Below, piece after piece: positions 1-64,000 of a stretch of DNA of 64,000 bases (positions within the stretch are counted from its first letter, which is position 1; the number at the start of each line of letters is the position of its first letter). The notes beneath the pieces were generated by a model. The model was not told the DNA's origin, searched no databases, and saw only the letters and a list, made by a program, of their open reading frames with translations. The DNA comes from a virus: the IMG/VR virus record IMGVR_UViG_3300029822_000001, positions 1 through 64,000 of that record; one strand, given 5' to 3'. The position numbers were made by a program, and so were the translations under genes.

Positions 1-155
1 TACTGTACCAACTTAGCACGGTAGGTTAACATTGCCCATTGCTGGGTTTAGTCTCTCTTACTAGGCCCCTTCGGTAGCTATATGCTACCTTATTAGCCTG
101 TACCCGTTTAACAGAGTTTTACATTACCTATTACTAGGCAACGGAACTTATTTCA
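1..155 (-). other. Group I intron (5' part, runs off the window) in the terminase large subunit gene
   Basis: The terL frame breaks right after the KSRQLG Walker A-region motif. The following minus-strand sequence has P/Q-like elements (CTCTGTTAAACGGG ... TACCGTGCTAAG) closely similar to the polA intron at 60623-60976. The 5' splice site near 156 is approximate. Confidence 0.8.
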
Positions 156-433
156 AATCCTAATTGTCGGCTCTTCATTATCCGTTTATCCTGTGACTGG
201 TCATTCAAAATGGCCATTTGCCAGTTCCGCATATTACGTGCATACTCCGAATCCATATTGGGTATACTATAGGTTACCGGATGTCCCTTTACTTTATGGA
301 AATTTAACAAGTAATTAACAGGGACCGTCATATCCATAACAGTCTGCAATTGAAGCAAACTTGGATTGTCCGTCCGGTACATGTCTTTTGTCATGCTAAT
401 TACAGTCTTCCCGTCAAACTTTAAGTCACTCAA
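134..433 (-). CDS. terL: Terminase large subunit, exon 1 (true exon ends near 156)
   Basis: N-terminus with RNWQ..ILND and KSRQLG motifs typical of Twort/SPO1-like large terminases. Confidence 0.85.
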   Translation of the reverse strand: MSDLKFDGKTVISMTKDMYRTDNPSLLQLQTVMDMTVPVNYLLNFHKVKGHPVTYSIPNMDSEYARNMRNWQMAILNDQSQDKRIMKSRQLGFEISSVA

Positions 434-447
434 TAAAAACCACTTCC

Positions 448-879
448 TTATCCCTTATCTTTCAATTCACTGTAATTCTCATTGTTCTTAGCTTCTGCTG
501 ATTTGTCCATAAATGCCTTAACTTGGTCAGCGTCCCAGTCCTTAATATCTTCCACAGCATCTTCATCATTGATATCATCTAAGTTAGCTTGCAGTTCACT
601 TTCCCATAATGACTTAGCTTTTGAACTAAGCGTAGGGGTTGCTTCTTCATCTCCCTCGTTACCACTAGCTTTAATGATACTGTACATAGCAACAATATCC
701 TTAGCATCCTTAATGTTATCAATAGCTATCTTCCCACTTAAAGCCATACTTAGCATTTTCTTAGCTAGTATCTGGGTAGCATTAAGTAAGTCCTTACGTG
801 TTTTTTTATCTAGGTCCTCATTAGTACCATTAGCCTCTGTTAACCGTACCTGAGCTTCCTTAAACAGCTTTGAACCCAT
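448..879 (-). CDS. Putative terminase small subunit
   Basis: 143 aa helical protein immediately upstream of terL, as in Herelleviridae gene order. Confidence 0.5.
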   Translation of the reverse strand: MGSKLFKEAQVRLTEANGTNEDLDKKTRKDLLNATQILAKKMLSMALSGKIAIDNIKDAKDIVAMYSIIKASGNEGDEEATPTLSSKAKSLWESELQANLDDINDEDAVEDIKDWDADQVKAFMDKSAEAKNNENYSELKDKG

Positions 880-891
880 AAAGTATCACCT

Positions 892-1176
892 TCACTCAAT
901 TAATTTTCCCTGTCGTTTGAGTTCTCGATAACAGCTATCTGCATGGTAGCAAACACCATAAGTTATCCAGCCAATATGACAGTAATAGTGTTTGTACCTA
1001 CACAGGTATCTATTTTCGGTACTAATATAGGCTGTTAATTGCTTTCCACATACAGTACAGTAGTGAATTGCACCTACTCGATGACTTTTTGCTGGGATAA
1101 CATGCTTATTAAAGGCACCAGATAATACTGATTTTCTTTGACTAAGTACCTGCTCTCTACTTTTTCTTTGTACCAT
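892..1176 (-). CDS. Conserved phage Cys/His-rich hypothetical protein
   Basis: CxxC plus further Cys/His residues; RBS GAGGA upstream. Confidence 0.6.
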   Translation of the reverse strand: MVQRKSREQVLSQRKSVLSGAFNKHVIPAKSHRVGAIHYCTVCGKQLTAYISTENRYLCRYKHYYCHIGWITYGVCYHADSCYRELKRQGKLIE

Positions 1177-1283
1177 ATTCCATTATCCTCTCGCTTATAT
1201 TATTTACGAGTTCATACTACCCCATTTAATGATAACATGAGTAGCAGCTAAAATACTGATATTATAGAGAGCAGGTACATTTT

Positions 1284-1688
1284 TTGCAAATTCGCAAGGA
1301 GGATACTAACAAAGAAAGCTCTACAGATAAGTTACAAGAAAAACTATCTCAACTGGATAGACAAATATCTGAACTAGACAAGGAATCTAACAGACTTGCT
1401 ATTTTACTGCAAGGACTGGATGATAACTCTGAAGTGGAGCATAGTGAATTAGAGAAAGAAATTGTTGACTTGAAAGAGTCTCTACATGATACTAAAAATA
1501 CGCTTAAAAGCAATACCAATGAAATAAAAGCGGACATAAAACAGTATCGTAAGGATATTGAAGAAGAGTTACGGCGTAATGAAGAAAGAATGCAGCATAC
1601 TAAGGATGAGATACAGGCTACAATTAAAGACTTCTTAATTGTTGTTTTTTCCGTTTTTACTACGTGGATACTATCTCATTTCAAGTGA
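1284..1688 (+). CDS. Coiled-coil protein with C-terminal membrane anchor
   Basis: Heptad-rich sequence with hydrophobic C-terminus FLIVVFSVFTTWIL. Confidence 0.6.
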   Translation: MQIRKEDTNKESSTDKLQEKLSQLDRQISELDKESNRLAILLQGLDDNSEVEHSELEKEIVDLKESLHDTKNTLKSNTNEIKADIKQYRKDIEEELRRNEERMQHTKDEIQATIKDFLIVVFSVFTTWILSHFK

Positions 1689-2180
1689 AAATGTCCTATT
1701 TAAGTCTGAAATTAACGAGTACTTTCAGACTTTTTTGTTTACCCTAATTAACCCCTAAGATACTAAAAGTGTCTTATTTAAAATACTGTTATATCAATGT
1801 TTATACCAGTTTTGTACCCTAAAAATGTCCTATTTAACTTCTTTTTGAATTAAGTAATGGAGAGTTTCCTGACTTTACCCTAAAATGTCTTATTTAAAAC
1901 ACTGTTATATCAACGTTTGTTGCACTTTTATACCCTAAAAATGTCCTATTTAAACATAAAGGGTACATAAGGACAAAAGTTAGCACATTTCCTTACTAAA
2001 AGTAATTAAATTATAGATACGACTAATAGTATTATATAATTTCATCTACCTTGTAATCCTACTAGTACTAGTTAATGTTCGTATTTTACTCAAGTTATGT
2101 ACTTCACATGTCTTATTTAAAAGACTGTTATATCAACGTTTATACCAGTTTTGTACCCTAAAAGTGTCTTATTTAAAAAA
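1688..2180. repeat. Iteron-like direct repeats in an AT-rich intergenic region
   Basis: About 7 copies of TGTC(C/T)TATTTAA, with three longer units containing CTGTTATATCAA(C/T)GTTT...TACCCTAAAA. Confidence 0.8.
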
Positions 2181-2359
2181 GCTCCAAATAAGGGTACAGG
2201 GGCATGTACATGACTATGGTACCCTTTGTACCCTTTGTACTATATAAAGTACCAATTAAATACTTGGGAACTGAGAATCGTTCCCTAAAGGTCAAAAGCC
2301 TAAGTAGGTCATTGAAAATAATTAGGACCCCAGAGACAACCGTACAAGTTAGTTCAATA

Positions 2360-2504
2360 GTACTTAGTGGTACTTAGTGGTACCCAATAGTACCCAGTAG
2401 TACTCAGTTGTACTCAGTTGTACCCAGTAAGGTACCTAGTTGTACCCAGTAAGGTACCTAGTTGTACCCAGTAAGGTACCTAGTTGTACCCAGTAAAGTA
2501 CCTA
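2360..2504. repeat. Tandem GTAC-containing repeats (10-bp units followed by 4 x 22 bp)
   Basis: GTTGTACCCAGTAAGGTACCTA at 2417, 2439, 2461 and 2483 (last has one change), preceded by 10-bp GTAC units. Confidence 0.9.
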
Positions 2505-2709
2505 GGATACCTGATAGTACCTACCTAGTCCCAAGGTCCCCACCAAGTTTGTTCAACAAGGTTATAGGTAAAATTATAGGTTATGGTAAGTAAAACGTTT
2601 TACTATAAATATTAAGTAATATTACATGATTGTAATACTTGTATAATACGCCTGTAACTTACTAGTGTTATCCTAGTTGTATTATGTATAGAACATAAAA
2701 CGCTTTGTT

Positions 2710-3330
2710 TTGAAAGGAAAGGAATTTAATATAAAAATGAAAAATACAGTAAAAACTATTTTGGTAAGTGCTTCAGTTGTTGCAGGGATGTTTATTTTAG
2801 GTACTCAAGCTAATGCAGATACTGTTACGGTAACCTCAGGAGATACGGTAAGCAAGATTGCACAAGAACATGGGGATACTATTAATCACATTGTTTCAGT
2901 TAATCAATTAGCTAACCCTGATTTCATTCAGGTAGGAGAAAAGCTACAGGTTGGTACTTCATTGCAAAAAAATGGTACCTCAATGGCTTCCAATGGGTAC
3001 TCAGGTGTAACTAGCACAGAAACGACCACAGGTACCTCAGAAGTCCAAAATAAGCCAAATACAGGGTACACTCCTGCAACTACTTCTGGTAGCGTTGCAG
3101 AACAGGCAGCACAATTGATGGCACAAAAGACAGGTGTTAGTGCTTCAGAATGGTCACATATTATTCAACGGGAATCAAATGGTATTCCTTCTGCCCAAAA
3201 TCCGTCCAGCTCTGCTCATGGATTATTTCAACAGTTAGGTGAAACAAGTAATGATTGGCGTACTCAAGTTAACAATGCTGCTGAATTGTATAGTAAGCAA
3301 GGACTAAATGCCTGGTCTGAAACTAAGTAA
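2710..3330 (+). CDS. Secreted LysM-domain lytic transglycosylase-like protein
   Basis: Signal peptide (TQANA), LysM domain (VTSGDTVSKIA...N.LANPDFIQVGEKL), C-terminal lysozyme-like IIQRESNG...AHGLFQ. Confidence 0.85.
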   Translation: MKGKEFNIKMKNTVKTILVSASVVAGMFILGTQANADTVTVTSGDTVSKIAQEHGDTINHIVSVNQLANPDFIQVGEKLQVGTSLQKNGTSMASNGYSGVTSTETTTGTSEVQNKPNTGYTPATTSGSVAEQAAQLMAQKTGVSASEWSHIIQRESNGIPSAQNPSSSAHGLFQQLGETSNDWRTQVNNAAELYSKQGLNAWSETK

Positions 3331-3480
3331 CTAAGATATATTGACTTGATAACAAAGATGTGGTATCCTAGGTACATGAGTTAGAGATAGCTCAATGTAT
3401 TTCTCTCCTAAAAACACATCAACTTCCACTGGTCCTGTCTACTCCAATTCCTTCCAGTGGAGGTACATAAAAAGTTTGAC

Positions 3481-4845
3481 GAAAGTATGCAAGTAAGCAC
3501 GTTCTTTTAAAGACGTGATGAATTGCATTGGCTGTACATCTAGTTAAAAGTAGGGTATACTAAAAAATAGGAGGTGAATAAAATGACGTTAAAGGCTATA
3601 AAAACTAGAATATACCCTAATACTGAACAGCAGTACAAAATAGTTAACACGTTTGGTTGCTGTAGGTTTGTATGGAATCAGTTACTTGATATGCAGATTG
3701 AAAGATATCATAATGGGGGTAAGTTTGTTAATGAGTTTGGTATGAACTACCTGATTGTACAGTTGAAGAAAGAGTATCCCTTTCTTAAGAAAGTAGACTC
3801 AAGAAGTTTATTTCATGTTAGTCGTGACCTAAATAACGCTTTCCAGAAGTTATTTAAGGAACACTCAGGCCATCCTAAGTTTAAATCACGTAAGTTTCCT
3901 AAACAAAGTTATCAATCAAGTTGCATTAAAAATAATATTCGTCAAGTTAGCGAACACAGAATTAAGTTACCTAAGTTAGGTACTATTTACTTTAGGTCGG
4001 GACGTCAGCTTGAGGGTAAGATTAAGAATGTAACTATTAGGTTATCTTCTACTGGAAAGTTCTATGCTGTTGTTTTAATTGATACCGAAGTTAATAGGTT
4101 GGATAGTACTAATCACTCCGTAGGAATTGACATGGGTGTCGCTGATTTAATGATTACTAGTGATGGGGTTAAGTATCCAACCATTAGGTTTGATAAGATT
4201 TTAGCTAATAAGAAGCACTATTGGGAGAAACGGTTAGCTAGAAGACAAGCACAAGCACTTAAAGAGATTGCTTGTGACAAGCATAATAAAGTGATAGAAC
4301 TACGAGAGCTGTCTGACTTCAAGAATTACCTTAAAGCTAAACGTATGGTAGCTAAGTATAGTGAAAAGGTAGCTAATCAAAGAAGTAACTATTTACACAA
4401 CCTAACCAAGCAGTTAGTAGAGCAATATGATGTGATTAAAATAGAAGATTTGAAAACCAAAAATCTTCTTAAGAACCATAAACTTGCTCGGGCAATTTCT
4501 AACCAAGCTTGGCGAGAACTGCGTTCTCAGCTTGAGTACAAATGTGAATGGTACGGTAAACAGTTAGTCACTGTTAATCCTAGAAAAACCAGTCAAATTT
4601 GTAGTACATGTGGGTACGATGATGGTAAGCACACCTTAGATATTAGGCAGTGGACGTGCCCACAGTGTGGCACGCACCATGATAGAGATATTAACGCAGC
4701 AATAAATGTCTTAAAGGCGTAAACGACTAAACTGGGCCGGAACGGCCCTTAGTAAATAGCTGTAACCTCTACTTATTACTATTTAGGCAATAGGCAAGCA
4801 TGCAGTTTTCCTAGAAGCTTCTTACTTTAGTGACGAGTAGTTCAC
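3481..4845 (+). mobile_element. IS200/IS605-family tnpB-only (IS1341-like) element
   Basis: Left-end hairpin CACGTTCTTTTAAAGACGTG 3' of a TTGAC target (3476-3480); tnpB; right-end hairpin preceded by GAAG and ending in TTCAC (4841-4845). Confidence 0.85.
3574..4722 (+). CDS. tnpB: RNA-guided endonuclease TnpB (IS200/IS605 type)
   Basis: HTH N-terminus (RIYPN..Q), RuvC motifs VGIDMG / KIEDL / HDRDINAA, CxxC..CxxC zinc finger. Confidence 0.95.
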   Translation: MNKMTLKAIKTRIYPNTEQQYKIVNTFGCCRFVWNQLLDMQIERYHNGGKFVNEFGMNYLIVQLKKEYPFLKKVDSRSLFHVSRDLNNAFQKLFKEHSGHPKFKSRKFPKQSYQSSCIKNNIRQVSEHRIKLPKLGTIYFRSGRQLEGKIKNVTIRLSSTGKFYAVVLIDTEVNRLDSTNHSVGIDMGVADLMITSDGVKYPTIRFDKILANKKHYWEKRLARRQAQALKEIACDKHNKVIELRELSDFKNYLKAKRMVAKYSEKVANQRSNYLHNLTKQLVEQYDVIKIEDLKTKNLLKNHKLARAISNQAWRELRSQLEYKCEWYGKQLVTVNPRKTSQICSTCGYDDGKHTLDIRQWTCPQCGTHHDRDINAAINVLKA

Positions 4846-4865
4846 CACTTGGGAAAGAACAATGA
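4725..4865 (+). ncRNA. TnpB omega-RNA A (scaffold plus guide CACTTGGGAAAGAACAATGA)
   Basis: Conserved GGGCCGGAACGGCCC hairpin, TAAATAGCTGTAACC and right-end hairpin shared with five other copies; the 5' end may overlap tnpB. Confidence 0.85.
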
Positions 4866-5082
4866 AATTGATGTACCAAAAATGAATCTTCCTAAGGTAC
4901 CTAGTGGTCACAGCTATTCAGTAAAGGTACATAATCCTAGTGGAGAACCTATTACTGTTATGGTACCCGCTATGACTTATGTAGCTAAGAAGGAACATCC
5001 TGTCGTTGAATTTGAAACAGGGGTAGCAAGTTATGGTACCCTAGAAGAAGCCCAAGATAAAAAACTGGAACTAGAAGCTTAA
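4849..5082 (+). CDS. Hypothetical protein, 5' region interrupted by the IS
   Basis: The frame continues through the reconstructed empty site (AAG TTT GAC|CAC TTG GGA). Confidence 0.5.
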   Translation: MGKNNEIDVPKMNLPKVPSGHSYSVKVHNPSGEPITVMVPAMTYVAKKEHPVVEFETGVASYGTLEEAQDKKLELEA

Positions 5083-5090
5083 AGATAGTA

Positions 5091-5790
5091 CAATAAACAT
5101 TGGTCAAGCATGTGAAGATGGGGTAAGCACCCTGCATGTGGCACTTGGTATATAAGTCTTGAATACCTGTGACAAACGATAGTTTTATTAATATTTAGGG
5201 GAGAAAACTCGTTACTTCAGTGACGAGATGAATTCCTTATTATTCTAAATAAATCTCTATTGACAAATATAGGGATTATGGTATACTATAGTTGTTAACG
5301 AAAACCAAGTTAACTAATAAAAGTATATTAACTGGGCCGGAACGGCCCTTAGTAAATAGCTGTAACCTCTACTTATTACTATTTAGGCAATAGGCAAGTA
5401 TGCAGTTTTCCTAGAAGCTTCTTACTTTAGTGACGAGTAGTTCACACATGACTGAATAAGTTGGTTTAGGTAAGCAAAGTACAGTGAAAGCTGGGCCAAT
5501 GATACATATATTATGTTACCTTATGGCGAAAAATAAGCCGTAGTAGCCATGGAGCCGGATAGGCTTTTAGTGCAAACCAGGGATGTTTCAGGGGAGATAA
5601 CCTGACTGTTAGGTACTAACGACATATGAGGTACCGCTAATTGCACAATAGTTATATTAACTCTTCTGTACAAAGACTTAATATACTTGCGGTCGCTGTA
5701 CTATAGACGTATAGTATGTAACTCTTAAGGGTACCAAATTAGAGTATAAACAAGGGTACCCAGCGCTACATATTAGATATAGTATACTAA
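5091..5790 (+). ncRNA. Candidate large structured ncRNA interrupted by an omega-RNA cassette
   Basis: About 440 nt without a long ORF after removing 5189-5445; relatively GC-rich, many hairpins, ends at a terminator. Family not identified. Confidence 0.4.
5189..5445 (+). mobile_element. Non-autonomous IS200/IS605 derivative carrying only a promoter and omega-RNA B
   Basis: TTTAT target (5184-5188); left-end AAAA plus hairpin 19 nt inside; TTGACA(5260)-N16-TATACT; scaffold matches 4731-4845 except 1 nt; ends TTCAC. Confidence 0.9.
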
Positions 5791-5820
5791 AAAGCCCTAT
5801 ATAAAATATAGAGCTTTTTA
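5790..5820. terminator. Bidirectional intrinsic terminator
   Basis: AAAAGCCCTATA...TATAGAGCTTTTT between convergent units. Confidence 0.6.
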
Positions 5821-5835
5821 TTGTACTTTAGTACA

Positions 5836-6354
5836 TTATAACATCTTAATTAAGCTTATAATTCGACTTAGAGAGTATACCCCAGACATAACAACTCCAT
5901 TATCTCGTAGCAAGGTAGGTAACTCTGTCTTAAAACTCTTATTAACATCAAGGTACGGATTAGCATGATTAGGCTTATCAATGTGGTACTGAAGATTCAT
6001 CTTATTATTTTCAGGTAAGCTTACGTATAGGTACCCTTTTGGTAAATCAATTATATCATAAACTTTACCAGTTTCAGAATCAACTTGTCCTAAAAATCTA
6101 GGTAAGCTCAAGTCTCCCAGTTTAGGTGGTTGATTAACTAGCTGTACCAATTGACTTTCAATTGGGTTAGATGGATTGTTTAGCTCTATTGAATAATCCG
6201 TGCAACTATTTGTAGATAAACACTTAAGAGATAGTACCACAAAGTTACGCAGATAGATTGCAAGTTCATGTTTATACTCCTTAATGTTGTCCTGTTTAAG
6301 CCGATTAACTTCTCTATTAAGCTTTGTTGTTTCCTTGTAAGTAACTTTAAACAT
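5836..6354 (-). CDS. Hypothetical protein
   Basis: 172 aa ORF with GGAGG RBS. Confidence 0.6.
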   Translation of the reverse strand: MFKVTYKETTKLNREVNRLKQDNIKEYKHELAIYLRNFVVLSLKCLSTNSCTDYSIELNNPSNPIESQLVQLVNQPPKLGDLSLPRFLGQVDSETGKVYDIIDLPKGYLYVSLPENNKMNLQYHIDKPNHANPYLDVNKSFKTELPTLLRDNGVVMSGVYSLSRIISLIKML

Positions 6355-6361
6355 AGATAAC

Positions 6362-7324
6362 TTACCCCTCCAAATGATGACTTAGCCACTTGTACAGTGC
6401 TATTGCAATTAGTATTAGTACTGAGGTGAATACATAAAAAGCATACTTATAGCTTTGTCCCGGAATAGTAAAGTTAACTCCAAAGTACCCAGTAAATAGT
6501 GTCACAAAGCTGGCAATGATATTTAATATTGTGAAGGTACGCATGTTATTAGTGCTGTTGCTATTCAGGATACCATCTATCAAACTCTCGTAATGGTCTA
6601 AAGAGGTTTTTAAGTACTGAAGCAAGCTCTTAGACTCATCTAGTTCAATGCTGGCTTTTCTAGCAAGCCGGGTATACTCTTTACTATCAAAGTAGCTTTC
6701 ATCTTCAACTATTTGTTTACAGATATCATAGTTTTTATCCAAAGAAGTATCAAAAGATGCCAGGGTACTTTGAATGGACATAATATGGTATCTTACATCA
6801 TTATCCATACTATCTTTAAGTGAACCTTTTAATTCTATGGATTCTTGCTTTAAACTACAAAGTATGTTATTATAGTTGTTAGAAAGATAATAAATCATCA
6901 GAAGTACAATATCTTTTCTATTTGTTGTAGACTCCTTGATACTGCTACTGTTGTTGATAATTTTCTTTATGAATGAAGGTTCCCCATTAGAAACCGTTAT
7001 TAATCTATGGTTACTTGTTAAGCAGATTATTAAAGGGAAAGTATCATACTCCTTGAAGTCACCCAAAACTGATGGGACTGTTTCTGGATATTGTAAAATT
7101 ATTCTTAAGGGGGTATCATCATTAGTTAATCCCTCTATTCGATTGCTATCCTGACTGTCTAAAGTTAGTTTAAGAGAGTCTGAATCTATTCCTGAAGCCT
7201 CAGATAGAGAGTCTAGTTCATCCTTTGAAGGTGTTACTACCTCTACCCAATCGTAGTTATTCGAATCACATTGTATGATTAACCCATCTCGATTAATCTT
7301 GTAGTACTGTTTAATCTTAATCAC
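6362..7324 (-). CDS. corA: CorA-family divalent cation transporter
   Basis: CorA-like soluble domain, MRTFTI..I....T...GYFGVNF signature (GVN in place of GMN), two C-terminal TM helices. Confidence 0.85.
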   Translation of the reverse strand: MIKIKQYYKINRDGLIIQCDSNNYDWVEVVTPSKDELDSLSEASGIDSDSLKLTLDSQDSNRIEGLTNDDTPLRIILQYPETVPSVLGDFKEYDTFPLIICLTSNHRLITVSNGEPSFIKKIINNSSSIKESTTNRKDIVLLMIYYLSNNYNNILCSLKQESIELKGSLKDSMDNDVRYHIMSIQSTLASFDTSLDKNYDICKQIVEDESYFDSKEYTRLARKASIELDESKSLLQYLKTSLDHYESLIDGILNSNSTNNMRTFTILNIIASFVTLFTGYFGVNFTIPGQSYKYAFYVFTSVLILIAIALYKWLSHHLEG

Positions 7325-7376
7325 CCCGTATATAATATATGGATAAATAATAGAACTAAAGGAGATAGAAAAAAGT

Positions 7377-8081
7377 ATGGTTATGGAAAAAGTCGTCGGT
7401 AAGTCTTTAGAAGAAATTGCAAGAGGGTCCCAAATTCTGGATACCCCTTATAACTCAACAATTGTTTACGAACTAGGTACCTTAATTAGAAATGAAATGT
7501 ACTCAGTACACAATGTATCAATTAGTACTAGCAATTCTAGTGGTACTGTATTAGATAAGGGAGAATCCTCCATTGCCTCATCTATTCAAGTAACTATTGA
7601 ACCTAGCAAGATTCGTACTTTTGTACAAGTTCGGGGAATTACTCAACCAGACTTTGTTGCTATGGTTGGTGATATTGTACATTCAGGGATGCTATTTTCA
7701 ACTGAAAATGTAACAATTGACCGGTACAATGTTTCTTCCTTGTACGATGAAGAGTTAACAATTAGTATTGACTTTGCTTATACCAAGGTAACTGACTTTG
7801 ATGGTGGCAAGGATGTATCTAAGAAGAATAGTGAAGTACTAAAGGGGCTTACAGACAAGGTAAACAATCTGTCTGACTTGGTACAAAAAATGGATACTGG
7901 ATTTGGCACAGAAGTGTCTAGCTTAAAGAAACGGGTTGATGCTTTAGATACCCCTAAGGAAGCACTGGACGTACCAGACGCACCAGCTGCAACAGATACC
8001 AAGACAGATGAACCAGCTGAAGTAGAAGGGGAAACATCTCCAGTAACTGAACCAACAGGGGAGACAAGTAGTAGTAACTGA
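7377..8081 (+). CDS. Hypothetical protein, N-terminal part of a gene split by the IS607-like element
   Basis: Joins in frame to 9520-10012 when 8072-9519 is removed. Confidence 0.7.
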   Translation: MVMEKVVGKSLEEIARGSQILDTPYNSTIVYELGTLIRNEMYSVHNVSISTSNSSGTVLDKGESSIASSIQVTIEPSKIRTFVQVRGITQPDFVAMVGDIVHSGMLFSTENVTIDRYNVSSLYDEELTISIDFAYTKVTDFDGGKDVSKKNSEVLKGLTDKVNNLSDLVQKMDTGFGTEVSSLKKRVDALDTPKEALDVPDAPAATDTKTDEPAEVEGETSPVTEPTGETSSSN

Positions 8082-9519
8082 TTATCTATAAAAGCTTGAC
8101 AGATTTTGTAAAATATTATATAATGTTGTTATGTTATATAGAAGGTTATAAAAATAAACATCGAGAAAATATAAAAACAAATTAGGTGGTGATGAGAATG
8201 TTAACCAGCTATAAAGTTGAAATTAACCCTACAAGTCAGCAAGCGTGGTTAATTGATAGACACATATCAGCTAGTCGTTGGGCATACAACTTGTTTTTAG
8301 ACATTAATAAACAACGCTATGAAGATGGCTATCACTACATGGGTGCATACAAGTTTAGCACGTGGTTTAACCATGACTATTTAGATTTTAACCCAGATGA
8401 TAATTGGATTAAGCAACTGTATGCAAAGTCCACAACGCAAGCTTTCATTGATGCTGACAATGCAATGAAAAGGTTCTTTAAAAAACAGAGTAGATACCCA
8501 CATTTTCGTTCATTTAAGTGCGGACAAGGGTCTTTCTACTTTGTTAAGAACAGCAAGAAGCAGATTATCAAAGTAGAACGTCATCGGATTAAGCTTCCTA
8601 AAATCGGTTGGATACGTTTAAAAGAAAAAGGATATATTCCAACCGATGCTGAACATTTTGTGATTAAACAAGGTCGTGTCAAGAAACATGCAGGTAGATA
8701 CTATCTAACATGCCTAGTAAAGCAAGCTGACATTCAGTTCGCTAAACTTAATGGCGACCCAATTGGAATTGATTTAGGCATTAAAGAATTTGCCATTTTA
8801 AGTAATGGAACTATATTTAGCAACAAAAATAAGAGCAGTCGAGTACGAGGGATGCGAAAACGACTTCGGCGACTGCAAAGAAAGTGGTCTCGTCAGTATC
8901 TTGCATTTAAAGCTAGAAAACAGAAAGAAGGGTCTTCTGCTACTGATTTAAATCTAGCCAAAACCGAGCTGAAAATGCAACGATTGTATCAACGTCTTCA
9001 AAACATACAAGCTGACTATCAGAAGAAGATTATTTCACGGGTGGTGAGAACCAAACCACAGTGGGTAGCTTTGGAAGATTTAAACATCGGTGGTCTGATT
9101 AAGAACAAGAATTTAGCTAAAGCGATTATGCAACAAGGACTTTACACGTTTAGAGAAAAGGTAATAAATAAGTGTCAACAACTTGGGATTCCAGTTCACC
9201 TGGCTAATCGGTTTGAACCCACCTCTAAGCGCTGTCATAATTGTGGAACTAGAAAAGTTAACTTGTCCCTAGCTGATAGAATCTATCATTGTGACGTTTG
9301 TGGTTATACTGAAGACAGAGATATCAATGCGTCTTTAAACATTAGAGATACTGAAAACTTTGAGCTTGCCTACTAAATAGGCTTCAAAGTATGTACCGAT
9401 GGCTAGTCGGGAATTTACGCTTGTGGACTGTTATATCAACTGTACTAGCGAGCTTTTAGCGAGGCAGGACAGGCTGAAACAAGAAAAATCTATAACTTTT
9501 TATAAGTTATCAGTAGCAG
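8072..9519 (+). mobile_element. IS607-family tnpB-only element
   Basis: AT-rich left end, tnpB, right end ...TTATCAGTAGCAG|G, AG at both junctions, imperfectly inverted ends; removal restores a reading frame. Confidence 0.75.
8186..9376 (+). CDS. tnpB: RNA-guided endonuclease TnpB (IS607 type)
   Basis: RuvC motifs IGIDLG / ALEDL / EDRDINAS, CHNC..CDVC zinc finger. Confidence 0.93.
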   Translation: MVMRMLTSYKVEINPTSQQAWLIDRHISASRWAYNLFLDINKQRYEDGYHYMGAYKFSTWFNHDYLDFNPDDNWIKQLYAKSTTQAFIDADNAMKRFFKKQSRYPHFRSFKCGQGSFYFVKNSKKQIIKVERHRIKLPKIGWIRLKEKGYIPTDAEHFVIKQGRVKKHAGRYYLTCLVKQADIQFAKLNGDPIGIDLGIKEFAILSNGTIFSNKNKSSRVRGMRKRLRRLQRKWSRQYLAFKARKQKEGSSATDLNLAKTELKMQRLYQRLQNIQADYQKKIISRVVRTKPQWVALEDLNIGGLIKNKNLAKAIMQQGLYTFREKVINKCQQLGIPVHLANRFEPTSKRCHNCGTRKVNLSLADRIYHCDVCGYTEDRDINASLNIRDTENFELAY

Positions 9520-9540
9520 GGTACCAGTGAAGCCTAGTCG
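9385..9540 (+). ncRNA. IS607-type omega-RNA
   Basis: Structured segment (ATGTACCGATGGCTAGTCGGGAATTTACGC...) between the tnpB stop and the right end. Confidence 0.7.
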
Positions 9541-10012
9541 AGATATTTATGAGGTTAGCTTAGATTTAGCTCCAATGTCTAATGGGGTACTTGTAGGTAC
9601 TCAAAGCAATTGGAGTGAGGAACAAATTAAGGATAATGAACGGTACATTTTTACGTCAACTCACGAAGGAACTATTCAATTAGGAGAATCTCCTAATAAG
9701 TGGGGACAGACGCATAACCGAGCAATTAGACTAGTAGGCTATGCAGAGGGTACTCATGAACTTAACTTATTACTAGAAAATATTCTAGGGATGGGAAGAA
9801 GTGTTATTGAAGATGGTATTGATATGGAGAATGGTACCAATCCGCAACCTCGGCCAGACCTTAAGTATCCTTACACGTACATGGTAATTTTATGGAACTA
9901 TGGTATGCCAACGGAAAAAGATGGTGTTACTAACTTAAAGTATCTTGTTAATGTTAGATATTTAGATAAAGACTATCTTAAGAATCATAAGTACTCCCAT
10001 GTAACAGATTAG
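9527..10012 (+). CDS. Hypothetical protein, C-terminal part of the split gene
   Basis: In frame with 7377-8071 across the reconstructed junction. Confidence 0.65.
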   Translation: MKPSRDIYEVSLDLAPMSNGVLVGTQSNWSEEQIKDNERYIFTSTHEGTIQLGESPNKWGQTHNRAIRLVGYAEGTHELNLLLENILGMGRSVIEDGIDMENGTNPQPRPDLKYPYTYMVILWNYGMPTEKDGVTNLKYLVNVRYLDKDYLKNHKYSHVTD

Positions 10013-10091
10013 TCAATAGTAGTCAGGTACAATAATTGTGCTTGGCTATTTACATACACTGGAAAGTATGATATAATGAAAACATAAGGAG

Positions 10092-11237
10092 GTGAAGATA
10101 ATGACTTTAAAAGGAATTAAATTACGCATTTACCCTAATCAAGAGCAACAGTTGAAGATTAAATTGAACTTTGGCTATAATCGTTTTGTTTGGAACCAAA
10201 TGTTAGGTATGATGATAAAGCGCTACGAGAATAATCCTAAAGCTAAGTTTCTAAACGTATTTGATTTAAATACTCTTTTACCTACTTTAAAGACTGAGTA
10301 TCCTTGGTTAAAGGATGGAATAGCTCAGTCTTATCAGCAGAGTATCAAGGATTTATCTTTAGCTTATAAAAAGTTCTTTAAGGAGCACGCAGGGTTCCCC
10401 AAGTTTAAGTCTCGGAAGTTTCCCAAGCAAAGCTTTAGGATACCCCAAAAGACTAGATTAGTAGATGACCAGTATATTAAATTTACTAAAATCGGTGTTG
10501 TTAGGTTTAAGTATGGTAGAGTAATTAGAGGAAAGATTAAAAACGCTACAATCAAAAAGTCTTTTACTGGTAAGTATTATGCCGTCTTACTAGTAGATAC
10601 CAATATTAAAAAACTACCTAAAACTAAACAGTCAGTTGGCATCGACATGGGAGTAGCAGATTTAATGATTACTAGTGATGGTATTAAGTATCCAACCATT
10701 CGCTTTGATAAGCTTCTTGCTAAAAATAAGCATTATTGGGAGAAACGGTTAGCTCGTAGAAGACCACAAGCTATGAAAGAAATCGCTTGGGACCATCACA
10801 ATAAAGTAATGGAGCCAAGAGAACTATCTGATTTTAAGAACTATCTTAAAGCCAAGTGTATGGTAGCTAAATATAGCGAAAAGATTGCTAATCAGCGTAG
10901 TAACTATCTTCATAATCTAACCAAGCAGTTAGTCGAGCAATACGATGTGATTAAAATTGAAGATTTGAAAACCAAAAATCTTCTTAAGAATCATAAGCTT
11001 GCTCGTGCAATTGCTAATCAAGCATGGCGAGAAATTAGAAGACAGCTGGAATACAAGTGTACCTGGTATGGGAAACAGTTGGTCACTGTGAACCCAAGGA
11101 AAACCAGTCAAATTTGCAGTAACTGCGGATTTGATGATGGTAAGCACACTTTGGATGTTCGCCAGTGGAAATGTCCTAAATGTGGTATGAACCACGACAG
11201 AGATATCAACGCTGCGAAAAACATCTTAGCTGCTTAA
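10092..11237 (+). CDS. tnpB: RNA-guided endonuclease TnpB (IS200/IS605 type)
   Basis: VGIDMG / KIEDL / HDRDINAA intact; C-terminal half nearly identical to 3574-4722. Confidence 0.95.
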   Translation: MKIMTLKGIKLRIYPNQEQQLKIKLNFGYNRFVWNQMLGMMIKRYENNPKAKFLNVFDLNTLLPTLKTEYPWLKDGIAQSYQQSIKDLSLAYKKFFKEHAGFPKFKSRKFPKQSFRIPQKTRLVDDQYIKFTKIGVVRFKYGRVIRGKIKNATIKKSFTGKYYAVLLVDTNIKKLPKTKQSVGIDMGVADLMITSDGIKYPTIRFDKLLAKNKHYWEKRLARRRPQAMKEIAWDHHNKVMEPRELSDFKNYLKAKCMVAKYSEKIANQRSNYLHNLTKQLVEQYDVIKIEDLKTKNLLKNHKLARAIANQAWREIRRQLEYKCTWYGKQLVTVNPRKTSQICSNCGFDDGKHTLDVRQWKCPKCGMNHDRDINAAKNILAA

Positions 11238-11239
11238 CA

Positions 11240-11386
11240 CAAATGACTAAATTGGGCTGGAACAGCCCTTAGTAAATAGCTGTAACCGCTATCTGACATT
11301 CAATGGATGCTAGACAAGTCAGCGGTGTTCCTAGAAACCTGTGGTTTTAACCATGGTGTAGTTCATTGTAAAATGCTACTTAGAAA
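11240..11386 (+). ncRNA. TnpB omega-RNA D (right end TTCAT 11362-11366; guide TGTAAAATGCTACTTAGAAA)
   Basis: GGGCTGGAACAGCCC hairpin, TAAATAGCTGTAACC, GAAA plus right-end hairpin plus TTCAT. Confidence 0.85.
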
Positions 11387-11453
11387 TTAAACGTGGAGAT
11401 GTTGTAAAATGAACTTAGAAATTAAACGTGGAGACATTGTAAAATGCTACTTA
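11366..11453 (+). repeat. About 36-bp tandem repeat (2.5 copies) spanning the omega-RNA guide and the mazF-like start
   Basis: Units start at 11366, 11402 and 11437. Confidence 0.9.
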
Positions 11454-11765
11454 CCTGGTGAAGGAACCAGTCATGTACAAAGTGGTTACCGTCCCGTAGT
11501 GGTTGTACAAAATAATACTGGAAATAAATTTTCTCCTAATACTATTGTGGTACCTTTAACCTCAGAGAACAAGAAGGACATGCCAACTCATAGTAAATTT
11601 GTTATTCATTATGCAGATAGAGAAGATGTTAATAACATTGCTTTGTGTGAAGCATTAACTACCATCCCAATTAGTTCAATTACCAGTAAGGTAGGACATG
11701 TTAATTATAGCAATATGCATAAAATTGAGCAGGCTATTAGAGTTAGTTTGGGGTTGAATGAATAA
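11409..11765 (+). CDS. PemK/MazF-family endoribonuclease toxin
   Basis: IKRGDIV, QSGYRPVVVVQNN.GN..SP..IVVPLTS motif. Confidence 0.9.
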   Translation: MNLEIKRGDIVKCYLPGEGTSHVQSGYRPVVVVQNNTGNKFSPNTIVVPLTSENKKDMPTHSKFVIHYADREDVNNIALCEALTTIPISSITSKVGHVNYSNMHKIEQAIRVSLGLNE

Positions 11766-13537
11766 TGATACTTAAAGTACATACCAATATAACTAGGGTA
11801 GAATTTGACAAGGAAGATGAACTTGAAGCAAAAAGTTTGGAATCCGTTATTCACAAAGGTATTGATGTACTAGACCCTAATAGGTACAATTCCTCAGCCT
11901 TTAGAATACACCATACTTGGGATGGTTATACTAAAATGTACAATTTCAAAGAACACTACTTTCCTAATGGATTGTATGATTTAGCAATCAATGCTTTAAA
12001 AAGCTATCAAAGGAATCATGAGGTATCTTTACGTATTGAGGACCATCGACAGGTACCTATTATTGAACCCTATGAGGCTATTCCTGATGTTCAAAAGGTA
12101 ACCCTTGGTGATAAGACTATTACTCCTAGAGAAGACCAGATTAAGGCTGTTAGGGCAGCATTTGACCAGCAGCGAGGGTTAATTGATAGTGCTACTAACT
12201 CAGGTAAGACTTTAATTGCTTCCTTGATACTTAAATATGCCAACTCCGATGGTAAATTCCTTTTTATTGCCCCTTCGGCTAATGTTATGAATCAGGCAAA
12301 GAAGACTTTTGAAGCTATCACTGGTGAAGAAGTAGGTACTTGGCAGGGAGACCATATAGACATTAAGAGAATAACTTGTGTCATGGCTAAAACCCTTGCT
12401 AACCGATTAAAGGACCCTTCTGCAGGAATAAAGCTAACAGGTAAGCAGGATATTGAGAATAAGCAGATAGCAACTAACTATACTCCTTTGTTTAAGAATG
12501 TACCTAACACACGGCAAGCAGTTTTAAACTACTTTTCTCACTACATTCCAAAGCACAAATATGAGCATGACCAGATTAAAATGATATGTCGGTTTGCTAA
12601 AGAGTGCAATAGCGACCTCAGTATGCAGGCTTATCTTAACCAATTTGATAAGGATTATCATAAGGCTTTATACAAACATGGTAAAAAGAAGTATGACCAA
12701 TACTATTTTGCTAGAGACTATCTGAAAACTGTTACAATAACTATTGTTGATGAGTGTCATAAGGCAGCTTCAGAGGGTTACCAGTCTATATTTAGACACC
12801 TAGATAATTCTCAAATGATGATTGGATTAAGTGGTTCCATTCGTCCTGAACAAGTAACTAGATATCACATGATTAAAGCCTACTTGGGGGTACCTATCAC
12901 TAAGATTCGTAATTATCTCATGATTGAAGAAGGGGTCAGTGCTACTCCTCATATCAAGGAGCTATCTATTAGTGAGCCTAAAGACCTAGATAAATTAGTT
13001 CAACCGGAACTAAGTCAAGGAAAAGCAACGCCACTAAGACAGTATCAATTAGAGTACAAGTATGGTGTTATTGAAAATGACTATCGTAATCGTAAGATTG
13101 CTGAACTAGCTAAAATGTGCTATAACCTAGATAAAGGTGCTTGCCTAATAGTTGTTAATTCAATTGAACATGGGGAACATATTGGTGATATGTTGGAAGA
13201 ACTGGAGGTACCTTATACCTTTCTCAAGGGTAGCGATGATACAGAAACACGTCAAAAAACTTTAGATGCTACTAAAGATGGTACTTTAAGGGTACTATTA
13301 GCGACTAAGATTATTGATGAAGGACTAGATACCCCTAACTTGCAATTTTTGATTTATGCTTCAGCAGGCTCATCACCTATTCAACTGTTACAACGAATTG
13401 GACGTATCCTTCGGCTAGGTAAGAACAAAAAAGATGTTTTTGTTTATGATATTGTTGACAAAACTAGTAAATTCTTGTACAATCAAGCTAAATCTCGTCA
13501 TAAGATATATGTAGAGGAGAAATTTGATATCATTTGA
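11765..13537 (+). CDS. Superfamily 2 DNA helicase
   Basis: ATNSGKT, IVDECH, GLSGS, IIDEGLD, QRIGRILR. Confidence 0.92.
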   Translation: MILKVHTNITRVEFDKEDELEAKSLESVIHKGIDVLDPNRYNSSAFRIHHTWDGYTKMYNFKEHYFPNGLYDLAINALKSYQRNHEVSLRIEDHRQVPIIEPYEAIPDVQKVTLGDKTITPREDQIKAVRAAFDQQRGLIDSATNSGKTLIASLILKYANSDGKFLFIAPSANVMNQAKKTFEAITGEEVGTWQGDHIDIKRITCVMAKTLANRLKDPSAGIKLTGKQDIENKQIATNYTPLFKNVPNTRQAVLNYFSHYIPKHKYEHDQIKMICRFAKECNSDLSMQAYLNQFDKDYHKALYKHGKKKYDQYYFARDYLKTVTITIVDECHKAASEGYQSIFRHLDNSQMMIGLSGSIRPEQVTRYHMIKAYLGVPITKIRNYLMIEEGVSATPHIKELSISEPKDLDKLVQPELSQGKATPLRQYQLEYKYGVIENDYRNRKIAELAKMCYNLDKGACLIVVNSIEHGEHIGDMLEELEVPYTFLKGSDDTETRQKTLDATKDGTLRVLLATKIIDEGLDTPNLQFLIYASAGSSPIQLLQRIGRILRLGKNKKDVFVYDIVDKTSKFLYNQAKSRHKIYVEEKFDII

Positions 13538-13581
13538 TATACTTTCTTTTGAAACATTGCCCGATGTACTCATAAAGAAGC

Positions 13582-13786
13582 TTGACAAATAAATAATATA
13601 TGATATACTATAATTGTTAGCGAAAACCAAGCTAATAAATAAAAAATTATCTAGGTTCGGAACGAACCGTGGTAAATAGCTGTAACCTCTGCATATAGTG
13701 CTAGACACTATTGTGTAAGTATGCAGTGTTCCCAGAAGCTCGGTCATTCATGACCGAGTAGTTCACATCATGAAATAAAAATTTCA
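13582..13786 (+). ncRNA. Stand-alone omega-RNA cassette E (promoter, scaffold, guide ATCATGAAATAAAAATTTCA)
   Basis: TTGACA(13582)-N16-TATACT, GAAAACCAA leader hairpin, scaffold, right end TTCAC at 13762-13766; no tnpB and no left-end hairpin seen. Confidence 0.85.
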
Positions 13787-13833
13787 CACTCCAGCAGCTA
13801 TCTCAAAGGGACTATAAAACTAAGGGTACAAAC

Positions 13834-13866
13834 AAAAAAGGGACCAGGTATCTACTGGTCCCTTTT
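13834..13866 (+). terminator. Intrinsic terminator
   Basis: AAAAAAGGGACCAG-GTATCTA-CTGGTCCCTTTT. Confidence 0.75.
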
Positions 13867-13933
13867 ATATTACCTTTAGAGGTCAAAAGTGTGTTAAACT
13901 AGTAAATAAGATACAATTCAGGGGGCGTTACGT

Positions 13934-14371
13934 ATGAAAGAATCTCAGCAAGCTGAAAGCGAAGAAAATGAATTAGCTAGGGTATATGCTTATCTAAAAA
14001 TTGCTAGTAAGTTGTACAAAAATCGCACAAATAGAGACCTAGTTAAAGATGTTATTAATGATAACTACTTCCAAGAAAAAGGTACTGTGAAATCTAAGGA
14101 AGAGTACATCGACGAGGATTTAGCTAACTTGGTATACTTCCATCTAAATTCAGTGATGTACACGGTAGAGCTTGGTATCATTGATGGCTCATGTATCAAA
14201 TTATCTGTTAGAAGTATGCCTAACAAGTCTGAAGATATTATTGATAGTTTGTACAAGAGTGATGGTATCTTAAAGATAACTCCTCAGGGAACCCATTCAA
14301 CAGTAGGAGTCCCAACTGAAAATATAACTAGTATTATTGTACATGAAGGCGACCAAAAAGATGACGAATGA
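13934..14371 (+). CDS. Hypothetical protein
   Basis: 145 aa ORF with RBS. Confidence 0.6.
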   Translation: MKESQQAESEENELARVYAYLKIASKLYKNRTNRDLVKDVINDNYFQEKGTVKSKEEYIDEDLANLVYFHLNSVMYTVELGIIDGSCIKLSVRSMPNKSEDIIDSLYKSDGILKITPQGTHSTVGVPTENITSIIVHEGDQKDDE

Positions 14372-15122
14372 ATTACATCATCGTAAGTATAAAGAAGTTA
14401 AAGGTATTATTGAGCAACAAGTACCTTTACTACTAGTGGGACCTGCTGGTTCTGGTAAAAATGTGGTACTGGAACAAGTAGCTAAAGATTTAGGGAAAGA
14501 CTTTTATTTTACTAATGCTGTTACTGAAGAGTATAAATTAACTGGGTTTATTGATGCTTCGGGTACCTATCAGGAGACTCAATTTTACCAAGCTTTTACT
14601 AAGGGAGGTATCTTTTTCTTAGACGAAATGGATGCTTCGGTACCAGAGGCTTTAGTTATACTAAATGCTGCAATTGCTAATCGTTACTTTAATTTTCCTA
14701 ATGGTAAAGCTCAAGCACATCCTGATTTTACGGTAGTGGCTGCTGCTAATACAACCGGTAGAGGGGCTGACCAGCAGTATACAGGACGTCATATACTAGA
14801 TGCTGCTACATTGGACAGGTTTGTACTGCTAGACTTTAATTATGATGAAGAACTAGAGAAAAAGCTTAGTGACGATACAGAATTAGTAGAGTTTGTACAG
14901 GCTTGTCGTCATGTACTAGCAGATAAAGAAATAGATTATCCTATCTCTATGAGAGCGGTAGTCAATGGTAGTAAACTTGAAAAGGTGCTAAATACCTTAG
15001 AAATTGTTAACTATGTTGTACTAAAGGGTATGACAACAAGTACCAAACAGCTAATTGCTGCTAACTTAAATGATACAGAAAATAAATACGTAAATGTGCT
15101 TAAAATGTTATTCAAAGAGTAG
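14337..15122 (+). CDS. MoxR/CbbQ/CobS-like AAA+ ATPase
   Basis: GPAGSGK, FFLDEMD, AAANT.G.G, LDAATLDRF. Confidence 0.88.
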   Translation: MYMKATKKMTNELHHRKYKEVKGIIEQQVPLLLVGPAGSGKNVVLEQVAKDLGKDFYFTNAVTEEYKLTGFIDASGTYQETQFYQAFTKGGIFFLDEMDASVPEALVILNAAIANRYFNFPNGKAQAHPDFTVVAAANTTGRGADQQYTGRHILDAATLDRFVLLDFNYDEELEKKLSDDTELVEFVQACRHVLADKEIDYPISMRAVVNGSKLEKVLNTLEIVNYVVLKGMTTSTKQLIAANLNDTENKYVNVLKMLFKE

Positions 15123-15133
15123 TACAGTGTGCT

Positions 15134-15346
15134 TTGGGGGCAGTTATCATGTATATGCTATTTATTAGTCAAGACACAAATAAGCTGTATGCTATCAGGG
15201 AACAGGCGAGTTTAAGCAAGGTTAAAAGCAATGACCCTATTTTAGGTATGTATGATTCCCCTTCTGAGGTACCCTTGCTACTTGATAACTTCTTAGCGGA
15301 AAACCCAGAGGTGACTCTTGATGATACACAAGTTCATTATAAATAA
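15134..15346 (+). CDS. Hypothetical protein
   Basis: Short ORF within the operon. Confidence 0.45.
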   Translation: MGAVIMYMLFISQDTNKLYAIREQASLSKVKSNDPILGMYDSPSEVPLLLDNFLAENPEVTLDDTQVHYK

Positions 15347-16085
15347 CATTAGTGACTTGTACAGCCAGCTAAATGAGACGCCTTTAGTACCTTATGCTTC
15401 CTCTAGGGATACTGATGATAATTCCTGGTATGGTACACCTAACTATGAATCTTCGGTACAGTTACTTAAAAAAGGGGACCAAGCAAGTTTTAATCAAATT
15501 AAGGAAGCACAAGGAAAGTACCAAGTTATGACTAACTTTGATACTAAAAGTAGTACTGTAAGAGACCTTGTTGGTAGTAACCCTTGTGTACCAGCTTATA
15601 TATTAGGTATTCCCAAAAACATGTACCGACATGTACCTGTGTCTAATCCAGTACCCTCAGTAACGTTAGTGTACGACAGAGGGATGGCTAGTCGCTACGA
15701 TTCAGGGGTACTGGCGGATGATGGTGTTTTTATTGCAGAGTATATTAAACAGCTAGAAATACATGGTATAGCTACTAGATTGTACATTGGGGTAAGCTGT
15801 TACTACTATGGTAATTATTACGTTACAATGACTAGATTTAAGGACTATAACGAGAGGATGCTATTGTACCCTTTAGCGTACCCCTTAGTTAACCCCTCTT
15901 TTTTGCGAAGAACTACTTTTCAATTGTATGAGTCTTTACCAGAATTTGTTGTTTTAACCAGTAATGGCTATGGAAAAGATACTCATCATCGAGAACGCAT
16001 AGCTAGTATTAAACAGGTTATTAAAGATAGTAAGGTATTGGTACTTAATCACAATGAAATAACTAGGATGAAAAGTAAAAAATAA
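15318..16085 (+). CDS. Probable vWA/CobT-like partner of the AAA ATPase
   Basis: Adjacent to the MoxR ATPase; CVPAYILG.P..M and LVNPSFLRR motifs. Confidence 0.55.
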   Translation: MMIHKFIINNISDLYSQLNETPLVPYASSRDTDDNSWYGTPNYESSVQLLKKGDQASFNQIKEAQGKYQVMTNFDTKSSTVRDLVGSNPCVPAYILGIPKNMYRHVPVSNPVPSVTLVYDRGMASRYDSGVLADDGVFIAEYIKQLEIHGIATRLYIGVSCYYYGNYYVTMTRFKDYNERMLLYPLAYPLVNPSFLRRTTFQLYESLPEFVVLTSNGYGKDTHHRERIASIKQVIKDSKVLVLNHNEITRMKSKK

Positions 16086-16163
16086 ACTTGACAATGGATA
16101 CTTTAGGTGGTAGTATTTAAGTATACTTTGGTTATGCAAGCTGGTTATCAACCAGTAGTATCT

Positions 16164-16236
16164 GTACCCTTAGCTCAATGGATAGAGCAACAGCCTTCTA
16201 AACTTTAGGTTGTGGGTTAGATACCTACAGAGTGCA
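16164..16236 (+). pseudogene. Degenerate tRNA-Arg(TCT)
   Basis: Intact D arm (TAGCTCAATGGATAGAGC) and loop CTTCTAA, but mispaired anticodon stem and TTAGATA T loop. Confidence 0.65.
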
Positions 16237-16253
16237 TTAACTATAAAAGAAAG

Positions 16254-16769
16254 TTGGAGACTATATTGGACAAGCGTATGGAAGTTAGAAGTACTGCAAA
16301 GATTTATTTGGCAACTCCATGGTTTAACCCAGAACAAAAAGAACGAGTAGGTAAGGCAAGTAGCTTATTATCTTGTAACCCTACAATAGCTATTGTACAT
16401 TTTCCTTTTGACTATCAGTACAAAGATGCAACCATTGATAATCAGGACGGTGTATTTGGTAGCTTAGAATGGCAAGTAGCGACGTACCAAAATGACTTGT
16501 CCGCTATGGGTACTTCAGACTGTGGGGTATTCCTGTACGATTTAGACAATGTGGATGATGGTACGGCCTTTGAAATCGGGTACATGCGTTCTTTAGGAAA
16601 GCCTGCTATCGTAGTTACTTTTTCACATAAGGAAGATGTAAAGGTTAACTTAATGATTGCTAGAGGGGCTACTGCTTTTATTGACGGGGATACTGATTTG
16701 GAACAGTTAGCTAGTTACGATTTCAATCATTTTCCATCTAACCCTGTATGTACACATGAGGTATTCTGA
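16254..16769 (+). CDS. Nucleoside 2-deoxyribosyltransferase
   Basis: IYLATPWF, ND...M, DDGTAFEIGY. Confidence 0.92.
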   Translation: METILDKRMEVRSTAKIYLATPWFNPEQKERVGKASSLLSCNPTIAIVHFPFDYQYKDATIDNQDGVFGSLEWQVATYQNDLSAMGTSDCGVFLYDLDNVDDGTAFEIGYMRSLGKPAIVVTFSHKEDVKVNLMIARGATAFIDGDTDLEQLASYDFNHFPSNPVCTHEVF

Positions 16770-17368
16770 TGGGAAAAATCTTTTATTATTATGGAACAAT
16801 GAAGTCTTCCAAGACTGCTAACCTTTTGATGGTGTACCATAATTATACTGAAAAGGGTATTAAGCCTATTTTAGTTAAGCCACAGTCTGATACTCGTTCA
16901 GGAGAAAAAACAATTGCAAGCCGAGTAGGTATTAGTGAAGAGGCTGACTATGTAATTCCCGGTGATTTATCTGATTACTCTGATTGGGTACATGAACTTG
17001 TTGGGGATGCTTATGATAATAACCGTCCGGTACTAATTGATGAATGCCAATTTTTATCCCCTGTTTTTGTAAACAAGTTGTGTGACTCTGCTGACGGCTT
17101 AACCATTATGGCTTATGGACTATTAACTAATTTTGGGGGCAACCTGTTTGATGGTTCAAAGGCATGGGTTGAACGAACTGATAGTATTAGAGAAATTAAA
17201 ACCATTTGTGACTATTGTGGAAAAAAGGCAACACATAACTTGTTACTGGTAGATGGTAAGCCTACGTTTGATACCTCTAAGGGTGATGTAGTTATTGGAG
17301 ATACTAATTATAAGGTAGTATGCTCAGACCATTGGACTAAATTTAAGGCTGATGAATCCAATAATTAG
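16769..17368 (+). CDS. tdk: Thymidine kinase
   Basis: YGTMKSSKT, DTRSG, LIDECQF, AYGL.T.F, C..C zinc lasso. Confidence 0.93.
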   Translation: MGKIFYYYGTMKSSKTANLLMVYHNYTEKGIKPILVKPQSDTRSGEKTIASRVGISEEADYVIPGDLSDYSDWVHELVGDAYDNNRPVLIDECQFLSPVFVNKLCDSADGLTIMAYGLLTNFGGNLFDGSKAWVERTDSIREIKTICDYCGKKATHNLLLVDGKPTFDTSKGDVVIGDTNYKVVCSDHWTKFKADESNN

Positions 17369-17585
17369 GTACAGAAGGTGTACAACACATAGGATAAGCA
17401 AGGGGAATATTAACATGCTAAGATATTTGTATTATGGGTTGTACTATCTTGTTCTTTCAGTAGTACTACTGTTTGCAGGTATTGTTGGATTAATTGTTAT
17501 AATTCCTGTGTACCACCATTTAAACAAAGGCAACACCTGGTGGCAGTCTTCAAAGTCAGCTGTTTATGACCTTTGGTGGGGGTAA
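17352..17585 (+). CDS. Small membrane protein (probable start at internal MLRYLYY)
   Basis: Hydrophobic stretch; AAGGGG RBS before the internal ATG. Confidence 0.5.
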   Translation: MNPIIRYRRCTTHRISKGNINMLRYLYYGLYYLVLSVVLLFAGIVGLIVIIPVYHHLNKGNTWWQSSKSAVYDLWWG

Positions 17586-17623
17586 CTATGGACTTTAAAG
17601 GATAGGATACTAATAAAAGGATA

Positions 17624-18253
17624 ATGGAGAAATTAATTATGAAAAAATTAACTAAAACTGCTCTTGTACTTGGAACTGCTGGAGTGATTGGACTGGCTGG
17701 ATTTGGTACTTACACTTTGGCGGATGACTTCTGGGCTGGTCATAATAATATGGTTCAAACAAATGCCGACATCGACCAATTGGGTACAATCATTAAAGAC
17801 AAAAGTACTCAACTGACAAAAGCTAAAAGCGATTTAGCGGATGCACAAAAGCAGTTAAAAGATGCTCAAAACAGTCAAGATGGTTTACAGTCTAAGCTGA
17901 CAGATGCACAAAACCAACTCAAGTCTGTACAAGGTCAGCTCAAGCAAGCGCAAGACCAACAGAAATCTGACCAAAATAGTTTCAATCAACAATTACAAAC
18001 TAAGCAACAAGAAATTCAAGAGAAGATTAAGGAAATCCAGCAAGCTATTGCCGACGGAAATCAAAAAGTTGCTGATAAGCAAAAAGAAGTTGACCAAGCC
18101 AATCAACAGATTTCCAATTTGAATAGTAAAATTAACGACCTGACCAATCAAGCCAACTCAAATAATAGAAACAATCAAGACCTTTCTCAAGCTATTCGTG
18201 AAGCACAACAAACACGCGAACATGCAGATAGTGTTCTAAACAGTTCAAAATAG
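17624..18253 (+). CDS. Secreted coiled-coil protein
   Basis: Signal peptide followed by Q/K-rich heptads. Confidence 0.75.
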   Translation: MEKLIMKKLTKTALVLGTAGVIGLAGFGTYTLADDFWAGHNNMVQTNADIDQLGTIIKDKSTQLTKAKSDLADAQKQLKDAQNSQDGLQSKLTDAQNQLKSVQGQLKQAQDQQKSDQNSFNQQLQTKQQEIQEKIKEIQQAIADGNQKVADKQKEVDQANQQISNLNSKINDLTNQANSNNRNNQDLSQAIREAQQTREHADSVLNSSK

Positions 18254-18400
18254 GAAGTAAATATCTTATGTGATTTTTGATGGTTTTGATTGACAAAGTA
18301 GTTCACTAGTGGTACACTGTTTCATGTAGGAGGAAGTAACCTACCAGGTAAACTTGATGATGATTAAGGGGAGTTGGTCACTCCCCCTATACATAATAAT

Positions 18401-18566
18401 GTGGACATTACCCAAGGTTGTTAGGAAAGTCCTTAAAAAAGCGAGGTAAATATACTGAGACCTCTATTAATGTACTATTGTTAACAAGTCTTGTACTTCC
18501 CTTGAAACTCTTGCAAATTTAATAGGGTACGACCCTACTTGTTTGACAAGGGTACAACATCCACCA
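18401..18566 (+). ncRNA. Candidate small RNA with paired ends, terminating in CCA
   Basis: GTGGA/TCCAC and TACCC/GGGTA end-to-end pairing; downstream of a TTGACA promoter near 18291; no ORF. Confidence 0.35.
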
Positions 18567-18759
18567 TGATAGAGATATTAATGCAGCTAAAAATATTCTG
18601 GATACTTCCTTGACAATAGAAAATTAGTGTGGTATACTTATACTGTACCAGAGATTGGTAGTAGTACCAAGTGGTACCTATAAAAATACTAACTAAGAAA
18701 AAGGTTGACAAATAAGTAAAATGTGGTATACTTATTAAGTACTAGAAAGTACCATGTAT

Positions 18760-18911
18760 TGCCTCCAGTAAAATAATCTATTGTGAATATAAACAGGCTT
18801 GTACGATAGGTAAAAAGTGGCGGACGTATATCCTCGCGTGAAGAGATTGTGTGCCTGTTCAAGACTTAGGCAATCCGCAAAGCTACCTCACTTAATTGGT
18901 TACATGGTAGC
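18760..18911 (+). ncRNA. Unidentified pseudoknotted RNA, copy 1
   Basis: Shares TAAACAGG, AAAAAGTGGC, CCTGTTCAAGAC.TAGG and ACTTA.T.GGTTAC blocks plus covarying stems with 20074-20221. Confidence 0.65.
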
Positions 18912-18913
18912 AA

Positions 18914-19030
18914 GAGAAAGTAGCACAAAGGTAGTGCTGTAGGCCGTTGGCCTGTGTAGGTAGTATCTAGTTAGTACATTAGTTGTTAACAGTATAGGTA
19001 CTCATGAGGGTTCGACCCCCTCCTTTCTCT
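18914..19030 (+). tRNA. tRNA-like RNA (GTT/Asn anticodon position) with a roughly 50-nt variable arm
   Basis: Acceptor GAGAAAG/CTTTCTC, D stem GCAC/GTGC, T arm GAGGG-TTCGACC-CCCTC, non-canonical loop CCGTTGG. Confidence 0.6.
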
Positions 19031-19104
19031 ATTTGAGTAAATTGAGTAGGAGTGGTGCAAGTACTTTAATTAACTTATCGTAATCAGCTGGTAAATATGA
19101 AAAG

Positions 19105-19638
19105 GTGGTAAAAAAAATGTCTGATGTTCTTAAATCTAATGTTGAATATAATTATGGTAATTCCATCGAAGCAATGAATCAGATTTTAGCCGATGCGCAT
19201 GTACTTTGGGTTAAAACTCATCAAGCACATTGGTATATGATTAATTCTCGTAATGTGATGTCTGATTTCTTGATTTTACATGATTGGTTAGATAAGCCAC
19301 TTGATTTTCTTATTGATTTAATTGATGATGTTGCCGAAAGAATTGTTATGCTAAATGGTAAACCAGTAGCTACTTTAAAAAACTTTCTTGATTCAACTAC
19401 TCTACAAGAAGAGGATATCGACTACTTTGAGTATAGTTCAGATGAATTATTAAGTAGAACGGTTGCAGACTTCAAAGCATTTAGAGATGAATTATCCAAT
19501 GCCATTAAAATTATGGATAGTGAGGGAAACGTTTCGGATAGTAATAAGCTGCAAGATGATTTAAGTGAGACAAATAAATACATCTGGTTTATGCAGGCAA
19601 CTCTGGGAAGAACAACATTAAACAATAACTTTAACTAG
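19105..19638 (+). CDS. dps: Dps/ferritin-like DNA-protection protein
   Basis: KTHQAHWY, F..LH, D.VAERIV.L.G.P, K.IWF. Confidence 0.9.
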   Translation: MVKKMSDVLKSNVEYNYGNSIEAMNQILADAHVLWVKTHQAHWYMINSRNVMSDFLILHDWLDKPLDFLIDLIDDVAERIVMLNGKPVATLKNFLDSTTLQEEDIDYFEYSSDELLSRTVADFKAFRDELSNAIKIMDSEGNVSDSNKLQDDLSETNKYIWFMQATLGRTTLNNNFN

Positions 19639-19657
19639 TGTACACATATAAAATGTG

Positions 19658-19854
19658 TTGACAAGTTAGTACATTAGTGTTACTATTAAATTGTAATGAA
19701 AACCAAGCTGTCAATAAGTGATACTAAGTTGGCAACATCATGGGCCGGAACGGCCCTTAGTAAATAGCTGTAACCTATGCACGGAGTGCTAGACACTATA
19801 GTGTAAGTAAGTAGCGTTCCTATAAACTCGTTACTTTAGTGACGAGTGTTTCAC
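19658..19854 (+). ncRNA. Stand-alone omega-RNA cassette F abutting tRNA-Gly
   Basis: TTGACA(19658)-N17-TACTAT, GAAAACCAAG leader, scaffold, TTCAC at 19850-19854. Confidence 0.85.
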
Positions 19855-19925
19855 GCGGGTGTGGTGTAGTGGTAACATAGTTGTCTTCCAAACAACTGAC
19901 GCGAGTTCAATTCTCGTTACCCGCT
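19855..19925 (+). tRNA. tRNA-Gly(TCC)
   Basis: Canonical cloverleaf, loop CTTCCAA, T loop TTCAATT. Confidence 0.92.
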
Positions 19926-19999
19926 TGTAGCATAAATACAATAAGGCAAAACGTCGGTGTACTGTTCGCCATTAATGTCCTTTTATGGTACACCATTAT

Positions 20000-20071
20000 A
20001 CTCCTGTAGCTCATCGGTAGAGCGGCCTCCTTATAAGAGGCGGGTAGAATGGTCAGCACATTCCAGGAGTA
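20000..20071 (+). tRNA. tRNA-Ile(TAT)
   Basis: ACTCCTG/CAGGAGT acceptor, GCCTC-CTTATAA-GAGGC anticodon arm, atypical T loop GTCAGCA. Confidence 0.75.
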
Positions 20072-20073
20072 TT

Positions 20074-20221
20074 TCCTCCCATAAATAGGTAGTACTTAGA
20101 TTAAACAGGGTATAAGTACTATAAAAAGTGGCTACCGGGCGTGCTCACGTTAGAAGTATGTGTCCCTGTTCAAGACCTAGGAATGTAGCTATAAGCCGAA
20201 CTTATTGGGTTACTAGGCTTA
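20074..20221 (+). ncRNA. Unidentified pseudoknotted RNA, copy 2
   Basis: Same conserved blocks and stem topology as 18760-18911. Confidence 0.65.
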
Positions 20222-20225
20222 ATTT

Positions 20226-20311
20226 GGAAAGTTAACCATAATTGGTGTTGGAGCGGGTTGCTAACTCGTTGTACCCTCTGGGTATTGCAGGTTCAAGTCC
20301 TGTACTTTCCG
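20226..20311 (+). tRNA. tRNA-Ser(GCT)
   Basis: GGAAAGT/ACTTTCC acceptor, loop TTGCTAA, long variable arm, TTCAAGT T loop. Confidence 0.9.
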
Positions 20312-20422
20312 TATACATAGTACCTAGCTAAGAATAGACAATTTTGTCTATTCTTTTTATTTTGTAAAAAAGTGTTGACTAAGGAGTAAAAAGTGGTAGT
20401 ATTATAAGTATAAGAAAAGGAA

Positions 20423-20611
20423 GTGCTAGACATGAATACTGAAGATATTACAAAAATAGAATTACAAGCTAATCTTAAGATAATTATTAATCAACTTAAT
20501 GATACCTTTGAAGATGTTGACGATGAATGGGTTGCCCGGGGTAAAGTTAAGGATGACCTATTAGCTATTAAGGAATGTGTACAATACCTTAGAACGTTGA
20601 CAGATAAGTAA
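20423..20611 (+). CDS. Hypothetical protein
   Basis: ORF downstream of a TTGACT..TAGTAT promoter. Confidence 0.55.
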   Translation: MLDMNTEDITKIELQANLKIIINQLNDTFEDVDDEWVARGKVKDDLLAIKECVQYLRTLTDK

Positions 20612-20869
20612 CAGCTACTTACTATTCAGGAGGTAAATACACTGGATGTATATGTACTTGTTGCAAAAGAATTAAAGGTACCTGTAGGGATATTTAAAGA
20701 CAGAACAGAAGCTGATAAAGTAAAAGGTTACTTAGAAAATAATTACAGTAATTCTGTATCAGTACTTGTATACCCAATTCAGGATAAAAGTACTGAATGC
20801 GTTGAAGATTTAGTTACTCCCTACAAGTACAGGTAGTACTAGTTATGGTAATTAAGGAGGGGTAAACAA

Positions 20870-21229
20870 ATGAATATTGATGGATATGAGTTTAGTGTAC
20901 CAGAAATAGTACAAGGCAAGGTTGGAGATATGGTAGTACAACATTGTTTTACGGTTGACCATAGCGACCGATTAGAAAAGTACCTGCAAGATAAAGGGTA
21001 CCTAAAAGAAGATTGTACAGACAAAGAAGCTATGCAAGCCTTAAAGTGGTTCAACGATAGTGTACTATTCTTTCATCTTGGAGATGATATTTCTATAAAG
21101 TACTTGAAGGGTACTATGGGCATTGACTATTTAGGCTCAGATAGTGACAACTTGCAAAACCATTATCATCCTGCTCAGAAGCATATTTCATCAGTTGGTC
21201 AAGAAGAAGGAGTAACTAATAATGAATAA
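20870..21229 (+). CDS. Hypothetical protein
   Basis: AGGAGG RBS. Confidence 0.6.
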   Translation: MNIDGYEFSVPEIVQGKVGDMVVQHCFTVDHSDRLEKYLQDKGYLKEDCTDKEAMQALKWFNDSVLFFHLGDDISIKYLKGTMGIDYLGSDSDNLQNHYHPAQKHISSVGQEEGVTNNE

Positions 21230-21830
21230 TGAAGAAGTAGCACAAAAGTTAGTGGACCAGATTACAGAAGTTGAGGATTACCTAGATAATCTATTTTATT
21301 GGTTACAACATTGTACAGAAATTGATAACAAAGAATATCGAGAAGGTATGAATAAGGTAAAACAGCTGTTACAGGAATTGCAAGTGTTTGACCCAAGTGA
21401 TAACCAGCCGAAACATCCGAAGATTACCTTATCTGATTCAAAAGGTACTGTGTTAGGTACCAGTGAAAGTACTAAAGGTACTAAAAAGGATGCAGAGTAT
21501 CCTTCTATTACTTTGTACAATGGTGAAGGAGATACTATTGGTAGATGTGATAGTATCACTATTTTGTATGATGGTGAAGGAGATACTATGGGTAGATGTG
21601 ATAGTATCACAGGAGACGCAATATCAGGTGTGTACAACATTCTGTACCTACATGGAGTAGATTTTCATAAGGGTAAAAACATTGATGACCTTAAAAAAGT
21701 AGAGGTTACTTTATCTAGTACAGAATCAGAAGAATATTTGGTACTTACTTCTACGAAATTACCTGGTAGCGAAAATAGTTTTAGATGTACAACTTTGCCA
21801 CTTAATAGGGGAGTTGCATATAAACAATAG
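21222..21830 (+). CDS. Hypothetical protein with internal 17-aa tandem duplication
   Basis: LY(N/D)GEGDT(I/M)GRCDSIT occurs twice. Confidence 0.6.
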   Translation: MNNEEVAQKLVDQITEVEDYLDNLFYWLQHCTEIDNKEYREGMNKVKQLLQELQVFDPSDNQPKHPKITLSDSKGTVLGTSESTKGTKKDAEYPSITLYNGEGDTIGRCDSITILYDGEGDTMGRCDSITGDAISGVYNILYLHGVDFHKGKNIDDLKKVEVTLSSTESEEYLVLTSTKLPGSENSFRCTTLPLNRGVAYKQ

Positions 21831-21868
21831 TTTAAGAGACAAATTAAGAGATACCCTTTACAGGTACA

Positions 21869-22222
21869 ATGAGTTACCATATGCCTAGTGGGTACAAGGA
21901 GGAAGACATATTGACTAACGATATTACATGTGTAGAGTACTTTTTTAATAGCGAGGACAATAGTTTCTGTCCAGATACCATTAATTCCTTAGTTATTGAT
22001 GCAAGGAAAGATGGGCTAGTACCAGACTTCATAGAAGGTACCAAAAAGGACCTTAGACGCCTTATGTATAACCAAACAAGGGAAAGGTACCCTAAGGTAT
22101 TTGCAAGTGTTAATGGTCCCTTTAACCTAGTACAAACGTTAGACAGAGAAGAACCAACTATTATGGTTTCTTTCAAGCTTAAGAAGCATATGAAAGAAAA
22201 GGAAGGTAACAAATGTGAATAA
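21869..22222 (+). CDS. Hypothetical protein
   Basis: ORF within the operon. Confidence 0.55.
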   Translation: MSYHMPSGYKEEDILTNDITCVEYFFNSEDNSFCPDTINSLVIDARKDGLVPDFIEGTKKDLRRLMYNQTRERYPKVFASVNGPFNLVQTLDREEPTIMVSFKLKKHMKEKEGNKCE

Positions 22223-22443
22223 TAATGGATTAGGTAAGGGGTTAACTAACATCGGGGTACTAATGTTTGTGGCTTTCTTAGCTTGGAAAACAAACCACCT
22301 TTGGTGGGTGTTGCTGGCTTTGATTCTGTTGGATTAAAAGAGGGGACAAGGATACTACTTTGTGAAACAAAATAAAGGTTGACAAAGGTACCTAAAAGGC
22401 ATACAATAAAGGTACATTATAAATAGATAGGAGAGATATACAA

Positions 22444-22830
22444 ATGAGCGAAATAGACCCTGAGTACTACCATGGAACCAATGGTGGAGACCTTCGTACT
22501 AACTTACGAAACATCTTAACAAAGGAAGAGTACATTGGTGCAGCCAAGTTCAACATTTTCAAGTATACTAAACGGTTTGAAGGTAAAAACGGATTAACCG
22601 ACCTATACAAAGCTAAAGATTACTTAGAAGACTTGATTGATTACTATAAAAGTACTTCAGAAGGGAGGGGTGGTACCCCTGTGGTAGAAGAGTATACAGA
22701 AAAGAAACTAGCAGTTAATAGCACTGGTCAAGGAAAAGCTAATGACCATGTAGACCAACAAAAATTTGTTCCAAATAGGCATGATAAGCAGCACTCAAAG
22801 TCCCACCAGGAATATCTAAGTAATAAGTAA
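22444..22830 (+). CDS. DUF3310-like (T7 gp1.7-like nucleotide kinase family) protein
   Basis: P.YY, N..KY..R...KNG..DL.KA..YL. Confidence 0.8.
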   Translation: MSEIDPEYYHGTNGGDLRTNLRNILTKEEYIGAAKFNIFKYTKRFEGKNGLTDLYKAKDYLEDLIDYYKSTSEGRGGTPVVEEYTEKKLAVNSTGQGKANDHVDQQKFVPNRHDKQHSKSHQEYLSNK

Positions 22831-22843
22831 GGGAGGTATAACC

Positions 22844-23620
22844 GTGTTCAATAAAAAGTTGATTAAATTGGGGTTTGTATCCATAGCGGTACTGGGATTA
22901 AGTACAAAATTAAGTACCAATATTGTACAAGCAAGTACCACTAAAAACGTAGATATAACTACGGTTAATAAAAGTACTAAAAAGGTTGTTAGCAGAAAGA
23001 CTACAGTAACTGGACACAGGTCACTCGCTCAGGGTGTACCAGAACCCTTACCAAACGAAACTGGTGATTCCCTAGCTACACCAACATTAGGTATTAAGTA
23101 CATTACAACGTCAGTTACATACAACTATGCAACTGATGTATCAACACCATACAAAAAAGTGTACAAGAAGGCAATTAATACCTGGAACTATCAGTTAAAA
23201 CAAGCTGGTATTAACGTACAGTTTAAGTACCAAAAAGTTAATCCACAAGTAAGCTTAAATCAAGCATCGTTTATTCTTAATACTCCTCCTACTAGCGGTG
23301 ATACCTTTCTAGTTATTGGCTTGACTCAACAGTCATGGTACCACGTGGCTTTCCTGGATGATAGCTATCCTACTAGAAACTCTACTGTAACTTTATTTAG
23401 TGGTACTATGGCAGAAATTGGATTCACTACTAAACAGAAGGAAGAAGTTGCTACTCATGAGTTAGGACATGTACTAGGTTTAGGTCATAATACTGAGGTT
23501 ACTAATGATGTTATGCAGCCGGTATTGTTACCTAGTGTTAAGTATAAAATTACTTCACATGATTTAGCTAGTGTTAAGCAATTGTATGGTTTGAAAGGGG
23601 TAACCCATTATGGAAAATAA
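22844..23620 (+). CDS. Secreted matrixin-like zinc metalloprotease
   Basis: Signal peptide; HELGHVLGLGH plus Met-turn (VMQP). Confidence 0.88.
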   Translation: MFNKKLIKLGFVSIAVLGLSTKLSTNIVQASTTKNVDITTVNKSTKKVVSRKTTVTGHRSLAQGVPEPLPNETGDSLATPTLGIKYITTSVTYNYATDVSTPYKKVYKKAINTWNYQLKQAGINVQFKYQKVNPQVSLNQASFILNTPPTSGDTFLVIGLTQQSWYHVAFLDDSYPTRNSTVTLFSGTMAEIGFTTKQKEEVATHELGHVLGLGHNTEVTNDVMQPVLLPSVKYKITSHDLASVKQLYGLKGVTHYGK

Positions 23621-23867
23621 GATTGGGCTGGTTAACTACCAGGGACAAGAAGAGACTAAAGAGGTCAAAGGGTACAAAAAGAAAACATCTGAATTGGATA
23701 AGCCTAAGGTTAAGCCAGAAGTGTTTCTTTCAGACCAAGACCCGTTCTATAATGGTAATCCCACTAATGACCAGGGTGACGAGATTATTCCAGTTAAAGA
23801 CAAGTATCAAACGCAAGAGGAAAAGCTAGATAAAAGGCTAAGAGAAGCGCCTAAAAAGGTTAATTAG
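23610..23867 (+). CDS. Hypothetical protein
   Basis: Overlaps the previous stop; RBS present. Confidence 0.5.
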   Translation: MENKIGLVNYQGQEETKEVKGYKKKTSELDKPKVKPEVFLSDQDPFYNGNPTNDQGDEIIPVKDKYQTQEEKLDKRLREAPKKVN

Positions 23868-23878
23868 GGGGATACTAC

Positions 23879-24088
23879 ATGGCAGGTAAAGTTTGGATAG
23901 GTACTCTTACAGTAGATGGTAAAGAAGTACAGCGAGTTACTTCATCAGGTAAAGAGACTGTTTGCTTAGCAGTAGAAAGTGAAGTATATACTCGGTACAA
24001 TATTAGAACTTTACTGGGAGATAAAAATAAGTGGGAAAGTACTAGTTTACCTAACAAAGTTGTAGCAAAAGTTGAGTACAAGTACTAA
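23879..24088 (+). CDS. Hypothetical protein
   Basis: GGGGG RBS. Confidence 0.55.
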   Translation: MAGKVWIGTLTVDGKEVQRVTSSGKETVCLAVESEVYTRYNIRTLLGDKNKWESTSLPNKVVAKVEYKY

Positions 24089-24291
24089 GATAATAGTAGT
24101 TAAGATGGGCGGAAGCTAATTAGGGAGTGACCCAAGTACCAATATATCTAACCTGGAGAGGTTTAAAACTAACTAAGTCTGGAATGACACTAAACTATAC
24201 TAACGTTGGAAATTGAATGATACGTTTGGGAACTGACGTGCTACTCCAGTGTAGCTTCCGGCGTACATATATAGATAAGGAGCGAAGTACA

Positions 24292-24645
24292 ATGAATTTT
24301 TATAAGGTACAACAAGATATTAGTGATATGCTAGGTTTGAGTTTAAGTCCAGAAGGTAAAGATACCTTTAAAGTACTATCTGTTGATATGAATATGGATT
24401 TGGAAGATACGGATACCACAGCAGAACTAGTTGAAGTAACGTTTGGTGCTAAGGATATGAACGGTCTAAAGGAAGTACTAGAAGAGTTTAATGATAACCC
24501 ATATAAGGGCCATGTATACACGGTGTTATGCAAGGCTAATCGAGACACTCTTTCAAAGGATGCTACAGCTTCTTATACCGGTAAGCTATTATTCATGTAC
24601 AGTAAGAATTTGAAGGACAAGTACAAGCAGCTAGTAACTATTTAG
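24292..24645 (+). CDS. Hypothetical protein (start corrected from 24217)
   Basis: AAGGAG RBS precedes the ATG at 24292. Confidence 0.6.
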   Translation: MNFYKVQQDISDMLGLSLSPEGKDTFKVLSVDMNMDLEDTDTTAELVEVTFGAKDMNGLKEVLEEFNDNPYKGHVYTVLCKANRDTLSKDATASYTGKLLFMYSKNLKDKYKQLVTI

Positions 24646-24646
24646 T

Positions 24647-24677
24647 AAAAGGGTACCCTAATCAGGGTACCTTTTTT
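24647..24677 (+). terminator. Intrinsic terminator
   Basis: AAAAGGGTACCCT-AATC-AGGGTACCTTTTTT. Confidence 0.75.
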
Positions 24678-24998
24678 GTATTACTCATTGACTTTAGGCG
24701 TATTCAGTGCTAAGATACTAGTATAAACAGAAAGGAATTGACATGTAATGAAAATTGTAACTGCCTCAAGAAAACAAGAGGATGCAAAAGAAATGTAAAA
24801 GGCAGGAAATGTTATTTATGATGGTATTATATACTACCTTGTTGTAGAGAGGGACGAAGGATACACATTAATTAACTTGAATAATAATAGTGTGTTTATG
24901 GAACAAAGCTCATTATCTGCATTAGCAAATGCATGTTGGGATGCGGGTGATAGGCTTGTTGATGCAGAACTGACAATTATTGAATAGGAGGAAATACT

Positions 24999-25400
24999 AT
25001 GAAGTACATCTTAGCTTTTAGTAATGATGAGGGACATCTTAATTCAAGGTTGTTTGACACCTTAGAAGACGCAGATAATACAGCAAAGGACATGATTAAA
25101 GAGTACAATGAAAAAGGGTACACTTTCAATATCGAAGATGTTGTATCTGGGGAATCTGATGGTGAACATATTGATTATTTAACTGTTATCGCTGTTGAAT
25201 GCGGTGGGCTACCCGATTTCGGAGAACTAGTAGAAGATGGTATGAATGACTTTTACGTAGATGAAGGTGTTGATGATGACTTTTACTTTGAAAAGCAAGA
25301 CCGGGAAAAACTAAACAATATGATTACCAAGTTCATCAAGGAAAACGGCTATGATAGCAAATGGTACACTATTAAAGGGTACAAAGCAGTTACCTTATAG
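24999..25400 (+). CDS. Acidic hypothetical protein
   Basis: AGGAGG RBS. Confidence 0.6.
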   Translation: MKYILAFSNDEGHLNSRLFDTLEDADNTAKDMIKEYNEKGYTFNIEDVVSGESDGEHIDYLTVIAVECGGLPDFGELVEDGMNDFYVDEGVDDDFYFEKQDREKLNNMITKFIKENGYDSKWYTIKGYKAVTL

Positions 25401-25427
25401 ATAGCAAATTAAAAGGAGGACTCTATT

Positions 25428-25709
25428 TTGAGATTGAACTCTATTGAGTACAACTACGATGCCCAATTTGATATCCTAAGAGTATCAAACTTAGGGGTTA
25501 CTAGTGGAGGACCTGCTGGAGATTACTGTAGTTCTGGGGTGTACACAATTATCAATGAGTATGATGATACTACTTATGTTGAGATAGCTAATTTCAAAAA
25601 GCATTACTCTTTAGAGGAGTATAGTAAGTATATTGACAGTTTTGAGGTACTGAAGGTGTTACCAGAAGTGTACAAAAGAGTTCTAAAAGATGGCAAAAGC
25701 ATTGTGTAA
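25428..25709 (+). CDS. Hypothetical protein
   Basis: AGGAGG RBS. Confidence 0.55.
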   Translation: MRLNSIEYNYDAQFDILRVSNLGVTSGGPAGDYCSSGVYTIINEYDDTTYVEIANFKKHYSLEEYSKYIDSFEVLKVLPEVYKRVLKDGKSIV

Positions 25710-25779
25710 AGGTTGGGGTAGGATATGGAGACACTTAAATTAACGCGTAAGGAAGCACAGCTTAATGGACTAAAGAATT

Positions 25780-26223
25780 TTGAAATCCGGAATTGGTGGA
25801 GGCAGACAAATGAAATATCGCAAGACTGAGTTAATTGAAGCAGAACGGTTTGACGGTTCATACAAGATGAGGCGGAAGTATGGTATACGAAAATATATAC
25901 CAGTATTTAAAGCGGGACGCATTGATACCTTTCAAGGTGAAGTAGATGTGCATATCGGCGACTGGATAGCCACTAGTAGTGATGGGGAGCATTGGCCGAT
26001 AGCTGATGACATTTTCAAGAAGACGTATGCTAAGCTACCAGTTATTTCGAGAGTATGGGCAGATACGATTGAAGAATATAAAGCTAGTCATTACCGATTA
26101 AGCGAAATTTTCACTGAATGGGATTTGGGCTATGGTGGGCAAGAGGTGATTGCTCGTGCATGGTTAGACGGGTATCAAGTGGAGGAAGACAAATCAGGAG
26201 AATTAAAAAGCGGAGGTAAGTAA
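25780..26223 (+). CDS. Phage protein with DUF1642-like C-terminus
   Basis: MKYRK..IEA..FDG, GDWIAT..GEHW, QE..ARAWLDGY.VE; likely start at 25810. Confidence 0.65.
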   Translation: MKSGIGGGRQMKYRKTELIEAERFDGSYKMRRKYGIRKYIPVFKAGRIDTFQGEVDVHIGDWIATSSDGEHWPIADDIFKKTYAKLPVISRVWADTIEEYKASHYRLSEIFTEWDLGYGGQEVIARAWLDGYQVEEDKSGELKSGGK

Positions 26224-26227
26224 CGAT

Positions 26228-27073
26228 ATGAATATTGAGTTTAAAGTTGCTAATGGGTACCGTAAGGGTATGATACAGCTACCTAAGCGTATGACTTCTG
26301 GTAGCAATGGTTATGATTTTTATTCTTGTTCTACCCTACTGGTACCAAGTCACAATGAAGAACCTGTTTTTGTACCAACGGGAGTTACCGCTAGTTTTGA
26401 CCCAGATACGGTACTGCTATTATTTAACCGGTCAAGTAACCCATCTAAACGTGGATTGGTACTAGCTAATGGTGTTGGGGTAGTAGACAGTGACTACTAT
26501 CAAGCAGAACACAATGATATCCAAGGTATGTTTTACAACTTAAGTAACCAAGACTATGTTATTCATAGTGGTGACCGTATCATGCAAGGAATCTTTACAA
26601 AAACCCTATTAGCCTCTAATGGAGATACTTCAACAGATACCCGTGAAGGTGGTTTTGGTAGTACGGATGAAGGTAACCATTCTAAAGTAGTACAGGATTT
26701 GTTAAAAGCGTATAAGGAAGGTACAGGTCAAAAGGTTAGGGTACGTGGGGTACTAAACCAAGAAGACCTTCGAAATTTAGAAGGATTAGGATACCTAGTC
26801 AACCATGATTTTAATCTTGATGAAGATACGTATAATAATTTTTGGCTATCAAAGTTAGATACTTCTGGTACAGCGTATAGAGCTAATGTTGCTAAGTTGT
26901 TAGATGCCTATGCCTTTGGTGAAGGTTGTGCTGATTATGAATTAATGGGTATCTCTCCTATACGACATCATTTGCCAGCAGCAGATGTACGACAGCTGCA
27001 TGAATTAGGGTACAAGGTCATATATCAAGATGGACTGTCATATACTATGATATATTTAGATACTGATGGCTAA
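26228..27073 (+). CDS. dut: Trimeric dUTPase with C-terminal extension
   Basis: GYD, RSS, GVVDSDYY, RIMQG, REGGFGST motifs. Confidence 0.92.
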   Translation: MNIEFKVANGYRKGMIQLPKRMTSGSNGYDFYSCSTLLVPSHNEEPVFVPTGVTASFDPDTVLLLFNRSSNPSKRGLVLANGVGVVDSDYYQAEHNDIQGMFYNLSNQDYVIHSGDRIMQGIFTKTLLASNGDTSTDTREGGFGSTDEGNHSKVVQDLLKAYKEGTGQKVRVRGVLNQEDLRNLEGLGYLVNHDFNLDEDTYNNFWLSKLDTSGTAYRANVAKLLDAYAFGEGCADYELMGISPIRHHLPAADVRQLHELGYKVIYQDGLSYTMIYLDTDG

Positions 27074-27090
27074 TAAAAGGAGATAGTAGA

Positions 27091-28161
27091 ATGAAAACAT
27101 TTCAGAAGATTAAAACTGTAGAAAACGAAGAAAAGTATGAGCAAAAACTAGCTAATAAGTATGGTAAAGACAACATTAGTACCATTCAAAAGAACGACCG
27201 GCTAGTGGTTACTGAAAAAATTGATGGCTCCAATGCACAGGTAAGAAACCATCAGGGTAAACTATATGTGTACAGTCATCATAAACAATTAGACGAGAGT
27301 AATACTTTGAACGGTTTTTATAACTTTGTTATGGAACACGAGAAAGCGTTATTAGAACTAATTCCAGCCGGGTACTCTTTCTTTGGTGAATGGCTGACAC
27401 CTCACCACGTTAAGTATCCAGAAAAGGCGTATAAAAAGTGGTACTTATTTGATATGTTTAAGTTTGATAATGATGACACATTTACTGATACTGGTGAGTA
27501 CTTAGGAATTAATAAGGTAGTTTCAGCAGGTATGTATGCCAGGGTATACAATTTGGATAGTAGTTTTGAAGGGTATATCTATGAGTTTTCAGTACCCGAT
27601 GTATATACCGTTCCTATCTACTCTAACTTAGAAAGTAATTATAAAGCTCCTGAGTCTATTTCGGATTTAGACACTCTAAGACAGGTGTTGTCTAGTCATT
27701 CCTTGTTAGGTGCTGACGGTGGTAAAGAAGAAGGAATTGTGGTAACTGATACAAGTAAAATAGTTTCTATTGATGAGCAGACTAAGGGACCCCTTAGAAT
27801 CAAATGTGTTAATGAAGCCTTTAAAGAGATTAGAAGTAGTAAGAAACCTTTAGGTGCTGGTGCTAAGGCTGCTATGGAATGGGCTAATAAGTATATTACA
27901 GAACCTCGAGTAAGAAAGCAGATTTATGAGCTACAAGACAACGGTGTTATTTCAAAAGAACTTTCGTTTGAGATGTTTCAAGATGGTACCACTAGCAATA
28001 TTGCTAAGTTAGTGTTTGGCGATGCTATGGAGGAATCTGAAGAAACTCCAGAAGCACTTACTGTTGCATCTTCCTCATATGAGAAGAACAATGAACGTGT
28101 ACTTAATTTTGCCCGTAAATTAGTAAACAAAGTAATTGCATTGAGTATTAAAGGTATGTAA
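27091..28161 (+). CDS. RNA ligase (Rnl2-like)
   Basis: TEKIDGSN, FGEW, LFD, EEGIVV nucleotidyltransferase motifs. Confidence 0.85.
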   Translation: MKTFQKIKTVENEEKYEQKLANKYGKDNISTIQKNDRLVVTEKIDGSNAQVRNHQGKLYVYSHHKQLDESNTLNGFYNFVMEHEKALLELIPAGYSFFGEWLTPHHVKYPEKAYKKWYLFDMFKFDNDDTFTDTGEYLGINKVVSAGMYARVYNLDSSFEGYIYEFSVPDVYTVPIYSNLESNYKAPESISDLDTLRQVLSSHSLLGADGGKEEGIVVTDTSKIVSIDEQTKGPLRIKCVNEAFKEIRSSKKPLGAGAKAAMEWANKYITEPRVRKQIYELQDNGVISKELSFEMFQDGTTSNIAKLVFGDAMEESEETPEALTVASSSYEKNNERVLNFARKLVNKVIALSIKGM

Positions 28162-28179
28162 TAAGATAGGAGAGATACT

Positions 28180-28515
28180 ATGTCAATACCAGTTAATGTA
28201 CATTTACCAGTACCCCATAATTTCCAGCCTCAGGGAGATACCGAAAAAGTTACTTCAGGGTACTGTGAGATTAGAGTTAAGGATTATCAGCTAAGTGCTT
28301 TGAGTGATACTAAGTTGATATCACCGGAGATGATTATCAAGGGTAGTTACGAAGATAACAGCTTTACTCTATCCTTGCCAATGGATAAGCCAGAGTTTGT
28401 AGGCTATGTAATTCAATTATGTACCTATACTAAAAAGGTGCATTTTTACCAAGGAGTAGCTATATCTGTAGGCAGTTTTGTAGTGATTGCTGTTATGTGG
28501 CTTCTTAGCCTGTAA
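28180..28515 (+). CDS. Hypothetical membrane-anchored protein
   Basis: C-terminal TM segment; RBS. Confidence 0.55.
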   Translation: MSIPVNVHLPVPHNFQPQGDTEKVTSGYCEIRVKDYQLSALSDTKLISPEMIIKGSYEDNSFTLSLPMDKPEFVGYVIQLCTYTKKVHFYQGVAISVGSFVVIAVMWLLSL

Positions 28516-28587
28516 TAACATAAAGTAACTATTGATTGTACAAAGGATATTTGTTATAATGTAAGCATAAAGGAAGGAAATAGTATA

Positions 28588-29088
28588 ATGAAAACATCAG
28601 AGTTAGTATCAAAGTTAAAGGAATTAGGCTTTACCGCTAAGGTACCTGAAGATGGTAAAAGTACCCATGAAGAATGGCTGGGTATTTATTATAGTACTTC
28701 TCCTACCTTAGTTTTCGTTGCAAATGTTTCTACGCAGCACTATGGATTGGTTGAGACAACTATGTGTTGTACTACTTCGGGTAATCTTCAGTATATTAAG
28801 GCGTTTCAAGTAATCTTAGAGTATACCTTAACTCCCTTAGACGAACGAGAGGATACTAAGAAGTATGTAGTTAAAATGATACCTGAAGGGGATAACTACG
28901 TTAACCAAGACATCTATGATAAACATATCTTCTTTTCTAGTAAGAGTGAAACAGATAGGTGCAAGACACACTTTACGGAAAAAGAGTATAATAAGGTACA
29001 AGAACAGAACGCTACCTGGTTACCTAAGTTTGACAAAAGTGACCCTCACTTTGTTGAGGTACCAGATGATGAGTATGAAGAATGGTAG
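28588..29088 (+). CDS. Hypothetical phage protein
   Basis: C-terminal Y.V...Y.N...F...T.FT..EY domain also repeated in 45412-47061. Confidence 0.6.
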   Translation: MKTSELVSKLKELGFTAKVPEDGKSTHEEWLGIYYSTSPTLVFVANVSTQHYGLVETTMCCTTSGNLQYIKAFQVILEYTLTPLDEREDTKKYVVKMIPEGDNYVNQDIYDKHIFFSSKSETDRCKTHFTEKEYNKVQEQNATWLPKFDKSDPHFVEVPDDEYEEW

Positions 29089-29596
29089 ACCTGTAAGCTA
29101 GAGATAAAGTAATAAATGGTATTAATTATAGTTAGGGAAACCTAACTTTTTACATACGGAGTATAAGTATTGTACTAATTTGTATCTATTTATAGTACCA
29201 GGGGTAGTACCTTATTGAGCTGCAACATATTTAATAGGGGGGGTGGGTACCCCTTTTTATACATTATATGGTAGTACCCTGTAGGGTAGTACCTTATGGA
29301 ATTGTACCAAATTTAATATGGGGGTACCCCCTTTGTGTACCAAGGGGTAGTACCTATAAGGGTACTGGAGTAGTACCCAGGAAGGGTACCCGTGTTCATG
29401 GTGGGTAACTTATACGATATTTTTCTGGTAAAATATTTGAGCCCCAGGTAGTAAAAAGGTAGGTAGTACCTTAGGCCGTACACGATCCAAAAAACGGGGG
29501 GGTGGGGGTACACTGGTACACTAGTGTACTAATAAAGTATAACACCTAGGTATCAAGGCAACAAAAAAAGGGTACCCACTTGAGTACCCTTGAATG

Positions 29597-29839
29597 TTAT
29601 TGTAAGTCTATAAACCCTACTAAATTCCGGTATTTGTCCCCGTTCCTTTTATATTCTACCTTAGCCACGTTGGTATCAACCTTATCAATATCAATATACC
29701 CAGATGGTACTGTGAAGGACTGGAAGCCCTTATCAGCTAAGGCGCTATAGTCAACGGATTTAACAAATGCTAGTTTATCGCCCACCAACAAATCCAAATG
29801 TAACTCTTGTAATTGAATCATTATAGTATTATCTAACAT
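29597..29839 (-). CDS. Early hypothetical protein (terminal region)
   Basis: Own TTGCAA..TATAAT promoter and AGGAGG RBS. Confidence 0.65.
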   Translation of the reverse strand: MLDNTIMIQLQELHLDLLVGDKLAFVKSVDYSALADKGFQSFTVPSGYIDIDKVDTNVAKVEYKRNGDKYRNLVGFIDLQ

Positions 29840-29915
29840 AGTATGTAACCTCCTAAGATTGTTTGGTATTTGCTTACAAGAATAATTATAACATAACTGG
29901 CTAGGATTGCAACCC

Positions 29916-30296
29916 CTAAAATTCTACAATTTGACGGCCGTTAACTAGTGATACGTAGCCGTTACCGATTGCCACCATGCCATCACTCACAACTTGAAAA
30001 GTATCCTTAGATGAGTAAAAGTGCATTTCAGGTACACAGCCGATCAGCTCATATAAAAATGTTTCAATGCTATCAATATCTGAACGACTTTCACCATATA
30101 CGACTGTACCAACGCCATCGGTTACGGTTGCTGTTAGTGTACCATAGTGATATAGCTTATAATCGTTACCCTCGCAAGTAACACGGTATTTTTCAACATG
30201 TTGCTTCTCACCATATTCACCACGATAAGAGTATGCCTTTGCTACGCCCTTGTGTTCTGCACGTTCGATTAAAGTTAAAATAGTTTTGTTTTCCAT
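29916..30296 (-). CDS. Early hypothetical protein
   Basis: Type A cassette upstream. Confidence 0.65.
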   Translation of the reverse strand: MENKTILTLIERAEHKGVAKAYSYRGEYGEKQHVEKYRVTCEGNDYKLYHYGTLTATVTDGVGTVVYGESRSDIDSIETFLYELIGCVPEMHFYSSKDTFQVVSDGMVAIGNGYVSLVNGRQIVEF

Positions 30297-30738
30297 AATA
30301 TGTAACCTCCTAAGGTTAAGTGCTTCTGTTCTGCTTCCTTACTACTCTTTAATAGTACCATACTGCCTAATAGGTGTCAACAACTTTTATTGAATTAATT
30401 TATTTTTTTTATGCAACTCCTTTTTGTTTGCTACTTGCTTACAAGAACAAGTATATCATAACTAGCTAGAATTGCAACCCCTTTTAGCAAATTAATTTGA
30501 GTTGTTTGCTTGCTTGTTACTTACTTGCTACTTGCTTACAAGAACAAGTATATCATAGCGGGCTAGAATTGCAACCCCTTTTAGCAAATTAATCTAACTT
30601 ATTTTTCTTTCCTTTATAGGCAACCCCTTTTTTGTTTGGTCTGATAATTAATATTTCCCCCTTGTATCTTTAGCTAGTATATGATACACTAACCCTAGTT
30701 GGGTACCCTATAAAGGTACCAGAAAGGAGACAACAACT

Positions 30739-30918
30739 ATGCAAAGACGAAAGAAACCATTGAACCCGTTAGCTTCGCTGGTGCTGTTAGTTGTGCTGGT
30801 ACTGTTAGGGGCTGCGCTGATCCTGCTTGCCTTAATAGGTATCATAGCGGATCCATGGGGCGTTCTGTGGGGGGTATTGTTGGGTAGTGCCTTGTACTAC
30901 GTACATTATAGGGGGTAA
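30739..30918 (+). CDS. Small membrane protein (59 aa)
   Basis: AAGGAG RBS; MQRRKKPLNPLASLVLLVVLVLLG...; below the ORF-track cutoff. Confidence 0.6.
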   Translation: MQRRKKPLNPLASLVLLVVLVLLGAALILLALIGIIADPWGVLWGVLLGSALYYVHYRG

Positions 30919-31069
30919 ACCATTATCCCTTTGTACCCTGCTATAGCTAGGTACCTTTTATGAGGTCATTATTATTTTTCACAGTAAACTATTATATAGC
31001 TGAGTTCTTTTATGGGTACACTCTTGATTTTTACATTACAAAACTATATAATAAGGAGGGTAACCAGAT

Positions 31070-31201
31070 ATGGCAATTATTCGGTTCAGCATGTACCTAT
31101 TGGTAACCTTGATAGTGTTACAGTTGATTGTACAAGGTAACGTGCTGGTATTATTGGCTAGTGTCTTGTATCTATTAGGTTACATGGGAGGTAAGCAATG
31201 A
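31070..31201 (+). CDS. Small membrane protein (43 aa)
   Basis: AAGGAGG RBS; hydrophobic. Confidence 0.55.
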   Translation: MAIIRFSMYLLVTLIVLQLIVQGNVLVLLASVLYLLGYMGGKQ

Positions 31202-31365
31202 ACACCATTAGAACGTTAGTGGTAGCCTATGGCAGTGCTATTGTACTAACTTGGTTCGGTTACTTGGTGCACTGGGTAACCTTAGTAGGCGCCTTTGGTA
31301 TTAGCTTAGTAATGCTAGGGTTGCTGGGGGTAACAAGTTGGTTATCCAGTTGGTTAGATAATTAG
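31198..31365 (+). CDS. Small membrane protein (55 aa)
   Basis: ATGA overlap with the previous gene; GGAGG RBS; hydrophobic. Confidence 0.55.
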   Translation: MNTIRTLVVAYGSAIVLTWFGYLVHWVTLVGAFGISLVMLGLLGVTSWLSSWLDN

Positions 31366-31514
31366 GTAATAGCTGGGGATGATTATGGTACCTCCCTGTA
31401 TAAGGCCTATAATGGCCGTCTAAGCCGTTGTACCTAATTTAGGCATAAGTTATAAGGGTACCATTTATTTAACCTAATAGGTACCTTAAATGAATAATAA
31501 AGGAGTATATAGCG

Positions 31515-31847
31515 ATGATTACATTAGAAGAGTTAAAACAACGGGTACAGACCATGCAACATTTAGCTGAATCACTTGGTAAGGTAGATTGGGTACACTA
31601 TAAGTCCAACCAAGATAACTTTCAGGTACTGGGGGATAGCCTATTTTTACAGTTGGTACCTATGTACTATGGTACGGGGTACCAAGTAGGCAATATTTTG
31701 GACTACGTAAAGGATAACAAGGTGGGTAACGTTCCTTTAAAGGTAACCTGTACCTATGATGACCATGGTACCTTACGCTATTACAACCCAAATAGTACCC
31801 TTGAATTAGAAGCCTTTTATTCCTTGGTACAAAAGGAAAACAAATAA
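31515..31847 (+). CDS. Hypothetical protein
   Basis: AAGGAG RBS. Confidence 0.6.
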   Translation: MITLEELKQRVQTMQHLAESLGKVDWVHYKSNQDNFQVLGDSLFLQLVPMYYGTGYQVGNILDYVKDNKVGNVPLKVTCTYDDHGTLRYYNPNSTLELEAFYSLVQKENK

Positions 31848-32086
31848 CAGCAGGGTACCTTTATTTGGTTACTTGAGCGGATGACCCTAGTACACGATTA
31901 ATAACCTTGTTAGGTACTTACTTAGGTAGGTACCTTTTTTGTACCCTTTTTACCTATACCAATTGGACAATGTACGCCCTTTTACCCTTAGAGGTACCAC
32001 GCTTTTCCCCTAGGGTAAGAGCGTCCATAAACCCCGGTATATCAACATTTTACTTTTTTTCGGTACTTTTTATTTTACTTTTGTAC

Positions 32087-32373
32087 TTGACGTATACCAA
32101 TTTGTATGCTATACTGTATTTAGTTCAGTAAAGGAGACGATACTTACCTCGATACCATCAGTTACATAAGCTTGTACCCCCGGTAAATGCCCCTAACCGT
32201 TAGCAGGTAAATTGTAAGGGACTGTACACTTCTCTGTACAAAAAAGGGTACACTACCGGGGTACAATGCTTGCACCCTATACATTAATAGGTACCGGCTA
32301 GTAGCAATTGGCCTATGTAACTCCCTTATTTACTTTTCAATACCATTATACCAAATTAGGGTACTTTTGTCAA
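32087..32373. other. Convergent-promoter non-coding unit, copy 1
   Basis: Forward TTGACG-N17-TATACT, reverse TTGACA-N17-TATAAT, core shared with copy 2. Confidence 0.6.
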
Positions 32374-32579
32374 CCCTTATTTCTACCTTGTTATTCTCCT
32401 GTATGAGCCATTGTACCCCGGTACCCTTATAACTTAACCTGTTACCCCTTAGAATGGCTTAGATAGCCTATTAGGTACCTTATATGGCATTGTATGGGGT
32501 TAGTACCTAAGCTGGTACCCTTGTAAGACTCCTTGAATAAACTAAGGTAATTTATTTAGCTATTTTGGTACATTTACCC

Positions 32580-32869
32580 TTGACAGACATGGTAAAATAT
32601 GGTACAATCATTTATGTAAGGTAAGGAGGTAATAATATGGTACCTAAATACAGTTGAATAAGTTAGGTTCAAAGGTAAATGCTCCTACCCTTTAGCAGAT
32701 AAATTCTAAGGGAACCTGTACTTCTTTGCTATTTTTGTACATACTTCCGGGGTCATTTGATTGTACCTACCTATACCTAAGTAGCTACGGGCTTATATCA
32801 GCTTACCCAATTCCTTTTACCCTATCTTTATTATGGTACAAGTATACCATATTTAGACTACCTTTTCAA
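32580..32869. other. Convergent-promoter non-coding unit, copy 2
   Basis: Forward TTGACA-N17-TACAAT, reverse TTGAAA-N17-TATACT, core shared with copy 1. Confidence 0.6.
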
Positions 32870-33200
32870 CCCCTTTTGTAACTTTGTTTTATCTTTATAG
32901 TACCCTTGTAGTACCTCTATAATTTCCGTGTAAGAAACTTTAGTACCCGTGTATGTAATTAGCCTTGTACTCGCTTATAAGCCTGTACAGGGCTATTTTT
33001 GTGCCTTGTAGCTTATCTGGTACATGTATCGGTACTTACACGGGTAATTCAGTTGGTATTTCTGTGTACTAGACTGGCACACTAGTACTCCGTTGGTTAC
33101 TTGGTTAGGTACCTATGTAGTTAACCAGTGTAATAGCTAGGTATGACACTGAAAGGTACAGTAACGGGTACGCCGACAACGCAAAAGCTGGGGCTTTATT

Positions 33201-33335
33201 ATCTATACCTATCTATCTATACCTATCTATCTATACCTATCTATCTATACCTATCTATCTATACCTATCTATCTATACCTATCTATCTATACCTATCTAT
33301 CTATACCTATCTATCTGTACCTATCTATCTGTACC
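33201..33335. repeat. 14-bp minisatellite (ATCTATACCTATCT) x about 9
   Basis: Directly visible perfect tandem array that degrades at the right end. Confidence 0.92.
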
Positions 33336-33571
33336 CACCTACCTGCTTCATACATACCCCGTACGTACCTGCCTGCTGGTACCCGTACCTATTCTACCGG
33401 TACCAATCTACCTATCTACTTGTATCCACCCCCGTACCTCATGTACACACACGTAGCCTACAAGTACCCTAGTACCCTTTTAGGTAGCTAGGCACGTACC
33501 CGGTATAATACACGTATACAAGGGTACAAAAAAGAGTACCCTCTCAAGAGAGTACCCTCATAATCTATTGA

Positions 33572-33841
33572 CTATTGCAATTCTTCTAAAGCTTCTTCAA
33601 TTTCATCATCAGATACAAGGTCATCTACTGTGTCAGCTTCGTGAGTATTCGCATAGTAATCACCAACTCGGATATAGTCACAGTCTAATTTCAAATTTGA
33701 CAGCCTAACCATGCTAGAGATTTCATAGGGTTCATAGGCGGTCATAAACTCCTCAATAGGCATGATAATCAAATCACCATCATAGATTAACTGTTCCATA
33801 GCCGTTGCCCGTTGTTCTTCTGTAAATTTAGTAGTTGTCAT
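33572..33841 (-). CDS. Early acidic hypothetical protein
   Basis: Type A cassette upstream. Confidence 0.65.
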   Translation of the reverse strand: MTTTKFTEEQRATAMEQLIYDGDLIIMPIEEFMTAYEPYEISSMVRLSNLKLDCDYIRVGDYYANTHEADTVDDLVSDDEIEEALEELQ

Positions 33842-33937
33842 TGTATACCCTCCTAAAGGTTATAAATCTGTTACGTTCTGTTACCATCTTGGTACTCTTT
33901 AATAGTACCATAATACTTAATAAGTGTCAACGTTTAC

Positions 33938-34270
33938 TTATACATCTCTTTGAATGCTTTGCTTCTCAATAGATAAATCAGCACTATACTTACCACAGAA
34001 TCCATCAGCACTAATTTTAGTGTACTCAAAGTTCTTGCCATAGTCTACTTGACAAGTACCAAAGTTACCCTTTACTTCTTCAATGAAGTTTTTTACATAA
34101 TTCACGGCCGAATTTTTCTGCTGAAACACATTGGCAAATGCTTCATCAATATTGTACCCGTTTTTAACGTGCCCCGTTAGTACATAAACAAAGCTACTTG
34201 GTGCTACCTTGCTAATAGCCTTTTCAACTGCTTGGTTATTACCTGCAATATTATTCCGTAAGTCTTTCAT
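33938..34270 (-). CDS. Early hypothetical protein (start at MKDLRNN)
   Basis: The cassette RBS precedes the internal ATG. Confidence 0.6.
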   Translation of the reverse strand: MKDLRNNIAGNNQAVEKAISKVAPSSFVYVLTGHVKNGYNIDEAFANVFQQKNSAVNYVKNFIEEVKGNFGTCQVDYGKNFEYTKISADGFCGKYSADLSIEKQSIQRDV

Positions 34271-34388
34271 GATATGTAACCTCCTAAAGGTTAAGTTCTT
34301 CTGTTCTGCTTCCTTACTACTCTTTAATAGTAGCATGATAACCAACTAGTGTCAACAAGTATTTTAAACTTGTTTCACATGAAACATT

Positions 34389-34574
34389 TTAGTATTCACT
34401 CCACGGATCTTCGTAGTTAAGCGTATGCTTAACAGCTTCACTAATGGAACAACCGGTCAACATCAGCCAATTTTCAACGTTACCTAGGATAATTGTTAAA
34501 TCTTCTTCACTAACCTGCATACCGGACTTTTTTACTTCCTGTAATACCTTACTTTTCAATTCATTGTTACCCAT
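34389..34574 (-). CDS. Early hypothetical protein
   Basis: GGGGG RBS. Confidence 0.55.
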   Translation of the reverse strand: MGNNELKSKVLQEVKKSGMQVSEEDLTIILGNVENWLMLTGCSISEAVKHTLNYEDPWSEY

Positions 34575-34589
34575 AGTGTTTCCCCCTTA

Positions 34590-34892
34590 CTAGCTTAATG
34601 CACTTGCAAACACCTCTTGCAACCCGTCAATAATAGCTTCTTTTTCTTCCTTTTCCGTTAAGTCCCCCTCGGGTAGAAAATCACAAATATATGTTGAATT
34701 AGTGTCCCACATAAACTGCTTGTTTTTAAACTTAGGTACTGTAAAAATCTTGACACCAATGTGGTACTGGTAGCCCTCGTACGTATTAAAGGCATCTTTA
34801 TGAACACTTGTTATCTTAATATCGCTAGTACCCTCTTTGTTACGGTTCAAAAAGTCCAACAAAGAATTTAAGTTACTGAAATGACTTGCCAT
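34590..34892 (-). CDS. Early hypothetical protein
   Basis: Type A cassette upstream. Confidence 0.6.
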   Translation of the reverse strand: MASHFSNLNSLLDFLNRNKEGTSDIKITSVHKDAFNTYEGYQYHIGVKIFTVPKFKNKQFMWDTNSTYICDFLPEGDLTEKEEKEAIIDGLQEVFASALS

Positions 34893-35066
34893 AATATGTA
34901 ACCCCCTAAGGTTATAAAGCTGTTCTGTTCTGCTGCCTTTTTACTACTCTTTAATAGTATCATGATACCCAGTAAGTGTCAACAAGTATTTTACCGCTTG
35001 TAATTCGGTTATTCCTTATCAACCTTACAAGAACTATTATAGCATATATTTCAGATAATGCAACCC

Positions 35067-35501
35067 CTAATTTGAATATCTTTTTAGATCTAGTGTACTG
35101 TGGTTATCTGTACACTTATTTAGATAAGCGGTAATGATTAGTTGCTTGTTGGTACTAACTACGATACATAAATTAACTAAGTGAACTTCACTGGATAACT
35201 TACAATAGAAAGAATCGGTACCCCGTAACAAGTATCGAGTATCTTTACCGGTGGTATTTACCTCGATAACCTTGTAGTGGTTGCGTTGAATAATATCCTG
35301 TAGCGCCCATTTAGGCAGGTATACGCGCTTTGCGTGTACCTTGTGCTGTAAGTGGTAGGACAGCTTCTTGATGGTAGCCAAGTGGGCACATAAGTCTTTC
35401 AGTGCCATATGTTGCGTGTACTCATCAAGGGAACTGAATAGGTACTTAACTTGATTAGGCGTGTACTTGGCTACATGTTTGGATTGCTTAACTTGATACA
35501 T
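35067..35501 (-). CDS. Early hypothetical protein (possible RNase-like fold)
   Basis: S.H...K...R motif and C-terminal IITAYLN; cassette upstream. Confidence 0.55.
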   Translation of the reverse strand: MYQVKQSKHVAKYTPNQVKYLFSSLDEYTQHMALKDLCAHLATIKKLSYHLQHKVHAKRVYLPKWALQDIIQRNHYKVIEVNTTGKDTRYLLRGTDSFYCKLSSEVHLVNLCIVVSTNKQLIITAYLNKCTDNHSTLDLKRYSN

Positions 35502-35629
35502 GATGGTACTCCCCTTTGCTTTACTGTTCCTGTTTTGCTTCCTTACTACTCTTTAATAGTATCACGATATCTAATAGCTGTCAACAAGCATTTTAAACTT
35601 GTTTCAATTAGCACTAATGAGGATACCCC

Positions 35630-36160
35630 CTAATCTTTTCTCCAACAGTTATAGTAAATTGAGTTCTCGTCCCGTAAATAGTAAGCACCATCGGGGTACA
35701 TGTCCCATAATTCACTACGCATGTAGTCTTTTTCGGTGTCTGTACTGTAAATATCATCATAGTCCTTGGTAAAGTGTTTCAATAAAATGTCTGCATATAA
35801 GTTTGCCAAGGCCATAGGCACTTGTAATTCTTTGTTATCTTCGTAAGCGTTAACCATACCCTGTGCCTTGACCAGCTGTTCTTCAGAGAATACCCAAACC
35901 ATATAGGCAGAATGTACTAAACTTCGGAGAAATAGGTACGGATTATTCACGTTGATACAATTAGTAGGGTATTTACTGTACCCAATTGAGTAACTACTTA
36001 CCCCTTCTAATGGAAACATAACTCCGTCCACTACATCTTTAGTATCTTCTAGGATACGGTTGTGTACCTTATTCATAACTTTAGAATTATCTCGTAAGGC
36101 GGCGATGTCATTTTCATTCAGTTGGTTCAAAAGAACTTTGTTCATAAGCATGCTATTCAT
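35630..36160 (-). CDS. Early hypothetical protein (start at MNSML)
   Basis: The cassette RBS precedes the internal ATG. Confidence 0.6.
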   Translation of the reverse strand: MNSMLMNKVLLNQLNENDIAALRDNSKVMNKVHNRILEDTKDVVDGVMFPLEGVSSYSIGYSKYPTNCINVNNPYLFLRSLVHSAYMVWVFSEEQLVKAQGMVNAYEDNKELQVPMALANLYADILLKHFTKDYDDIYSTDTEKDYMRSELWDMYPDGAYYLRDENSIYYNCWRKD

Positions 36161-36234
36161 AATATGTAACCTCCTAAGGTTATAAAGCTGTTCCTGTTCT
36201 GTTACCATCTTTCTACTCTTTAATAGTACCATGG

Positions 36235-36687
36235 TTAGAAATAGATGTCAACCCTTTTTTCGTACTTTTTTGTAACTTCTTCAAAGATTGTTGTTAGTAG
36301 CTTGTTGCTATGCCGCCCCCGTGGTAACTCTTCTATAGTAGAAGTAAATAGTACGTTAGACAAGCCATCACATAAGATCACCGGATTGCTGGAAACACTT
36401 TTATACACTAGCAGAAAATACTTACCATCACTAAGGATATTAGCACATGGTACACTATCCCTTAACCCTAAGTTTATTTTTCCACTATCTAAATGAATGG
36501 CGTCACTATCAAATTCAGAACAAGCTGGAACATAGGCATAAACATTTGTAAAAGTGTTAGCTTTCTTCCTATCATTGTCAAAGTTTTCCATAACCGTTCG
36601 GACAATACTCTTATAAAGTACCTGCGCCCCCTTGTCTGCATTGTAGCTTTCTGCCTCGTGGTGACTTAAGAACTTAAATAATTTCAT
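36235..36687 (-). CDS. Hypothetical protein (start at MKLFKF)
   Basis: AGGAGGAG RBS. Confidence 0.6.
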   Translation of the reverse strand: MKLFKFLSHHEAESYNADKGAQVLYKSIVRTVMENFDNDRKKANTFTNVYAYVPACSEFDSDAIHLDSGKINLGLRDSVPCANILSDGKYFLLVYKSVSSNPVILCDGLSNVLFTSTIEELPRGRHSNKLLTTIFEEVTKKYEKRVDIYF

Positions 36688-36837
36688 ACTTGCTCCTCCT
36701 TTCATGTTTAGCCTAATGATACAAAAAAAGCGGGTACCTGTCAAGGGTATTCCGCATTTTTTTATTTACCTTTTTTCCCATATAGGCGTTTTTATTTTTC
36801 ACACTAAACTATTATATAGCAGAGGGTCACCTTCTAT

Positions 36838-37647
36838 CTAGCTCAAGTATACCTGTAAGTATCCATTAGTAAGCTTAAAATTAACTATCGCAGATACTTT
36901 ATCAGTATCCTCTGGTAACTCCATAGATACTTCTTTGATACTCTTTTCCAGGAGACTAATTGTACTATTTTCAGTAGTTAATTCAATAGTAGTGTCTAAG
37001 TTTCCTTCCCCAATAGTTACCTTTTGTAAGGTACCAATAAGGTCTAAATCAGTACCCGCAGTAAAGTATTCAATCTCGTAAGACTTACCTAACAGTTTAT
37101 GTGACAATAAATAAAGAAGTCCCTTATAGTAATTCTTACGAATAGGTTTACCAAAGGTTGCTGCTAAGTAATGCTTAGCTTTACCAGATACAAATAACAA
37201 ATCCACTGTTACTGTTTCTGTAATTAAGGTAACAATAGTTAAGTCTTTTCCTGCTAACTTAGTAGTTGCTTTGTATGCCTTAACTCGATTGCTATCAAAA
37301 AGTAAAAAGTAGTAGTCTCCATTTTGCTTTTTACTTAAAAACATGTCAATACCAACTGCATCATCATCTTGAGCATCTTGAATATACATTTGTTCTACTG
37401 GAGTAGGTGTCTTAATTTTACCACCAAATAAGATATGGTCTGAGTCTTCTTTACTAGCAGGATTGTCTAGCAAAATCTCATTGAAGGTAAAGGTAGTATC
37501 TGGTAGGTCATAATTAATTTCCACTGTACCTGTAGAAAAAGTATTATCCTTTTTTAACAGATTCTTAATAATCTGTAAAGGACGGGAAATTTGTGTAAAT
37601 TGCATTGCTTGTTCTAATTCATCAAAGTCTTCCATGTTATGCTTCAA
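36838..37647 (-). CDS. Hypothetical protein
   Basis: 269 aa ORF with RBS. Confidence 0.65.
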   Translation of the reverse strand: MKHNMEDFDELEQAMQFTQISRPLQIIKNLLKKDNTFSTGTVEINYDLPDTTFTFNEILLDNPASKEDSDHILFGGKIKTPTPVEQMYIQDAQDDDAVGIDMFLSKKQNGDYYFLLFDSNRVKAYKATTKLAGKDLTIVTLITETVTVDLLFVSGKAKHYLAATFGKPIRKNYYKGLLYLLSHKLLGKSYEIEYFTAGTDLDLIGTLQKVTIGEGNLDTTIELTTENSTISLLEKSIKEVSMELPEDTDKVSAIVNFKLTNGYLQVYLS

Positions 37648-37653
37648 CTCTCC

Positions 37654-37881
37654 TTATTTGTGATTAGGTACCTGATTAAGTATCTTTGATACCTGTTGGT
37701 GTTCCATGTACAAACGATTATTTTTTGCCTGTAACCACATCTGATTAAGTAGTAAAATAAACAAGTAACCAATGAGAACTAACCCTAGTTCCCAGAGTAG
37801 TGATTCGTTAATTAACCAGGATAGAGGGATAATAATAAGTAGTACTAGATAAATATTAGGAACTTGATAAGCTTTTTTCAT
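37654..37881 (-). CDS. Small membrane protein
   Basis: Two TM segments. Confidence 0.55.
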   Translation of the reverse strand: MKKAYQVPNIYLVLLIIIPLSWLINESLLWELGLVLIGYLFILLLNQMWLQAKNNRLYMEHQQVSKILNQVPNHK

Positions 37882-37953
37882 AACGCGTTCATCCTCGTAT
37901 AATAAGATATTTTCTACTACTAATATAAGATTAATTCCTCGTCTGGTTACACA

Positions 37954-38541
37954 TTATTGTATTTGGTTATTAATTGCATCACCATCTTGTGAGTATAGGT
38001 CAAACATCTGTTGCTTGTTAAGTTTAGCTACCATATCTACGAGTACCTGAGCAGTAGCTTTAACTAGGTCTGATTGATTTCCAATGCCTGAGTTTTTAAC
38101 CTGATTAATGAGCTCTTTAGGCATATCATAGTGGTTAAAGTCAATACAAGAATCAACATAATAGTTGTAATCCTCTTGAGTTGTAATATCTCCCTCATTA
38201 ATCATTGCAACAAGTAACCCTTTCATTTCAATGTAGGGTAACAAGTCAACCTTTCTAAAAAGTTCATCTAGGTTACTAATAGCATCTTCTTTAGAAAACC
38301 CAGATAGGACTGGTTCACTCAAAGGCATGATTTTATCTAACACTTGCTGCTCACTAGCTAACTTTCCTAGTTCTAAGGGGGTAGCTGGGTATAGATAATT
38401 TTGAGTAACACTATCTGTAATAACGGTCATTAATGTTCCTGAGCTCATGGGAGTTACCTTAAGTGTTAACCCTTCTGTACTCTCGGTAAAAGTAACTACA
38501 TTTTGCTTACTTACTGAAATATTATTTTTGTTATCTGCCAT
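37954..38541 (-). CDS. Hypothetical protein
   Basis: AAGGAG RBS. Confidence 0.65.
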   Translation of the reverse strand: MADNKNNISVSKQNVVTFTESTEGLTLKVTPMSSGTLMTVITDSVTQNYLYPATPLELGKLASEQQVLDKIMPLSEPVLSGFSKEDAISNLDELFRKVDLLPYIEMKGLLVAMINEGDITTQEDYNYYVDSCIDFNHYDMPKELINQVKNSGIGNQSDLVKATAQVLVDMVAKLNKQQMFDLYSQDGDAINNQIQ

Positions 38542-38556
38542 ATGAAACGTTCTCCT

Positions 38557-39258
38557 TTACAAGTCAATTCCGTGTTCTTTAAGTTCTGCTACTAACCGTT
38601 TACCATCTTCTGATGAAACAACATTCTTTAAGTAATCGTCTGTCCATTCTTTCAGAGCATTCATCGCTTCTTCCTGGTGATTTTTAGGTACATAATTTGA
38701 GACAACTTCCATCATTCCTTGCAATTCACCCATGACTAACACTTGGTACTGTTTAATAGCAGAAGTGGTGAGGCCATCGCTGTCTTGCTGATAATACTTA
38801 TTCCATTGGTCTGCTGCCTTTAAGGTAGTTCCTGTATCAACCACATCTAAGTTTCTAACTGCATTATACCCCTTCTGCATAATAAGTTCAAGTAGTTCTT
38901 TAGGGCTATTTAGGGTTTGTTCTGGTTGTTCCTTTGGCAAAGGTATATCAGGTAAAGGAGTATCTTCTACTCTATCTGGTGCTTCCTTACCTGGCTGGTA
39001 CCCAGTTACATTAGGTAAGTCACTAACTCTATCCTTACGGCGTTTATCTAGTAGCTGAATTAATGGAGTTCCTGTTTGTTCTGACTCTTCCATCTTGTTT
39101 TTGAAGTTAGTTAGGGAACCAATAGATATGTTGAACTCTTTTTGAGCTAGATACTGCTTAATCTCGCGATAAGGTACTTTTTCATGAAACATTGTATAGA
39201 CCTCTGATGCCAGTACTTTGTTGTTATATAAGTCAATTAGGGATGTTTTTTCTGCCAT
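38557..39258 (-). CDS. Conserved Herelleviridae hypothetical protein (HTH-like N-terminus)
   Basis: LYNN.VL...V..M, IS.GSLTN.K, LLDKR motif recalled from Twort-like phages. Confidence 0.65.
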   Translation of the reverse strand: MAEKTSLIDLYNNKVLASEVYTMFHEKVPYREIKQYLAQKEFNISIGSLTNFKNKMEESEQTGTPLIQLLDKRRKDRVSDLPNVTGYQPGKEAPDRVEDTPLPDIPLPKEQPEQTLNSPKELLELIMQKGYNAVRNLDVVDTGTTLKAADQWNKYYQQDSDGLTTSAIKQYQVLVMGELQGMMEVVSNYVPKNHQEEAMNALKEWTDDYLKNVVSSEDGKRLVAELKEHGIDL

Positions 39259-39537
39259 TTTATTTACCTCTGTTTATTATAGTTTGCTATTTTTATATCT
39301 TGTACATGCTAACTTAAACGACTTGGATACTTTTAGTCATTTATTTCTTGTACAAGGCTAAGTTGCCTGATACATAAGGACTTTAACTAAGTAGTCTATT
39401 AGTTATTCGTCTATAATATAGTGAACAGTTGGTATCGGAATGAACAGAATGTAAACTGATATTTTGTACAAAACAAAAAAGAGATACATTTAAGTACCTC
39501 TTAATCATATTGTACAACTACTTTTCTTAGCTATTTT

Positions 39538-40020
39538 TTACTTTGTTTCGGTTTTTGATTTACCCGTTGTACTCGATAATGTAGTGCGTCGTCTGCGACG
39601 TGTAACAGGTTTCTTTTCCGGTTCTTTAACTTCAGCATCAGTATCTGTCCCTTTATTTGAGCCTTCTTTAGTACTGGGAGTTGTATCCGCTGCACCTTCA
39701 TTCTTAGTATCCTGGCCATTGCCAATCTTAATAATCTCATCAATGGTGACTCTAGCTACTTGAATAAAGCTACCTGAACGGGTAACATCTAATAAATCTA
39801 CAAAGTCCCCTTTTTCATTCAATCTAAACTGGACTTGTACGAGATTGTTATGCCATTTAATCATGAATGATGGAGCACTTTCTACTCGATAATGTTCTCG
39901 GTTGTACCCATCCACAATGGTTGATACTTTGTCGAAATACTCCTTAAGAACTTTCCAATGTTTAACAATCATTTTATCATATTCTTCTTCTGGTAATTTA
40001 GCACGACTAACTAGTTTCAT
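39538..40020 (-). CDS. Hypothetical protein
   Basis: 160 aa with basic C-terminal tail. Confidence 0.6.
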   Translation of the reverse strand: MKLVSRAKLPEEEYDKMIVKHWKVLKEYFDKVSTIVDGYNREHYRVESAPSFMIKWHNNLVQVQFRLNEKGDFVDLLDVTRSGSFIQVARVTIDEIIKIGNGQDTKNEGAADTTPSTKEGSNKGTDTDAEVKEPEKKPVTRRRRRTTLSSTTGKSKTETK

Positions 40021-40033
40021 TCAATAGCACTCC

Positions 40034-40603
40034 TTAGTACTTTTTATTATGAGCAATACTATGACGGTACTGTCTTTCTCTACGGTACCGTTGCAAGTGG
40101 GATTCATTAAAATTAACCTTATTCATATGTTTATAGGTTAGTTTACTGAACTCTTGTGACTTAGCTCGGTACTGATAGATATAATAGATGGTCATAGTAT
40201 CATTAACTTGTTGCACAGTTATAAATAGGCGACCTTTAACAATCTGTCCCATTTTAACTAGGTGAACTTCTTTGTGCATAGTAATTGTATCATCATAGGT
40301 TTTTAAATGCAAGCTGTATAGTTTCTCTAGGTCTTTATGAAAATGGCTGACTAATTGGATACCATATTGGTACCTTTTGCTGTACTCTAATGGGGTTACA
40401 TCATGAATAGTCGTTGTAAATCCAGGCAAGTAGTAACCACGAGGACTTACCTCATAGTTACGTCTAATAGTACGCTGCCGTTTATTTACGATGTCTATAC
40501 TTACCTTTTTTCTTATAAGGTACCTTATAAGAGATGTCCCCATTAAATGAGTCATTAAAGTTGTACACTTGCAGCTGTTTAAACGGGTCAAGAGCACCAT
40601 CAA
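40034..40603 (-). CDS. Hypothetical protein (true start probably downstream of 40603)
   Basis: ORF within the operon; overlaps the upstream gene. Confidence 0.5.
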   Translation of the reverse strand: MMVLLTRLNSCKCTTLMTHLMGTSLIRYLIRKKVSIDIVNKRQRTIRRNYEVSPRGYYLPGFTTTIHDVTPLEYSKRYQYGIQLVSHFHKDLEKLYSLHLKTYDDTITMHKEVHLVKMGQIVKGRLFITVQQVNDTMTIYYIYQYRAKSQEFSKLTYKHMNKVNFNESHLQRYRRERQYRHSIAHNKKY

Positions 40604-41261
40604 TGTACACTTGACAGATTATTTTGATACCTGATGTGTACCCAAAGATACCACAGTAAGTATCAATTAAGGAACTCCTAGGTAAACTTTTAGAAATATC
40701 AGTATGATGTCCAATACCTCCTTGTCGGTACAAACTAGGAAACTTATGTTTAAGCTGGTATTGTTTAGCTTTAACTGTCTGTTGCTGATTGTACATAATA
40801 GACAGCAATGACCTAATTTCTTTAGTCCATAGGAGGGACAAAGCATGATACAATTTAGCTTCTTGATTAAAGTAGGCTTCTCGATAGAGTCCTGGAATAA
40901 CCTTAGTACCAAACTGGTCATAAACAATGATACCTACCTGGTAATAATGATACTTACTAAGTAACCGAATAACCCCCGCTAAGTGTGAGCTATGCACAAA
41001 AACAAAGACATACTGGCATATTTCCAAGTAGTTTTCTAGTTGATGTGATAACCTTCGCAAAGTATCTGCTTCAGTCTTAATCTCAACACCAATGATACCC
41101 TTATTGTCAGTAAAGACTAAAGCATCCGCTATTAGTTTGCCATAATTAACAGACTTTTCAAAGATAACTTTAGTACGCCCTAGGTCACCAAGGTACTCAT
41201 ACAAACTGATATGCTGGAGTACTGCTTGTTTTAAGTCGTCTTCTAGTAGTACTTTAGGCAT
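40482..41261 (-). CDS. PD-(D/E)xK nuclease-like protein (sce7726/MmcB-like)
   Basis: IAD...., GVEIKTEADTLRRL..Q...Y. Confidence 0.7.
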   Translation of the reverse strand: MPKVLLEDDLKQAVLQHISLYEYLGDLGRTKVIFEKSVNYGKLIADALVFTDNKGIIGVEIKTEADTLRRLSHQLENYLEICQYVFVFVHSSHLAGVIRLLSKYHYYQVGIIVYDQFGTKVIPGLYREAYFNQEAKLYHALSLLWTKEIRSLLSIMYNQQQTVKAKQYQLKHKFPSLYRQGGIGHHTDISKSLPRSSLIDTYCGIFGYTSGIKIICQVYIDGALDPFKQLQVYNFNDSFNGDISYKVPYKKKGKYRHRK

Positions 41262-41290
41262 TTTTATTTTTCACATCCTAATATTATATA

Positions 41291-41950
41291 TTATTCCGGG
41301 TATCCATCTGGGTTGTACTTGTCAAACTCATTTGGTGTTCCATTGACAATATCCAGTTCAGAGGATTGTATGTTTTGATAGGTATCTTGAAGAGTACTAG
41401 CTAGATACTGTTTAAACCCATCATTAGGAATATAGTTGCTTAGTAAATGTACTCGGTTCCAACCAAAAAAGATACCAGTTGGTACAATATTGTTATTAGT
41501 TGTAATAGATTCTTTACCATCAACAACTGACCTTGAATGACCAGTGGACTTACCATAGTCCTTAAAGCCTAGTACAAGGTTCTTAGAGCCTGATAAGGTA
41601 TCCTTGCCATAGATTAATGGAACAATAAACTTAGGAGGTGCTACGAGTACATGAGGGGTATCTAATCGCGTGTCTCTTTCTAACTTTTTGTGTAACAAGT
41701 TAGCTACAGGTGAATCTGTATTCCCTGCGATTGGATTATGATGAACCGTTTGTACCTTAGTAGGCTTGTGTAATACCTCATAGTTACTGCGATGGTACTT
41801 AAATTTGCTTACCGATTTACTATCTAGCTCGGTAACGGCTACCAGACTGTTTTCAGGGGTTACTTGTATTCTATCTACAAAATAAATAGGTACCTTGCCT
41901 ACCATGAGAATACCCCCAGTAACGGTTGGAATAAAAGCGGTATCCGTCAT
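41291..41950 (-). CDS. Hypothetical protein
   Basis: 219 aa ORF with RBS. Confidence 0.6.
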   Translation of the reverse strand: MTDTAFIPTVTGGILMVGKVPIYFVDRIQVTPENSLVAVTELDSKSVSKFKYHRSNYEVLHKPTKVQTVHHNPIAGNTDSPVANLLHKKLERDTRLDTPHVLVAPPKFIVPLIYGKDTLSGSKNLVLGFKDYGKSTGHSRSVVDGKESITTNNNIVPTGIFFGWNRVHLLSNYIPNDGFKQYLASTLQDTYQNIQSSELDIVNGTPNEFDKYNPDGYPE

Positions 41951-41952
41951 TG

Positions 41953-42420
41953 TTACTCTCCTTTCATGTGGTCAATTAAGTCATTCAGTTGAGACGCTGA
42001 TAAAGTACCTTTTTTAAGGGTATCTTGTGCATATTCCTGAGCATCTGACATAGCTTTTTCTCGTTTAATGGACAAGTGTTCCTTGAAATGATTATTCAAC
42101 AAAGTCACTACTAAAGAAGAAATAAGATTACGAATAATAAAGGTACCCACAAGAACAATAAATAGGACAAAACCAGCTACCAAGGTCTTATCAAATAATC
42201 CAGCTACCCAGTAAGATACCCAAATAGCTAACATTCCTAATAAGGCTATCATTAAATAAGATAGTCCAGTAGCAGCTAATTGATGCTTATAAGCTAATCT
42301 TTGCAATGGATTATTGGTATCTAGCATACCCTGTTTAGCAGCTTTACGCATGAGACCATGAGCATTTAGGTACTCAAATAAAATGGTAGTAACATAAACA
42401 ATTTCTGCGGTTACAATCAT
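41953..42420 (-). CDS. Membrane protein
   Basis: Several TM segments. Confidence 0.65.
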   Translation of the reverse strand: MIVTAEIVYVTTILFEYLNAHGLMRKAAKQGMLDTNNPLQRLAYKHQLAATGLSYLMIALLGMLAIWVSYWVAGLFDKTLVAGFVLFIVLVGTFIIRNLISSLVVTLLNNHFKEHLSIKREKAMSDAQEYAQDTLKKGTLSASQLNDLIDHMKGE

Positions 42421-42438
42421 GAATACAACATCTCCTTA

Positions 42439-42732
42439 TCAGTTATTTCTCCAGTAGGCTACTTTATCTACTTGGAAATCATTCCATGAATCTACTAAGG
42501 TACCCTTTTCATCCTTGACAAGGACAATAGGCATACTTCGGTATCCTTGCCCACGTAGTTTTTCAATTAAATCAGTATCTTGTTCTACCAGCACCTCTTT
42601 AACTTGTAACTTTGGGTTACTCCTAAGCAACACAGCTGTTTGTTTACACTTCATACAACCTTTGGTATGATAAATAGTTACATTATACAAATCTGTACAT
42701 CCCTTCTTTAATATATCTCTAGTATAACACAA
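42439..42732 (-). CDS. NrdH-like glutaredoxin
   Basis: VTIY...CMKC..T, G.RSMP.V, W.DF. Confidence 0.85.
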   Translation of the reverse strand: MCYTRDILKKGCTDLYNVTIYHTKGCMKCKQTAVLLRSNPKLQVKEVLVEQDTDLIEKLRGQGYRSMPIVLVKDEKGTLVDSWNDFQVDKVAYWRNN

Positions 42733-42788
42733 GGATACCTTATTGACAATAAATAATAAAAAGTACCCATTTAAGGGTACTAATTTAA

Positions 42789-42860
42789 TGTTCCAATAGG
42801 GAATCGAACCCTAATCCGTGGCTTAGGGGGCCACTATGCTATCCATTACACCACTGGAAC
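42789..42860 (-). tRNA. tRNA-Arg(CCT) with C33
   Basis: GTTCCAG/TTGGAAC acceptor, GTGGC-CCCCTAA-GCCAC anticodon arm, TTCGATT T loop. Confidence 0.85.
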
Positions 42861-42887
42861 ATAACAGGGGATGTCTCCCCTTTTTTG

Positions 42888-43142
42888 TTAACAAAATACT
42901 GATAAGGTACTTAATTTGGTAACCTGAATACAATCGGTTACCCTGCAAGTTACTTCAGATTTTTCAGTTAAATTATAGTCTGCATACCCTTCTAATCTTA
43001 AGGTAGTATATGGGGATGATGCCCCATCTGTGTGTTCTTTTAACTTATCTCGGTAATGTTCAAAAGTATCTGGAACAAAGAAGCTGCAATTGCCATTAAC
43101 CGTTACTCGAAGTATCTCTTGATTACTTGTGTTTTCTGCCAT
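42888..43142 (-). CDS. Hypothetical protein
   Basis: GGAGG RBS. Confidence 0.55.
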   Translation of the reverse strand: MAENTSNQEILRVTVNGNCSFFVPDTFEHYRDKLKEHTDGASSPYTTLRLEGYADYNLTEKSEVTCRVTDCIQVTKLSTLSVFC

Positions 43143-43144
43143 GA

Positions 43145-43450
43145 TTATTGGTCCTCCAATAGATAATTAATACTATCTAATTTATCTAAAAGATTGTCAG
43201 TTTCTTCTTTTTCATACTTATCAATGAGTTCTTTACGAATGTCTTGCCAGTTAGTAAACTTGCTTAAATTTTCTTGGCTGTTGAACAGCGCATCATCATT
43301 ATAGGGTGACCTAAAATGGATACTCCTATTTTCAGCAATAGGCTTTAACACAAGTCCCTCTCTTCCGTTAGCAACCAGTTCGTCATGCCGATAAAAAAAA
43401 TTCTGATATTTCTTTAAAGTACTTATCAGCCCGTTCTTCTGCCTTATCAT
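43145..43450 (-). CDS. Hypothetical protein or fragment
   Basis: GREGLVLK motif reminiscent of RNA ligase motif IV; start uncertain. Confidence 0.4.
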   Translation of the reverse strand: MIRQKNGLISTLKKYQNFFYRHDELVANGREGLVLKPIAENRSIHFRSPYNDDALFNSQENLSKFTNWQDIRKELIDKYEKEETDNLLDKLDSINYLLEDQ

Positions 43451-43616
43451 GAATATGTTTTTCTAAAACTGATTTATCCATCCTTTGTCCTCCCAATCTT
43501 AATATCCCTCGGTCTAACTGAATCCTTTGCCTAATTAATAATCAGTTACTATTATTTATCTCCTTCCTTGTATGTAATAAGGGTACCACTAGGATACCCT
43601 TATGTCAAGACTATTT

Positions 43617-44858
43617 TTAGTAATTCTTCATCAAGCTATCATAGGAACTGGACTTTTCTGCTTGTTTCTTACCCCATTCCTGTTGGGTAGCTAATGATAC
43701 CCGTACTAACTTTGGTAAGTGCATAAACTTTTCTGCTCTATCAGCTGGTACATGACCAGTATTAATTTTTTCCGCCCGTAGGGTATCACCAATGGAATCA
43801 TTATAAGAAGTATAATCATATGCAAAGCTTTCTGCTGGTACTTCCTTAATAAAGGAATTAGACAAGATATCTTTCAGAATGTTGGAGAAGCCATAGTTTA
43901 AATCAGGCCTATCATTATCTGACAACCGGCTAACATCAGCAGACTTACTAATCACTGGAGTACTTTGAATATCCTCATCAGGGAATTGTCGGAGGGTACT
44001 ATTAATTTTTTGCCCATTAGAGTACGTAAACGTGGCTACTAAAGCAATTCCATCTTCTAATGAGGGTGCATAGATATTCAAGTCCTGCAAAGTTTCCTTT
44101 AATGGATATCCACAAGCAAGCTCACTGGCAATTGCTCGTAGTTCATCAAAAGTAAAGCTGTGTAACAGTGTGTAAGACAGTAACTTCTTAACCTCATCAT
44201 GGTATTCACTAGGTACTTTATCATCCATGTACCGTTCAACTTCATCCTTTTCAGGATTGTCAAATACAAAATGATAATAAATACGTCCAGGTCGATTAAT
44301 CAACAAGTTATTAATCTTGTCTTCATAGTTAGCAGTAAAGATAAACAGCATCTTTTGACTAGAGGTACCATCTAGGAGACCAAGTAAGTCATTTTGAGTT
44401 GGTTTATTGTCATCCTCATCTTCATGGTCACTGTCACTACCTGTTGGGAAGGTCTTTTCAAATTCATCAAACACAACCATTACTTCTTGTTGAATAGTCT
44501 TCAGGAAGTCTGCTAATCCTGGAGTAGCTTTTGATACCAACAGTACTGGTAACCCCAACTCCATAACCTTGTCAGATAATAGCTGTACAAACAGCGTTTT
44601 ACCGGTACCTTTTTTACCAGTCATCATTACCCCAAGACTTCGATTAGAATCTTGGTATGCCTTAAGTACCTTGTCGAGTTTTTCAGTTTCGCTACCGTAC
44701 ACCTTTTCTTCCTTACACTTTAAGTCTTCCGTTCCTACTAGCTCGTATCCTTGTCGGGTAAGAATAACTTGATAGGTACCAACAGGATACTTATTGTAAG
44801 TTTCAATGTCGCTGTCACTAAATAGGTCGTAAACGTTACCATGCTTAATAATTTTCAT
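43617..44858 (-). CDS. AAA+ ATPase
   Basis: GKKGTGKT, VVFDEFEK, L.NRPGR. Confidence 0.88.
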   Translation of the reverse strand: MKIIKHGNVYDLFSDSDIETYNKYPVGTYQVILTRQGYELVGTEDLKCKEEKVYGSETEKLDKVLKAYQDSNRSLGVMMTGKKGTGKTLFVQLLSDKVMELGLPVLLVSKATPGLADFLKTIQQEVMVVFDEFEKTFPTGSDSDHEDEDDNKPTQNDLLGLLDGTSSQKMLFIFTANYEDKINNLLINRPGRIYYHFVFDNPEKDEVERYMDDKVPSEYHDEVKKLLSYTLLHSFTFDELRAIASELACGYPLKETLQDLNIYAPSLEDGIALVATFTYSNGQKINSTLRQFPDEDIQSTPVISKSADVSRLSDNDRPDLNYGFSNILKDILSNSFIKEVPAESFAYDYTSYNDSIGDTLRAEKINTGHVPADRAEKFMHLPKLVRVSLATQQEWGKKQAEKSSSYDSLMKNY

Positions 44859-44887
44859 TTGTATTCTCTCCTTGTAGTTGTCTACTT

Positions 44888-45346
44888 TTACAGATTGTTC
44901 ATAAACTTCTTTGACACATCATCTGTGTACTTATCTAAGATATCACTAATGTCTTCAGCTGTCAATGCTTTATGATAAAAAATCATAAAATGTGTTACTT
45001 TATTAACATTACCTGTTTGAAACACCTTGACGTCTGTAATAACTGCTTGTTCCTTTTGTGCCCAGCGATTGATAATGGTATCCATCATCTCGTCAGTGTC
45101 ATTGTAGAAGCTAATAAACTCTTTTGTTTCTACCTCTTGAAACTTTTGCTTTAGAATTTTACGATAAGACTCTAATTGCAAGTCAACTCCAGTGTTATTT
45201 CTTAGAACTGTACCTGCTAATTTTTCCTGATTGCAGTCATGATTATAAGTTAAACAAGCACCAACTACATATAAAATAAGTAATCCTAAAGGTACCAACA
45301 CAACAACAGCAACAATCCATGCAATAATCCACCAAATAATACTCAA
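44888..45346 (-). CDS. Membrane-anchored hypothetical protein
   Basis: N-terminal TM segment. Confidence 0.6.
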   Translation of the reverse strand: MSIIWWIIAWIVAVVVLVPLGLLILYVVGACLTYNHDCNQEKLAGTVLRNNTGVDLQLESYRKILKQKFQEVETKEFISFYNDTDEMMDTIINRWAQKEQAVITDVKVFQTGNVNKVTHFMIFYHKALTAEDISDILDKYTDDVSKKFMNNL

Positions 45347-45411
45347 GTAATCTGCTCCTTCCTTGTATGTAATAAGAGTACCACTAGGGTACCCTTATGT
45401 CAAGACTATTT

Positions 45412-47061
45412 TTAATAATATTTTTTAGCTTCTTTGACAATTAACTTAGATGCTGCTACAGCTTCATTTTTGCTATAATGATGATTTTTAAGGGCACTTT
45501 GCATTCGTCGTACTCTTTGGTACAGGTAGAAACCCCAATTTTTATCACTCATAAATCGTACTAAAGTCTCAATGTCCTTAGTAAACACTGTCGGGTAATC
45601 AACATCTTCTGTCAAGTTATTAAGGATACCCTTTACCCACTGAGGCAACTTTGCTATTTCCTTGTTGGATTCTTTTACAGGTTCTGGTAAATGATGTCCT
45701 TCAACAAGAGTAAAGCTGTCACTGTTTGGATTGTACTCGGGTAAACTCCAAGATAAATCTTCATGACCTTCTAATAGGCTTACCTGTTCTCGAAGGTCAT
45801 TGTACTCTTCCAAAGTAAAGTGCGTCTTAACTACATCCTCATCCTTGTCATCATCGAGAAACAGAATAGTTCCATTTAGTAGATAGGCCTGGTTTCCATC
45901 AGCAGTACCTCGAAGGTCTAAAAAAGTACTTCTTCCTAGTAGTTCTTCATTAAGAAAGTCTCCATAAGGTGTAAGCTGTACCGTAAACTTAGGCTCTTTA
46001 TCAGGTTTCTTATTAGGTGATTTTTCACTGCCTTTGTCTTCTGGTAAGTGTTCCCCATGTACCAATTCAAAGTTATCAGTATCAGAAGAATCATATTCTG
46101 GTAAATGAAAGGGTTCTTCCCCGTTAGTATCCATTGATTTTACTTTGTTGTAAATATACTTGTACTCCGGTAAAGTAAAAGTAATCCGTACATTATGATA
46201 AGGAGTGTCATCACTAGCGAAAACAACACGACCGTCATCTAAGGTAATATCATCATGCCAGTGACTATCAACACCTGGATTCAGTACATTTAAATATAGG
46301 TTACGGTTACCTACATGTACTTTGAATGTTGGTTCATCTAATGTACCACCTTCTGAATCATCCTTTTCCTTGTTAGATTCAGTAGTACCTTCAGTTTTTT
46401 CAAACATCGGATTATCTGGGTTAAATAAAGGTAGCTGTTCATCCCAAGAACCATCCTGATTAATCTCTTCGGCAATACTATTGTACTCACTGGGGGTAAA
46501 TAAGGTACGAATCCATGGGCTATCTTTTTTCGCTGCTTCAAAAGCAACACTATTATCAGATAGTTTAATACCACCTTCCCAATAACCATAAAACGCCCCT
46601 GATGTATCCACGTTTAAATAACCCGAATCATCCATCTTTACATAGTACTTATCAGCTGTCCCTTTAGGTGTTCCATCGGTAACTTTTGAACAAAGATTTG
46701 AACAAAAGAGGTCTGGGTCACTTGGCATGAAACTTCCCACTTTATCCTCTGGAGCGAGCGTCCAAGGTGTTGCAACTGTACCTTTTTCTAATTGTTGGCT
46801 TCTGTCTAAGAGTGTTGGCAGGTACATACCAACGTCTTCTGGAAGTACATAATCAACATTCTTTTCTAAACTACCCTTGTTAATTAAAGGATTCATAAAA
46901 GCATCATACCGACTAGTACCCTGCCAGAGTACCGTAGCCTTTTTATCTCCTAGTTCCATAACGAAGATAGGTGCATTATCATTACTATACAATCCTTTAC
47001 GACCGTTAGCACTAATCAATAAGGTACCTTCTGGTAAATCTTTAAGTTTTGTCATAAACAT
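45412..47061 (-). CDS. Hypothetical protein with three internal repeat domains
   Basis: Repeated V....(Y/F)LN...F...T.FT..EY..I.....LP.(Y/F). Confidence 0.7.
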   Translation of the reverse strand: MFMTKLKDLPEGTLLISANGRKGLYSNDNAPIFVMELGDKKATVLWQGTSRYDAFMNPLINKGSLEKNVDYVLPEDVGMYLPTLLDRSQQLEKGTVATPWTLAPEDKVGSFMPSDPDLFCSNLCSKVTDGTPKGTADKYYVKMDDSGYLNVDTSGAFYGYWEGGIKLSDNSVAFEAAKKDSPWIRTLFTPSEYNSIAEEINQDGSWDEQLPLFNPDNPMFEKTEGTTESNKEKDDSEGGTLDEPTFKVHVGNRNLYLNVLNPGVDSHWHDDITLDDGRVVFASDDTPYHNVRITFTLPEYKYIYNKVKSMDTNGEEPFHLPEYDSSDTDNFELVHGEHLPEDKGSEKSPNKKPDKEPKFTVQLTPYGDFLNEELLGRSTFLDLRGTADGNQAYLLNGTILFLDDDKDEDVVKTHFTLEEYNDLREQVSLLEGHEDLSWSLPEYNPNSDSFTLVEGHHLPEPVKESNKEIAKLPQWVKGILNNLTEDVDYPTVFTKDIETLVRFMSDKNWGFYLYQRVRRMQSALKNHHYSKNEAVAASKLIVKEAKKYY

Positions 47062-47136
47062 CCTCCTTGAGCTAATCGCTCTTATTCCTATCTAACAGTA
47101 CTTAATTTACTACCTATTGTCTGTCTTGTCAAGTAC

Positions 47137-47553
47137 TTATTTGATACAATTTAACAATGGACTATAGTTAACTTCTATTGTCTTAACAGTACTAAACCTA
47201 TTACTAATGCTAGTCTCTTTGTAGATACCTTCTAGTCTAATTTTAGTGTCCCGATACGTTTTACTGGATATCTTAAATGTTACGTAAATAATAGGTACCT
47301 CTTCATCTGCTGTTAAGTAGAAGTATCCTGAAGGTGTTATCAGATTGGTAAGACCTTTACTAGCAAATAACTCGTCCGTAGGTACTTGTTTTCTAATACG
47401 CTCAGGAAAGGTAATACACCGGGGGGTACCAAACATTTTATGTGTCACTCGGGTAATAACAGGGTACAGTGCATCTTTCCGAATATGATTATACGGAGTA
47501 TTTTTATCCAAATAGATAGATACCTTTAGTAAATAATCAATCTTGTTCATCAA
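47137..47553 (-). CDS. Hypothetical protein
   Basis: ORF with RBS. Confidence 0.5.
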   Translation of the reverse strand: MMNKIDYLLKVSIYLDKNTPYNHIRKDALYPVITRVTHKMFGTPRCITFPERIRKQVPTDELFASKGLTNLITPSGYFYLTADEEVPIIYVTFKISSKTYRDTKIRLEGIYKETSISNRFSTVKTIEVNYSPLLNCIK

Positions 47554-47636
47554 GTTTCCCTTCTTTTTCCATCTATTACGGCCATTACCAATGGTTTATC
47601 TTATCAAGTAGTTAACTATCCCTTTTTTAGTAACTT

Positions 47637-48173
47637 CTAGGATAGCAATCTATTGTACATAGCAAGCTTCCCTTCTTTTTCCATCTGTTTATATTCTTCC
47701 ATAATCTTAGATGAAATTGTGGAATTTTCCAACATAGTACTACCTACAACTTCCACTTTGAAATGGGATAAAATAGGCATAATATTATTATAAGATACTT
47801 TAGAGGTATCTTTTACTAAAGATAGCAATTCACTTGAGTTCATTTCAAATGTCCAGTATCCACCCTGTCGTGACCACTGTACTTCCCGAGTTTCTTCTAA
47901 AGAACTATCTTTGACACCTTTTTGAGGTACTAGCTTAATCAAAGCTTTATTATATATCTCTACATTGTGTACATCTTTCAGTCCAGTGCTTTCAAGCTTT
48001 TTTATGTCCCAGTTAAGTTGAGGTTCACTATACTCCTCATTACTTAACTGGTATACCTTATCCTTTTCATCAGTAAAATATGTGTACGTTTCATCTTCAT
48101 CAGGATTAATCCATCGTTTTGTCTTTCTATTGAACAACTTATAACTCATGTGCTTATTCCTCCTTATCTCCAA
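47637..48173 (-). CDS. YopX-like phage protein
   Basis: STGLKD..N.EIY and ..EVVG motifs. Confidence 0.6.
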   Translation of the reverse strand: MEIRRNKHMSYKLFNRKTKRWINPDEDETYTYFTDEKDKVYQLSNEEYSEPQLNWDIKKLESTGLKDVHNVEIYNKALIKLVPQKGVKDSSLEETREVQWSRQGGYWTFEMNSSELLSLVKDTSKVSYNNIMPILSHFKVEVVGSTMLENSTISSKIMEEYKQMEKEGKLAMYNRLLS

Positions 48174-48573
48174 AAAGATGACTTAACTGAGCAAGTACCT
48201 CTTTTTGATGCAAAGTATCCATTTTTGAAAAAGTACTTACAAGTTTGTCAGCTTTTTTATTATTATGCTGTTCCTGTTTATACCGATTATTGTTCTTCGC
48301 CCAGTTCGGGTCTAACATTAGTACGGAGGACATCTTGTTATGAGACATCAACCACATATTCTCAGTGGTACCATACTCATACGGGGGAACTGTACGAAAA
48401 GTATCCTTAGTATTGTCGAAAAAAGTTATTTCTAAACTGTCATCCTGTTCCTTAGGCTCCTTAACAGTTACTGGAGTTTGTACGTAAGTATCCTTTACCC
48501 GCCAGCCCAAGTAAAACTGGTCTTTCTTTTGGTCGTCAAAAACTAAATGATAAGCATCATATACTGTTTCCAT
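48154..48573 (-). CDS. Hypothetical protein
   Basis: Promoter cassette upstream. Confidence 0.6.
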   Translation of the reverse strand: METVYDAYHLVFDDQKKDQFYLGWRVKDTYVQTPVTVKEPKEQDDSLEITFFDNTKDTFRTVPPYEYGTTENMWLMSHNKMSSVLMLDPNWAKNNNRYKQEQHNNKKADKLVSTFSKMDTLHQKEVLAQLSHLFGDKEE

Positions 48574-48988
48574 TAAGTAATTATCTCCTTCCTTGTATGT
48601 AAAAAGGATACCATACTAGGTACCCTTTTGTCAAGTTACTTTTTAGCTAATTTTGCTTACTTGTTACCTTTTTAATCAATGTATGTACCCCTTTCTAGAT
48701 TAAAGTTACTTGTTTTCCCATTCTGGATGTCGTTTAGCAATATCTGATAGATACGTCCTGGTATACTTTTCCGGGTCAGTGTACCGCCCTCGATAGCAAT
48801 CAATAATGTACCCCATTAGTAAGTATCCAGAAGTGTCAATAATTACACTAGTAATAAAGCTAACCATTTTTATTCTCCTTCTTCCAATAGTACGTGTTAA
48901 GCAAGCGACGATAGCCAACGTCTTCAATCTGAATTCCCAGATATATAGCTGTAATTAATGCTGCAATAAATACCATGACGTTTCCTCC

Positions 48989-49237
48989 TTACTTTTTATG
49001 TTTGTACTCATTTGTATTTACCCAAACCTGATACATTTTAGTTTTGTACTTGCTAGGTTGTACAATAATAATCTTTTCTTGATGCTTTAACCTATCTAAA
49101 GTATCTTGATTTACCTTAAGTACCACCTGTAAGTATGGGTCTATCTTACTACTATCCAGAGTAGTTGTCAACCATGTATAGTGATTACTTAAGTTTTCTT
49201 CTGCCTCTTTTAATGTTTGATATTTAGTTGTTAGCAT
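48989..49237 (-). CDS. Hypothetical protein
   Basis: Operonic ORF. Confidence 0.5.
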   Translation of the reverse strand: MLTTKYQTLKEAEENLSNHYTWLTTTLDSSKIDPYLQVVLKVNQDTLDRLKHQEKIIIVQPSKYKTKMYQVWVNTNEYKHKK

Positions 49238-49841
49238 TTCTTATAACCTTTGCTTCCCATTGATGTCGGTATTTACCTTGAGACTTCCAGCAATTAACAT
49301 CGGTACGACCTTCTAGTTCCCATTCATCCCAAGAACTGTTTTGCAACAATTTACCCCCTCTTTTACGAAAGAGAGGTTCCCCGATACTTTTGTAGTACTG
49401 GTCATCGCTCATTAAAGCGTAATAACGTTCTCCTGTACCCTTTTTACCTGCCTTTCGATATGAATACCCACGATGATGCTTACGTCCCTGAGAACGTCTT
49501 ACAGGGCGTTTAAAAGTAGCATAGCTATGGTACACATAGTCGTGAATAACCTTGTAGTTAGGCAGATACTTTCCAGGACGGTTTGGATACTCTTTGGCAT
49601 CCTCTAATAGCAAGCGGCACATGTCGTCAATTGTATTGTACCAGTTAATACCTGAACTATCCAAGACTAGATTCCATTGAAGACGGTTAATGTCAAAATC
49701 GTTTTGACACTCCTTTAGCTTATCAGCTACCTTAGTAAGGTCAGGATTAAATCTCTCTTGGTAATAATGAACGTTATCATCAATAAAAATAGGAACAGTA
49801 CTATGTGGCTTAAAATACAAGACAGGTTGAATAAGGTTCAT
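49224..49841 (-). CDS. Hypothetical protein
   Basis: AGGAGG RBS; C-terminal WD...WK....R.QW. Confidence 0.6.
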   Translation of the reverse strand: MNLIQPVLYFKPHSTVPIFIDDNVHYYQERFNPDLTKVADKLKECQNDFDINRLQWNLVLDSSGINWYNTIDDMCRLLLEDAKEYPNRPGKYLPNYKVIHDYVYHSYATFKRPVRRSQGRKHHRGYSYRKAGKKGTGERYYALMSDDQYYKSIGEPLFRKRGGKLLQNSSWDEWELEGRTDVNCWKSQGKYRHQWEAKVIRNANN

Positions 49842-49858
49842 GGGCTTACCTCCTATAA

Positions 49859-50308
49859 TTACTCCATATTATCCAAGTACTTAGCCAATTCATCAATGCT
49901 GATTTCAACCTTAAAAAGGTCCTCTATTTTGTAGCCAAGGCCTAGAGATGGACGCTTATTAAAAAAGCCTAAAAGTTGTTGTTTAAGTATAAAGGTATTC
50001 TTAGCAAAAAAGCTATGTCTACTTGGGAATTTCGAGGAAAATATCATCTTAAGGTATTCCGTGTGCTTCAGATAGTTAATTAATAGGTACTTTAGAATAT
50101 GTTTGGATACATGTAAAGTACAATAGCTATTACTTTGGTCTAAGTTAATGAGGTATACCTGATAGTACTCATGTTTGTTGCCGGGAATAATAACTAGACA
50201 TTTTTCCCTCATAACTGTGTGGTAGAAGCCATACCTGTACCCGAGTAATTCATTAACCGCTTGTGATAAGGTGGCCTTTAGTACTCGATTAGCAGTTGCT
50301 TCATTCAT
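49859..50308 (-). CDS. Hypothetical protein (start at MNEATAN)
   Basis: Cassette RBS. Confidence 0.55.
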   Translation of the reverse strand: MNEATANRVLKATLSQAVNELLGYRYGFYHTVMREKCLVIIPGNKHEYYQVYLINLDQSNSYCTLHVSKHILKYLLINYLKHTEYLKMIFSSKFPSRHSFFAKNTFILKQQLLGFFNKRPSLGLGYKIEDLFKVEISIDELAKYLDNME

Positions 50309-50369
50309 GCATAACACTCTCCTTTCTTGTATGTAAAAAGGATACCATACTAGGTACCCTTTTGTCAAG

Positions 50370-50723
50370 TTACTTTTTATTCATTTTAGCTCTTTTGCTT
50401 TCTAACTCTGCTAATTGTTCATTTAACTCCTCTAGTACTTTAAGAGACTCTTTGTACTTATTTGTACCGTCTACACCTTCAATGTGTACTTCGTGTACTT
50501 TATCAGTACCTTTCTGTGAGCCCGTTTGGTCAACCAAGCACATAGCAATAAAGAAGGTTATTGCAGCAACTCCTAAGTACCCGAGGTACCAATAGGGTCC
50601 CCAATTAGCAAGTACTAAGATATTCCCCCAAGTTAATAATCCAACAATACCAGCAATACACAGGGCATAAAACAAAGATTTGAACAAATTCCATAATACT
50701 TTGAGTACCTTTTTCATTAACAA
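50370..50723 (-). CDS. Membrane protein
   Basis: Two TM segments. Confidence 0.6.
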   Translation of the reverse strand: MLMKKVLKVLWNLFKSLFYALCIAGIVGLLTWGNILVLANWGPYWYLGYLGVAAITFFIAMCLVDQTGSQKGTDKVHEVHIEGVDGTNKYKESLKVLEELNEQLAELESKRAKMNKK

Positions 50724-51271
50724 TCACCCTCCTTTTTATAGTCAATTAATGGTCCACTACTAATGTCAAAATTATGTGCAATTCTAGCAGCCGCACAGGC
50801 ACTAACTGCTGACAGAGCATCGTCAATAAAAGTATTACAGTTTCCGACGTCCTGTTCACTATCCAGTTCTTTAGCCTTACCTTGCTTATTCTTGTCTAGG
50901 AAGCCAAACGAGGTAACTGCAATGTTACCATAGTCACCCGTTAAACCTATCGCCAAAGTCTCATCAACGGAGAACTGACCGAGGTCTTGTTCTATGATAC
51001 CCTGTAGTGGTTGGTCAAACTTTTGGTTACTAGCCAGTTTATCTAAGTTAATTGCCATAGCTACATGTTGTAGCACATCTCGCTTTAACATTACATGGTC
51101 AACAGCTTCTAAACAGTCGTTAATTGTTAATTCTGGTAAATATTCTTTTTGTAAACTATAGGTTACTTCAGCTAGGTCACTAAAACTAACACCTCTATCT
51201 AATAACTCGTTTAGTACATAGTTAAATAACTCTTCATCGGGATACGTTTTCATATTAATCTTCCTTTTCAT
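50717..51271 (-). CDS. Phosphatidylglycerophosphatase A-like (YutG/PgpA)
   Basis: L..RGV...D, VDE.LA, YG.IA...FG.LDK.K, FIDD...A..A.AAARIAH. Confidence 0.85.
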   Translation of the reverse strand: MKRKINMKTYPDEELFNYVLNELLDRGVSFSDLAEVTYSLQKEYLPELTINDCLEAVDHVMLKRDVLQHVAMAINLDKLASNQKFDQPLQGIIEQDLGQFSVDETLAIGLTGDYGNIAVTSFGFLDKNKQGKAKELDSEQDVGNCNTFIDDALSAVSACAAARIAHNFDISSGPLIDYKKEGDC

Positions 51272-52526
51272 TGAAGTAATAGGTAGATACCCATGGATGG
51301 TTACTGCCCTTACTTAAAATAATTGCTGACTGTCCTGCTTCAGCGTTTCCTAATTCATTTCGAGTAGCATACTGGTCAGTACCCTTGAGACTTGCAGCAA
51401 CAACCACTGTAGCATGGCCTTCTTCTTGCCAGGTACTAAAGGTATGATAGTGACCGGCAATTATTAAATCTGGTTGTACCTCATGTCCCAACCGTGATAC
51501 ATTATCATTTTTCTTACGGTTAAGAGCTTCCCCATGTGTTAATAGAACATGATGACCTAATACATCAAATTCTGAACGGTAGATGTTCTGACTGTTATCT
51601 AGTACTTCCACATTTTTAAGCTGACCTGTTTCCTGCATTAACTTAATGGTGGATAACACAGTATAAGCAACGGAATCATTGAACATTTCTTTGGACTTGT
51701 CTCCAGAGTACCGGTCATGGTTACCCGCAATGATAGAGAAAACTACATGAAACTCGGATTGCATAAGTTGCAATTGCTTAACCACTAGTCCTGTAGCCTT
51801 AGCTACCTGAGCTGCTAAAGGAAATTCACAATTCATTGAGCTAGAATAGTGTAAGTAACTTTGTTCAACTAGGTCTCCAATGTTAACTTCATAGATAGTA
51901 GATAGTCCCATAGACTTGGCAACACTCATAGCATACCGGGTATGTTCCATCAAACGTTGTTGAGCAATTTCCCAATTATATTGATTATTAGGTAAATCCA
52001 CTAAGGCACCAATGTGCATATCGCTGGTAACATCAATGTAAGCTAGTTTTTCCTCCTTAGGCGCTACATAAGGTACAGTCTCCTTAGGTAAGTTACTAAT
52101 GGTACCCTTTAATGCCTCAGACAGCCCGTTCATTAGTGAGGTCATCATGGCCCCTGTCCGAATATCCTTCTTAAGTTCTCGCTGGTACTGACTTACTTCT
52201 AACTGATGTACCGCAGAAGGACTAATTTTAGTAACTACCTTTTGGTCCCAATCTTTTTTAGTCTTGGTACCCATCTTGTTAATATCTTTCTTTAACACAT
52301 CATACAAGGATACTTCGCCATCTCTAACTTGAGTGTATGCTTCTTTAAGCTCTGGTGTTGTATCCAATTCTTGTACCAATTCAATCAATTCTTGCTTGTT
52401 AGTTTTTTCTGACTTGCCTTTTCCTAATTGAGTTAAGTAATCATTTACCCGAGCAACCGGTACCCGGTAACCATATGTCTTATAAAGCTCTCCCAAAATG
52501 TAAGCTAGTTCTATTTTTCTATCCAC
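51255..52526 (-). CDS. Calcineurin-like metallophosphoesterase
   Basis: SDMHIG, GDLVE, GNHDR, HG, GHYH. Confidence 0.88.
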   Translation of the reverse strand: MDRKIELAYILGELYKTYGYRVPVARVNDYLTQLGKGKSEKTNKQELIELVQELDTTPELKEAYTQVRDGEVSLYDVLKKDINKMGTKTKKDWDQKVVTKISPSAVHQLEVSQYQRELKKDIRTGAMMTSLMNGLSEALKGTISNLPKETVPYVAPKEEKLAYIDVTSDMHIGALVDLPNNQYNWEIAQQRLMEHTRYAMSVAKSMGLSTIYEVNIGDLVEQSYLHYSSSMNCEFPLAAQVAKATGLVVKQLQLMQSEFHVVFSIIAGNHDRYSGDKSKEMFNDSVAYTVLSTIKLMQETGQLKNVEVLDNSQNIYRSEFDVLGHHVLLTHGEALNRKKNDNVSRLGHEVQPDLIIAGHYHTFSTWQEEGHATVVVAASLKGTDQYATRNELGNAEAGQSAIILSKGSNHPWVSTYYFNEKED

Positions 52527-52542
52527 AATCTATATCTCCTTG

Positions 52543-53376
52543 TTATTCTAGAATAGCAGTTACCACTTCTGGTACCGTTACATCTGGTAGTACCATGTAG
52601 TCGTTATTGCCTTCACGCACTATATATTGTACACCCTCAGGAAGAGCATCTGCTTTAATCTTAGTTAAACTATCCAAATAAGATACAAATATGAGGATAT
52701 TTTTATAACTAGTAGTAGGAGTCATAATCATATCTGGATGTCCATTAATTGAGTTCTTAACAAGTTCTCCTAGGGAAGCATAAGGGTACTTTTCATCAAG
52801 AAGAACTGCTCTTTGTCCCGTTGTTTTTTCCTTAAAGTAACGTAGAGGGTACTTTCCTTGTACTATCTGTGAATATTGATAGGTAGCTCCTTCTAAGTAC
52901 ATACTTAATTCAAAACTGGGACTTAGTGCCTTAACTAATACCCGATAACCAAATACTTGAAGTATCTGATTCATCATCTCAAGGTCAGCAAACCATTTAA
53001 GGATATCCTTTAAGTACAATGGATTATTAAACAAATTAAAATAATTTTGATGGTACATTTGTAGAAGTACCCAGATACATTTTCCTGCTCCGCCAGTCTC
53101 TAAAGTTTCATCTGTAGATATATCTTGAATAATTACCCCTTTACCTTGTAAATACTGATACTGCTCTTGTACCCTAGCTGTTTTACGCATAGGACTAATA
53201 ACCTTTAACGTGTCTCCTACGTTAACAGATATCTTGCCCATTTTAACCTGCTGGACAAAACTAAACAAGTTTCCTTCAATTAAGTCATCCTTTAACTGAC
53301 TATGTTCTTTTTGTAAAAAGGCTACTGCAAAGCTAAGCAAGCTTTTGCTATTGAAAAGTATCATTGATTTGGACAT
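52543..53376 (-). CDS. Hypothetical protein
   Basis: 277 aa ORF with promoter and RBS. Confidence 0.6.
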   Translation of the reverse strand: MSKSMILFNSKSLLSFAVAFLQKEHSQLKDDLIEGNLFSFVQQVKMGKISVNVGDTLKVISPMRKTARVQEQYQYLQGKGVIIQDISTDETLETGGAGKCIWVLLQMYHQNYFNLFNNPLYLKDILKWFADLEMMNQILQVFGYRVLVKALSPSFELSMYLEGATYQYSQIVQGKYPLRYFKEKTTGQRAVLLDEKYPYASLGELVKNSINGHPDMIMTPTTSYKNILIFVSYLDSLTKIKADALPEGVQYIVREGNNDYMVLPDVTVPEVVTAILE

Positions 53377-53440
53377 AAATAAAACACCTCCAAGGAATAG
53401 TATACCCTAGGGGTGTTAGTTTGTCAACTTTTGCTAATTA

Positions 53441-53626
53441 TTAAGCAGTTGCTGTTGTGAAATCTGGAATTGTTACTTTAGCATTACTCCCTGCGTAAGC
53501 TGCTTGATAGCCACTGTACGTAGTACCAGCAGTTAGACCAGTTAAAACTACAGGAGATACCTGTGCATCTGCTACCTTGTTACCCTGATTATCATATACG
53601 TCAAAATTTTGTACTGTATCTGCCAT
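53441..53626 (-). CDS. Small FN3/Ig-like virion accessory protein
   Basis: SPV.LTGLTAGTTY.GYQ...PDFTT; paralog of the N-terminus of 53705-54166. Confidence 0.7.
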   Translation of the reverse strand: MADTVQNFDVYDNQGNKVADAQVSPVVLTGLTAGTTYSGYQAAYAGSNAKVTIPDFTTATA

Positions 53627-53704
53627 TATTTTGTTCTCCTTTATTAATTAGTTTAATGGAATTGTTGCTGTTGTTGCTGTGGTAGTTACATTACCTACAG
53701 ATGG

Positions 53705-54166
53705 TTATGCAGGCGTAGCTGCTACTGGAGTACCAGTAACAGAACTTGACTTGTCGGATTCACCAGCGCCGTTAATAGCGGTGGCTTGGAAAGTATATTC
53801 CGTCCCATCAGTCAGCCCTGTGATAGTACCTGTTAAAGAATTCTCCAAGTCCATAGTTAAAGGTGTTGTACCATCTGTGTAATAAACTTTATAGTCAGTA
53901 ACGGCACTTCCTGCATTAGCTCCTGCAGTTAGGGTAACATCTACTTGTCCATCCCCAGGAGTAACTACTAAAGTAGGAGCCCCAGGAACTACATCTAGGG
54001 TTGTGAAATCAGGAAGTGCTGTCTTGTTTTCCTGACCAGCATAAGTTGCTTGATAACCCTTATACGTAGTATTAGGATTTAACCCTGTAATACTAACAGG
54101 AGATGCTTGCGCAGCTACTACCTTAGTATTATTTTCATCATAAATGTCAAAAGTTACATCTGCCAT
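53705..54166 (-). CDS. FN3-domain virion protein
   Basis: Two FN3-like repeats (TITGLTDGTEYTFQATAIN.AGES). Confidence 0.8.
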   Translation of the reverse strand: MADVTFDIYDENNTKVVAAQASPVSITGLNPNTTYKGYQATYAGQENKTALPDFTTLDVVPGAPTLVVTPGDGQVDVTLTAGANAGSAVTDYKVYYTDGTTPLTMDLENSLTGTITGLTDGTEYTFQATAINGAGESDKSSSVTGTPVAATPA

Positions 54167-54185
54167 TGATTAAAAACATCCTTTC

Positions 54186-54686
54186 TTATTCTAATGGGAT
54201 TGTTGCTGTTGTTGCCGTTGTTGTTACAGTACCTACTGTAGGGGCCTTAGGAGTACTTGTTGAAGAAACTACTAAGTCAGCCAATTCCTGTGCACTTAAC
54301 AGGTTGTAATCATAGTTAACTGGGGAAATACTCCCTAGGTACAAGGAAATTGCTTGTAATAAAGCTACTGCAACGTTTCCATAATACTTATCAGTTACTA
54401 CTGAACCTAATTCATATGAATAGTTAGGGTCGTTCTTAAGAACATACTTAATAGTTTTAGCAGTAGTATCCCAGGAAATAACCTTTTCCCCTGCTGTAGT
54501 ATATTTACCTGTTTGTACATCTTTTGGAGACAGAGCACGTACAAAATTGTTTGCATCAATTGCAAACAAAATTGGACCTGCACCTGCGTCATCATAAACA
54601 TCCGCTGAAGATAAAGGTTCCTTAACTAAAATATAGTTACCTGTTAAATCTGCTAATGTTGCTGATTTTAAGTCAATTTTTTCCAT
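54186..54686 (-). CDS. Putative virion structural protein
   Basis: TTATATTATA late-promoter-like motif upstream; lies between the sigma factor and the Ig/FN3 genes as in Twort-like phages. Confidence 0.55.
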   Translation of the reverse strand: MEKIDLKSATLADLTGNYILVKEPLSSADVYDDAGAGPILFAIDANNFVRALSPKDVQTGKYTTAGEKVISWDTTAKTIKYVLKNDPNYSYELGSVVTDKYYGNVAVALLQAISLYLGSISPVNYDYNLLSAQELADLVVSSTSTPKAPTVGTVTTTATTATIPLE

Positions 54687-54737
54687 GTGTTTTATCCCTT
54701 CTTATTAACTTCTTGCTCTCAGTCACTTATAATATAA

Positions 54738-55520
54738 TCAGTATGGGTTCCTAACATCTAGTAACCGTTCTCGTAAATCCTGGTACTCTAGTTGTACCTG
54801 AGACATAGAGAGGTTATACTTCTTAGCAATCTCCTCTTTGGTAACAATGACTCCTTGGTCTTTGTTTATAAAGGAATCAATTAAGGCTAACTGAATAGTA
54901 CTTAGAGGGCGATTAGTCGTAATCTCATCTAGTAGGTCATTAAGAGAAGTATCTATCTCTACAGGAGTCGTTACCCGGCTAACTTTACCTCGAACCTTAT
55001 CACTTTTACCCCTAGCCAAAGAGTCCGAGTCATTATAACGATATTGATACTCTACCTTGTTTCCCTCTTCTAATCGGGTATCAATCAGACGTTCTACACT
55101 AGCGTACATATTGTTACTGCTTAGTACATTCTCATTTTTCTTACGAATATCCTGTGACTGACTATAAGACTTACCAACACGCCAGCCGAGCATAGTCTTA
55201 ATGTACCCAGGAAAATCTACCTCTCCCGTTGTATCATACTCAGTTACTAAAGAAACAAAAATATCTAGTACTGCTTCTCCAAGTTCATTTAAATCAGGTA
55301 CCGTATGGTAAAATCTAGCGTATTTCTGATAGGTGCTATAGATTAAAGGCCAGTACTGATTAATCAAACTAGCAGAGTCACGCACAAAAGAGGCTGATAC
55401 TTCAGCCCCTTGCGTATTGTACACCCCTAAGCGTACCAGTGCTTTTTCAGCATTTTCATGACGGTCAAAGTTGTAATAGTTAGACAAACGTTCCATAATT
55501 AAGCTATCTTGATATGACAT
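54738..55520 (-). CDS. Phage RNA polymerase sigma factor
   Basis: F..LV.EYD....VDFPGYIK.ML; C-terminal HTH; synteny after recA. Confidence 0.8.
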   Translation of the reverse strand: MSYQDSLIMERLSNYYNFDRHENAEKALVRLGVYNTQGAEVSASFVRDSASLINQYWPLIYSTYQKYARFYHTVPDLNELGEAVLDIFVSLVTEYDTTGEVDFPGYIKTMLGWRVGKSYSQSQDIRKKNENVLSSNNMYASVERLIDTRLEEGNKVEYQYRYNDSDSLARGKSDKVRGKVSRVTTPVEIDTSLNDLLDEITTNRPLSTIQLALIDSFINKDQGVIVTKEEIAKKYNLSMSQVQLEYQDLRERLLDVRNPY

Positions 55521-55589
55521 GTAGTACCTCTCTATATATATATTAGTACTTTTAGTATACCATATCTAGTATAACTAGTATAAAATACT

Positions 55590-55907
55590 CTAGCTAAGGT
55601 CAGGCTTCTTAATGTAATAGCTAGAATCAATTAATGAAGTATAATTGATAGTTACAGGTACCTTTTCCTTAACAAGATGACTACCAGAACTAGCAATTAC
55701 TTCAGTGTACCCTAAAGCAAACCTAGGATACAATTTAGATAGCTTAATAACAGAAGCACTATTAGCAATACGATTAGTACGAGTCATTAAAACAATATCT
55801 TCCTGACTATCAACATACTTACGAAGCTTATCCCGTACACGCTTAATTTGCTCTGGTTCCTTATAGGTATCAGACTTTGACTTCCAAGAAGCTTTACTGA
55901 CTGCCAT
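55590..55907 (-). CDS. Conserved hypothetical protein
   Basis: KLYPRFALG..., syntenic between recA and sigma factor. Confidence 0.65.
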   Translation of the reverse strand: MAVSKASWKSKSDTYKEPEQIKRVRDKLRKYVDSQEDIVLMTRTNRIANSASVIKLSKLYPRFALGYTEVIASSGSHLVKEKVPVTINYTSLIDSSYYIKKPDLS

Positions 55908-57142
55908 TACTTTTTAGCCCCCTTTTTCTTAGGAGTACCGTGTGTTTCCATGTAGTTACGATAGTTGAAATTCTGTTGTTCAACTGGTAACTTCTCCTGG
56001 ATATCAATGTAGTACTCACGTAATCCTTCAATAAAAGGAAACTCTTCTACAGTCATTTCTAGGTTTTCATTGAATAATGGAGGGTAGCACTGAGGACAGT
56101 AGGCTTTAACACACTTTTGCCATAATTCCTTAAATAGCTCCGAGTCCTGATTCTGACTCAGGTAATCACGGAAATCATGCATAGACTTACTAATAATTTC
56201 ACCATCATCTGTAATGTACTTTTTAGGGTTACTTCCTGTAATTAGTCCTAAGCTGAAAGCACATTGATACAGATTATATCCTAAGTCAAATCCAGACTGA
56301 TTAGTAATGACACCTTCAAAAGGTAAACTATCACTGTCACCAACTTTTGTTTTACGAACAACCAAAGTAGAGATACGTCCAATCTCTGCCTTATCTGAAG
56401 CATTTTTGCCAAACTTTTTACCCTTATTGATTTGGATACGGTTTGAAAGTACATGCTCCCAGCCTTTACCTCCAGAGGTCTTAACCTGCTTGTACCGAGG
56501 GTTAGCCGCATTTAAGTCGTCACGAGCTTGGTTAACTGCTAGAAGGGTACCCCCATTTTCCTTTAGATTAGGTTGTACCTTGCGCATAACGGTATTAATT
56601 GCCCGAGCAGCTCCTGCAACAGTACTGGAGTCTAAGTCTGAGGATTCTTCCATGTTACTCAGAGTAAACGCAACAGAGTCCCATACGAATAGTACCTGTT
56701 GTCCTGGGCGCTTATCTGAAATAGTAGCAAGGTCTCGAATAATCTTTTCCCCAATCTGTTCTACAGTAATTGGATGAACAGTACCCTTAGAGTCTCGCTT
56801 AGCTCGTACTGAAATCATCTTAGAAGGGTCAACCCCGAGTTGCATCGCCCGAGAGGGCGGAGTTGTTTCTTCAACATCAAATAGGTATCCAAGACCTCCT
56901 AACTTTTGGAAGTTACGAAGGATTAACAAATAGAAAGTACTCTTACCTGCTCCAGGAACCCCAAATACTTCAGAAACTGAGCCGGAGGCTGGAATACCTC
57001 CTTCTAAGGCAGCATCCACCATAGGAATACAGGTTGGAATCCAATCTTTAACTTCCTGATTCTTTTGGTCTTCGTACACAGATAATTGTGGGTCAGAAGA
57101 TACCAATGAATTAATTACATCACCTAAGTCTTCGCTAGACAA
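55907..57142 (-). CDS. recA: RecA/UvsX-like recombinase
   Basis: GGIP...SEVFG.PGAGKST, WDSVA, NQ.R, SGGK. Confidence 0.92.
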   Translation of the reverse strand: MSSEDLGDVINSLVSSDPQLSVYEDQKNQEVKDWIPTCIPMVDAALEGGIPASGSVSEVFGVPGAGKSTFYLLILRNFQKLGGLGYLFDVEETTPPSRAMQLGVDPSKMISVRAKRDSKGTVHPITVEQIGEKIIRDLATISDKRPGQQVLFVWDSVAFTLSNMEESSDLDSSTVAGAARAINTVMRKVQPNLKENGGTLLAVNQARDDLNAANPRYKQVKTSGGKGWEHVLSNRIQINKGKKFGKNASDKAEIGRISTLVVRKTKVGDSDSLPFEGVITNQSGFDLGYNLYQCAFSLGLITGSNPKKYITDDGEIISKSMHDFRDYLSQNQDSELFKELWQKCVKAYCPQCYPPLFNENLEMTVEEFPFIEGLREYYIDIQEKLPVEQQNFNYRNYMETHGTPKKKGAKK

Positions 57143-57153
57143 GTTAATTCCCC

Positions 57154-58548
57154 CTACTTGTTGTCATTAAGAAAATCTTCTACATCTGTATCAGAGGTAT
57201 CAAATGGATTATCTCCATCAGTACTAAAAGGGTCTGATACATCATTACTTACTGGAGTACTGCCACTAAATACATCATCAAATGGGTTTTCTGTTGTCTT
57301 TGGTTCTACCTTGTTGGCTTCAAATGGGTCTGTAGTCTCCTGTGGAGTATTTTTAGCTGCCTCTGGTGTACTTGTACCGGAATTACCGAAAGGATTGTTA
57401 GAAGCAGATTCTGATGCCTTGTTACCATCTGTATCAGGGGTACTCTGAACTGATGGAGAGGCTACAGTCTTTGTACCTTCATATGCAGAAATAGCTTGCA
57501 TAACTTGTGGATTAGTAGCGTACACAATCTTAGCAGTTTCCAATGGTAACTTACCAGAAGTAATCATTTGCAAGGCAGTTGTTACAGCATCAGAGGTACC
57601 ACCATTGTTACTCTGAGGAGTCGTCTGAGTACCTGAATTTACTGTAGGGGTACTCTGGGTATCATAAGGATTAGTAATGTTAGCTCCAGAAGACACAATG
57701 GACATCTTATCATGCGCAACCTTTTTAACTTGGTTGGTAAGAATCTCATAAAAACTTGGTGAAACTTCCTTAGTTAACCGATTGAAGTACTCTGGGTCGT
57801 CAAACTTGGTAAAGTGTCCTTCTGAGTCCTTTTCAAACGGATTAAGTTGTTCAGACATTGCAGGTAACACTAATCCTTCACGTACGTTTGCTGCATAATT
57901 GTTACCACTACGCTTAATTTCAACAGGTACTGTTACACCTGTACTAATAAACTTTAGGTCATCTGCAAAAGGCTTCCCACTAACTCGCAAGGAATCATCG
58001 GCTAATGCTTCTAAAATTGCACGATAAGCCGTTTCACGAATAATCAGATTTTTATACATATAATCAGTCGAGGTATGTGCATCTACATAAGTACCACTTT
58101 GGTCTGGTACTGATGGAATACCAATGATTTCATAAGATGTACGAAAACCCGTCTGTCCTACTGGCTTACCTTGGTACATTGAGTGACTAATTTGAATATA
58201 ATCAGAGTCACTGTATTCCTCGTGTTCCTTAGAGTATTTTTTGTTAAAGGAAATAATACTCTTAACAGTACTTACAAATTCGTCGTCATTATCTCGAGGG
58301 TTTACAATTACAGGGTAGTTATAAGAACTACCATCTGCACGCTTAGCAGTTACCCAAACTTGTACTACCTGCTTAGCAAACCAACCATTATCTCCAACTG
58401 GTGCTGGTAAAATACGTCCTAAGAAAGGATTTTTACCATTAACCACAATGGCCTTGTTCTTACGAGTAGGGAAGTCATTAGTGTTTCCTCCTCGGTTCTC
58501 TGGGTCCGTTGCCTTAAGTTGTTGCTTTAACATTTGTTTAATATCCAT
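57154..58548 (-). CDS. Single-stranded DNA-binding protein
   Basis: GRILP motif, acidic NPF-rich C-terminal tail, synteny upstream of recA. Confidence 0.7.
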   Translation of the reverse strand: MDIKQMLKQQLKATDPENRGGNTNDFPTRKNKAIVVNGKNPFLGRILPAPVGDNGWFAKQVVQVWVTAKRADGSSYNYPVIVNPRDNDDEFVSTVKSIISFNKKYSKEHEEYSDSDYIQISHSMYQGKPVGQTGFRTSYEIIGIPSVPDQSGTYVDAHTSTDYMYKNLIIRETAYRAILEALADDSLRVSGKPFADDLKFISTGVTVPVEIKRSGNNYAANVREGLVLPAMSEQLNPFEKDSEGHFTKFDDPEYFNRLTKEVSPSFYEILTNQVKKVAHDKMSIVSSGANITNPYDTQSTPTVNSGTQTTPQSNNGGTSDAVTTALQMITSGKLPLETAKIVYATNPQVMQAISAYEGTKTVASPSVQSTPDTDGNKASESASNNPFGNSGTSTPEAAKNTPQETTDPFEANKVEPKTTENPFDDVFSGSTPVSNDVSDPFSTDGDNPFDTSDTDVEDFLNDNK

Positions 58549-58563
58549 GTTGTATTCGCTCCC

Positions 58564-58782
58564 TTATTTATTCTTTACTATAACAAACCCGTCTAAATGA
58601 TTATCATCAATAAACGCCTTTGCTTCATCTTCACTATTAAAAACTTTTGCCCTAAAACGATAAGAAGTTGTTGCTATTACTCCTGTATTATACTGCTTCT
58701 GGACAAAAATTGAAAGTATCTCATCCTTGATTAGAAAAGTATTTTCATTCTTGTCCTTATTGGCCACTGTTACTATCTCCAT
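58564..58782 (-). CDS. Hypothetical protein
   Basis: Operonic ORF. Confidence 0.5.
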   Translation of the reverse strand: MEIVTVANKDKNENTFLIKDEILSIFVQKQYNTGVIATTSYRFRAKVFNSEDEAKAFIDDNHLDGFVIVKNK

Positions 58783-59254
58783 ATACTTGCATTGCCCGTC
58801 TCTGAGCAGAAATGGACTGCATTAAGTCCTTACGTTGTTCAAAGGCCTTTGCTAACCGGTTTAAAGCTTTATACTCGTAAGAGATACGATTAACTACTTT
58901 AATCAATCGGTCATATTCATCATCTGAAACAATCGCAGCATTAATCATAGTATCTGTAGGCTTTTTACCATTATTAGCTTCCCTTAATGCAGGGTCTGAT
59001 ACAAACTTATTATACAACTGTCCATGACGATGGTCAACATCCTGCTTAGCATTTTCTAACCGGTAATTAGCCCGCTCTGCCAATTCAGCTATCTGGTAGT
59101 AGTTAATAGCCTGTGTCTCAAAAGGAATATTGTTAGAATCAAACGATAGTAGTTCCTGAGGAGTAATCTCTCGATACTTACCCGTAATAGAACTGTATAT
59201 ATTAACAGAACGTAACCGTCCTAGAGAAGAAGTATCAATTGTGTAATCTGCCAT
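58757..59254 (-). CDS. UvsY-like recombination mediator
   Basis: KPT...I.AAI..D..Y, KAFEQRKD.MQS. Confidence 0.7.
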   Translation of the reverse strand: MADYTIDTSSLGRLRSVNIYSSITGKYREITPQELLSFDSNNIPFETQAINYYQIAELAERANYRLENAKQDVDHRHGQLYNKFVSDPALREANNGKKPTDTMINAAIVSDDEYDRLIKVVNRISYEYKALNRLAKAFEQRKDLMQSISAQRRAMQVYGDSNSGQ

Positions 59255-59275
59255 ATACTATCTCTTCCCCTTTAT

Positions 59276-59809
59276 CTATACAATTTCGATAGAAGCCTTT
59301 TCATCCTCTTGACGAGGATTAACACTAACTTTTACCTTAGTATCCACTTTGTTAATAAGGTACTTTCCTAAAAATAAGCTACCGTTAACCATTGCATAAT
59401 GAGGGGCACTATCAGAAGCACCTACATCCGCGGCAATGTCTGACAAGCGACTGTACTTACTGTGGCTGCCATCATTAATATTTTCTACGTCATAATAGTA
59501 TAAGTGCTTGTACACAGGTTTTTCAGGAGACTTGTAGTCTTCCTGCTGGTCTTCCTCTTCCTCTTGTGACTGTACACTTACACCATGTAAGGGTCTATCT
59601 TTAATATCAATATGCTGAGTAGTCTTCTTGTTACTATCTTTAACCTCTTGAAGTAACCCAATTAAGGTAGTTAAATGGTTGTCGATGTCTGACAACTTTT
59701 TCACCATCTCGTCACTATGCAGTTCTTCTTTATATGATGCTTGGTTTACTGCCCCTTGTACATCGCTGATACTACTAACTAACTCTTTATGTTTGCTTGA
59801 ACTATACAT
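59276..59809 (-). CDS. Hypothetical protein (C-terminal HTH-like)
   Basis: ORF with promoter and RBS. Confidence 0.55.
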   Translation of the reverse strand: MYSSSKHKELVSSISDVQGAVNQASYKEELHSDEMVKKLSDIDNHLTTLIGLLQEVKDSNKKTTQHIDIKDRPLHGVSVQSQEEEEDQQEDYKSPEKPVYKHLYYYDVENINDGSHSKYSRLSDIAADVGASDSAPHYAMVNGSLFLGKYLINKVDTKVKVSVNPRQEDEKASIEIV

Positions 59810-59869
59810 GATTATACACCTGTCCTTTCAATACAAGTAGAGTACCACAAAAGTACTCTATTTGTCAAG

Positions 59870-60622
59870 CTATTTAATTAAGAACTGATTTTTCTTAGAT
59901 TCAAGCTTATCGTACATTGGTTTAACCTCTTCCTCAGTTTTTACTTTAAACTCAACTAGTTCATCTAACTGTACCTTAAAGTACTTGTACATGCAATAAG
60001 CTTGAGGACTCTTGTACTTAGGTAACTCATCCATATCTAGGGCTACATCATCATTATAATTAATTCCAATTTCTAGTTCACCTCTTAAAGGAAATCTGAA
60101 AGTTGTATCGCTCATACTAAACTTATCGGGTACCTCTAAGTCATTCTTTGGAATATTGATAAGCTCTGGAATAGTTAACTGTTCCATAGCATAGTGCATC
60201 ATCTTAGTAACCACTTTAATTTCTTCTGGGGCACAATCTACAACGATACTATCATGTACCGTTAAAGCAACTTTAGAACGTAAATGGTACTTACGGAATA
60301 AATTAACTAGTACAATTAAAGCATTATTTGTACAATAAGCACCCGAGCCTTGTACAATAGCATTAACTGACTGCTTTAAAGCACGAGATACCCGCTTACT
60401 ATCCTTACTTTTAACAGTATCTAACCTTCTATAGTTACCAGCAATAGTCTCCACATGATGTGTATGCATTACTTGGTCATGTATCATTTCAATGTAGTGC
60501 TTAATACCTGGCTTAGAATCCAGTACCTTCTTTTGAATATCCTTGGCATCGTCCAAAGTCATATCAGGCATAATTGGTCTAAGCTTTTCGTACAATCCAT
60601 ATTCTGTTTGGCCGTAAATTGC
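59870..60622 (-). CDS. polA: Family A DNA polymerase, exon 2
   Basis: (A)IYG, VNAIVQGSGA and TVHDSIV (motif C). Confidence 0.9.
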   Translation of the reverse strand, partial: AIYGQTEYGLYEKLRPIMPDMTLDDAKDIQKKVLDSKPGIKHYIEMIHDQVMHTHHVETIAGNYRRLDTVKSKDSKRVSRALKQSVNAIVQGSGAYCTNNALIVLVNLFRKYHLRSKVALTVHDSIVVDCAPEEIKVVTKMMHYAMEQLTIPELINIPKNDLEVPDKFSMSDTTFRFPLRGELEIGINYNDDVALDMDELPKYKSPQAYCMYKYFKVQLDELVEFKVKTEEEVKPMYDKLESKKNQFLIK

Positions 60623-60976
60623 TATTACCTACCCTCGGTTTCCCGATATTTATTAGGGGATTAGACTAAATCATCTTCTCATACTGCTGAGAAGTCTCTG
60701 CATTTCTTCCTCATCACTGAGGCTTTACTCTACTAGTTTCTTCCACAAGTCTTGACAACTTGTATCTACGTTCGATAGTCGTTGGGCATTTATCAGTAAA
60801 TTATAACATTATACTGAATTTAGCAACGGATTACCGCTAGCCCTATCCAGGGCCGTAGGCTTTCTTACTGGCTTTCTCGTCCTAGAAGTCCTAGGTTGGT
60901 TATTTTTACCTTACTTTAGCCATACCGTTTTAACAGAGATTCAATTGCATGTCACCATGCAAAGGGGCACAATTTT
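60623..60976 (-). other. Group I intron in polA (354 nt, no homing endonuclease)
   Basis: Splits motif B (KAVIFG|AIYG); P1 GGT/GCC with U-G pair; R (CAACGACTA) and S (GATTTAGTCT) elements. Confidence 0.88.
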
Positions 60977-63181
60977 ACCAAAAATAACGGCCTTACTTGC
61001 TTTACGTTGTTCTGAAGTTACTTCCTCCAGACTAATATCATACGCTTTAGTAGCAGTATCCTTATGAACATCAACATTGTTTAACAAAGCTTGTACCAAA
61101 CTAGTATCTTTTGGATAGTACAGGTAGGCAAGCAAAGCAACAATGTAAACTTCCAAGGATTTGTAGTCAATGTTAATCATGACCCCGCCCTTAAAGCGAG
61201 ATTTGAACATACTCTTTACCCCATATTTGTATCTAAAGGAATGAGGGTCAGCAATTCTTCTCGGGAGTTGTTGAAAATTTGGGTCGCTGCTATTTAATCG
61301 ACCGGTTACAGTTCCGGTTGGAGAAAACTTACAATGAATAAGTCCCTTGCTATCTTGTTTCTTAGGCAATGGTTCCAAGAAAGAACTTACTGCCTTGTCC
61401 AAAGCAGAGTAATTAAGTAATTCCTTAGCAATAGGTTCATCATACTTCTCTATCAAATAAGGTAATGCAGCTTTAGCATCACATTTATAATCCGTGTACT
61501 TAAGTTTCTCCTCTGGTACCTTATTTTTCCAGGCAGTATCTGTTATATAATCCTTTTCGTAAGGTAACTGATACCCCATCATTTCGTACAAAATGTACTT
61601 ATTCATATTACCTGAACTAGGAGAGTAGTAGTACTTAGGCATCCCAGTTTTTTCGTTAGTACCAGTGTACTTAGTGTACTCTTTGAACTTCTTTTGTTGC
61701 TCTGCTGTTCGGTCAGCCTTCTTAATGGCTTTAATAGCTTGACGTTCCTTAACCTTAGCTAATCGTTCCTCTTCAAATTGCTTAATATCTGGTATTTTTC
61801 TAAGAGCCTCCGATGCTTTATCTAGTTCTCCCTGATAAATGGGTAGTAGCTCTGAAGCACGCTTCATATCAATGTGCAACCCATTATGTTCAACTTGAGC
61901 TAGAGCATCAATCAGCTTAGGGTAAAAGTCATAAATAAGATGTTTCCACTTAGGGTTTTCATCAATAACCTTACGTTCCCTATTAAATATCCGAAGAGTA
62001 CAGTCTGTATCCGCCGCAGCATAGGGATAAATGATGTCAATAGGTATCCACTCATAGTTAAAATCGCCACCATCTACGGTATTAACCGGAGGTACATATG
62101 AAGATAAACTAGGCTTTTTACCTGTCTTCTCTTCCTGTTCCTTAAGCCAATTGTCCTTATACCTCTCTAGGTACTTAACTTTGTATTTATTTAAAGGTTC
62201 TTCATACCCACCCATATCTGTAAACTGATAGGATAACACCTTAAGTCCCTTACTAGCGTATTCATTTTCGTTAAAACCAATGTAGTACATAATAAGAGTA
62301 TCCACAATATTAGTTGCTTTAGTTAACCCCAAGCAAGACATCATTAGTCGAATATCATACTTACCATTGTGAAAAATCTTAATATGGTCTGACTCAACAA
62401 ATTGGCATATTTTACTATAGATATCCTTAAGCTGCTCAGAAGTCCACCCAGGATTAAATCCATCATGGTCTAAGGGAATAGCTACCCCTTGACGTTCTTT
62501 CCATGATAAAGAAACAAAGATAGGCTTAGAACCCTCTAATTCCGGTACCAAGGTATTACTTTCAAAGTCCATTGCAATGTACTTGTACTTAGGTAAGATG
62601 TCATCAAAAATATGACATACCTCGGCATAATCCGTAACCATCTTATAGGTACCCGTCTTAGGAATAAAAGCTTTTTCCCCTTGGGTAACAAACTGCTTAG
62701 CCAGTTGAATATCAGACTTAAACAGCCCCTCAAGTGCTGGGTCTACCATAATAGAGTCTGTTCCGTATAAGGCCAGCATCCAGTAAGAGCTACCCTTAAC
62801 ATCTACCTTCTGTGGGATACCCCGAGCACTCCGTACTTTACTCTTACCTGTCAAAGCTTCCAAGGATTGGCTACCAAAAGATAAAATCAAATCAGGGGAA
62901 CACTCATTTATTTTATCTAGTAACTTATCAGTATATGGCTTAGACTCTTTCTTAGGTATCTTCTTATATGCCCCAGATGGCTGTTTTTCAGGGATACTAC
63001 TGTAAGCAAAAGATAGGGTATAGTTACTCATCTCTAACCCTAGTCCTGCTCTAGGAGCCGTTAGAGCCTTTTTAAGGTACTTACCAGGAGCACTGTTCCA
63101 GTAGTCCATATAGTACTTACCAGACTCATCTTGTTTAAAGTACTTTTCTCGCCAAAAATCAAGAACCACAAATATTTTCAT
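60977..63181 (-). CDS. polA: Family A DNA polymerase, exon 1 (UDG-like N-terminus, 3'-5' exonuclease, polymerase)
   Basis: DFES, HNGKYD, YAAADTD, TGRLNSSDPNFQQ, DYKSLE; start at MKIF with RBS. Confidence 0.93.
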
Positions 63182-63259
63182 TATCTTAGCCCCTTTCTTT
63201 TTACATTGTACCACATCCATATAAAATAAAAAAGGCTTAATTAAAGCCTTTTATATATA

Positions 63260-63841
63260 CTAGTCTAAATATTCAGTTTCTTGGTCTTCTGGACGTACCT
63301 CATCGCTACTATCCTCATCACTAATAAGGCCATCTTCTTTAGGTCCTTGGGATTCCAACTGCCTACGATATGAGATGTCCGAACTAATTTGGTCAGTAAC
63401 CTTTGCAATATTGGCATCAATGTCATTACTAACATGATTAGGGTACCCTGCTTGTTCAGCAGTCAATACAATATTATTGTACCTGTAGAAGTCCTTTGGT
63501 ACATCAACAAATAGCTTACCAGTACCAATAAATTCACCAAACTCTAGCAAACTAATGGGACTCTTAGTGTCTCCCTGGATATGCATGAAAATGTAATCAC
63601 AGCTGGCTAAACGTTCTTGTTCCCACTTAATCTGTTCCTCTTCCATATCTGGAGTAAAGTCTTCCGTTCTACGTGGATTGTAGAAGGCAATTGGCTGGTT
63701 AGTACGACGAGCAATTTGAGAAGCTACAGCATCTTGCCAAGGCTTAGCTTTTCCCATCTCAATAGACCCTGCCAGGAAAATAGAAATCTCATCTGGATTA
63801 GGGAAAAGGTCACTTGGTGCTTGAATAACATGGTATATCAT
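63260..63841 (-). CDS. Nucleoside 2-deoxyribosyltransferase-like protein
   Basis: SIFLAGSI...W, NPRR, Q.WE, SPISLLEFG. Confidence 0.82.
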   Translation of the reverse strand: MIYHVIQAPSDLFPNPDEISIFLAGSIEMGKAKPWQDAVASQIARRTNQPIAFYNPRRTEDFTPDMEEEQIKWEQERLASCDYIFMHIQGDTKSPISLLEFGEFIGTGKLFVDVPKDFYRYNNIVLTAEQAGYPNHVSNDIDANIAKVTDQISSDISYRRQLESQGPKEDGLISDEDSSDEVRPEDQETEYLD

Positions 63842-63851
63842 GTATTATTAT

Positions 63852-64000
63852 CCTTTCTATGGCTTAATCACGTGAACTACTCGGTCATGAAGGACCAAGC
63901 TTCTGGGAACACTGCTTACTTACACAGTAGTGTCTAGCACTCCATGCAGAGGTTACAGCTATTTACCACGGCTCGTTCCGAACCTAGTTAGTCAATTATT
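63852..64000 (-). ncRNA. Omega-RNA G / IS605-type right end (element continues beyond the window)
   Basis: Scaffold closely similar to cassette E; TTCAC at 63876-63872; guide GTGATTAAGCCATAGAAAGG. Confidence 0.85.

Follow-up and report, generated by a model that had tools for sequence, protein, structure and literature searches.

Stand-alone omega-RNAs of OMEGA systems act in trans (Altae-Tran et al., 2021, as related in PMC10691335). In the parts of that source that deal with them, they are scaffolds free of effector and transposase genes, located in genomes that also contain effector-bearing loci. PATEs often encode omega-RNAs (Meers et al., 2023, preprint PMC10055086). The PATE-like IS200/IS605 elements of Geobacillus stearothermophilus are protein-free, carry hairpins at both ends and encode an omega-RNA that needs TnpB in trans; the sections of the preprint that describe them speak of no promoter of their own and of no leader hairpin. 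TnpB acts on its own transcript by trimming the 5′ side; in the AmaTnpB mRNA, nt 825-875, which adjoin the RuvC-II site, inhibit DNA cleavage (Nety et al., 2023, PMC10278001).

The DNA analyzed here, referred to as the window, comprises the initial 64 kb of an IMG/VR record of 122,967 bp derived from a lytic-type Lactobacillus myophage (87% complete). Four protein-free cassettes of this phage (B, E, F, and G) are best explained, judging from their sequence, as PATE-like "guide-only" miniatures of its own IS605/IS1341-type tnpB elements. As both stand-alone omega-RNAs and PATEs have been described, the core finding is of a known kind. Compared with the stand-alone omega-RNAs in the account cited, the phage cassettes, which would likewise act in trans, add an element promoter and a conserved 5′ stem-loop; they reside in a lytic-type phage, some are without a left end, and one forms a fusion with a tRNA gene. 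B and G fit the Geobacillus elements as described, whereas E and F are devoid of a left end and the phage record contains no TnpA.

TnpB elements and omega-RNA scaffolds

The following tnpB-related features were annotated in the window:

3481-4845, plus strand: element A, IS605/IS1341-type, with left-end hairpin (3498-3517), tnpB from the ATG at 3584 to 4722, and right end with omega-RNA
4717-4845, plus strand: tnpB-linked omega-RNA scaffold of A, folded, ending TTCAC (136.8 bits with the covariance model)
8063-9519, plus strand: third TnpB element, of a different family, with intact tnpB (8186-9376) and a match to Rfam RAGATH-18 (9420-9485) in the right end
10057-11366, plus strand: element C, without left end, with promoter (10049-10077), tnpB from the ATG at 10101 to 11237, stem-loop in the ORF (10959-10983), and scaffold (11237-11366) ending TTCAT (123.7 bits)
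about 18553-18605, plus strand: tnpB 3′-end remnant encoding HHDRDINAAKNIL, homologous to the end of a 44%-identical tnpB of phage 3-521

The left boundary of A was set by comparison with phage 3-521, and the -35 box of the element C promoter lies within phage DNA. Cassette loci were compared with the cultured phages 3-521 (the closest and the sole close relative) and SAC12B, with contigs of the runs X3, X15, and X16, with the IMG/VR loci L371/L389 and L056, and with the record G001. RNA-library runs contributed contigs only; these span almost all of the 17 kb and may stem from DNA in the libraries.

In total, seven tnpB homologues were found in the phage genome. The products of tnpB A and C contain all three TnpB Pfam domains, including the RuvC and the zinc-finger (TNB) domain. 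Both proteins have the motifs GIDMG, IEDL, and DRDIN, which we take to be the sites of the catalytic D/E/D residues; a nuclease-dead, domesticated TnpB (TldR-like) was rejected for this reason. In the preliminary description, two intact IS605-type TnpBs had been reported. This holds for the motifs of A and C, but the interval contains three intact tnpB genes, as the one at 8186-9376 had been missed; the remnant at about 18553-18605 is located in the same interval. Among the cognate genes of the whole record, A, C, and H are intact and the linked gene I is interrupted by two stop codons. Neither a Y1 TnpA (PF01797) nor a serine recombinase (PF00239) was detected in the record, which extends the absence of TnpA noted earlier for the window. 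A Y1 TnpA is found beside the same scaffold in genomes of Secundilactobacillus and Lentilactobacillus.

A covariance model built from six scaffolds recovered the same six in the window, in agreement with the preliminary description (3′ ends at 4845, 5445, 11366, 13766, and 19854 on the plus strand and at 63872 on the minus strand), and two more elsewhere in the record (97452 and 120653, minus strand). Four of the eight are tnpB-linked (A, C, H, and I) and four are protein-free (B, E, F, and G). All score between 123.7 and 152.8 bits, and the solo copies (132.7-149.7 bits) are equal to the linked ones. The consensus fold of the scaffolds comprises 27 pairs, 13 of which show compensatory changes. 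Identities of solo to linked scaffolds are 98% for B and A, 88-89% for E and G with H, and 88% for F and I; this closeness may reflect gene conversion or a recent origin instead of selection on the solo copies.

TnpB A can be aligned end to end with the ISDra2 TnpB structures (PDB 8H1J and 8EXA; E about 7e-62), and, as far as the ISDra2 system is described in PMC10097598, the scaffolds are also alike in their length of ~120 nt and in having several stems. In the phage scaffold, one hairpin has the loop GGAAC, complementary to the guide-adjacent GTTC, so that a pseudoknot of the ISDra2 type could form. In contrast to ISDra2, the phage scaffold begins after the stop codon and does not overlap the ORF.

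Protein-free cassettes and their promoters

The four cassettes and their neighboring features are arranged as follows:

5189-5445, plus strand: mini-element B, protein-free, with left-end hairpin (5208-5227), promoter (5260-5287), 5′ stem-loop (5294-5314, loop 5300-5308), and scaffold (5317-5445, 133.4 bits)
13582-13766, plus strand: solo cassette E, without left end, with promoter (13582-13609), 5′ stem-loop (13614-13638), and scaffold (13637-13766, 149.7 bits)
13836-13866, both strands: symmetrical two-way terminator hairpin with T runs on either side, which would end the E transcript
19658-19854, plus strand: solo cassette F, without left end, with promoter (19658-19686), weakened 5′ stem-loop around the loop at 19698-19706, and scaffold (19726-19854, 132.7 bits)
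19855-19925, plus strand: tRNA-Gly(UCC), whose first base is immediately preceded by the TTCAC of F
63872-64000, minus strand: scaffold of mini-element G (144.7 bits); its stem-loop, promoter, and left-end hairpin are located past the window end, up to about position 64118 of the record

B, E, and F had been described as free of tnpB, and this was borne out. No ORF of at least 60 aa is present within B or F, and an ORF of 110 aa on the minus strand (13415-13747), which overlaps E and the 3′ end of a helicase gene, was judged to be spurious. B and G have both subterminal hairpins. The left one is absent in E and F, as had been observed before, and is missing from the element of tnpB C, too. The sequence left of the left ends varies: TTGAC was found for A, and in the case of B, G, and I the sequence is TTTAT-like or TATAA-like according to the placement of the boundary.

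The near-consensus sigma-70 promoter ascribed to each solo copy could be confirmed and occurs in all four. In B and E it reads TTGACA-16-TATACT (11 of 12 consensus positions) and in F TTGACA-17-TACTAT (10 of 12), each with an additional TG. A homologous promoter precedes tnpB in a full-length element, that of L056, where the left-end hairpin is followed by TTGACAAATATAG...TATAAT as the gene's own promoter. Furthermore, in the X15 contig a B-type left part is fused to the -10 region and UTR of tnpB C. Not every solo copy is built in this way: four from bacterial genomes are without the combination of promoter and hairpin. For E, the predicted RNA folds into the 5′ hairpin and the scaffold stems with a z-score of -5.1.

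The 5′ stem-loop in tnpB genes and cassette leaders

The preliminary description had regarded the 5′ leader of the solo copies as absent from the tnpB-linked ones. This is incorrect, since the hairpin with the loop GAAAACCAA is also located inside tnpB A and tnpB C (10959-10983). In tnpB A it is built as follows:

4444-4468, plus strand: stem-loop GAAGATTT / loop GAAAACCAA / AAATCTTC, nt 861-885 of the gene, spanning the codons EDLKTKNL including that of the RuvC-II Glu

Within the window the loop occurs five times (0.90 expected), each time on the plus strand and in a tnpB or omega-RNA context. In an analysis of 18 tnpB genes, the hairpin site is the deepest trough at synonymous sites (observed/expected 0.18), and the next-lowest stretches outside it reach 0.72 or higher. 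Stem pairing is seen in 93.6% of cells, compared to 58.8% in shuffled data (0 of 500 shuffles reach the observed value) and 30-44% in a control with slid partners; all six stem pairs show double changes. The hairpin is carried by 16 of the 17 assessable phage solo copies of family 1. It also heads gene-less cassettes with four or more types of scaffold, including unrelated scaffolds in other phage groups. Further TnpB lineages contain it as well, read either as ENQ or as KTK, one frame apart, and its position within the ORF is shifted in some TnpB families. This heading of gene-less cassettes and this recurrence are new here, as is the match in position to the region of Nety et al.

The stem-loops of ORF and leader are one RNA element, so that a miniature retains every cis-acting RNA part of the tnpB transcript and loses only the protein. 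For the hairpin itself, a role as a regulatory or biogenesis signal in the pre-omega-RNA is the most likely. More tentatively, it may be a widely conserved cis-element of TnpB/omega-RNA transcripts that has so far gone undescribed, is kept as the leader of guide-only genes, is the source of the inhibition reported by Nety et al. (2023), and acts as a switch or a loading signal; plausible as this is, we would not put it at even chances. As a switch, it would keep pre-omega-RNA or RNP in an inactive state, to be released when TnpB trims the leader; alternatively, it could serve TnpB loading. The putative link between the inhibitory region (nt 825-875) and the phage hairpin (nt 861-885 of tnpB A) is one of position; in the parts of PMC10278001 considered here the motif is not named, and the phage element differs in also heading gene-less cassettes.

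The same match in position would also suit a brake or decoy, with the retained hairpin as the active part; supplied in trans by the cassettes, it would damp TnpB cleavage and prevent self-cutting of a genome that has seven tnpB homologues. The AmaTnpB region is active also as a separate fragment of 125 nt, according to the section of PMC10278001 on it, and no part of the tnpB mRNA is more constrained than the hairpin. The phage does run a real risk of self-targeting, as guide C matches perfectly at a second place, within the neighboring mazF gene. However, a decoy would need neither the whole scaffold nor the right end, and for the omega-RNA pairing proposed by Nety et al. no conserved partner of the loop was seen by eye in the scaffolds. 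Such a function is considered very improbable.

On balance, and with modest confidence, we favor the reading that the cassettes are miniatures which are transcribed, loaded with TnpB in trans and guided by their downstream flank, with E and F as fixed copies and F co-opted. Loading in trans fits since the solo copies are complete, folded like the linked ones and led by promoters, and since three intact cognate tnpB genes are present in the genome. Every cassette would be transcribed by the host RNA polymerase, and TnpB from A, C, or H would bind the scaffold and trim the 5′ leader. The flank 3′ of the scaffold would then act as a guide for cleavage, and TnpB-triggered recombination would thereby keep or copy the miniature. 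Transposition would require a TnpA supplied by the host, and E and F would be fixed through the loss of their left ends.

Guides, related phages, and the tRNA-Gly junction

The guides A, B, C, E, and G were searched in phage 3-521, whereby an exact 16-nt match plus the flank found left of the element here was required. None of the five has both in 3-521, and evidence for the cleavable targets expected in relatives was not obtained from this phage. Guide A matches at 13 of 16 positions, C at 14, and G at 15 (the mismatch being guide position 3); guide B matches at all 16, yet is preceded by CACTGGGT, and for guide E there is nothing within three mismatches. Insertion-free alleles as such, also part of the earlier proposal, do exist: mini-element G (about 250 bp) is absent from 3-521, a 301-bp block containing E (13534-13834) is missing from the X3 and X15 contigs, and the element at 8063-9519 has a clean empty site in 3-521 and the X16 contig. 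As homing targets they are not convincing. Only G and the element at 8063-9519 look like simple insertions relative to 3-521, whereas A, B, C, and E replace 126, 389, 54, and 531 bp of it, respectively.

These data bear on the proposal of a distributed multi-guide system run by the phage, in which TnpB and the cassette RNAs would cut cassette-free alleles of co-infecting relatives to the benefit of the phage by homing or marker exclusion. Its anatomical part stands, as the cassettes fit loading in trans; a phage-run system with cleavable targets is unsupported. Multiple intact TnpBs, four promoter-led solo guides, the cassette-free alleles, and the matches of guides B and G in 3-521 would suit such a weapon, and a review raises the possibility of homing into co-infecting phages (PMC13565253). 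In the free-standing homing endonucleases of T-even phages treated there, e.g., SegB in the tRNA region of T4, nuclease-driven spread of DNA between co-infecting phages and a targeted tRNA region are similar. Those enzymes, however, recognize their targets by protein and not by an RNA guide, and homing of the phage elements is hypothetical. Against a weapon speak the missing guide-plus-flank matches, in a comparison that covers one close cultured relative only, and the replacements instead of insertions; moreover, a guide consists of the DNA adjoining the insertion, as for any IS605 element, and that of F is the 5′ end of a tRNA. We regard a weapon as quite unlikely; selfish non-autonomous mini-elements, some of them fixed and co-opted as promoters, are more economical.

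The cassettes might also be decaying relics whose strong promoters are kept by the phage, for the tRNA-Gly operon in the case of F and for a nucleoside deoxyribosyltransferase gene in the case of G, while the scaffold is a passenger held similar by gene conversion and loads no TnpB. The F site is also occupied in 3-521 and in L371/L389, and across these lineages, three in number and with differing would-be guides, the junction of its right end with the first base of tRNA-Gly is conserved. At this site the scaffold was swapped between F of the window and F of 3-521 (118.8 bits), where TnpB is only 44% identical; SAC12B has a decayed scaffold (85.9 bits) and no TnpB at all, so both phages retain cassettes without a cognate TnpB. 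In G001, two solo copies without left end lie among clustered tRNA genes, the distance to a downstream tRNA-Ser being 170 nt for one copy, and a consensus -35 box replaces the arm of the left-end hairpin. On the other hand, E is followed by a terminator only and hence drives no gene, and the solo scaffolds score as high as the linked ones. A plain promoter, furthermore, needs no hairpin with covarying stem and invariant loop, and other phage groups show the layout again, with scaffolds that are unrelated. That the cassettes are no more than relics and mobile promoters is rather unlikely. For F as a co-opted miniature, the "guide" would consist of the first bases of tRNA-Gly and would be cut off by RNase P, and the cassette probably provides the tRNA-Gly operon with its promoter and leader.

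Omega-RNA scaffolds and protein-free cassettes

The nearest cultured relative of the virus is the Lactobacillus (L. brevis) phage 3-521 of the Herelleviridae, with a flank identity of 90-95%. The interval in which the preliminary description had placed a TnpB network is an early-type region rich in consensus sigma-70 promoters and tRNA genes. A covariance model was made from an alignment of the eight scaffold copies of the record and detected exactly eight places in it with 123.7-152.8 bits. The consensus fold contains 27 pairs, of which 13 show compensatory changes. The six scaffolds described for the window are real, and the protein-free (solo) copies, with 132.7-149.7 bits, score no worse than the tnpB-linked ones.

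Omega-RNA scaffolds of the record
A, ends at 4845, plus strand, tnpB-linked
C, ends at 11366, plus strand, tnpB-linked
H, 97452, minus strand, tnpB-linked
I, 120653, minus strand, tnpB-linked
B, ends at 5445, plus strand, protein-free
E, ends at 13766, plus strand, protein-free
F, ends at 19854, plus strand, protein-free
G, 63872, minus strand, protein-free

As described before, B, E and F lack a tnpB gene and each carries its own near-consensus promoter (TTGACA-16/17-TATACT or TACTAT, with TG upstream). No left-end hairpin was found at E and F, again in agreement, and B does have one. A TnpA of neither the Y1 nor the serine type was detected in the whole record (122,967 bp, 87% complete). In total, the record contains seven tnpB homologues, of which tnpB I has two stop codons. 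TnpB A could be aligned over its full length with ISDra2 TnpB structures, and 3-521 homology extends into the -35 box of tnpB C, which has no left end. Only two intact TnpBs had been reported; A and C are indeed intact, and a third intact tnpB (8186-9376) is located in the same interval. It belongs to a TnpB element of another family (8063-9519; 27% identity to TnpB A), and both 3-521 and a contig of sequencing run X16 cleanly lack this element.

Neither the scaffold nor the leader has an Rfam family, only tRNAs and RAGATH-18 being found above the gathering scores. The RAGATH-18 match (9420-9485) lies within the right end of the 8063-9519 element and looks like a part of its omega-RNA. RNA-library contigs from runs X15 and X16 cover 28 and 27 of the 30 bins of a 17-kb stretch, including those of B, E and F; these contigs are without starts and may stem from DNA carry-over. 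B is situated in a hairpin-rich, ORF-poor stretch ending at a terminator (window 5446-5800 and L041 2050-2438); at the position of B, 3-521 carries 389 bp of unlike sequence. A 110-aa minus-strand ORF (13415-13747), which runs antisense across cassette E and the 3' end of the helicase gene, is probably spurious.

Judged by its sequence, the promoter of the miniatures is the tnpB promoter of the full-length element. In the full-length relative L056, the left-end hairpin is followed by TTGACAAATATAG...TATAAT, and an X15 contig fuses a B-type left part with the -10 region of tnpB C. A miniature thus consists of the left end (if kept), the tnpB promoter, the hairpin described below, and the scaffold with the right end.

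Miniatures are common in the present phage group.

Scaffold copies in related phages and virus records
G001 (139.8 kb): 3 linked, 5 solo
G002: 2 linked, 2 solo (and one weak match)
G003: 2 linked, 0 solo
Phage 3-521: 0 linked, 1 solo (F only)
Phage SAC12B: 0 linked, 1 solo (decayed)

As stand-alone omega-RNAs or PATEs (protein-free IS200/IS605 mini-elements), the cassettes belong to a known kind, of which they are a clear case in a phage. Since guide-only omega-RNA genes have been known before, they add mainly a clear phage example: a record with four solo and four linked copies and no transposase, whose layout recurs in related phages.

A stem-loop in solo leaders and tnpB coding sequences

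Every solo copy of the record begins with a hairpin that has the 9-nt loop GAAAACCAA, whose stems vary yet pair (GTTAAC/GTTAAC, TTAGC/GCTAA and others). The preliminary description had regarded the leader as absent from the linked copies, which does not hold: the same loop is found in a hairpin inside tnpB A and C. There, GAAAACCAA is the loop of GAAGATTT...AAATCTTC and covers the codons for EDLKTKNL, including the RuvC-II Glu. The window contains five copies of the 9-mer versus 0.90 expected, a number reached in none of 100 shuffles.

Synonymous-site variation was scanned in 18 of 23 non-identical tnpB genes of this family, L062 and copies with over 97% likeness being omitted; nucleotide identity to A was 64-82%. 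One trough was deeper than any other in the gene, and it falls exactly at the hairpin. The observed/expected ratio was 0.18 there, and the lowest windows outside the trough were at or above 0.72. For a second lineage, the TnpB of locus L386 was used as query, and the five related loci obtained were too few for such a scan. The motif is missing at the RuvC-II site in two tnpB genes (L058 and L061). In L058, a hairpin with the motif lies about 365 nt upstream of the usual site, and three tnpB genes carry it at both sites.

For the stem, 26 of 44 distinct 33-mers were aligned. In these chosen hairpins, with a loop invariant by construction, 93.6% of the cells are paired, a value that applies to the chosen set, from which rows without a stem were left out. 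The omitted rows are 4 from ORFs and 14 others, and among these 14, stems are 0-1 bp long in 8. Shuffles gave 58.8%, with the observed value reached in 0 of 500, and slid partners 30-44%. Double changes occur at all six stem pairs. The predicted transcript of E folds as hairpin plus scaffold stems (z = -5.1).

The idea that the ORF hairpin has an internal promoter of its own was rejected: among the sites listed by the consensus scan, none near 4400-4445 reaches 9/12, and with TAAAAT (4437-4442) as -10 box, the RNA start would, by eye, fall inside the stem. A conserved partner of the loop was sought in the scaffolds by eye (TTGGTTTTC-like stretches), and GTTTTC was found in A and B only.

The hairpin is located 17-35 nt upstream of the scaffold in all nine solos of G001, G002, 3-521 and SAC12B. 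Among phage solos with this scaffold type (family 1), 16 of the 17 assessable ones have it, including the four of this record, L035, L020 and L371; the exception is L039. The same scaffold could be identified in three Lactobacillaceae genomes, sometimes adjoining a Y1 TnpA. This results from a bacterial 16-mer scan with at least 120 stretches, of which 80 loci were checked with the covariance model, 3 being real and 77 chance matches. In six of the tnpB-linked copies in Lactobacillaceae, the 9-mer precedes the scaffold by 264-275 nt, and four solo or degenerate copies are without the promoter-plus-hairpin layout.

Outside family 1, locus L119 of a gut-phage contig encodes a TnpB whose identity to A is only about 33%, with an unrelated omega-RNA (family 2). 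A second, gene-less copy of this omega-RNA is preceded by AATGTAGC-GAAAACCAA-GCTAC. Permissive Rfam scans of B and L119 gave chance-level matches only. The L119-type scaffold was found in 135 copies at 89 loci, many on near-duplicate contigs; 128 were assessable, comprising 21 linked (a CxxC...[DN]RD peptide within 240 nt upstream) and 107 solo copies. The exact hairpin is present in 56 of these solos, 53-60 nt upstream of the search pattern; GATAACCAA is seen in a few solos. Many family-2 scaffolds per contig, often spaced 571 or 959 nt apart, were observed in IMG/VR gut-phage contigs (L281-L369).

A scan with the 17-mer TAGCGAAAACCAAGCTA revealed two more cassette types sharing the leader. 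One (L370, L374, L377, L385, L390 and L391) combines a left-end hairpin and a promoter with a short scaffold ending in GGTAGTTCAC; the other comprises L387, L392, L394 and L398. In four TnpB ORFs, the 17-mer encodes V/I-SENQA-I directly before (I/V)EDL or ENL, with the exact spelling in all four. Of its eight synonymous spellings, the exact one accounts for 94 occurrences, compared with 20 for the other seven combined.

In Bacilli, 81 genomes were searched, and 30 tnpB loci, the best one per genome, were taken from 30 of the 42 genomes with matches. At the hairpin position, 10 of the 30 encode ENQ or DNQ, all as G-A-N-AAC-CAA with flanking stems of 3-4 bp. At this position, L447 carries the exact 9-mer, read one frame over (A-K-T-K), with a 6-bp stem. 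Hairpin and cassette counts across lineages, those in Bacilli included, are not independent events, as the lineages are related. Two Bacilli loci of another TnpB lineage (L434 in genome G071 and L435 in G032; lineage VRTHPVIAIEDL) have, about 95 nt past the RuvC-II Glu codon, a hairpin with a stem of 9-12 bp and the loop GAAAGCCAA, which may be a variant of the GAAAACCAA element.

Relation to reported control of TnpB

The production and control of omega-RNA are poorly understood; to our knowledge, the one control reported is an inhibitory stretch of tnpB mRNA beside the RuvC-II codon, for which no sequence basis is known. The stem-loop GAAAACCAA, which guide-only genes retain and tnpB ORFs contain in two reading frames, seems to be new, and it is this hairpin, rather than the cassettes, that could matter. 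Literature searches did not find the hairpin or motif named with TnpB; relevant omega-RNA 5' ends or PATEs may be given in the supplements of Meers 2023, Nety 2023 and Altae-Tran 2021/2023.

Nety et al. (PMC10278001) showed that TnpB produces omega-RNA by trimming its own mRNA on the 5' side, and that nt 825-875 of the AmaTnpB mRNA, adjoining the RuvC-II site, reduce DNA cleavage, also as a separate fragment. The authors there leave the nature and conservation of this stretch open and state that recoding the tnpB ORF would abolish the inhibition (PMC10278001). With the ATG at 3584 as start, the hairpin of tnpB A occupies ORF nt 861-885, a likeness to the AmaTnpB stretch in position only. As the hairpin is conserved in two frames, strongly constrained at synonymous sites and kept whenever the protein is deleted, it provides a concrete and easily mutated target for the question of AmaTnpB-type inhibition. 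It also bears on the use of TnpB in genome editing.

Insertion sites, guides and the tRNA-Gly junction

Compared with 3-521, only two elements resemble simple insertions, namely G, with about 250 bp, and the element at 8063-9519. In place of A, B, C and E, 3-521 has 126, 389, 54 and 531 bp, respectively. The block 13534-13834, which includes E, is missing from contigs of runs X3 and X15. The guides, i.e., the sequences 3' of the right ends, were matched against 3-521.

Guide matches in phage 3-521
A: 13/16
B: 16/16, preceded by CACTGGGT
C: 14/16
E: no match with up to 3 mismatches
G: 15/16, preceded by ACGTATAT, mismatch at position 3

Aligned left flanks of about 15 elements yielded no single TAM motif. 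Cleavable targets are thus not shown by the comparison with this one close relative. For ISDra2, passages of PMC10097598 describe that double mismatches within positions 1-12 abolish cleavage. The mechanism proposed earlier for the cassettes, TnpB loaded in trans to cut insertion-free alleles of co-infecting relatives, is plausible but unproven, and partly contradicted.

Cassette F ends in TTCAC, directly followed by base 1 of a tRNA-Gly. The same junction is present in 3-521 and in the IMG/VR loci L371/L389 (right end to 1447, tRNA from 1448). The first 16 tRNA bases are unlike among the window, 3-521 and L371/L389, and the inner scaffold stem of F is swapped between the window and 3-521. Most likely, F serves as promoter and leader of a tRNA operon, and RNase P would split its scaffold from the tRNA. 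This fusion of cassette and tRNA is conserved across three phage lineages and represents a natural guide-scaffold-tRNA junction. A supposed second junction, downstream of the 44%-identical TnpB of 3-521, proved to be an ordinary promoter before a tRNA-Thr. The end of that tnpB is homologous to a tnpB 3'-end remnant at about 18553-18605 (HHDRDINAAKNIL) in the window, downstream of which two consensus promoters (18610 and 18705) are located in a tRNA region.

The flank of C at 11367-11453 repeats in tandem, about 2.4 times, a 36-bp unit from the 5' coding part of a MazF/PemK-like gene (11409-11765), which results in a second perfect 16-nt match of guide C within this gene, at 11438 after AGACAT. 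At element H (97452-98861 of the record, minus strand), the left flank nearly copies the sequence right of its right end, with 2 mismatches in 16, which is unusual for an IS605-type insertion.

Follow-up and report, generated by a model that had tools for sequence, protein, structure and literature searches.

A TnpB guide matching a neighbouring phage mazF gene is probably the scar of a rearrangement that rebuilt the mazF translation start

The guide of a TnpB-omegaRNA cassette (cassette D) in a virus genome related to Lactobacillus phage 3-521 matches the adjacent mazF gene perfectly, and we conclude that this match is probably a rearrangement scar that rebuilt the translation start of mazF, leaving a guide that would be inert on its own genome and have no targeting relationship with the toxin gene. 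The cassette would have landed at the TAM-like TTTAC of the mazF -35 box, after which at least two (two or three) microhomology-mediated recombination or slippage events would have done away with the native -10 box and RBS. The rebuilt translation start would use a GGAG that originates from codons 7-8, together with the retained ATG, at the price of the original homing guide, whose place 16 nt of mazF would have taken; the toxin gene and the helicase gene behind it would then be read through, via the omegaRNA, from a strong hybrid tnpB promoter. Judged from the sequence, such a history requires several steps, and a unique order of the scar-forming events does not appear to be reconstructable.

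The window, the whole stretch of 64 kb that we analysed, is the first part of a 122,967-bp virus record. The closest named relative of the record is Lactobacillus (brevis) phage 3-521 (Herelleviridae, genus Watanabevirus), to which it is ~92-94% identical, with common gene order, across most of the genome. The record contains seven matches to the TnpB TNB domain, including one with an internal TGA, and seven right ends of a single omegaRNA family, four of them behind tnpB (cassettes A, D, X and Y) and three in protein-free mini-elements, but a search for the Y1 transposase (PF01797; tnpA) found none in the 122,967 bp. Lactobacillaceae genomes and phage Lbab1 contain close relatives with tnpA and complete ends. 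The only Rfam matches in the window at gathering thresholds were four tRNAs and RAGATH-18. The features of the locus are collected in Table 1.

Table 1. Features of the cassette D and mazF locus, in positions of the window
Feature	Position	Strand	Remarks
Hybrid tnpB-D promoter	10049..10077	+	Phage -35 TTTACA (former mazF -35) and cassette -10 TATAAT with TG extension
IS200/IS605-family tnpB-omegaRNA cassette D, left end truncated	10055..11366	+	No left-end hairpin; L054 has ~65 nt more, including hairpin CTTGTTACTTTAGTGACGAG
tnpB-D CDS, 378 aa from ATG (ORF opens at GTG 10092)	10101..11237	+	Pfam HTH_OrfB_IS605, OrfB_IS605, Cas12f1-like_TNB
omegaRNA-D scaffold, non-coding 3' part	11238..11366	+	Ends TGTAGTTCAT; aligns with six sister right ends; hairpin predicted
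Guide of omegaRNA-D	11367..11382	+	First 16 nt past the right end; identical to nt 30-45 of mazF
Repeat copy 1, 36 nt	11367..11402	+	nt 30-45 of mazF fused with copied nt 10-29; new GGAG RBS; junction at ACTTA microhomology
Repeat copy 2, 35 nt	11403..11437	+	TGTAAA followed by codons 1-10 of mazF (start codon at 11409); last five nt GACAT
mazF/PemK-like endoribonuclease, 118 aa, intact	11409..11765	+	Pfam PF02452, 3e-20, positions 1-108 of 109
Partial repeat copy 3 (resident 'target')	11438..11453	+	mazF codons 10-15, after GACAT; identical in IS-less L013
DNA helicase	11765..13537	+	ATG overlaps mazF stop; same order in 3-521

The preliminary description of this DNA had reported a perfect 16-nt match of the guide inside mazF after GACAT, a second match of its first nine nucleotides across the start codon, and a tandem duplication that creates the match and supplies a GGAG RBS, and all three observations hold, down to every coordinate and motif that it gave. 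The 16 nt past the right end of tnpB-D (TGTAAAATGCTACTTA) occur exactly twice in the 64-kb window, as the guide itself and, 71 nt downstream, inside mazF. Shuffled sequences gave a chance expectation of 0.15 matches at ≤2 mismatches, with two or more matches in 1 of 100 shuffles, and guide-D has no further match at this threshold in the whole 123-kb genome. The identity around the guide extends to 19 nt (11364-11382 and 11435-11453); GACAT precedes the resident site at 11433-11437, and the first nine guide nucleotides, TGTAAAATG, occur again at 11403-11411, spanning the ATG and preceded by GATGT (11398-11402). Tandem Repeats Finder describes an array at 11364-11453 with a period of 35, 2.5 copies and 85% matches, the unit being 35 or 36 nt. 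All 42 nt from the right end to the ATG are mazF sequence: nt 30-45 come first, and a copy of nt 10-35 comes next. Of the joints in the array, the first lies at ACTTA/CTTA, which is native in mazF at codons 2-3 and 14-15, and the second at (T)AAAATG, native at the start codon and at codons 11-13, while GGAG (11395-11398) stands in repeat copy 1, 10 nt upstream of the mazF ATG. The tandem array fully explains the match between guide and mazF. One detail, the GATGT of copy 1 where GACAT would be expected, amounts to two substitutions for which the scar model offers no explanation.

The IS-less relatives show what the locus looks like without the cassette. In phage 3-521, which has no IS here, mazF (118 aa) follows the same upstream gene, with a terminator-like hairpin, a TTTACA-17-TATACT promoter and an RBS in between, and the helicase overlaps its end; L013, a contig from a fermentation metagenome, has the same IS-less layout with the promoter TTTACA-17-TATAAT. 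The mazF locus of 3-521 and L013 thus differs from ours in the leader alone, with its own promoter and RBS there and the cassette and repeat array here. Homology to 3-521 ends at 10056 and resumes at 11407, 54 nt of 3-521 with the -10 box and RBS being replaced, and homology to the IS relative L054 begins at 10055, ~45 nt upstream of the tnpB ATG. The replaced stretch starts just past the -35 box and stops 2 nt short of the ATG; it is occupied here by a hairpin-less cassette and the mazF pieces. Inside mazF, L013 reads GGAGACAT and then the exact 16-nt guide sequence, so GACAT and the target are ancestral coding sequence and not an adaptation to the cassette. The 3-521 allele has a GATAT flank and 2 of 16 guide mismatches (positions 4 and 10); we considered the GAC of the resident site, against the GAT of 3-521, as a TAM escape mutation and discarded this idea because IS-less L013 already has GACAT.

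The simpler alternative offered by the preliminary description, repair of the 5' end of mazF after IS insertion with self-cleavage avoided for want of a TAM, stands in part. Comparison with the IS-less relatives, a check that it had named, favours 5'-end repair following an IS-linked rearrangement, and avoidance of self-cleavage without a TAM is retained. A simple insertion into mazF after GACAT is not: the left junction lies in the promoter, the left flank being promoter DNA and not mazF nt 1-29, and GACAT is unlike the flanks of the clade. As an empty-site test, we compared guide-D with L013, which reads TTTAC and then ATATGTAAAAGTATG, and found only TGTAAAA in common, offset by 3 nt; the TAM-adjacent sequence of L013, TTTAC then ATATGTAAAAG..., is unmatched by guide-D. 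In L013, TTTACATA stands directly before TGTAAAA, and the two together correspond to the left flank of D plus the 7 nt with which its right flank begins. Beyond those 7 nt, the right flank of D follows the mazF-internal copy of TGTAAAA, a pattern that points to TGTAAAA as a further recombination point.

Contigs from other samples carry the same arrangement. The junction between cassette and mazF is present without indels in X2 (2,976-nt contig, 15 differences over 10967-12300) and in X3 (977-nt contig, 33 differences over 10949-11925, ~3% diverged), each from another study. No joint that removes the cassette was found in the contigs of X2, X3, X5 and X15; the only joint seen, from 11185 to 11253 in one X5 contig, belongs to another tnpB copy. 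We also searched for junction intermediates or relatives: two degenerate patterns had no match in viral contigs, a MazF protein scan of viral contigs found seven loci, all at ≤46% identity, and a metagenome scan gave a single match, L013, and no intermediate form.

Both ends of the cassette can be placed by comparison with its relatives. L054 shows the complete left end of the D subfamily, hairpin included, whereas D keeps the last ~45 nt only, in agreement with the earlier observation that this tnpB has no visible left end; cassette D has accordingly lost the left-end part that a TnpA would require. A TAM-like TTTAC (10049-10053) flanks it on the left. The right end has the layout ...GTGTTCCTAGAA-hairpin-(T)GTAGTTCA[C/T] across the sister elements, and their alignment, in which all end in ...GTAGTTCA[C/T], sets 11367 as the first guide base. 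Six sister ends and 16 of the 17 bacterial relatives end in ...GAGTAGTTCAC (TTCAC). Three viral loci, L054, L055 and L064, have the D-type terminal hairpin, its stem preserved by compensatory changes, as well as the TTCAT end; the right end of D is canonical for this subfamily. L059 also ends in TTCAT. Damage to the right end of D by illegitimate joining, considered for TTCAT in place of TTCAC, was rejected because L054, L055, L059 and L064 share the TTCAT end.

The hybrid promoter in front of tnpB-D matches the consensus at 11 of 12 positions with a 17-nt spacer, and no terminator is predicted within 9900-11900. Because of this promoter, the lack of a predicted terminator and the replacement of the native -10 box, mazF and the helicase gene are most likely transcribed by read-through from the hybrid tnpB promoter, the helicase being assigned to the mazF transcription unit by the overlap of its ATG with the mazF stop. 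Weaker promoter-like sites lie at 11347-11374 and 11381-11410, with 9 of 12 consensus matches each. A contig from the X15 RNA library covers 11355-11619, although a contig reveals nothing about strand or ends and may stem from carried-over DNA; stretches without cover in this run were given no weight, and runs with small shares were not used to judge habitat.

The toxin gene itself is of a kind that stands alone in related phages. MazF aligns end to end with B. subtilis YdcE/EndoA (1ne8, 4mdx; E 7e-16) and is 97% identical to gp142 of 3-521, one of the solitary MazF genes of lytic Lactobacillus phages, which has the same hypothetical gene upstream and an overlapping helicase downstream. Of a type II mazEF module, the toxin is present (PF02452, EndoA/YdcE match) and an adjacent PF04014-type MazE antitoxin is absent. 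The earlier report of a missing MazE is borne out by the lack of any PF04014 match in the whole 122,967-bp record (estimated 87% complete), by an upstream 161-aa ORF with no Pfam match, and by the 3-521 annotation, which has no antitoxin near mazF. Among phage records, 85 (31 from Lactobacillus phages) encode relatives of this MazF, mostly annotated as a solitary 'MazF-like growth inhibitor'; the best protein match, P0001, represents a 43-member cluster and has an N-terminal extension that reads through an IS-less leader. As mazF is solitary in IS-less 3-521 and L013, it is independent of TnpB in these relatives, and the protein would be a solitary phage growth inhibitor whose relatives need no TnpB.

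TnpB-D looks catalytically intact. Its residues 4-375 align with ISDra2 TnpB (8bf8; E 2e-57), its GIDMG, IEDL and HDRDINAA motifs align with the catalytic D, E and D of RuvC, and both CxxC pairs of the zinc finger are retained (CSNCG, CPKCG); with its D-E-D residues, TnpB-D is not a nuclease-dead repressor. Over the N-terminal 130 residues, it groups with L014, L015, L016, L025, L030 and L035 at 56-69% identity, compared with only 45-55% for A, X and their relatives. The TAM-reading helix, aligned by hand to ISDra2 positions K76-Q80, reads DGIAQSYQQSIKDL in D versus AESTSLQATNHDL in its clade. Of the seven residues that contact the TAM in ISDra2, only the equivalent of Q80, which reads the -2 A, is conserved in D, and the rest differ or are gapped.

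We compared GACAT with the flanks of related elements. Type-2 left ends, the type borne in the TnpB clade of D with the exception of L035, carry TTTAT/TCTAT ending 18-22 nt before the hairpin in 8 of 8 distinct ends that pass a strict hairpin filter. Left flanks of the D subfamily, read by eye, are TCTAC (L054), CTTAT (L055) and TTTAC (L064), the last being also that of D itself, and the flank in phage Lbab1 is TCTAT. Type-1 left ends have TTTTTG (6/7), and cassette Y, the sole insertion of the family that is exact against 3-521, is flanked by TTTAA. GACAT matches no left-end flank of related elements. A right end has to be immune, since the guide begins directly behind it, and its TTCAC/TTCAT departs from TTTAY in a single base, the C at -3, which is found in GACAT too. 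From the flanks of relatives, we infer that the TAM of TnpB-D is T-rich, and the resident GACAT-flanked site is most likely neither bound nor cut by TnpB-D; a different TAM is conceivable, given the atypical TAM-reading helix. With a guide of 16 nt, ISDra2 TnpB cuts a target of the same length, according to passages of one study on guide length (PMC10097598), so an intact TnpB-D with a permissive TAM would cut its own phage, yet the junction stands free of indels in X2 and X3.

These findings bear directly on the proposal of the preliminary description that TnpB represses or edits the toxin gene in the manner of CreTA. In this proposal, TnpB-D with omegaRNA-D binds mazF codons 10-15 as a roadblock or editor and replaces the missing antitoxin, like TldR or CreTA. 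The perfect match 71 nt downstream and the absence of MazE speak for it, the TAM-reading residues of D are atypical, the arrangement is conserved in other samples, and short guide pairing allows TnpB to bind without cutting, as sections of a study of ISDge10 describe for a 10-nt guide in human cells (PMC13507860). We nevertheless consider it extremely unlikely: the D-E-D residues are intact and 16 nt are enough for cutting by ISDra2 TnpB, GACAT is unlike every left-end flank seen, and the tandem array by itself accounts for the match. An antitoxin role is also not required, since IS-less relatives keep a solitary mazF without tnpB, and a virulent phage need not spare its host. The target lies in coding sequence and not in a promoter, and the guide reads in the mRNA sense of mazF, which excludes action as an antisense RNA. 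A second possibility is that the guide serves homing, the cassette cutting the mazF of co-infecting IS-less phages and repair copying the cassette in, as in intronless homing. Cassette X and L059 do show such a pattern, and L013 offers a perfect 16-nt target. We find this quite improbable for D, whose resident copy equals the would-be target, GACAT included, so that an attack on rivals would hit the phage itself; moreover, GACAT is not TAM-like, the 3-521 allele has GATAT and two guide mismatches, and the TAM-adjacent empty site of L013 is unmatched by the guide.

Coupling at the RNA level we also regard as unlikely. In this reading, mazF has lost its own promoter and its mRNA would be the downstream part of the tnpB-omegaRNA transcript, and either binding or processing by TnpB or pairing between AGUUCAUU and AAUGAACU could set the level of MazF. 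The replaced -10 box and RBS, the lack of a predicted terminator between tnpB and mazF, and the X15 RNA-library contig, with its reservations as to strand, ends and DNA carry-over, fit this idea, and TnpB processes its own transcript into omegaRNA, as stated in part of one report (PMC10278001). The right end AGUUCAUU (11360-11367) is complementary over 8 nt to the start region AAUGAACU (11407-11414), and the two are paired in the minimum-energy fold. However, the predicted fold of 11238-11425 is no better than those of shuffled sequences (z -0.89), an AT-rich pairing of 8 nt is occasionally expected by chance, and weak promoter-like sites (9/12) lie near mazF. The data show no regulation beyond plain read-through. 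The retained fragment of exactly 16 nt, a length at which guides of ISDra2 TnpB work, the intact tnpB-D ORF and the conservation of the arrangement in ~3% diverged X3 could nonetheless reflect a function. TnpB-D and omegaRNA-D might have been kept for cis action on mazF, either by a relaxed-TAM R-loop over codons 10-15 that throttles the toxin-helicase operon without cutting or by omegaRNA maturation on the common transcript that sets MazF translation, which we think very improbable; if true, a solitary phage toxin would have a natural 'antitoxin' that is RNA-guided, or works by guide-RNA processing, and is made from an intact nuclease.

We compared the locus with the nearest known systems. 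CreTA, in which a guide RNA restrains a toxin through partial complementarity, relies on Cascade, on a creA RNA resembling a CRISPR repeat and on a small RNA toxin whose promoter is the target; it has in common with the present locus the idea of a guide RNA checking a toxin, but its parts are not apparent here, the Rfam scan of the window having returned no CRISPR element. Like IS200/IS605 TnpBs of the ISDra2 type (8bf8, 8exa, 8h1j), D has HTH, OrfB and TNB domains with D-E-D residues and a right end that forms the omegaRNA scaffold, with the first ~16 nt of the flank as guide. It differs from them in that the record is devoid of tnpA, the hairpin of the left end has been lost, its -10 box has been joined to a phage -35 box, and the guide matches a duplicated piece of a neighbouring gene and not a TAM-adjacent empty site. 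With TldR, D shares the nature of a phage-borne TnpB relative beside a non-transposon gene and a guide that matches a specific gene region. Parts of the TldR report describe RuvC sites that are decayed or C-termini that are truncated, promoter targets beside a cognate TAM (GTTAT for fliC), and TAM and seed mutations in the phage's own copy (PMC10705468), whereas D has an intact nuclease of full length (378 aa), a site in coding sequence, a flank that is not TAM-like and an unmutated resident copy. The free-standing homing endonucleases of phages are similar to D insofar as a nuclease cassette lies between conserved genes and part of a neighbour is duplicated, as described in passages on intronless homing (PMC13565253). 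D differs from such cassettes in that the resident is not recoded and is identical to the L013 site over GACAT and the 16 nt, so the difference between self and non-self is missing.

If the match is indeed a scar, the locus would be a worked case of a virulent phage tolerating an RNA-guided nuclease cassette in a promoter, where the promoter of the cassette captures an operon, a duplication of coding sequence is reused as an RBS, and the cassette forfeits its mobility (the left end) and its homing guide. It would also caution that a perfect match between a guide and a neighbouring gene can come from repair alone, and that a cognate TAM together with a difference between self and non-self is needed before one speaks of 'targeting'. 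In the literature searched (main texts), we found no TnpB guide that matches a toxin gene and no TnpB cassettes in Lactobacillus phages.

Guide matches in cis are rare, occurring at 2 of the 7 ends in the record (D and X), at 1 of 36 ends in the loci fetched for relatives (L059), where some viral entries are duplicates of one element, and at none of 17 bacterial ends. The flanks of the viral TnpB loci have no homology to this genome or to 3-521, and hence provide no extra empty sites. Cassette X and L059 form the contrasting case, cassettes between diverged duplicates of a gene end; both are without a left end and have a direct repeat of the gene end on their flanks. In cassette X, this repeat is 74 nt long and comprises a gene 3' end and terminator. 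Its right-end copy differs from IS-less 3-521 at ~8 positions over 76 nt, all in the terminator part (counted by eye), and its guide agrees throughout with the allele of IS-less 3-521. The resident functional copy has TTCTGT versus TTTTGT just before the site and differs at 2 of 16 guide positions. In L059, a viral locus, the flanking repeat is ~125 nt long and 78% identical. X and L059 would fit a logic of 'cut the rival, carry a resistant copy', with which D, whose resident copy equals the rival allele, is inconsistent. These loci suggest that transposase-less TnpB cassettes are recurrent in large phages.

The tnpB cassette X, a sister of cassette D, lies beyond the window, between the copies of a 74-nt direct repeat that consists of the 3' end and terminator of the homologue of gp108 of phage 3-521, the closest named relative. 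Its guide, the first 16 nt after the omegaRNA right end, matches the IS-less 3-521 allele at every position, and the resident gene copy shows differences immediately in front of the site as well as at 2 of the 16 guide positions. Cassette X resembles a homing cassette that carries a resistant patch. The left-end hairpin is missing, and what remains of the left end is 15 nt longer than in cassette D. Among 36 omegaRNA ends of relatives, a guide match in cis was found in one, that of the cassette on the IMG/VR contig L059, which also lacks the left end and ends on the right in TTCAT. On either side of this cassette stands a copy of an approximately 125-nt repeat (copies 78% identical), derived from the 3' end and terminator of a LysM-repeat gene.

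Coordinates of tnpB cassettes, related elements and flanking repeats
Feature	Location	Strand	Remarks
Cassette A	window 3481-4846		stands in place of 126 nt of 3-521
Mini-element 1	window 5188-5445		omegaRNA, no protein; left-end hairpin, internal promoter, right end
Insertion with different TnpB	window 8063-9519		tnpB 8186-9376, then RAGATH-18 9420-9485
Mini-element 2	window 13534-13780		as mini-element 1
Mini-element 3	window 63872-64000, to 64123 of genome		as mini-element 1
Cassette X	whole record (G000) 97452-98846	minus	tnpB cassette, outside window
tnpB-Y	whole record (G000) 120789-120989	minus	in-frame TGA
Repeat copies flanking L059 cassette	L059:1337-1460 and 2769-2890		IMG/VR contig

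The 126 nt of 3-521 that cassette A replaces comprise the TTGACA promoter and, from the gp137 homologue, approximately the initial 100 nt; this gene is therefore 5'-truncated in the present phage. The left junction falls inside the -35 box (TTGAC), as is again seen for cassette D. Mini-elements 1 and 2 stand in place of 389 nt and 528 nt of 3-521, respectively, the latter stretch taking in the gp144 homologue, and mini-element 3 gives a 2-nt ambiguous joint against 3-521; taking GTTAT as the TAM, the joint instead has 5 extra nt.

At cassette D, the right end AGTTCATT (11360-11367) is the reverse complement of AATGAACT (11407-11414), which spans the mazF start codon, and the two are paired in the minimum-energy fold; the whole fold around the right end and mazF start scored no higher than shuffled sequences did (z = -0.89). 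If the difference in the repeat core is set aside, a pair of neighbouring transitions is all that separates the first two copies of the mazF-derived tandem array: copy 1 has GATGT (11398-11402) and copy 2 GACAT (11433-11437). This may reflect chance or the origin of copy 1 from another mazF allele (Asp-Val, not Asp-Ile).

The whole 123-kb record holds seven TnpB copies and gave no match to a Y1 transposase (PF01797), and tnpA accompanies related elements in Lactobacillaceae genomes and phage Lbab1; transposition would therefore need TnpA supplied by the host or a co-infecting phage. One sister cassette, tnpB-Y, is probably a pseudogene despite its intact omegaRNA end, with additional stops in the alignment besides the in-frame TGA, and a second, degenerate left-end remnant on its left side marks a nested insertion. 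The different TnpB is followed by RAGATH-18 (Rfam match, 52.1 bits), and the element carrying it is an insertion relative to 3-521, exact to about 1 nt. The next gene after this element is the one in front of cassette D.

Follow-up and report, generated by a model that had tools for sequence, protein, structure and literature searches.

The DNA window analysed here (64,000 nucleotides, part of a Lactobacillus Herelleviridae phage) carries two divergent copies of an RNA motif of about 150 nt, each placed directly before a tRNA or a tRNA-like element, and we hold it highly probable that the motif is a real, conserved structured RNA family. It had been described from the sequence as a new structured RNA, with a ribozyme, a tRNA-processing element or a decoy against host defence as conceivable roles. 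The structured RNA was borne out: there is no Rfam 15 match, covariation over three sequence types is strong, and no description of the motif RNA was found in the literature searched. Our preferred reading, which we rate slightly better than even when all its inferred steps are taken together, is that the motif is a noncoding RNA gene of about 150-160 nt in the tRNA arrays of Lactobacillus Herelleviridae phages, whose product would be processed like a tRNA and act in trans. The features of the window are collected in Table 1.

Table 1. Positions of the RNA motif, its helices and pseudoknots, and neighbouring elements in the 64-kb window.
Feature	Position	Strand	Remarks
Sigma-70-type promoter	18705..18732	+	TTGACA, 16-nt spacer, TG-extended TATACT; 11/12 consensus matches; consensus match only
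Copy 1 of RNA motif	18759..18913	+	155 nt; 177-199 bits with covariance models
Copy 1 candidate PK3	18759-18764 with AGGCAA at 18868-18873	+	
Copy 1 P1	18778-18785/18802-18809	+	covariation
Copy 1 PK1	18792-18798 with 18853-18859	+	covariation
Copy 1 candidate PK2	18815-18819 with 18889-18893	+	
Copy 1 P2	18820-18824/18874-18878	+	covariation
Copy 1 P2a	18825-18835/18843-18853	+	covariation
Copy 1 P3	18882-18887/18906-18911	+	covariation
tRNA-like partner of copy 1	18914..19030	+	Rfam tRNA 39.9 bits; no ARAGORN call
Promoter-like site	19658-19686		10/12 consensus matches
tRNA-Ile(TAT)	20000..20071	+	47.5 bits; 3' end abuts first base of copy 2
Copy 2 of RNA motif	20072..20223	+	152 nt; 68.1 bits with model built without copy 2
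Copy 2 P1	20090-20098/20113-20121	+	
Copy 2 PK1	20104-20110 with 20164-20170	+	
Copy 2 P2	20131-20135/20185-20189	+	
Copy 2 P3	20192-20197/20216-20221	+	
tRNA-Ser(GCT)	20226..20311	+	42.4 bits; starts 3-4 nt after last helix of copy 2
Intrinsic-terminator-like hairpin	20330..20355	+	11-pair stem, then T tail

Both copies lie at the sites named in the original prediction, with a small correction of the borders: the conserved block begins 1-2 bases earlier than had been given (18759 and 20072) and ends at 18913 and 20223. Their identity is 58.7% over 150 aligned columns. With a covariance model made from copy 1 and three near-identical relatives only (R1), copy 2 obtained 68.1 bits (E 3.8e-11), compared with 14.6 bits for the runner-up in the window, so the likeness of the two copies is not due to chance. 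Homology of copy 1 with phages Semele, 3-521 and Lpa804 starts exactly at 18758/18759, and copy 2 fills the entire spacer between tRNA-Ile and tRNA-Ser.

The fold is composed of helix P1, a P2 domain enclosing an inner hairpin P2a, and then P3. Compensatory stem changes between the copies, which had been claimed for three stems, were found in all of them: CTATTGTG/TACGATAG in copy 1 against TAGTACTTA/TAAGTACTA in copy 2 for hairpin 1, GCGGA/TCCGC against GCTAC/GTAGC for the domain-closing stem, and GCTACC/GGTAGC against TAAGCC/GGCTTA for the last hairpin. The loop blocks said to be common to the copies are indeed present in both. With alignment A7, which holds 8 sequences, 98.2% of the 226 cells in the four nested helices pair, compared with 72.4% after shuffling (0 of 500 shuffles reached the observed value) and 29-49% in slid controls. 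Both sides were changed in 22 of 29 helix pairs of this alignment, and about five independent sequences in three clades stand behind the covariation. Contigs of relatives showed eight differences inside copy 1, seven at unpaired positions and one in a helix where G-U became A-U; stretches of relatives without contig cover were not counted as evidence. Single copies gave minimum-free-energy folds whose stability did not exceed that of shuffles (z -0.83 and +0.44), so the evidence for structure is the covariation and not the energy.

The P1 loop pairs with the strand directly 3' of P2a, and the first two domains are thereby locked to each other in a pseudoknot (PK1). It had been proposed as AACAGG with CCTGTT, and the third sequence type agrees with it through compensatory changes. 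Five versions occur: AACAGGC/GCCUGUU, AACAGGG/CCCUGUU, CCAAG/CUUGG, CCAAU/AUUGG and CCCAG/UUGGG. PK1 pairing was 91.5%, against 72.7% in shuffles (0/500) and 25-56% in slid controls, in a register unfavourable to two rows; after re-registering by hand, all 8 sequences pair at five core positions. The other proposed pseudoknot, AAGT with ACTT (PK2), came out less clearly: one flipped pair speaks for it, whereas one pair is broken in 521B, and a helix as long turns up in most trials with single-sequence shuffles. Across the family PK2 is weakly supported. The 5' CCUCC was considered as an anti-Shine-Dalgarno mimic and rejected, as AUCC stands there in 521B and SAC12B.

Altogether eight copies of the motif were found in 7 of the 29 related phage records searched, and the family is narrow in distribution. 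Cultured phages with known hosts are among the carriers: 3-521, 521B, SAC12B, ENFP1, Semele and Lpa804. ENFP1, 521B and SAC12B hold a third, more divergent type, which is about 46-49% identical to copy 1; model R1 found the ENFP1 copy at 26.5 bits (E 0.006 per genome), and this type recurs in 521B (92%) and SAC12B (76%). Identity between the three types is 43-59% overall, the conserved block measures 152-162 nt, and the flanks differ from phage to phage.

Wider searches gave few carriers. An exact-block scan of viral contigs returned only Lpa804. Looser block scans gave at least 119 loci in viral contigs, with R1 and R2 matching none of the 118 scored, and at least 119 loci in metagenomes, with R2 matching none of the 119 listed. 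The three-block pattern hit one locus in genome contigs, in a Clostridiales MAG, with no model match and no tRNA, and it was discarded as a chance match. Searching for related loci with a single helicase protein found nothing; with the helicase alignment 21 loci were obtained, one of them in the record of Lpa804, a known holder, and the motif was absent from the records of the other 20, all of which were searched. The Dps alignment returned only SAC12B in viral contigs and nothing in genome contigs. In 50 kb of tRNA arrays taken from eight loci, model R2 with its filters disabled revealed no extra copy (best extra match 14.7 bits). Outside tRNA arrays, model R3 gave weak matches (E 0.03-0.44) at W09 89592, W06 82321, W03 20325 and W02 69662. 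No partner gene was consistently adjacent to the motif, and the neighbouring ORFs had no informative Pfam match.

The position relative to tRNA genes is fixed. All eight copies belong to tRNA arrays and share the strand of the tRNAs; 2-5 nt separate their last helix from base +1 of a tRNA gene or a tRNA-like one. The 3' partner is a tRNA-like element for four copies, tRNA-Thr for three (ENFP1, 521B and SAC12B, each directly 5' of it) and tRNA-Ser for one. Copy 1 has its last helix ending at 18911 and the Rfam tRNA match starting at 18914; the last helix of copy 2 ends at 20221, and tRNA-Ser(GCT) starts at 20225 by ARAGORN or 20226 by Rfam. The claimed spacing of 2-4 nt before a tRNA is right, while the "tRNA" after copy 1 is tRNA-like and was not called by ARAGORN. 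Acceptor, D and T arms are present in this element; its "anticodon" stem is closed, with a loop of 3-5 nt, and its variable region contains about 47 inserted nt. Among the four phages the "anticodon" stem shows covariation, and each phage has its own loop triplet. The block 18758-19029, which spans copy 1 and the tRNA-like element, is 91-93% identical in Semele and Lpa804, and sequence comparison indicates that the two have been passed on as a unit, with borders in common.

Transcription from the putative promoter at 18705 would begin about 20 nt before copy 1. The terminator-like hairpin ends a unit composed of the promoter-like site at 19658, RNA, tRNA-Gly, tRNA-Ile, copy 2 and tRNA-Ser. Phage 521B has a promoter-like site (10/12) inside P3, from which tRNA-Thr could be started on its own, and ENFP1 has TTGACG and TATAAT at the matching position. 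A promoter directly upstream of the Semele-type copy was not called by the promoter scan. In one study, two RNA libraries yielded contigs that cover copy 1 and the tRNA-like element of a relative, where DNA carry-over is possible; these contigs span the junction between motif and tRNA-like element, so they may represent DNA or an uncut precursor.

We propose that motif and tRNAs would be cotranscribed, with the promoters at 18705 and 19658 serving for this in the window, and that host tRNA-processing enzymes would excise the motif RNA, which would make the tRNA a processing handle. The 3' end would be made by the RNase P cut at +1 of the downstream tRNA, and the 5' end would be either the transcription start or, for copy 2, the product of 3' processing of the preceding tRNA. 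We infer that the freed, knotted RNA would resist nucleases and act in trans during infection via a protein or RNA partner. At copy 1 a helix lies just 2 nt from the predicted cleavage site, and RNase P could be hindered there rather than used. Since the motif holds a fixed position 2-5 nt before the tRNA, the idea of phage tRNAs as processing handles for other RNAs is directly testable, and about 150 nt is small enough for chemical probing, crystallography, cryo-EM and clean mutagenesis.

Instead of being released, the RNA might stay attached as a cis-acting 5' leader controlling the downstream tRNA. The knot would then gate RNase P access or tRNA folding, or knot and tRNA shape together would be the working molecule; plant RNA viruses, for comparison, have a pseudoknot domain in front of their tRNA-like ends. 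We consider this possible and rather unlikely. It is consistent with the tRNA being the sole invariant neighbour and with the common inheritance of copy 1 and its non-decoding tRNA-like partner. A conserved local hairpin (alignment columns 103-106/116-119) competes for the 3' strand of PK1 and could give a two-state switch; its pairing is 96.8%, that of shuffles 86.4%, and 4 of 500 shuffles reached the observed value. Engineered riboswitch leaders are reported to regulate cleavage by RNase P in E. coli (PMC8925977). However, while the PK1 duplex has -6.6 to -11.8 kcal/mol, this hairpin ranges from 0 to -6.8 kcal/mol in the family and is negligible in four of its eight sequences: the ENFP1 type has 0 to -0.2 kcal/mol and copy 2 has -1.8 kcal/mol. 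The differences between copies 1 and 2 at the hairpin ends are compensated in PK1 and in a 5'-tail pairing instead. The partners belong to three unrelated tRNA types, and one type is non-decoding, so no tRNA-specific logic is apparent, and the context suggests no ligand or sensor.

The claim of a natural 5'-leader device fused to a tRNA shape, which would gate RNase P maturation via alternative pairings or would form a chimera of knot and tRNA mimic, is to be given still less credence. If true, no earlier natural example would be known of a structured leader that controls or exploits tRNA processing in a phage. As a chimera with its tRNA look-alike, copy 1 could engage a tRNA-binding host factor, such as a tRNA-cutting defence nuclease, and the pair of copy 1 and non-decoding mimic touches the question of how phage tRNA clusters meet tRNA-targeting host defences.

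We think it very unlikely that the motif represents a new class of self-cleaving ribozyme, processing the tRNA precursor or freeing itself. Its fold of about 150 nt is indeed compact and pseudoknotted, 38 positions are invariant in the family, 27 of them outside the nested helices, the motif sits at a processing site, and the phage is rich in mobile-element RNAs, for example RAGATH-18 (RF03064), which matches at 9420-9485 after a TnpB ORF (8186-9376) and not at the motif. But no Rfam model matched the motif at E up to 10, the known self-cleaving classes included (hammerhead, twister, twister-sister, pistol, hatchet, HDV-like and glmS), the host already has RNase P for making tRNA 5' ends, and no conserved candidate cleavage dinucleotide was identified.

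Even more doubtful is an orphan guide-RNA scaffold (omega-RNA-like) from a mobile element, with the tRNA 5' end in the guide position. IS605-type TnpB genes in the window and the variable flanks would suit it, yet no match of models R1-R3 in the 29 records lies beside a tnpB gene, none of the eight copies follows a tnpB gene or has an effector gene adjacent, the RF03064 match lies elsewhere, and RNase P would cut the scaffold from its guide. Least probable of all is a lack of RNA function, as spacer DNA copied within the tRNA array or a decayed tRNA-derived segment: the narrow distribution, the unremarkable fold energies and the likeness of the GTTCAAGA block of copies 1 and 2 to a T loop are outweighed by helix pairs that stay paired despite two-sided changes between such divergent types, by variants of relatives that avoid breaking stems, and by the absence of that block from the third type; on the ground of this absence a T-arm origin of the block was rejected.

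At gathering scores the 4227 models of Rfam 15 gave five matches in the whole window, none in 18759-18913 or 20072-20223, and the check at E up to 10 gave 12 matches in 18300-20500, none overlapping either copy; tRNA matches (RF00005) flank the motif and none covers it. Phage tRNA islands have repeatedly yielded structured RNAs of unassigned function, namely GOLLD, ROOL, T4 RNAC and RNAD, and the Kayvirus lncRNAs, and the motif is an uncatalogued RNA family among such already known tRNA-island noncoding RNAs.

GOLLD and ROOL are large, ornate, pseudoknotted noncoding RNAs of phages and prophages, including phages of Lactobacillales, "often near tRNA islands" in the wording of one passage (PMC12286853). 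Like the motif, GOLLD (RF01998) and ROOL (RF03087) have no assigned function; however, they are multimeric cages of 500-800 nt and more, whereas the motif has about 150 nt and is strictly butted to the 5' end of one tRNA, and neither model matched at the motif region. Kayvirus lncRNA1 and lncRNA2 (Staphylococcus phage vB_SauM-515A1 / phage K) are described, in a part of PMC7698491, as highly transcribed in infection and lying beside tRNA genes, with lncRNA2 preceding them. These phages are Herelleviridae as are those of the motif, but the lncRNAs differ in length (about 525-570 nt), and the phage K genome (NC_005880.2) gave no match with R2 (E up to 10) or R3 (E up to 0.5), so there is no detectable homology. 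T4 RNAC and RNAD lie within the T4 tRNA gene cluster and are matured along with the tRNAs. One passage calls them "RNAs of yet unknown functions" (PMC9697503). They are small stable phage RNAs like the motif, from another host and phage lineage, and the likeness is one of description only.

The tRNA-processed, trans-acting RNA that we prefer has its nearest parallels in MALAT1/mascRNA and 3'ETS-leuZ. RNase P makes the 3' end of MALAT1 at a downstream tRNA-like structure, and 3'ETS-leuZ of E. coli is a functional tRNA-operon spacer; each is an RNA 5' of or between tRNA shapes, freed by tRNA-processing enzymes and having its own function afterwards. MALAT1 is a eukaryotic long RNA and 3'ETS-leuZ an unstructured bacterial sponge, whereas the motif is a compact knotted RNA that would be released in the same manner.

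Both divergent RNA copies of the original prediction were present as described, within the tRNA array of a phage whose 122,967-nt record includes the window. Its nearest published relatives are the Lactobacillus brevis / L. plantarum myoviruses 3-521, Semele and Lpa804 (Herelleviridae). Over 150 aligned columns the copies show 58.7% identity; they share the loop blocks TAAACAGG, TAAAAAGTGGC, CCTGTTCAAGAC and GGTTAC, and differ compensatorily in the three predicted stems. A covariance model, R1, trained on copy 1 together with its relatives from Semele, 3-521 and Lpa804 (three sequences, 95% identical; alignment A3), detected copy 2 with 68.1 bits (E 3.8e-11); the runner-up in the window had 14.6 bits. 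Single-sequence MFE folds of the copies showed no exceptional stability (z -0.83 and +0.44).

Coordinates of features in the window and in loci of related phages
Feature	Position	Basis or remark
Motif copy 1	18759-18913	
Motif copy 2	20072-20223	
tRNA-like element	18914-19030; L005 3157-3273; L006 (3-521) 3156-3272	Rfam
tRNA-Gly, tRNA-Ile, tRNA-Ser	19855-20311	ARAGORN and Rfam
Dps/ferritin-like protein	19117-19638	Pfam Ferritin, E 7e-18
IS605-type TnpB ORF	8186-9376	Pfam OrfB_IS605 and Cas12f1-like TNB
RAGATH-18 (RF03064)	9420-9485	52.1 bits
Segment immediately 5' of tRNA-Gly	19741-19855	
GGG...CCC hairpin and GATAGC	L005 2953-3001; L140 (521B) 2465-2511; also L130 (ENFP1), L141	Alignment A10
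Promoter-like site within P3	L140 2636-2664; same place in L130	
Annotated transposase gene, 3-521	L006 1122-2453	

R1 gave a single hit among five further Lactobacillus Herelleviridae genomes, at 26.5 bits (E 0.006) in Levilactobacillus phage ENFP1; this candidate retained all helices with different loop sequences. By blastn this third type is also present in 521B (92%) and SAC12B (76%); its identity is 46-49% with copy 1 and 42-46% with copy 2. With models R2 and R3, eight copies were found in 7 of 29 phage records, from Watanabevirus, Harbinvirus and Tybeckvirus; within Harbinvirus, Semele and Lpa804 carry the motif and Iacchus does not. No credible match was found in the other 22 records, comprising 20 IMG/VR relatives picked by a shared helicase, Lbab1 and Staphylococcus phage K.

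The four nested helices were 98.2% paired over 226 cells, compared with 72.4% in shuffles (0/500 reached 98.2%) and 29-49% with slid partners, and 22 of 29 pairs changed on both sides; these counts come from an eight-row model-based alignment (A7), which leans towards the nested model because it was fitted to it. RNAalifold on its own predicted the same four helices. Thirty-eight columns are invariant, 27 of them outside these helices.

The predicted AACAGG:CCTGTT pseudoknot (PK1), joining the P1 loop to the strand just 3' of P2a, held up well. It spans 7 bp in each window copy, one pair being C-G in one copy and G-C in the other, and is rewritten compensatorily in the third type: CCAAG/CUUGG (ENFP1), CCAAU/AUUGG (521B) and CCCAG/UUGGG (SAC12B; by alignment columns C-G, C-G, C-G, A-U, G-U). 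PK1 was 91.5% paired vs 72.7% in shuffles (0/500), although the register used was shifted by one position in ENFP1 and 521B. A local hairpin on its 3' strand (columns 103-106/116-119) is conserved as well, being 96.8% paired vs 86.4% (4/500 shuffles reached 96.8%); it is energetically weak or absent outside the copy-1 type, at 0 to -6.8 kcal/mol vs -6.6 to -11.8 kcal/mol for PK1. The second proposed pseudoknot is plausible but unproven: the third-type counterpart of AAGUG:CACUU is AAGAG:CUCUU, one pair being flipped; shuffles matched its length in most trials, copy 2 forms only 4 bp, and 521B shows a G-A mismatch. A further pairing, of the 5' tail, is possible in both window copies: UUGCCU with AGGCAA in copy 1 and UUUCCU with AGGAAU in copy 2, one of the changes between them being compensatory. 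This pairing is not clearly retained in the third type.

All eight copies lie on the tRNA strand. The predicted 2-4 nt gap between the last helix and tRNA base +1 was found for the copy-1 type (2 nt) and copy 2 (3-4 nt), but the partner of copy 1 is only tRNA-like and non-decoding. In the third type the last helix stops 5 nt before base +1, and the ENFP1, 521B and SAC12B copies all end 3 nt 5' of tRNA-Thr. The downstream partner varies among the non-decoding element, tRNA-Ser(GCT) and tRNA-Thr(TGT). Upstream, window copy 1 has a strong promoter-like site at ~20 nt, copy 2 abuts the preceding tRNA end without spacer, Semele and 3-521 have tRNA-Met at ~47 nt, and the third type has an ORF of unassigned family at ~47 nt. 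No protein gene is consistently adjacent to the eight copies.

In 521B and ENFP1, P3 contains a promoter-like site aimed at tRNA-Thr (TTGACG, 17 nt, then TATATT in 521B and TATAAT in ENFP1), absent from SAC12B and the window copies. A GGG...CCC hairpin followed by GATAGC lies 5' of the motif in the Semele and ENFP1 types, is absent from both window copies and may represent an optional extension at the RNA's 5' end. In 3-521 a transposase gene ends 124 nt 5' of the same tRNA-Thr that follows the motif in Tybeckvirus phages; this slot may hold different RNAs in related phages.

In the tRNA-like element the acceptor, D and T arms are intact, covariation is seen in the 'anticodon' stem (GGCC/GGCC vs GACC/GGTC), and each of the four phages has its own central loop triplet (GTT, GCA, ACA, TAA). 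The pattern resembles a rapidly evolving loop carried by a conserved tRNA mimic.

The window or parts of it are present in public fermentation, compost, landfill and food metagenome runs, and copy 2 is present in one DNA run with a single difference. Among eight differences within copy 1 in relatives, seven are unpaired and one lies in a helix (G-U to A-U). A single study's two oligo-dT RNA libraries yielded 636- and 285-nt contigs that span copy 1 and the tRNA-like element of a relative, only a weak hint of expression because DNA carry-over is possible and the contigs give no ends.

The predicted new structured RNA is borne out by covariation in eight copies of three types and by Rfam 15, which gave no match at either window copy (gathering scores; also E up to 10). 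We conclude that the motif represents a pseudoknotted RNA family that is new, has a narrow distribution and is always butted against a tRNA 5' end. We lean towards a separate stable RNA: it would be transcribed within tRNA-operon transcripts, released by tRNA-processing enzymes, with RNase P forming its 3' end, and would act in trans. This is suggested because the ends of the motif fall at processing sites, copy 2 exactly occupies an inter-tRNA spacer, the tRNA partners are interchangeable, and phage tRNA islands house stable or abundant RNAs of unassigned function, as passages of three papers describe (PMC12286853, PMC7698491, PMC9697503). The main rival, a cis-acting leader or knot-tRNA chimera, seems unlikely. 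It draws on the conserved alternative pairing and on the tight link of copy 1 to the tRNA mimic: homology of the window with Semele or 3-521 begins exactly at motif base 1 and extends through the tRNA-like element, and therefore the two behave as one module. We give less weight to a novel ribozyme, an orphan guide scaffold or a spacer devoid of function.

Other elements were also seen in the window. A phage-encoded Dps/ferritin-like gene lies between the motif copies, inside the tRNA array; metagenome assemblies hold homologues of its protein (52-95% identity). The RAGATH-18 match is directly 3' of the TnpB ORF. Lactobacillus phages Lb338-1, Lbab1 and CL1 carry unannotated DNA, adjoining transposase genes, that has 78-84% identity to the window segment immediately 5' of tRNA-Gly.

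No description of the motif RNA was found in the limited literature collection searched, and direct tests place it outside GOLLD, ROOL and the Kayvirus lncRNAs. We file it under the known class of structured RNAs of phage tRNA islands, within which it is new.

What the first reader, a model, noticed from the sequence alone, without database searches (positions are those of the whole stretch)
19658..19925. Omega-RNA whose guide is exactly the 5' end of tRNA-Gly
Seen: TTCAC (19850-19854) abuts nucleotide 1 of tRNA-Gly(TCC), so the guide is GCGGGTGTGGTGTAGTGGTA and the cassette promoter would drive the downstream tRNAs. The right-end tetranucleotide (TAAA) no longer fits TCAC, suggesting immobilisation. 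Inference: RNase P would cut exactly at the scaffold/guide junction, so tRNA maturation and TnpB loading compete. The product is either a guide-less scaffold (a possible TnpB sponge) or a guide against tRNA-Gly genes. The upstream dps gene may have entered with the cassette.
Basis: partly seen in the sequence, partly recalled or inferred. Interest (0 to 1): 0.72.

Follow-up and report, generated by a model that had tools for sequence, protein, structure and literature searches.

The report
Orphan TnpB guide-RNA scaffold fused to tRNA-Gly
A gene-less, no-longer-mobile leftover of a small TnpB transposon in a Lactobacillus phage keeps its promoter and guide-RNA scaffold and ends exactly at the first base of a tRNA-Gly gene, so it most likely now serves as promoter and leader of the phage's tRNA operon.

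Summary
A covariance model built only from scaffolds that follow tnpB genes finds cassette F at 19742-19854 (102.8 bits, full length). tRNA-Gly(UCC) starts at 19855. A TTGACA-17-TACTAT promoter lies at 19658-19686, and no terminator-like site was found before 20330.

The same junction is present in phage 3-521. F is a tnpB-less omegaRNA cassette of an ISDra2-like IS200/IS605 family, a kind described by Meers et al. 2023. It is immobile: it has no left end, its right-end DNA-guide tetranucleotide is TAAA against GAAG or GAAA in the other 27 of 28 copies, and the phage record has no tnpA.

The "guide" evolves as a tRNA. I found no target with the inferred TTTA motif in the phage itself, in 50 host-genus tRNA-Gly loci, or in 6 viral contigs. 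Phage 3-521 keeps an intact F but has no TnpB of this family.

dps did not arrive with F; tRNA-Gly-to-dps synteny is older.

Best reading (0.55): a relic that acts as promoter and 5' leader, cut off by RNase P. The RNase P step is inferred. Homing (0.2) and decoy (0.08) readings stay open.

Unchecked notes from this scan report similar scaffold-tRNA junctions in several other phages. Interest is moderate.

The parts
19117..19638 (+). dps (ferritin-like DNA-protection protein), the resident upstream gene. Its 3' end is an insertion hot spot.
   Evidence: Pfam PF00210, E 7e-18. 97.3% identical to the 3-521 dps. Relative L185 has a full tnpB element starting right after ...AACTTTAA.
19658..19686 (+). 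Cassette promoter, TTGACA-17-TACTAT with TG extension.
   Evidence: Consensus scan, 10 of 12. Both hexamers are identical in 3-521 while 5 of 17 spacer positions differ. tnpB-less copies B, D and G carry a promoter of the same architecture.
19692..19712 (+). Weakened 5' hairpin with the conserved GAAAACCAA loop, a hallmark of the tnpB-less cassettes.
   Evidence: Loop at 19698-19707. The helix covaries in 13 cassettes. In window F, 2 of 6 pairs are broken and 3 are wobble pairs.
19742..19854 (+). omegaRNA scaffold, the right end of the IS, ending in TEM TTCAC.
   Evidence: R1 match of 102.8 bits over model positions 1-112. 34-pair consensus structure. Compensatory changes seen.
19823..19826 (+). 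Right-end DNA-guide tetranucleotide TAAA, mutated from GAAG.
   Evidence: The only copy of 28 with T at position 1. Across the family position 4 covaries with the last TEM base.
19827..19846 (+). Right-end subterminal hairpin CTCGTTACTTTAGTGACGAG.
   Evidence: Sequence. The same hairpin is found at left and right ends of family members.
19855..19925 (+). tRNA-Gly(UCC). Its first ~20 nt occupy the guide position.
   Evidence: There is no second match in the phage genome at up to 3 mismatches in 16 nt.
19999..20072 (+). tRNA-Ile(tat), the next gene on the inferred transcript.
20225..20312 (+). tRNA-Ser(gct), the last gene on the inferred transcript.
20330..20355 (+). Terminator-like hairpin followed by a T run, the first such site after the promoter.
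3574..4722 (+). Intact TnpB of the same family, a possible partner in trans, followed by scaffold copy A (4734-4845).
   Evidence: Pfam. ISDra2 TnpB 8h1j at E 7e-62, with D186/E291/D372 aligned to positions 191/278/361. R1 at 110.9 bits.
10092..11237 (+). Second intact TnpB of the family, followed by scaffold copy C (11254-11366).

Best explanation
Cassette F is the immobilised remnant of a tnpB-less, promoter-bearing omegaRNA mini-element (PATE-like) of an ISDra2-type IS200/IS605 family. The family has colonised this Levilactobacillus myophage.

The right end of F lies directly against nucleotide 1 of the phage tRNA-Gly(UCC). By position, therefore, the guide is the tRNA's 5' end.

The cassette promoter is read as transcribing scaffold, tRNA-Gly, tRNA-Ile and tRNA-Ser as one precursor. 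RNase P then cuts at +1 of tRNA-Gly and removes the scaffold as a 5' leader without a guide.

What is retained is mainly a promoter and leader for the tRNA operon. The tRNA guide is a by-product of where the right end sits, not a purpose-built anti-tRNA guide.

Shown: scaffold identity, the junction, the promoter motif, loss of mobility features, and the absence of a TAM-flanked target.

Inferred: co-transcription, the RNase P cut, and the promoter's use.
For: - Scaffold membership and its exact end: with a model built without F.
- tRNA start.
- Promoter present and no terminator-like site before 20330. The hexamers are conserved against a diverged spacer in 3-521.
- The junction TTCAC|GCGGGT is conserved in 3-521.
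- Immobility: no left-end hairpin between the dps stop and the -35. TAAA versus GAAG or GAAA in the other 27 of 28 copies. 0 matches to the Y1 transposase PF01797 in the 122,967-bp record.
- The guide region evolves as a tRNA. It differs at 3 of 20 positions between the two phages, and in 3-521 its first 42 nt equal the host-genus tRNA-Gly(UCC).
- No TAM-flanked target. TAM TTTA(N) was inferred from left-end flanks. It is absent directly 5' of the tRNA in 0 of 50 Levilactobacillus loci and 0 of 6 viral contigs holding the exact 18-mer. The phage's own genome has no second site.
- The complete 3-521 genome has F as its only R1 scaffold. Its only TnpB is 44% identical and belongs to another family. 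That family is not followed by an R1 scaffold in Iacchus, and Lpa804, which also carries it, has no R1 match at all.
- tnpB-less elements that encode omegaRNAs are described in Meers et al., PMC10055086 (passages read).
Against: - The scaffold is not visibly decaying. F scores as high as tnpB-linked copies. The 3-521 copy has 0 of 50 deviations at columns conserved at 93% or more, although no donor copy exists in that genome. This could mean selection on the RNA itself.
- The window phage has three intact same-family TnpBs, so loading in trans is possible.
- The TAM is inferred from flanks, not assayed.
- Promoter use and RNase P cleavage are not measured.
- A DNA contig in run X4 joins 19659 to 19902 with at most 104 letters between. 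This hints at an F-less allele that could be a homing target.
Confidence: 0.55

Rival explanations
1. F is an active RNA-guided homing or marker-exclusion element, an RNA-guided analogue of T4 SegB. Some precursors are bound by TnpB before the tRNA folds. The RNP then cuts F-less alleles (TAM followed by tRNA-Gly) in co-infecting relatives. Repair copies F and its neighbours into the cut genome.
For: - Three intact same-family TnpBs with the D/E/D motif residues are present.
- The scaffold is intact.
- The locus is polymorphic. There is a full tnpB element at the dps stop in L185 and a contig lacking the scaffold in X4.
- The region is mosaic. The central stem has been swapped, and tRNA-Gly is 70-77% identical against 97% for dps.
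- tRNA 5' ends are conserved, which makes them good homing targets.
- T4 SegB is a precedent (cited in PMC13565253, passages read).
- Unchecked notes from this scan report similar junctions in other phages.
Against: - No sequence with TAM plus protospacer was found.
- RNase P should remove the guide.
- 3-521 keeps F without a same-family TnpB.
- The guide is not conserved between the two phages.
Confidence: 0.2
2. The RNase P product, a scaffold without a guide, is the functional molecule. It acts as a decoy that titrates the phage's (or the host's) TnpB and damps its nuclease activity.
For: - The junction sits exactly at +1, so the scaffold 3' end would be precise.
- The scaffold is conserved in two phages.
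- R1-type scaffolds occur in 10 of 39 host-genus genomes, so host elements of this family exist in some species.
Against: - There is no evidence that a guide-less omegaRNA inhibits TnpB.
- Window F has the weakest 5' hairpin and the most deviations at conserved columns: 2 of 50, and 7 of 67.
- The junction is a single evolutionary event within this family.
Confidence: 0.08
3. F is a neutral fossil. Neither its promoter nor its RNA is used, and the tRNAs are expressed by read-through from dps or from other promoters.
For: - No terminator-like site lies between dps and F.
- An RNA-library contig spans the dps 3' part into F.
- Window F shows some degeneration.
Against: - The promoter hexamers are 12 of 12 conserved while the spacer differs at 5 of 17 positions.
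- The scaffold core is 94.7% identical between the phages and scores like functional copies.
Confidence: 0.12
4. F is an anti-host weapon. TnpB with the F guide cuts the host tRNA-Gly genes.
For: The 3-521 guide equals the host-genus tRNA-Gly(UCC) over 42 of 42 nt. The window guide has 2 to 3 mismatches to the host genes.
Against: - 0 of 50 host loci have TTTA(N) directly 5' of the gene.
- The window guide has mismatches at positions 7, 9 and 12.
- 3-521 lacks the cognate TnpB.
Confidence: 0.03

Closest known systems
PATE-like non-autonomous IS200/IS605 elements that encode omegaRNAs (Geobacillus stearothermophilus; Meers et al. 2023, PMC10055086, passages read)
   Same: There is no protein gene. 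The right end carries an omegaRNA scaffold that must use TnpB in trans. It belongs to a family with tnpB-bearing copies in the same genome.
   Different: F has lost the left end and carries a mismatched right-end DNA guide, so it is not mobilisable. It has its own sigma70-type promoter and a compact 5' hairpin. It sits in a virulent-type phage and is fused to a tRNA.
ISDra2 TnpB-omegaRNA (PDB 8H1J, 8BF8/8EXA)
   Same: The phage's TnpB-1 matches at E 7e-62, with residues aligned to the catalytic triad. The scaffold ends at the transposon right end and the guide is the flanking DNA.
   Different: The TAM inferred here is TTTA(N) or TTTTG, not TTGAT (the ISDra2 value is recalled). The F scaffold is separated from any tnpB gene.
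Phage T4 SegB, a homing endonuclease that cuts tRNA genes (cited in PMC13565253; the original paper PMC2330249 was not read)
   Same: It is a selfish nuclease system lodged in a phage tRNA cluster whose target is a tRNA gene.
   Different: SegB recognises DNA through protein contacts. For F no cleavage or target is shown.
Engineered polycistronic tRNA-guide RNA arrays processed by RNase P and RNase Z (recalled; only a search listing seen)
   Same: A guide-RNA scaffold directly joined to a tRNA, so that tRNA processing defines the RNA end.
   Different: In the engineered arrays the tRNA flanks a complete guide. Here the cut would remove the guide.
TldR, phage-encoded nuclease-dead TnpB transcription factors (search listing only)
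   Same: A TnpB-family guide RNA fixed in a phage genome outside a mobile element.
   Different: The TnpBs here keep the D/E/D motif residues. No promoter target with a TAM was found.

Membership tests
TnpB omegaRNA scaffold (ISDra2-like IS200/IS605 right end) | Sequence and structure match to scaffolds that directly follow tnpB genes | tested here: met
   R1 was built from 14 tnpB-linked copies without F. F scores 102.8 bits, E 2.4e-22, over model positions 1-112 of 112.
TnpB omegaRNA scaffold (ISDra2-like IS200/IS605 right end) | Ends at the transposon end motif, followed by copy-specific guide sequence | tested here: met
   All 28 distinct copies end in TCAC or TCAT and diverge immediately afterwards.
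TnpB omegaRNA scaffold (ISDra2-like IS200/IS605 right end) | Overlaps or follows a tnpB gene | tested here: not met
   dps lies upstream and there is no tnpB. Three intact family TnpBs lie elsewhere in the genome.
TnpB omegaRNA scaffold (ISDra2-like IS200/IS605 right end) | Expressed and bound by TnpB; directs cleavage next to a TAM | not testable with these tools
   Only contigs of RNA libraries were available. One spans 19402-19776 at about 93% identity. No TAM-flanked target was found.
PATE-like non-autonomous IS200/IS605 element | Left end with a subterminal hairpin next to a TAM | tested here: not met
   Only 19 nt lie between the dps stop and the -35, with no ...GATGAAT hairpin. Copies B and G do have one.
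PATE-like non-autonomous IS200/IS605 element | Right-end hairpin with a DNA-guide tetranucleotide matching the TEM | tested here: not met
   F has TAAA/TCAC. 26 of 28 copies keep GAAG/TCAC or GAAA/TCAT. That this pairing is needed by TnpA is taken from the IS608 rule (recalled; also mentioned in Meers passages).
PATE-like non-autonomous IS200/IS605 element | No protein-coding gene between the ends | tested here: met
   No ORF of 60 aa or more on the + strand in 19639-19854.
PATE-like non-autonomous IS200/IS605 element | A TnpA (Y1 transposase) available in trans | tested here: not met
   PF01797 has 0 matches in the 122,967-bp record, which is estimated 87% complete. Only a tnpA-like fragment lies upstream of copy D. 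Host copies were not examined.
Promoter plus 5' leader of a tRNA operon | Sigma70-type promoter, no terminator before the tRNAs, terminator after them | tested here: met
   Hexamers are conserved in 3-521.
Promoter plus 5' leader of a tRNA operon | Mapped transcription start and an RNase P cut at +1 | not testable with these tools
   No raw-read RNA data were available.
TldR-type domesticated guide system | Nuclease-dead TnpB partner and a guide matching a TAM-flanked host promoter | tested here: not met
   The GIDMG, IEDL and DRDINA motifs are present in the 3 family TnpBs. No TAM lies next to the host tRNA-Gly genes.

The most novel reading that the evidence does not exclude
The junction is not an accident. 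TnpB mini-elements in phages preferentially settle with their right end on the first base of a tRNA, because conserved tRNA 5' ends are ideal homing targets between diverged phages.

RNase P then works as a built-in switch. In the resident genome it strips the guide and yields an inert, possibly TnpB-titrating, scaffold. Only transcripts captured co-transcriptionally by TnpB become homing guides.

F would be one conserved example of a natural omegaRNA module coupled to tRNA processing.
Probability: 0.15. Interest if true: 0.7.

Novelty: new member of a known kind. Interest (0 to 1): 0.4.

Why it matters
It documents how a selfish RNA-guided nuclease element decays inside a lytic-type phage into a fixed promoter-plus-leader for tRNA genes. 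It also gives a clean natural case in which tRNA maturation and guide-RNA formation compete for the same phosphodiester bond.

If the recurrence noted elsewhere in this scan is real, phage tRNA clusters would be a preferred niche of TnpB elements. That would be worth a systematic survey and a simple RNA-end mapping experiment.

The family also offers covariation evidence for two things. One is the right-end DNA-guide/TEM rule. The other is a compact 5' hairpin shared by gene-less omegaRNA genes.

Tried and rejected
- Bacterial origin of the junction. The pattern for right end plus tRNA-Gly start gave 11 matches in 401 sampled Lactobacillaceae genomes. None of the 10 fetched had the scaffold core upstream, and the 11th was not fetched.
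- Exact protospacer in IMG/VR. Six contigs hold it, all unrelated tRNA-Gly genes without a scaffold or TTTA.
- F-less allele by pattern. The 18-mer between dps and the -35 gave 5 chance matches in IMG/VR.
- Dps relatives. The viral scan gave one locus (65% identical, contig length equal to phage SAC12B). The metagenome scan gave one useful contig, L185, which ends inside its scaffold, so its right-end flank is unknown.
- Read laying. All runs are kept as contigs, so no RNA ends, strand or level can be read. RNA-library cover of the scaffold-tRNA junction was nil, which says nothing. The X4 joint 19659>19902 has unknown letters between its sides.
- MFE fold of the scaffold plus tRNA (z -2.3). 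It mispairs the tRNA and was not used.
- Pseudoknot between the GAAAACCAA loop and GTGTTCC. By eye the complementarity is imperfect, so this was dropped.
- The idea that the 3-521 TnpB (UCC3521_0029 family) is F's partner. Its Harbinvirus homologues (71% identical) are not followed by an R1 scaffold in Iacchus, and Lpa804 has no R1 match at all, so this is unlikely.
- The ~150-nt motif at 18760-18911 and 20074-20221 as another omegaRNA. It occurs only twice in the genome and does not follow the two other-family tnpB genes whose 3' flanks I read. No Rfam match at E<1 covers either ~150-nt copy. It was left open.
- Literature. Searches listed no paper that describes a natural omegaRNA-tRNA junction. 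Supplements are closed and could hold such cases (for example element tables of Meers et al.).

Full report
**Context.** The window is the first 64 kb of a 122,967-bp IMG/VR virus record. It is a Herelleviridae-type Lactobacillus myophage. Its closest public relative is Levilactobacillus brevis phage 3-521 (Watanabevirus): 63% of window 1-21000 matches at 92% identity.

The genome holds eight copies of one RNA scaffold.
- Four copies follow tnpB genes: A at 4734-4845, C at 11254-11366, and two beyond the window.
- Four copies have no tnpB but carry their own TTGACA/TATACT-type promoter: B ending at 5445, D ending at 13766, F ending at 19854, and G at 63872-63984 on the minus strand.

The tnpB products carry the Pfam TnpB domains. 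TnpB-1 matches ISDra2 TnpB structures at E 7e-62, with D186/E291/D372 aligned to positions 191/278/361. That these positions form the catalytic triad is recalled. Three family TnpBs are intact with the GIDMG, IEDL and DRDINA motifs.

**The observation.**
- ARAGORN and Rfam both place tRNA-Gly(tcc) at 19855-19925.
- I built covariance model R1 from 14 scaffolds that directly follow tnpB genes in this phage, Lb338-1, CL1 and IMG/VR contigs, leaving F out. R1 matches F at 19742-19854 over all 112 model positions, at 102.8 bits and E 2.4e-22. The scaffold therefore ends one base before the tRNA.
- In 28 distinct copies the sequence after TCAC or TCAT is unrelated from copy to copy. This is what a guide position looks like.
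- The promoter-like site TTGACA-17-TACTAT (TG extended) is at 19658-19686. The first terminator-like site downstream is at 20330-20355, after tRNA-Ile and tRNA-Ser.

**What the cassette is.** Left ends of the family carry the same subterminal hairpin as right ends, followed by GATGAAT. B and G are complete miniature elements: left-end hairpin, promoter, 5' hairpin, scaffold, right end. D has a tnpA-like fragment upstream (compare). F has neither.

Thirteen tnpB-less copies from this phage, 3-521 and seven IMG/VR loci share a 5' hairpin with the loop GAAAACCAA. The stem of this hairpin changes by compensatory substitutions. In all, 13 of 33 predicted pairs show double changes. The same loop closes a 9-bp stem inside the tnpB reading frame, at the IEDL codons.

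Elements of this kind are in print. Meers et al. state that PATEs "often encode omegaRNAs" that must be used in trans by TnpB (PMC10055086, passages).

**Immobility.** The four bases 5' of the right-end hairpin are GAAG with TEM TCAC in 22 copies and GAAA with TCAT in 4 copies. This covariation is not explained by the RNA helices. F has TAAA with TCAC, and it is the only copy with T at the first position. In addition F has no left end, and the record has no Y1 transposase match.

**TAM.** I inferred the TAM from three kinds of comparison:
- the same element in different flanks (L022 versus L024; L028, L029 and L032);
- the empty site of B in 3-521;
- 30 bacterial left ends.

The motif 5' of the left end is TTTA(N) in the subfamily with the CTCG hairpin and TTTTG in the CACG subfamily. 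Metagenome contig L185 (Dps 98% identical) agrees. There a full tnpB element begins right after ...AACTTTAA in the last codons of dps. This TAM is an inference from flanks, not an assay.

**Is the tRNA guide a designed guide?**
- The phage genome has no second match to the first 16 nt at up to 3 mismatches.
- All 39 Levilactobacillus species genomes have tRNA-Gly genes that start with a sequence 2 or 3 mismatches from the window guide. Of the 50 loci I read, none has TTTA(N) directly 5' of the gene.
- Six IMG/VR contigs hold the exact 18-mer as a tRNA-Gly start. None has the motif or a scaffold.
- In 3-521 the junction TTCAC|GCGGGT is the same, but the guide differs at 3 of 20 positions. Its first 42 nt equal the host-genus tRNA-Gly(UCC), and the 3' part equals that phage's other tRNA-Gly. 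The region therefore behaves as a recombining tRNA gene.
- The complete 3-521 genome has F as its single R1 match. Its only TnpB is 44% identical. That TnpB's homologues in Harbinvirus phages are not followed by an R1 scaffold in Iacchus, and Lpa804 has no R1 match at all. F is thus kept there without a cognate phage TnpB.
- R1 scaffolds do occur in 10 of 39 host-genus genomes.
- The junction was not found in 401 sampled Lactobacillaceae genomes. There were 11 pattern matches, and the 10 that were fetched lack the scaffold.

**dps.**
- In Tybeckvirus phages dps lies between sbcD and the exonuclease gene, with no cassette.
- In Harbinvirus the order is tRNA-Gly, two ORFs, dps.
- In 3-521 the order is tRNA-Gly(1), dps, F, tRNA-Gly(2).

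dps is therefore resident and older than F. Its 3' end is simply a landing site.

**State of F.** Between the two phages:

| Segment | Identity |
|---|---|
| dps | 97.3% |
| Promoter region (hexamers 12 of 12, spacer 12 of 17) | 82.8% |
| F-specific 5' part | 82.5% |
| Scaffold core | 94.7% |
| Central stem (swapped for that of another copy) | 48.5% |
| tRNA-Gly | 70-77% |

Window F has the most deviations at conserved columns of all 28 copies: 2 of 50 at 93% or more, and 7 of 67 at 80% or more. The 3-521 F has 0 and 1.

**Expression.** One contig from an oligo-dT RNA library spans 19402-19776 at about 93% identity. This is a weak hint of read-through from dps in a relative, and DNA carry-over cannot be excluded. 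A DNA contig in another run joins 19659 to 19902 with at most 104 letters between. That is too short for a scaffold plus the tRNA 5' half, so an F-less allele probably exists, but I could not read it.

**Verdict.**
- Most likely (0.55): F is a fixed relic that supplies the promoter and a structured leader for tRNA-Gly/Ile/Ser, and RNase P severs it exactly at the scaffold/guide junction. The cleavage is inferred from what RNase P does at +1 of any pre-tRNA.
- A residual homing role against F-less alleles (0.2) cannot be excluded.
- A decoy role for the guide-less scaffold (0.08) cannot be excluded.
- A neutral fossil is given 0.12.
- Host targeting is unlikely (0.03).

Unchecked notes from this scan report orphan scaffolds abutting tRNAs in several other phage genomes. 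I did not test those. Within this scaffold family the abutment is a single orthologous locus.

Noticed in passing
window 4446-4473, 10961-10988; cassettes at 5294-5315, 13616-13637, 19692-19712: All tnpB-less cassettes carry a 5' hairpin with the loop GAAAACCAA, and its stem covaries. The same loop closes a perfect 9-bp stem inside the tnpB ORF at the RuvC-II IEDLKTKN codons, about 265 nt upstream of the scaffold. The gene-less omegaRNA genes look like streamlined versions that keep this hairpin and drop the coding sequence in between.
   Followed up: partly
window 11367-11453: The guide of scaffold C (first 16 nt) recurs exactly at 11438-11453 inside the adjacent PemK/MazF-like ORF (11409-11765), preceded by GGAGACAT. 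A 38-nt tandem duplication rebuilds the gene start.
   Followed up: partly
window 18760-18911 and 20074-20221: Two diverged copies of a ~150-nt structured motif each lie directly 5' of a tRNA or tRNA-like gene (18914-19030; tRNA-Ser at 20225). The first, together with its tRNA-like partner, is 90-93% identical in the Harbinvirus phages Semele and Lpa804, where in Semele it lies between tRNA-Met and tRNA-Trp. No Rfam match at E<1 covers either ~150-nt copy.
   Followed up: partly
L001 3305-3375 (phage 3-521): tRNA-Gly(2) of 3-521 is a chimera. Nucleotides 1-42 are identical to the Levilactobacillus tRNA-Gly(UCC). The rest is identical to the phage's tRNA-Gly(1), which leaves two G-U pairs in the acceptor stem.
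   Followed up: partly
window 8063-9519: TnpB-2, of another family with a RAGATH-18 RNA at 9420-9485, is a clean insertion relative to 3-521, between ...CAGGGGA and (T)GGTACCAGTG.
   Followed up: partly
window 18280-18600: Remnant of a TnpB of the UCC3521_0029 family; only ...IHHDRDINAAKNIL remains. The intact gene is conserved at 71% identity beside the tRNA cluster in Harbinvirus phages, without an R1 scaffold after it where checked (Iacchus), so it may be a long-resident phage TnpB.
   Followed up: partly
28 scaffold copies (window, L001-L037): The right-end tetranucleotide and the TEM covary: GAAG/TCAC in 22 copies and GAAA/TCAT in 4. This is family-level support for the IS608-type DNA-guide rule.
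   Followed up: yes
L026 1457-2311 (IMG/VR 139.8-kb phage): Another large phage carries two tnpB-less cassettes in tandem in a tRNA region, one of them 168 nt upstream of tRNA-Ser. The same contig holds three further copies.
   Followed up: no
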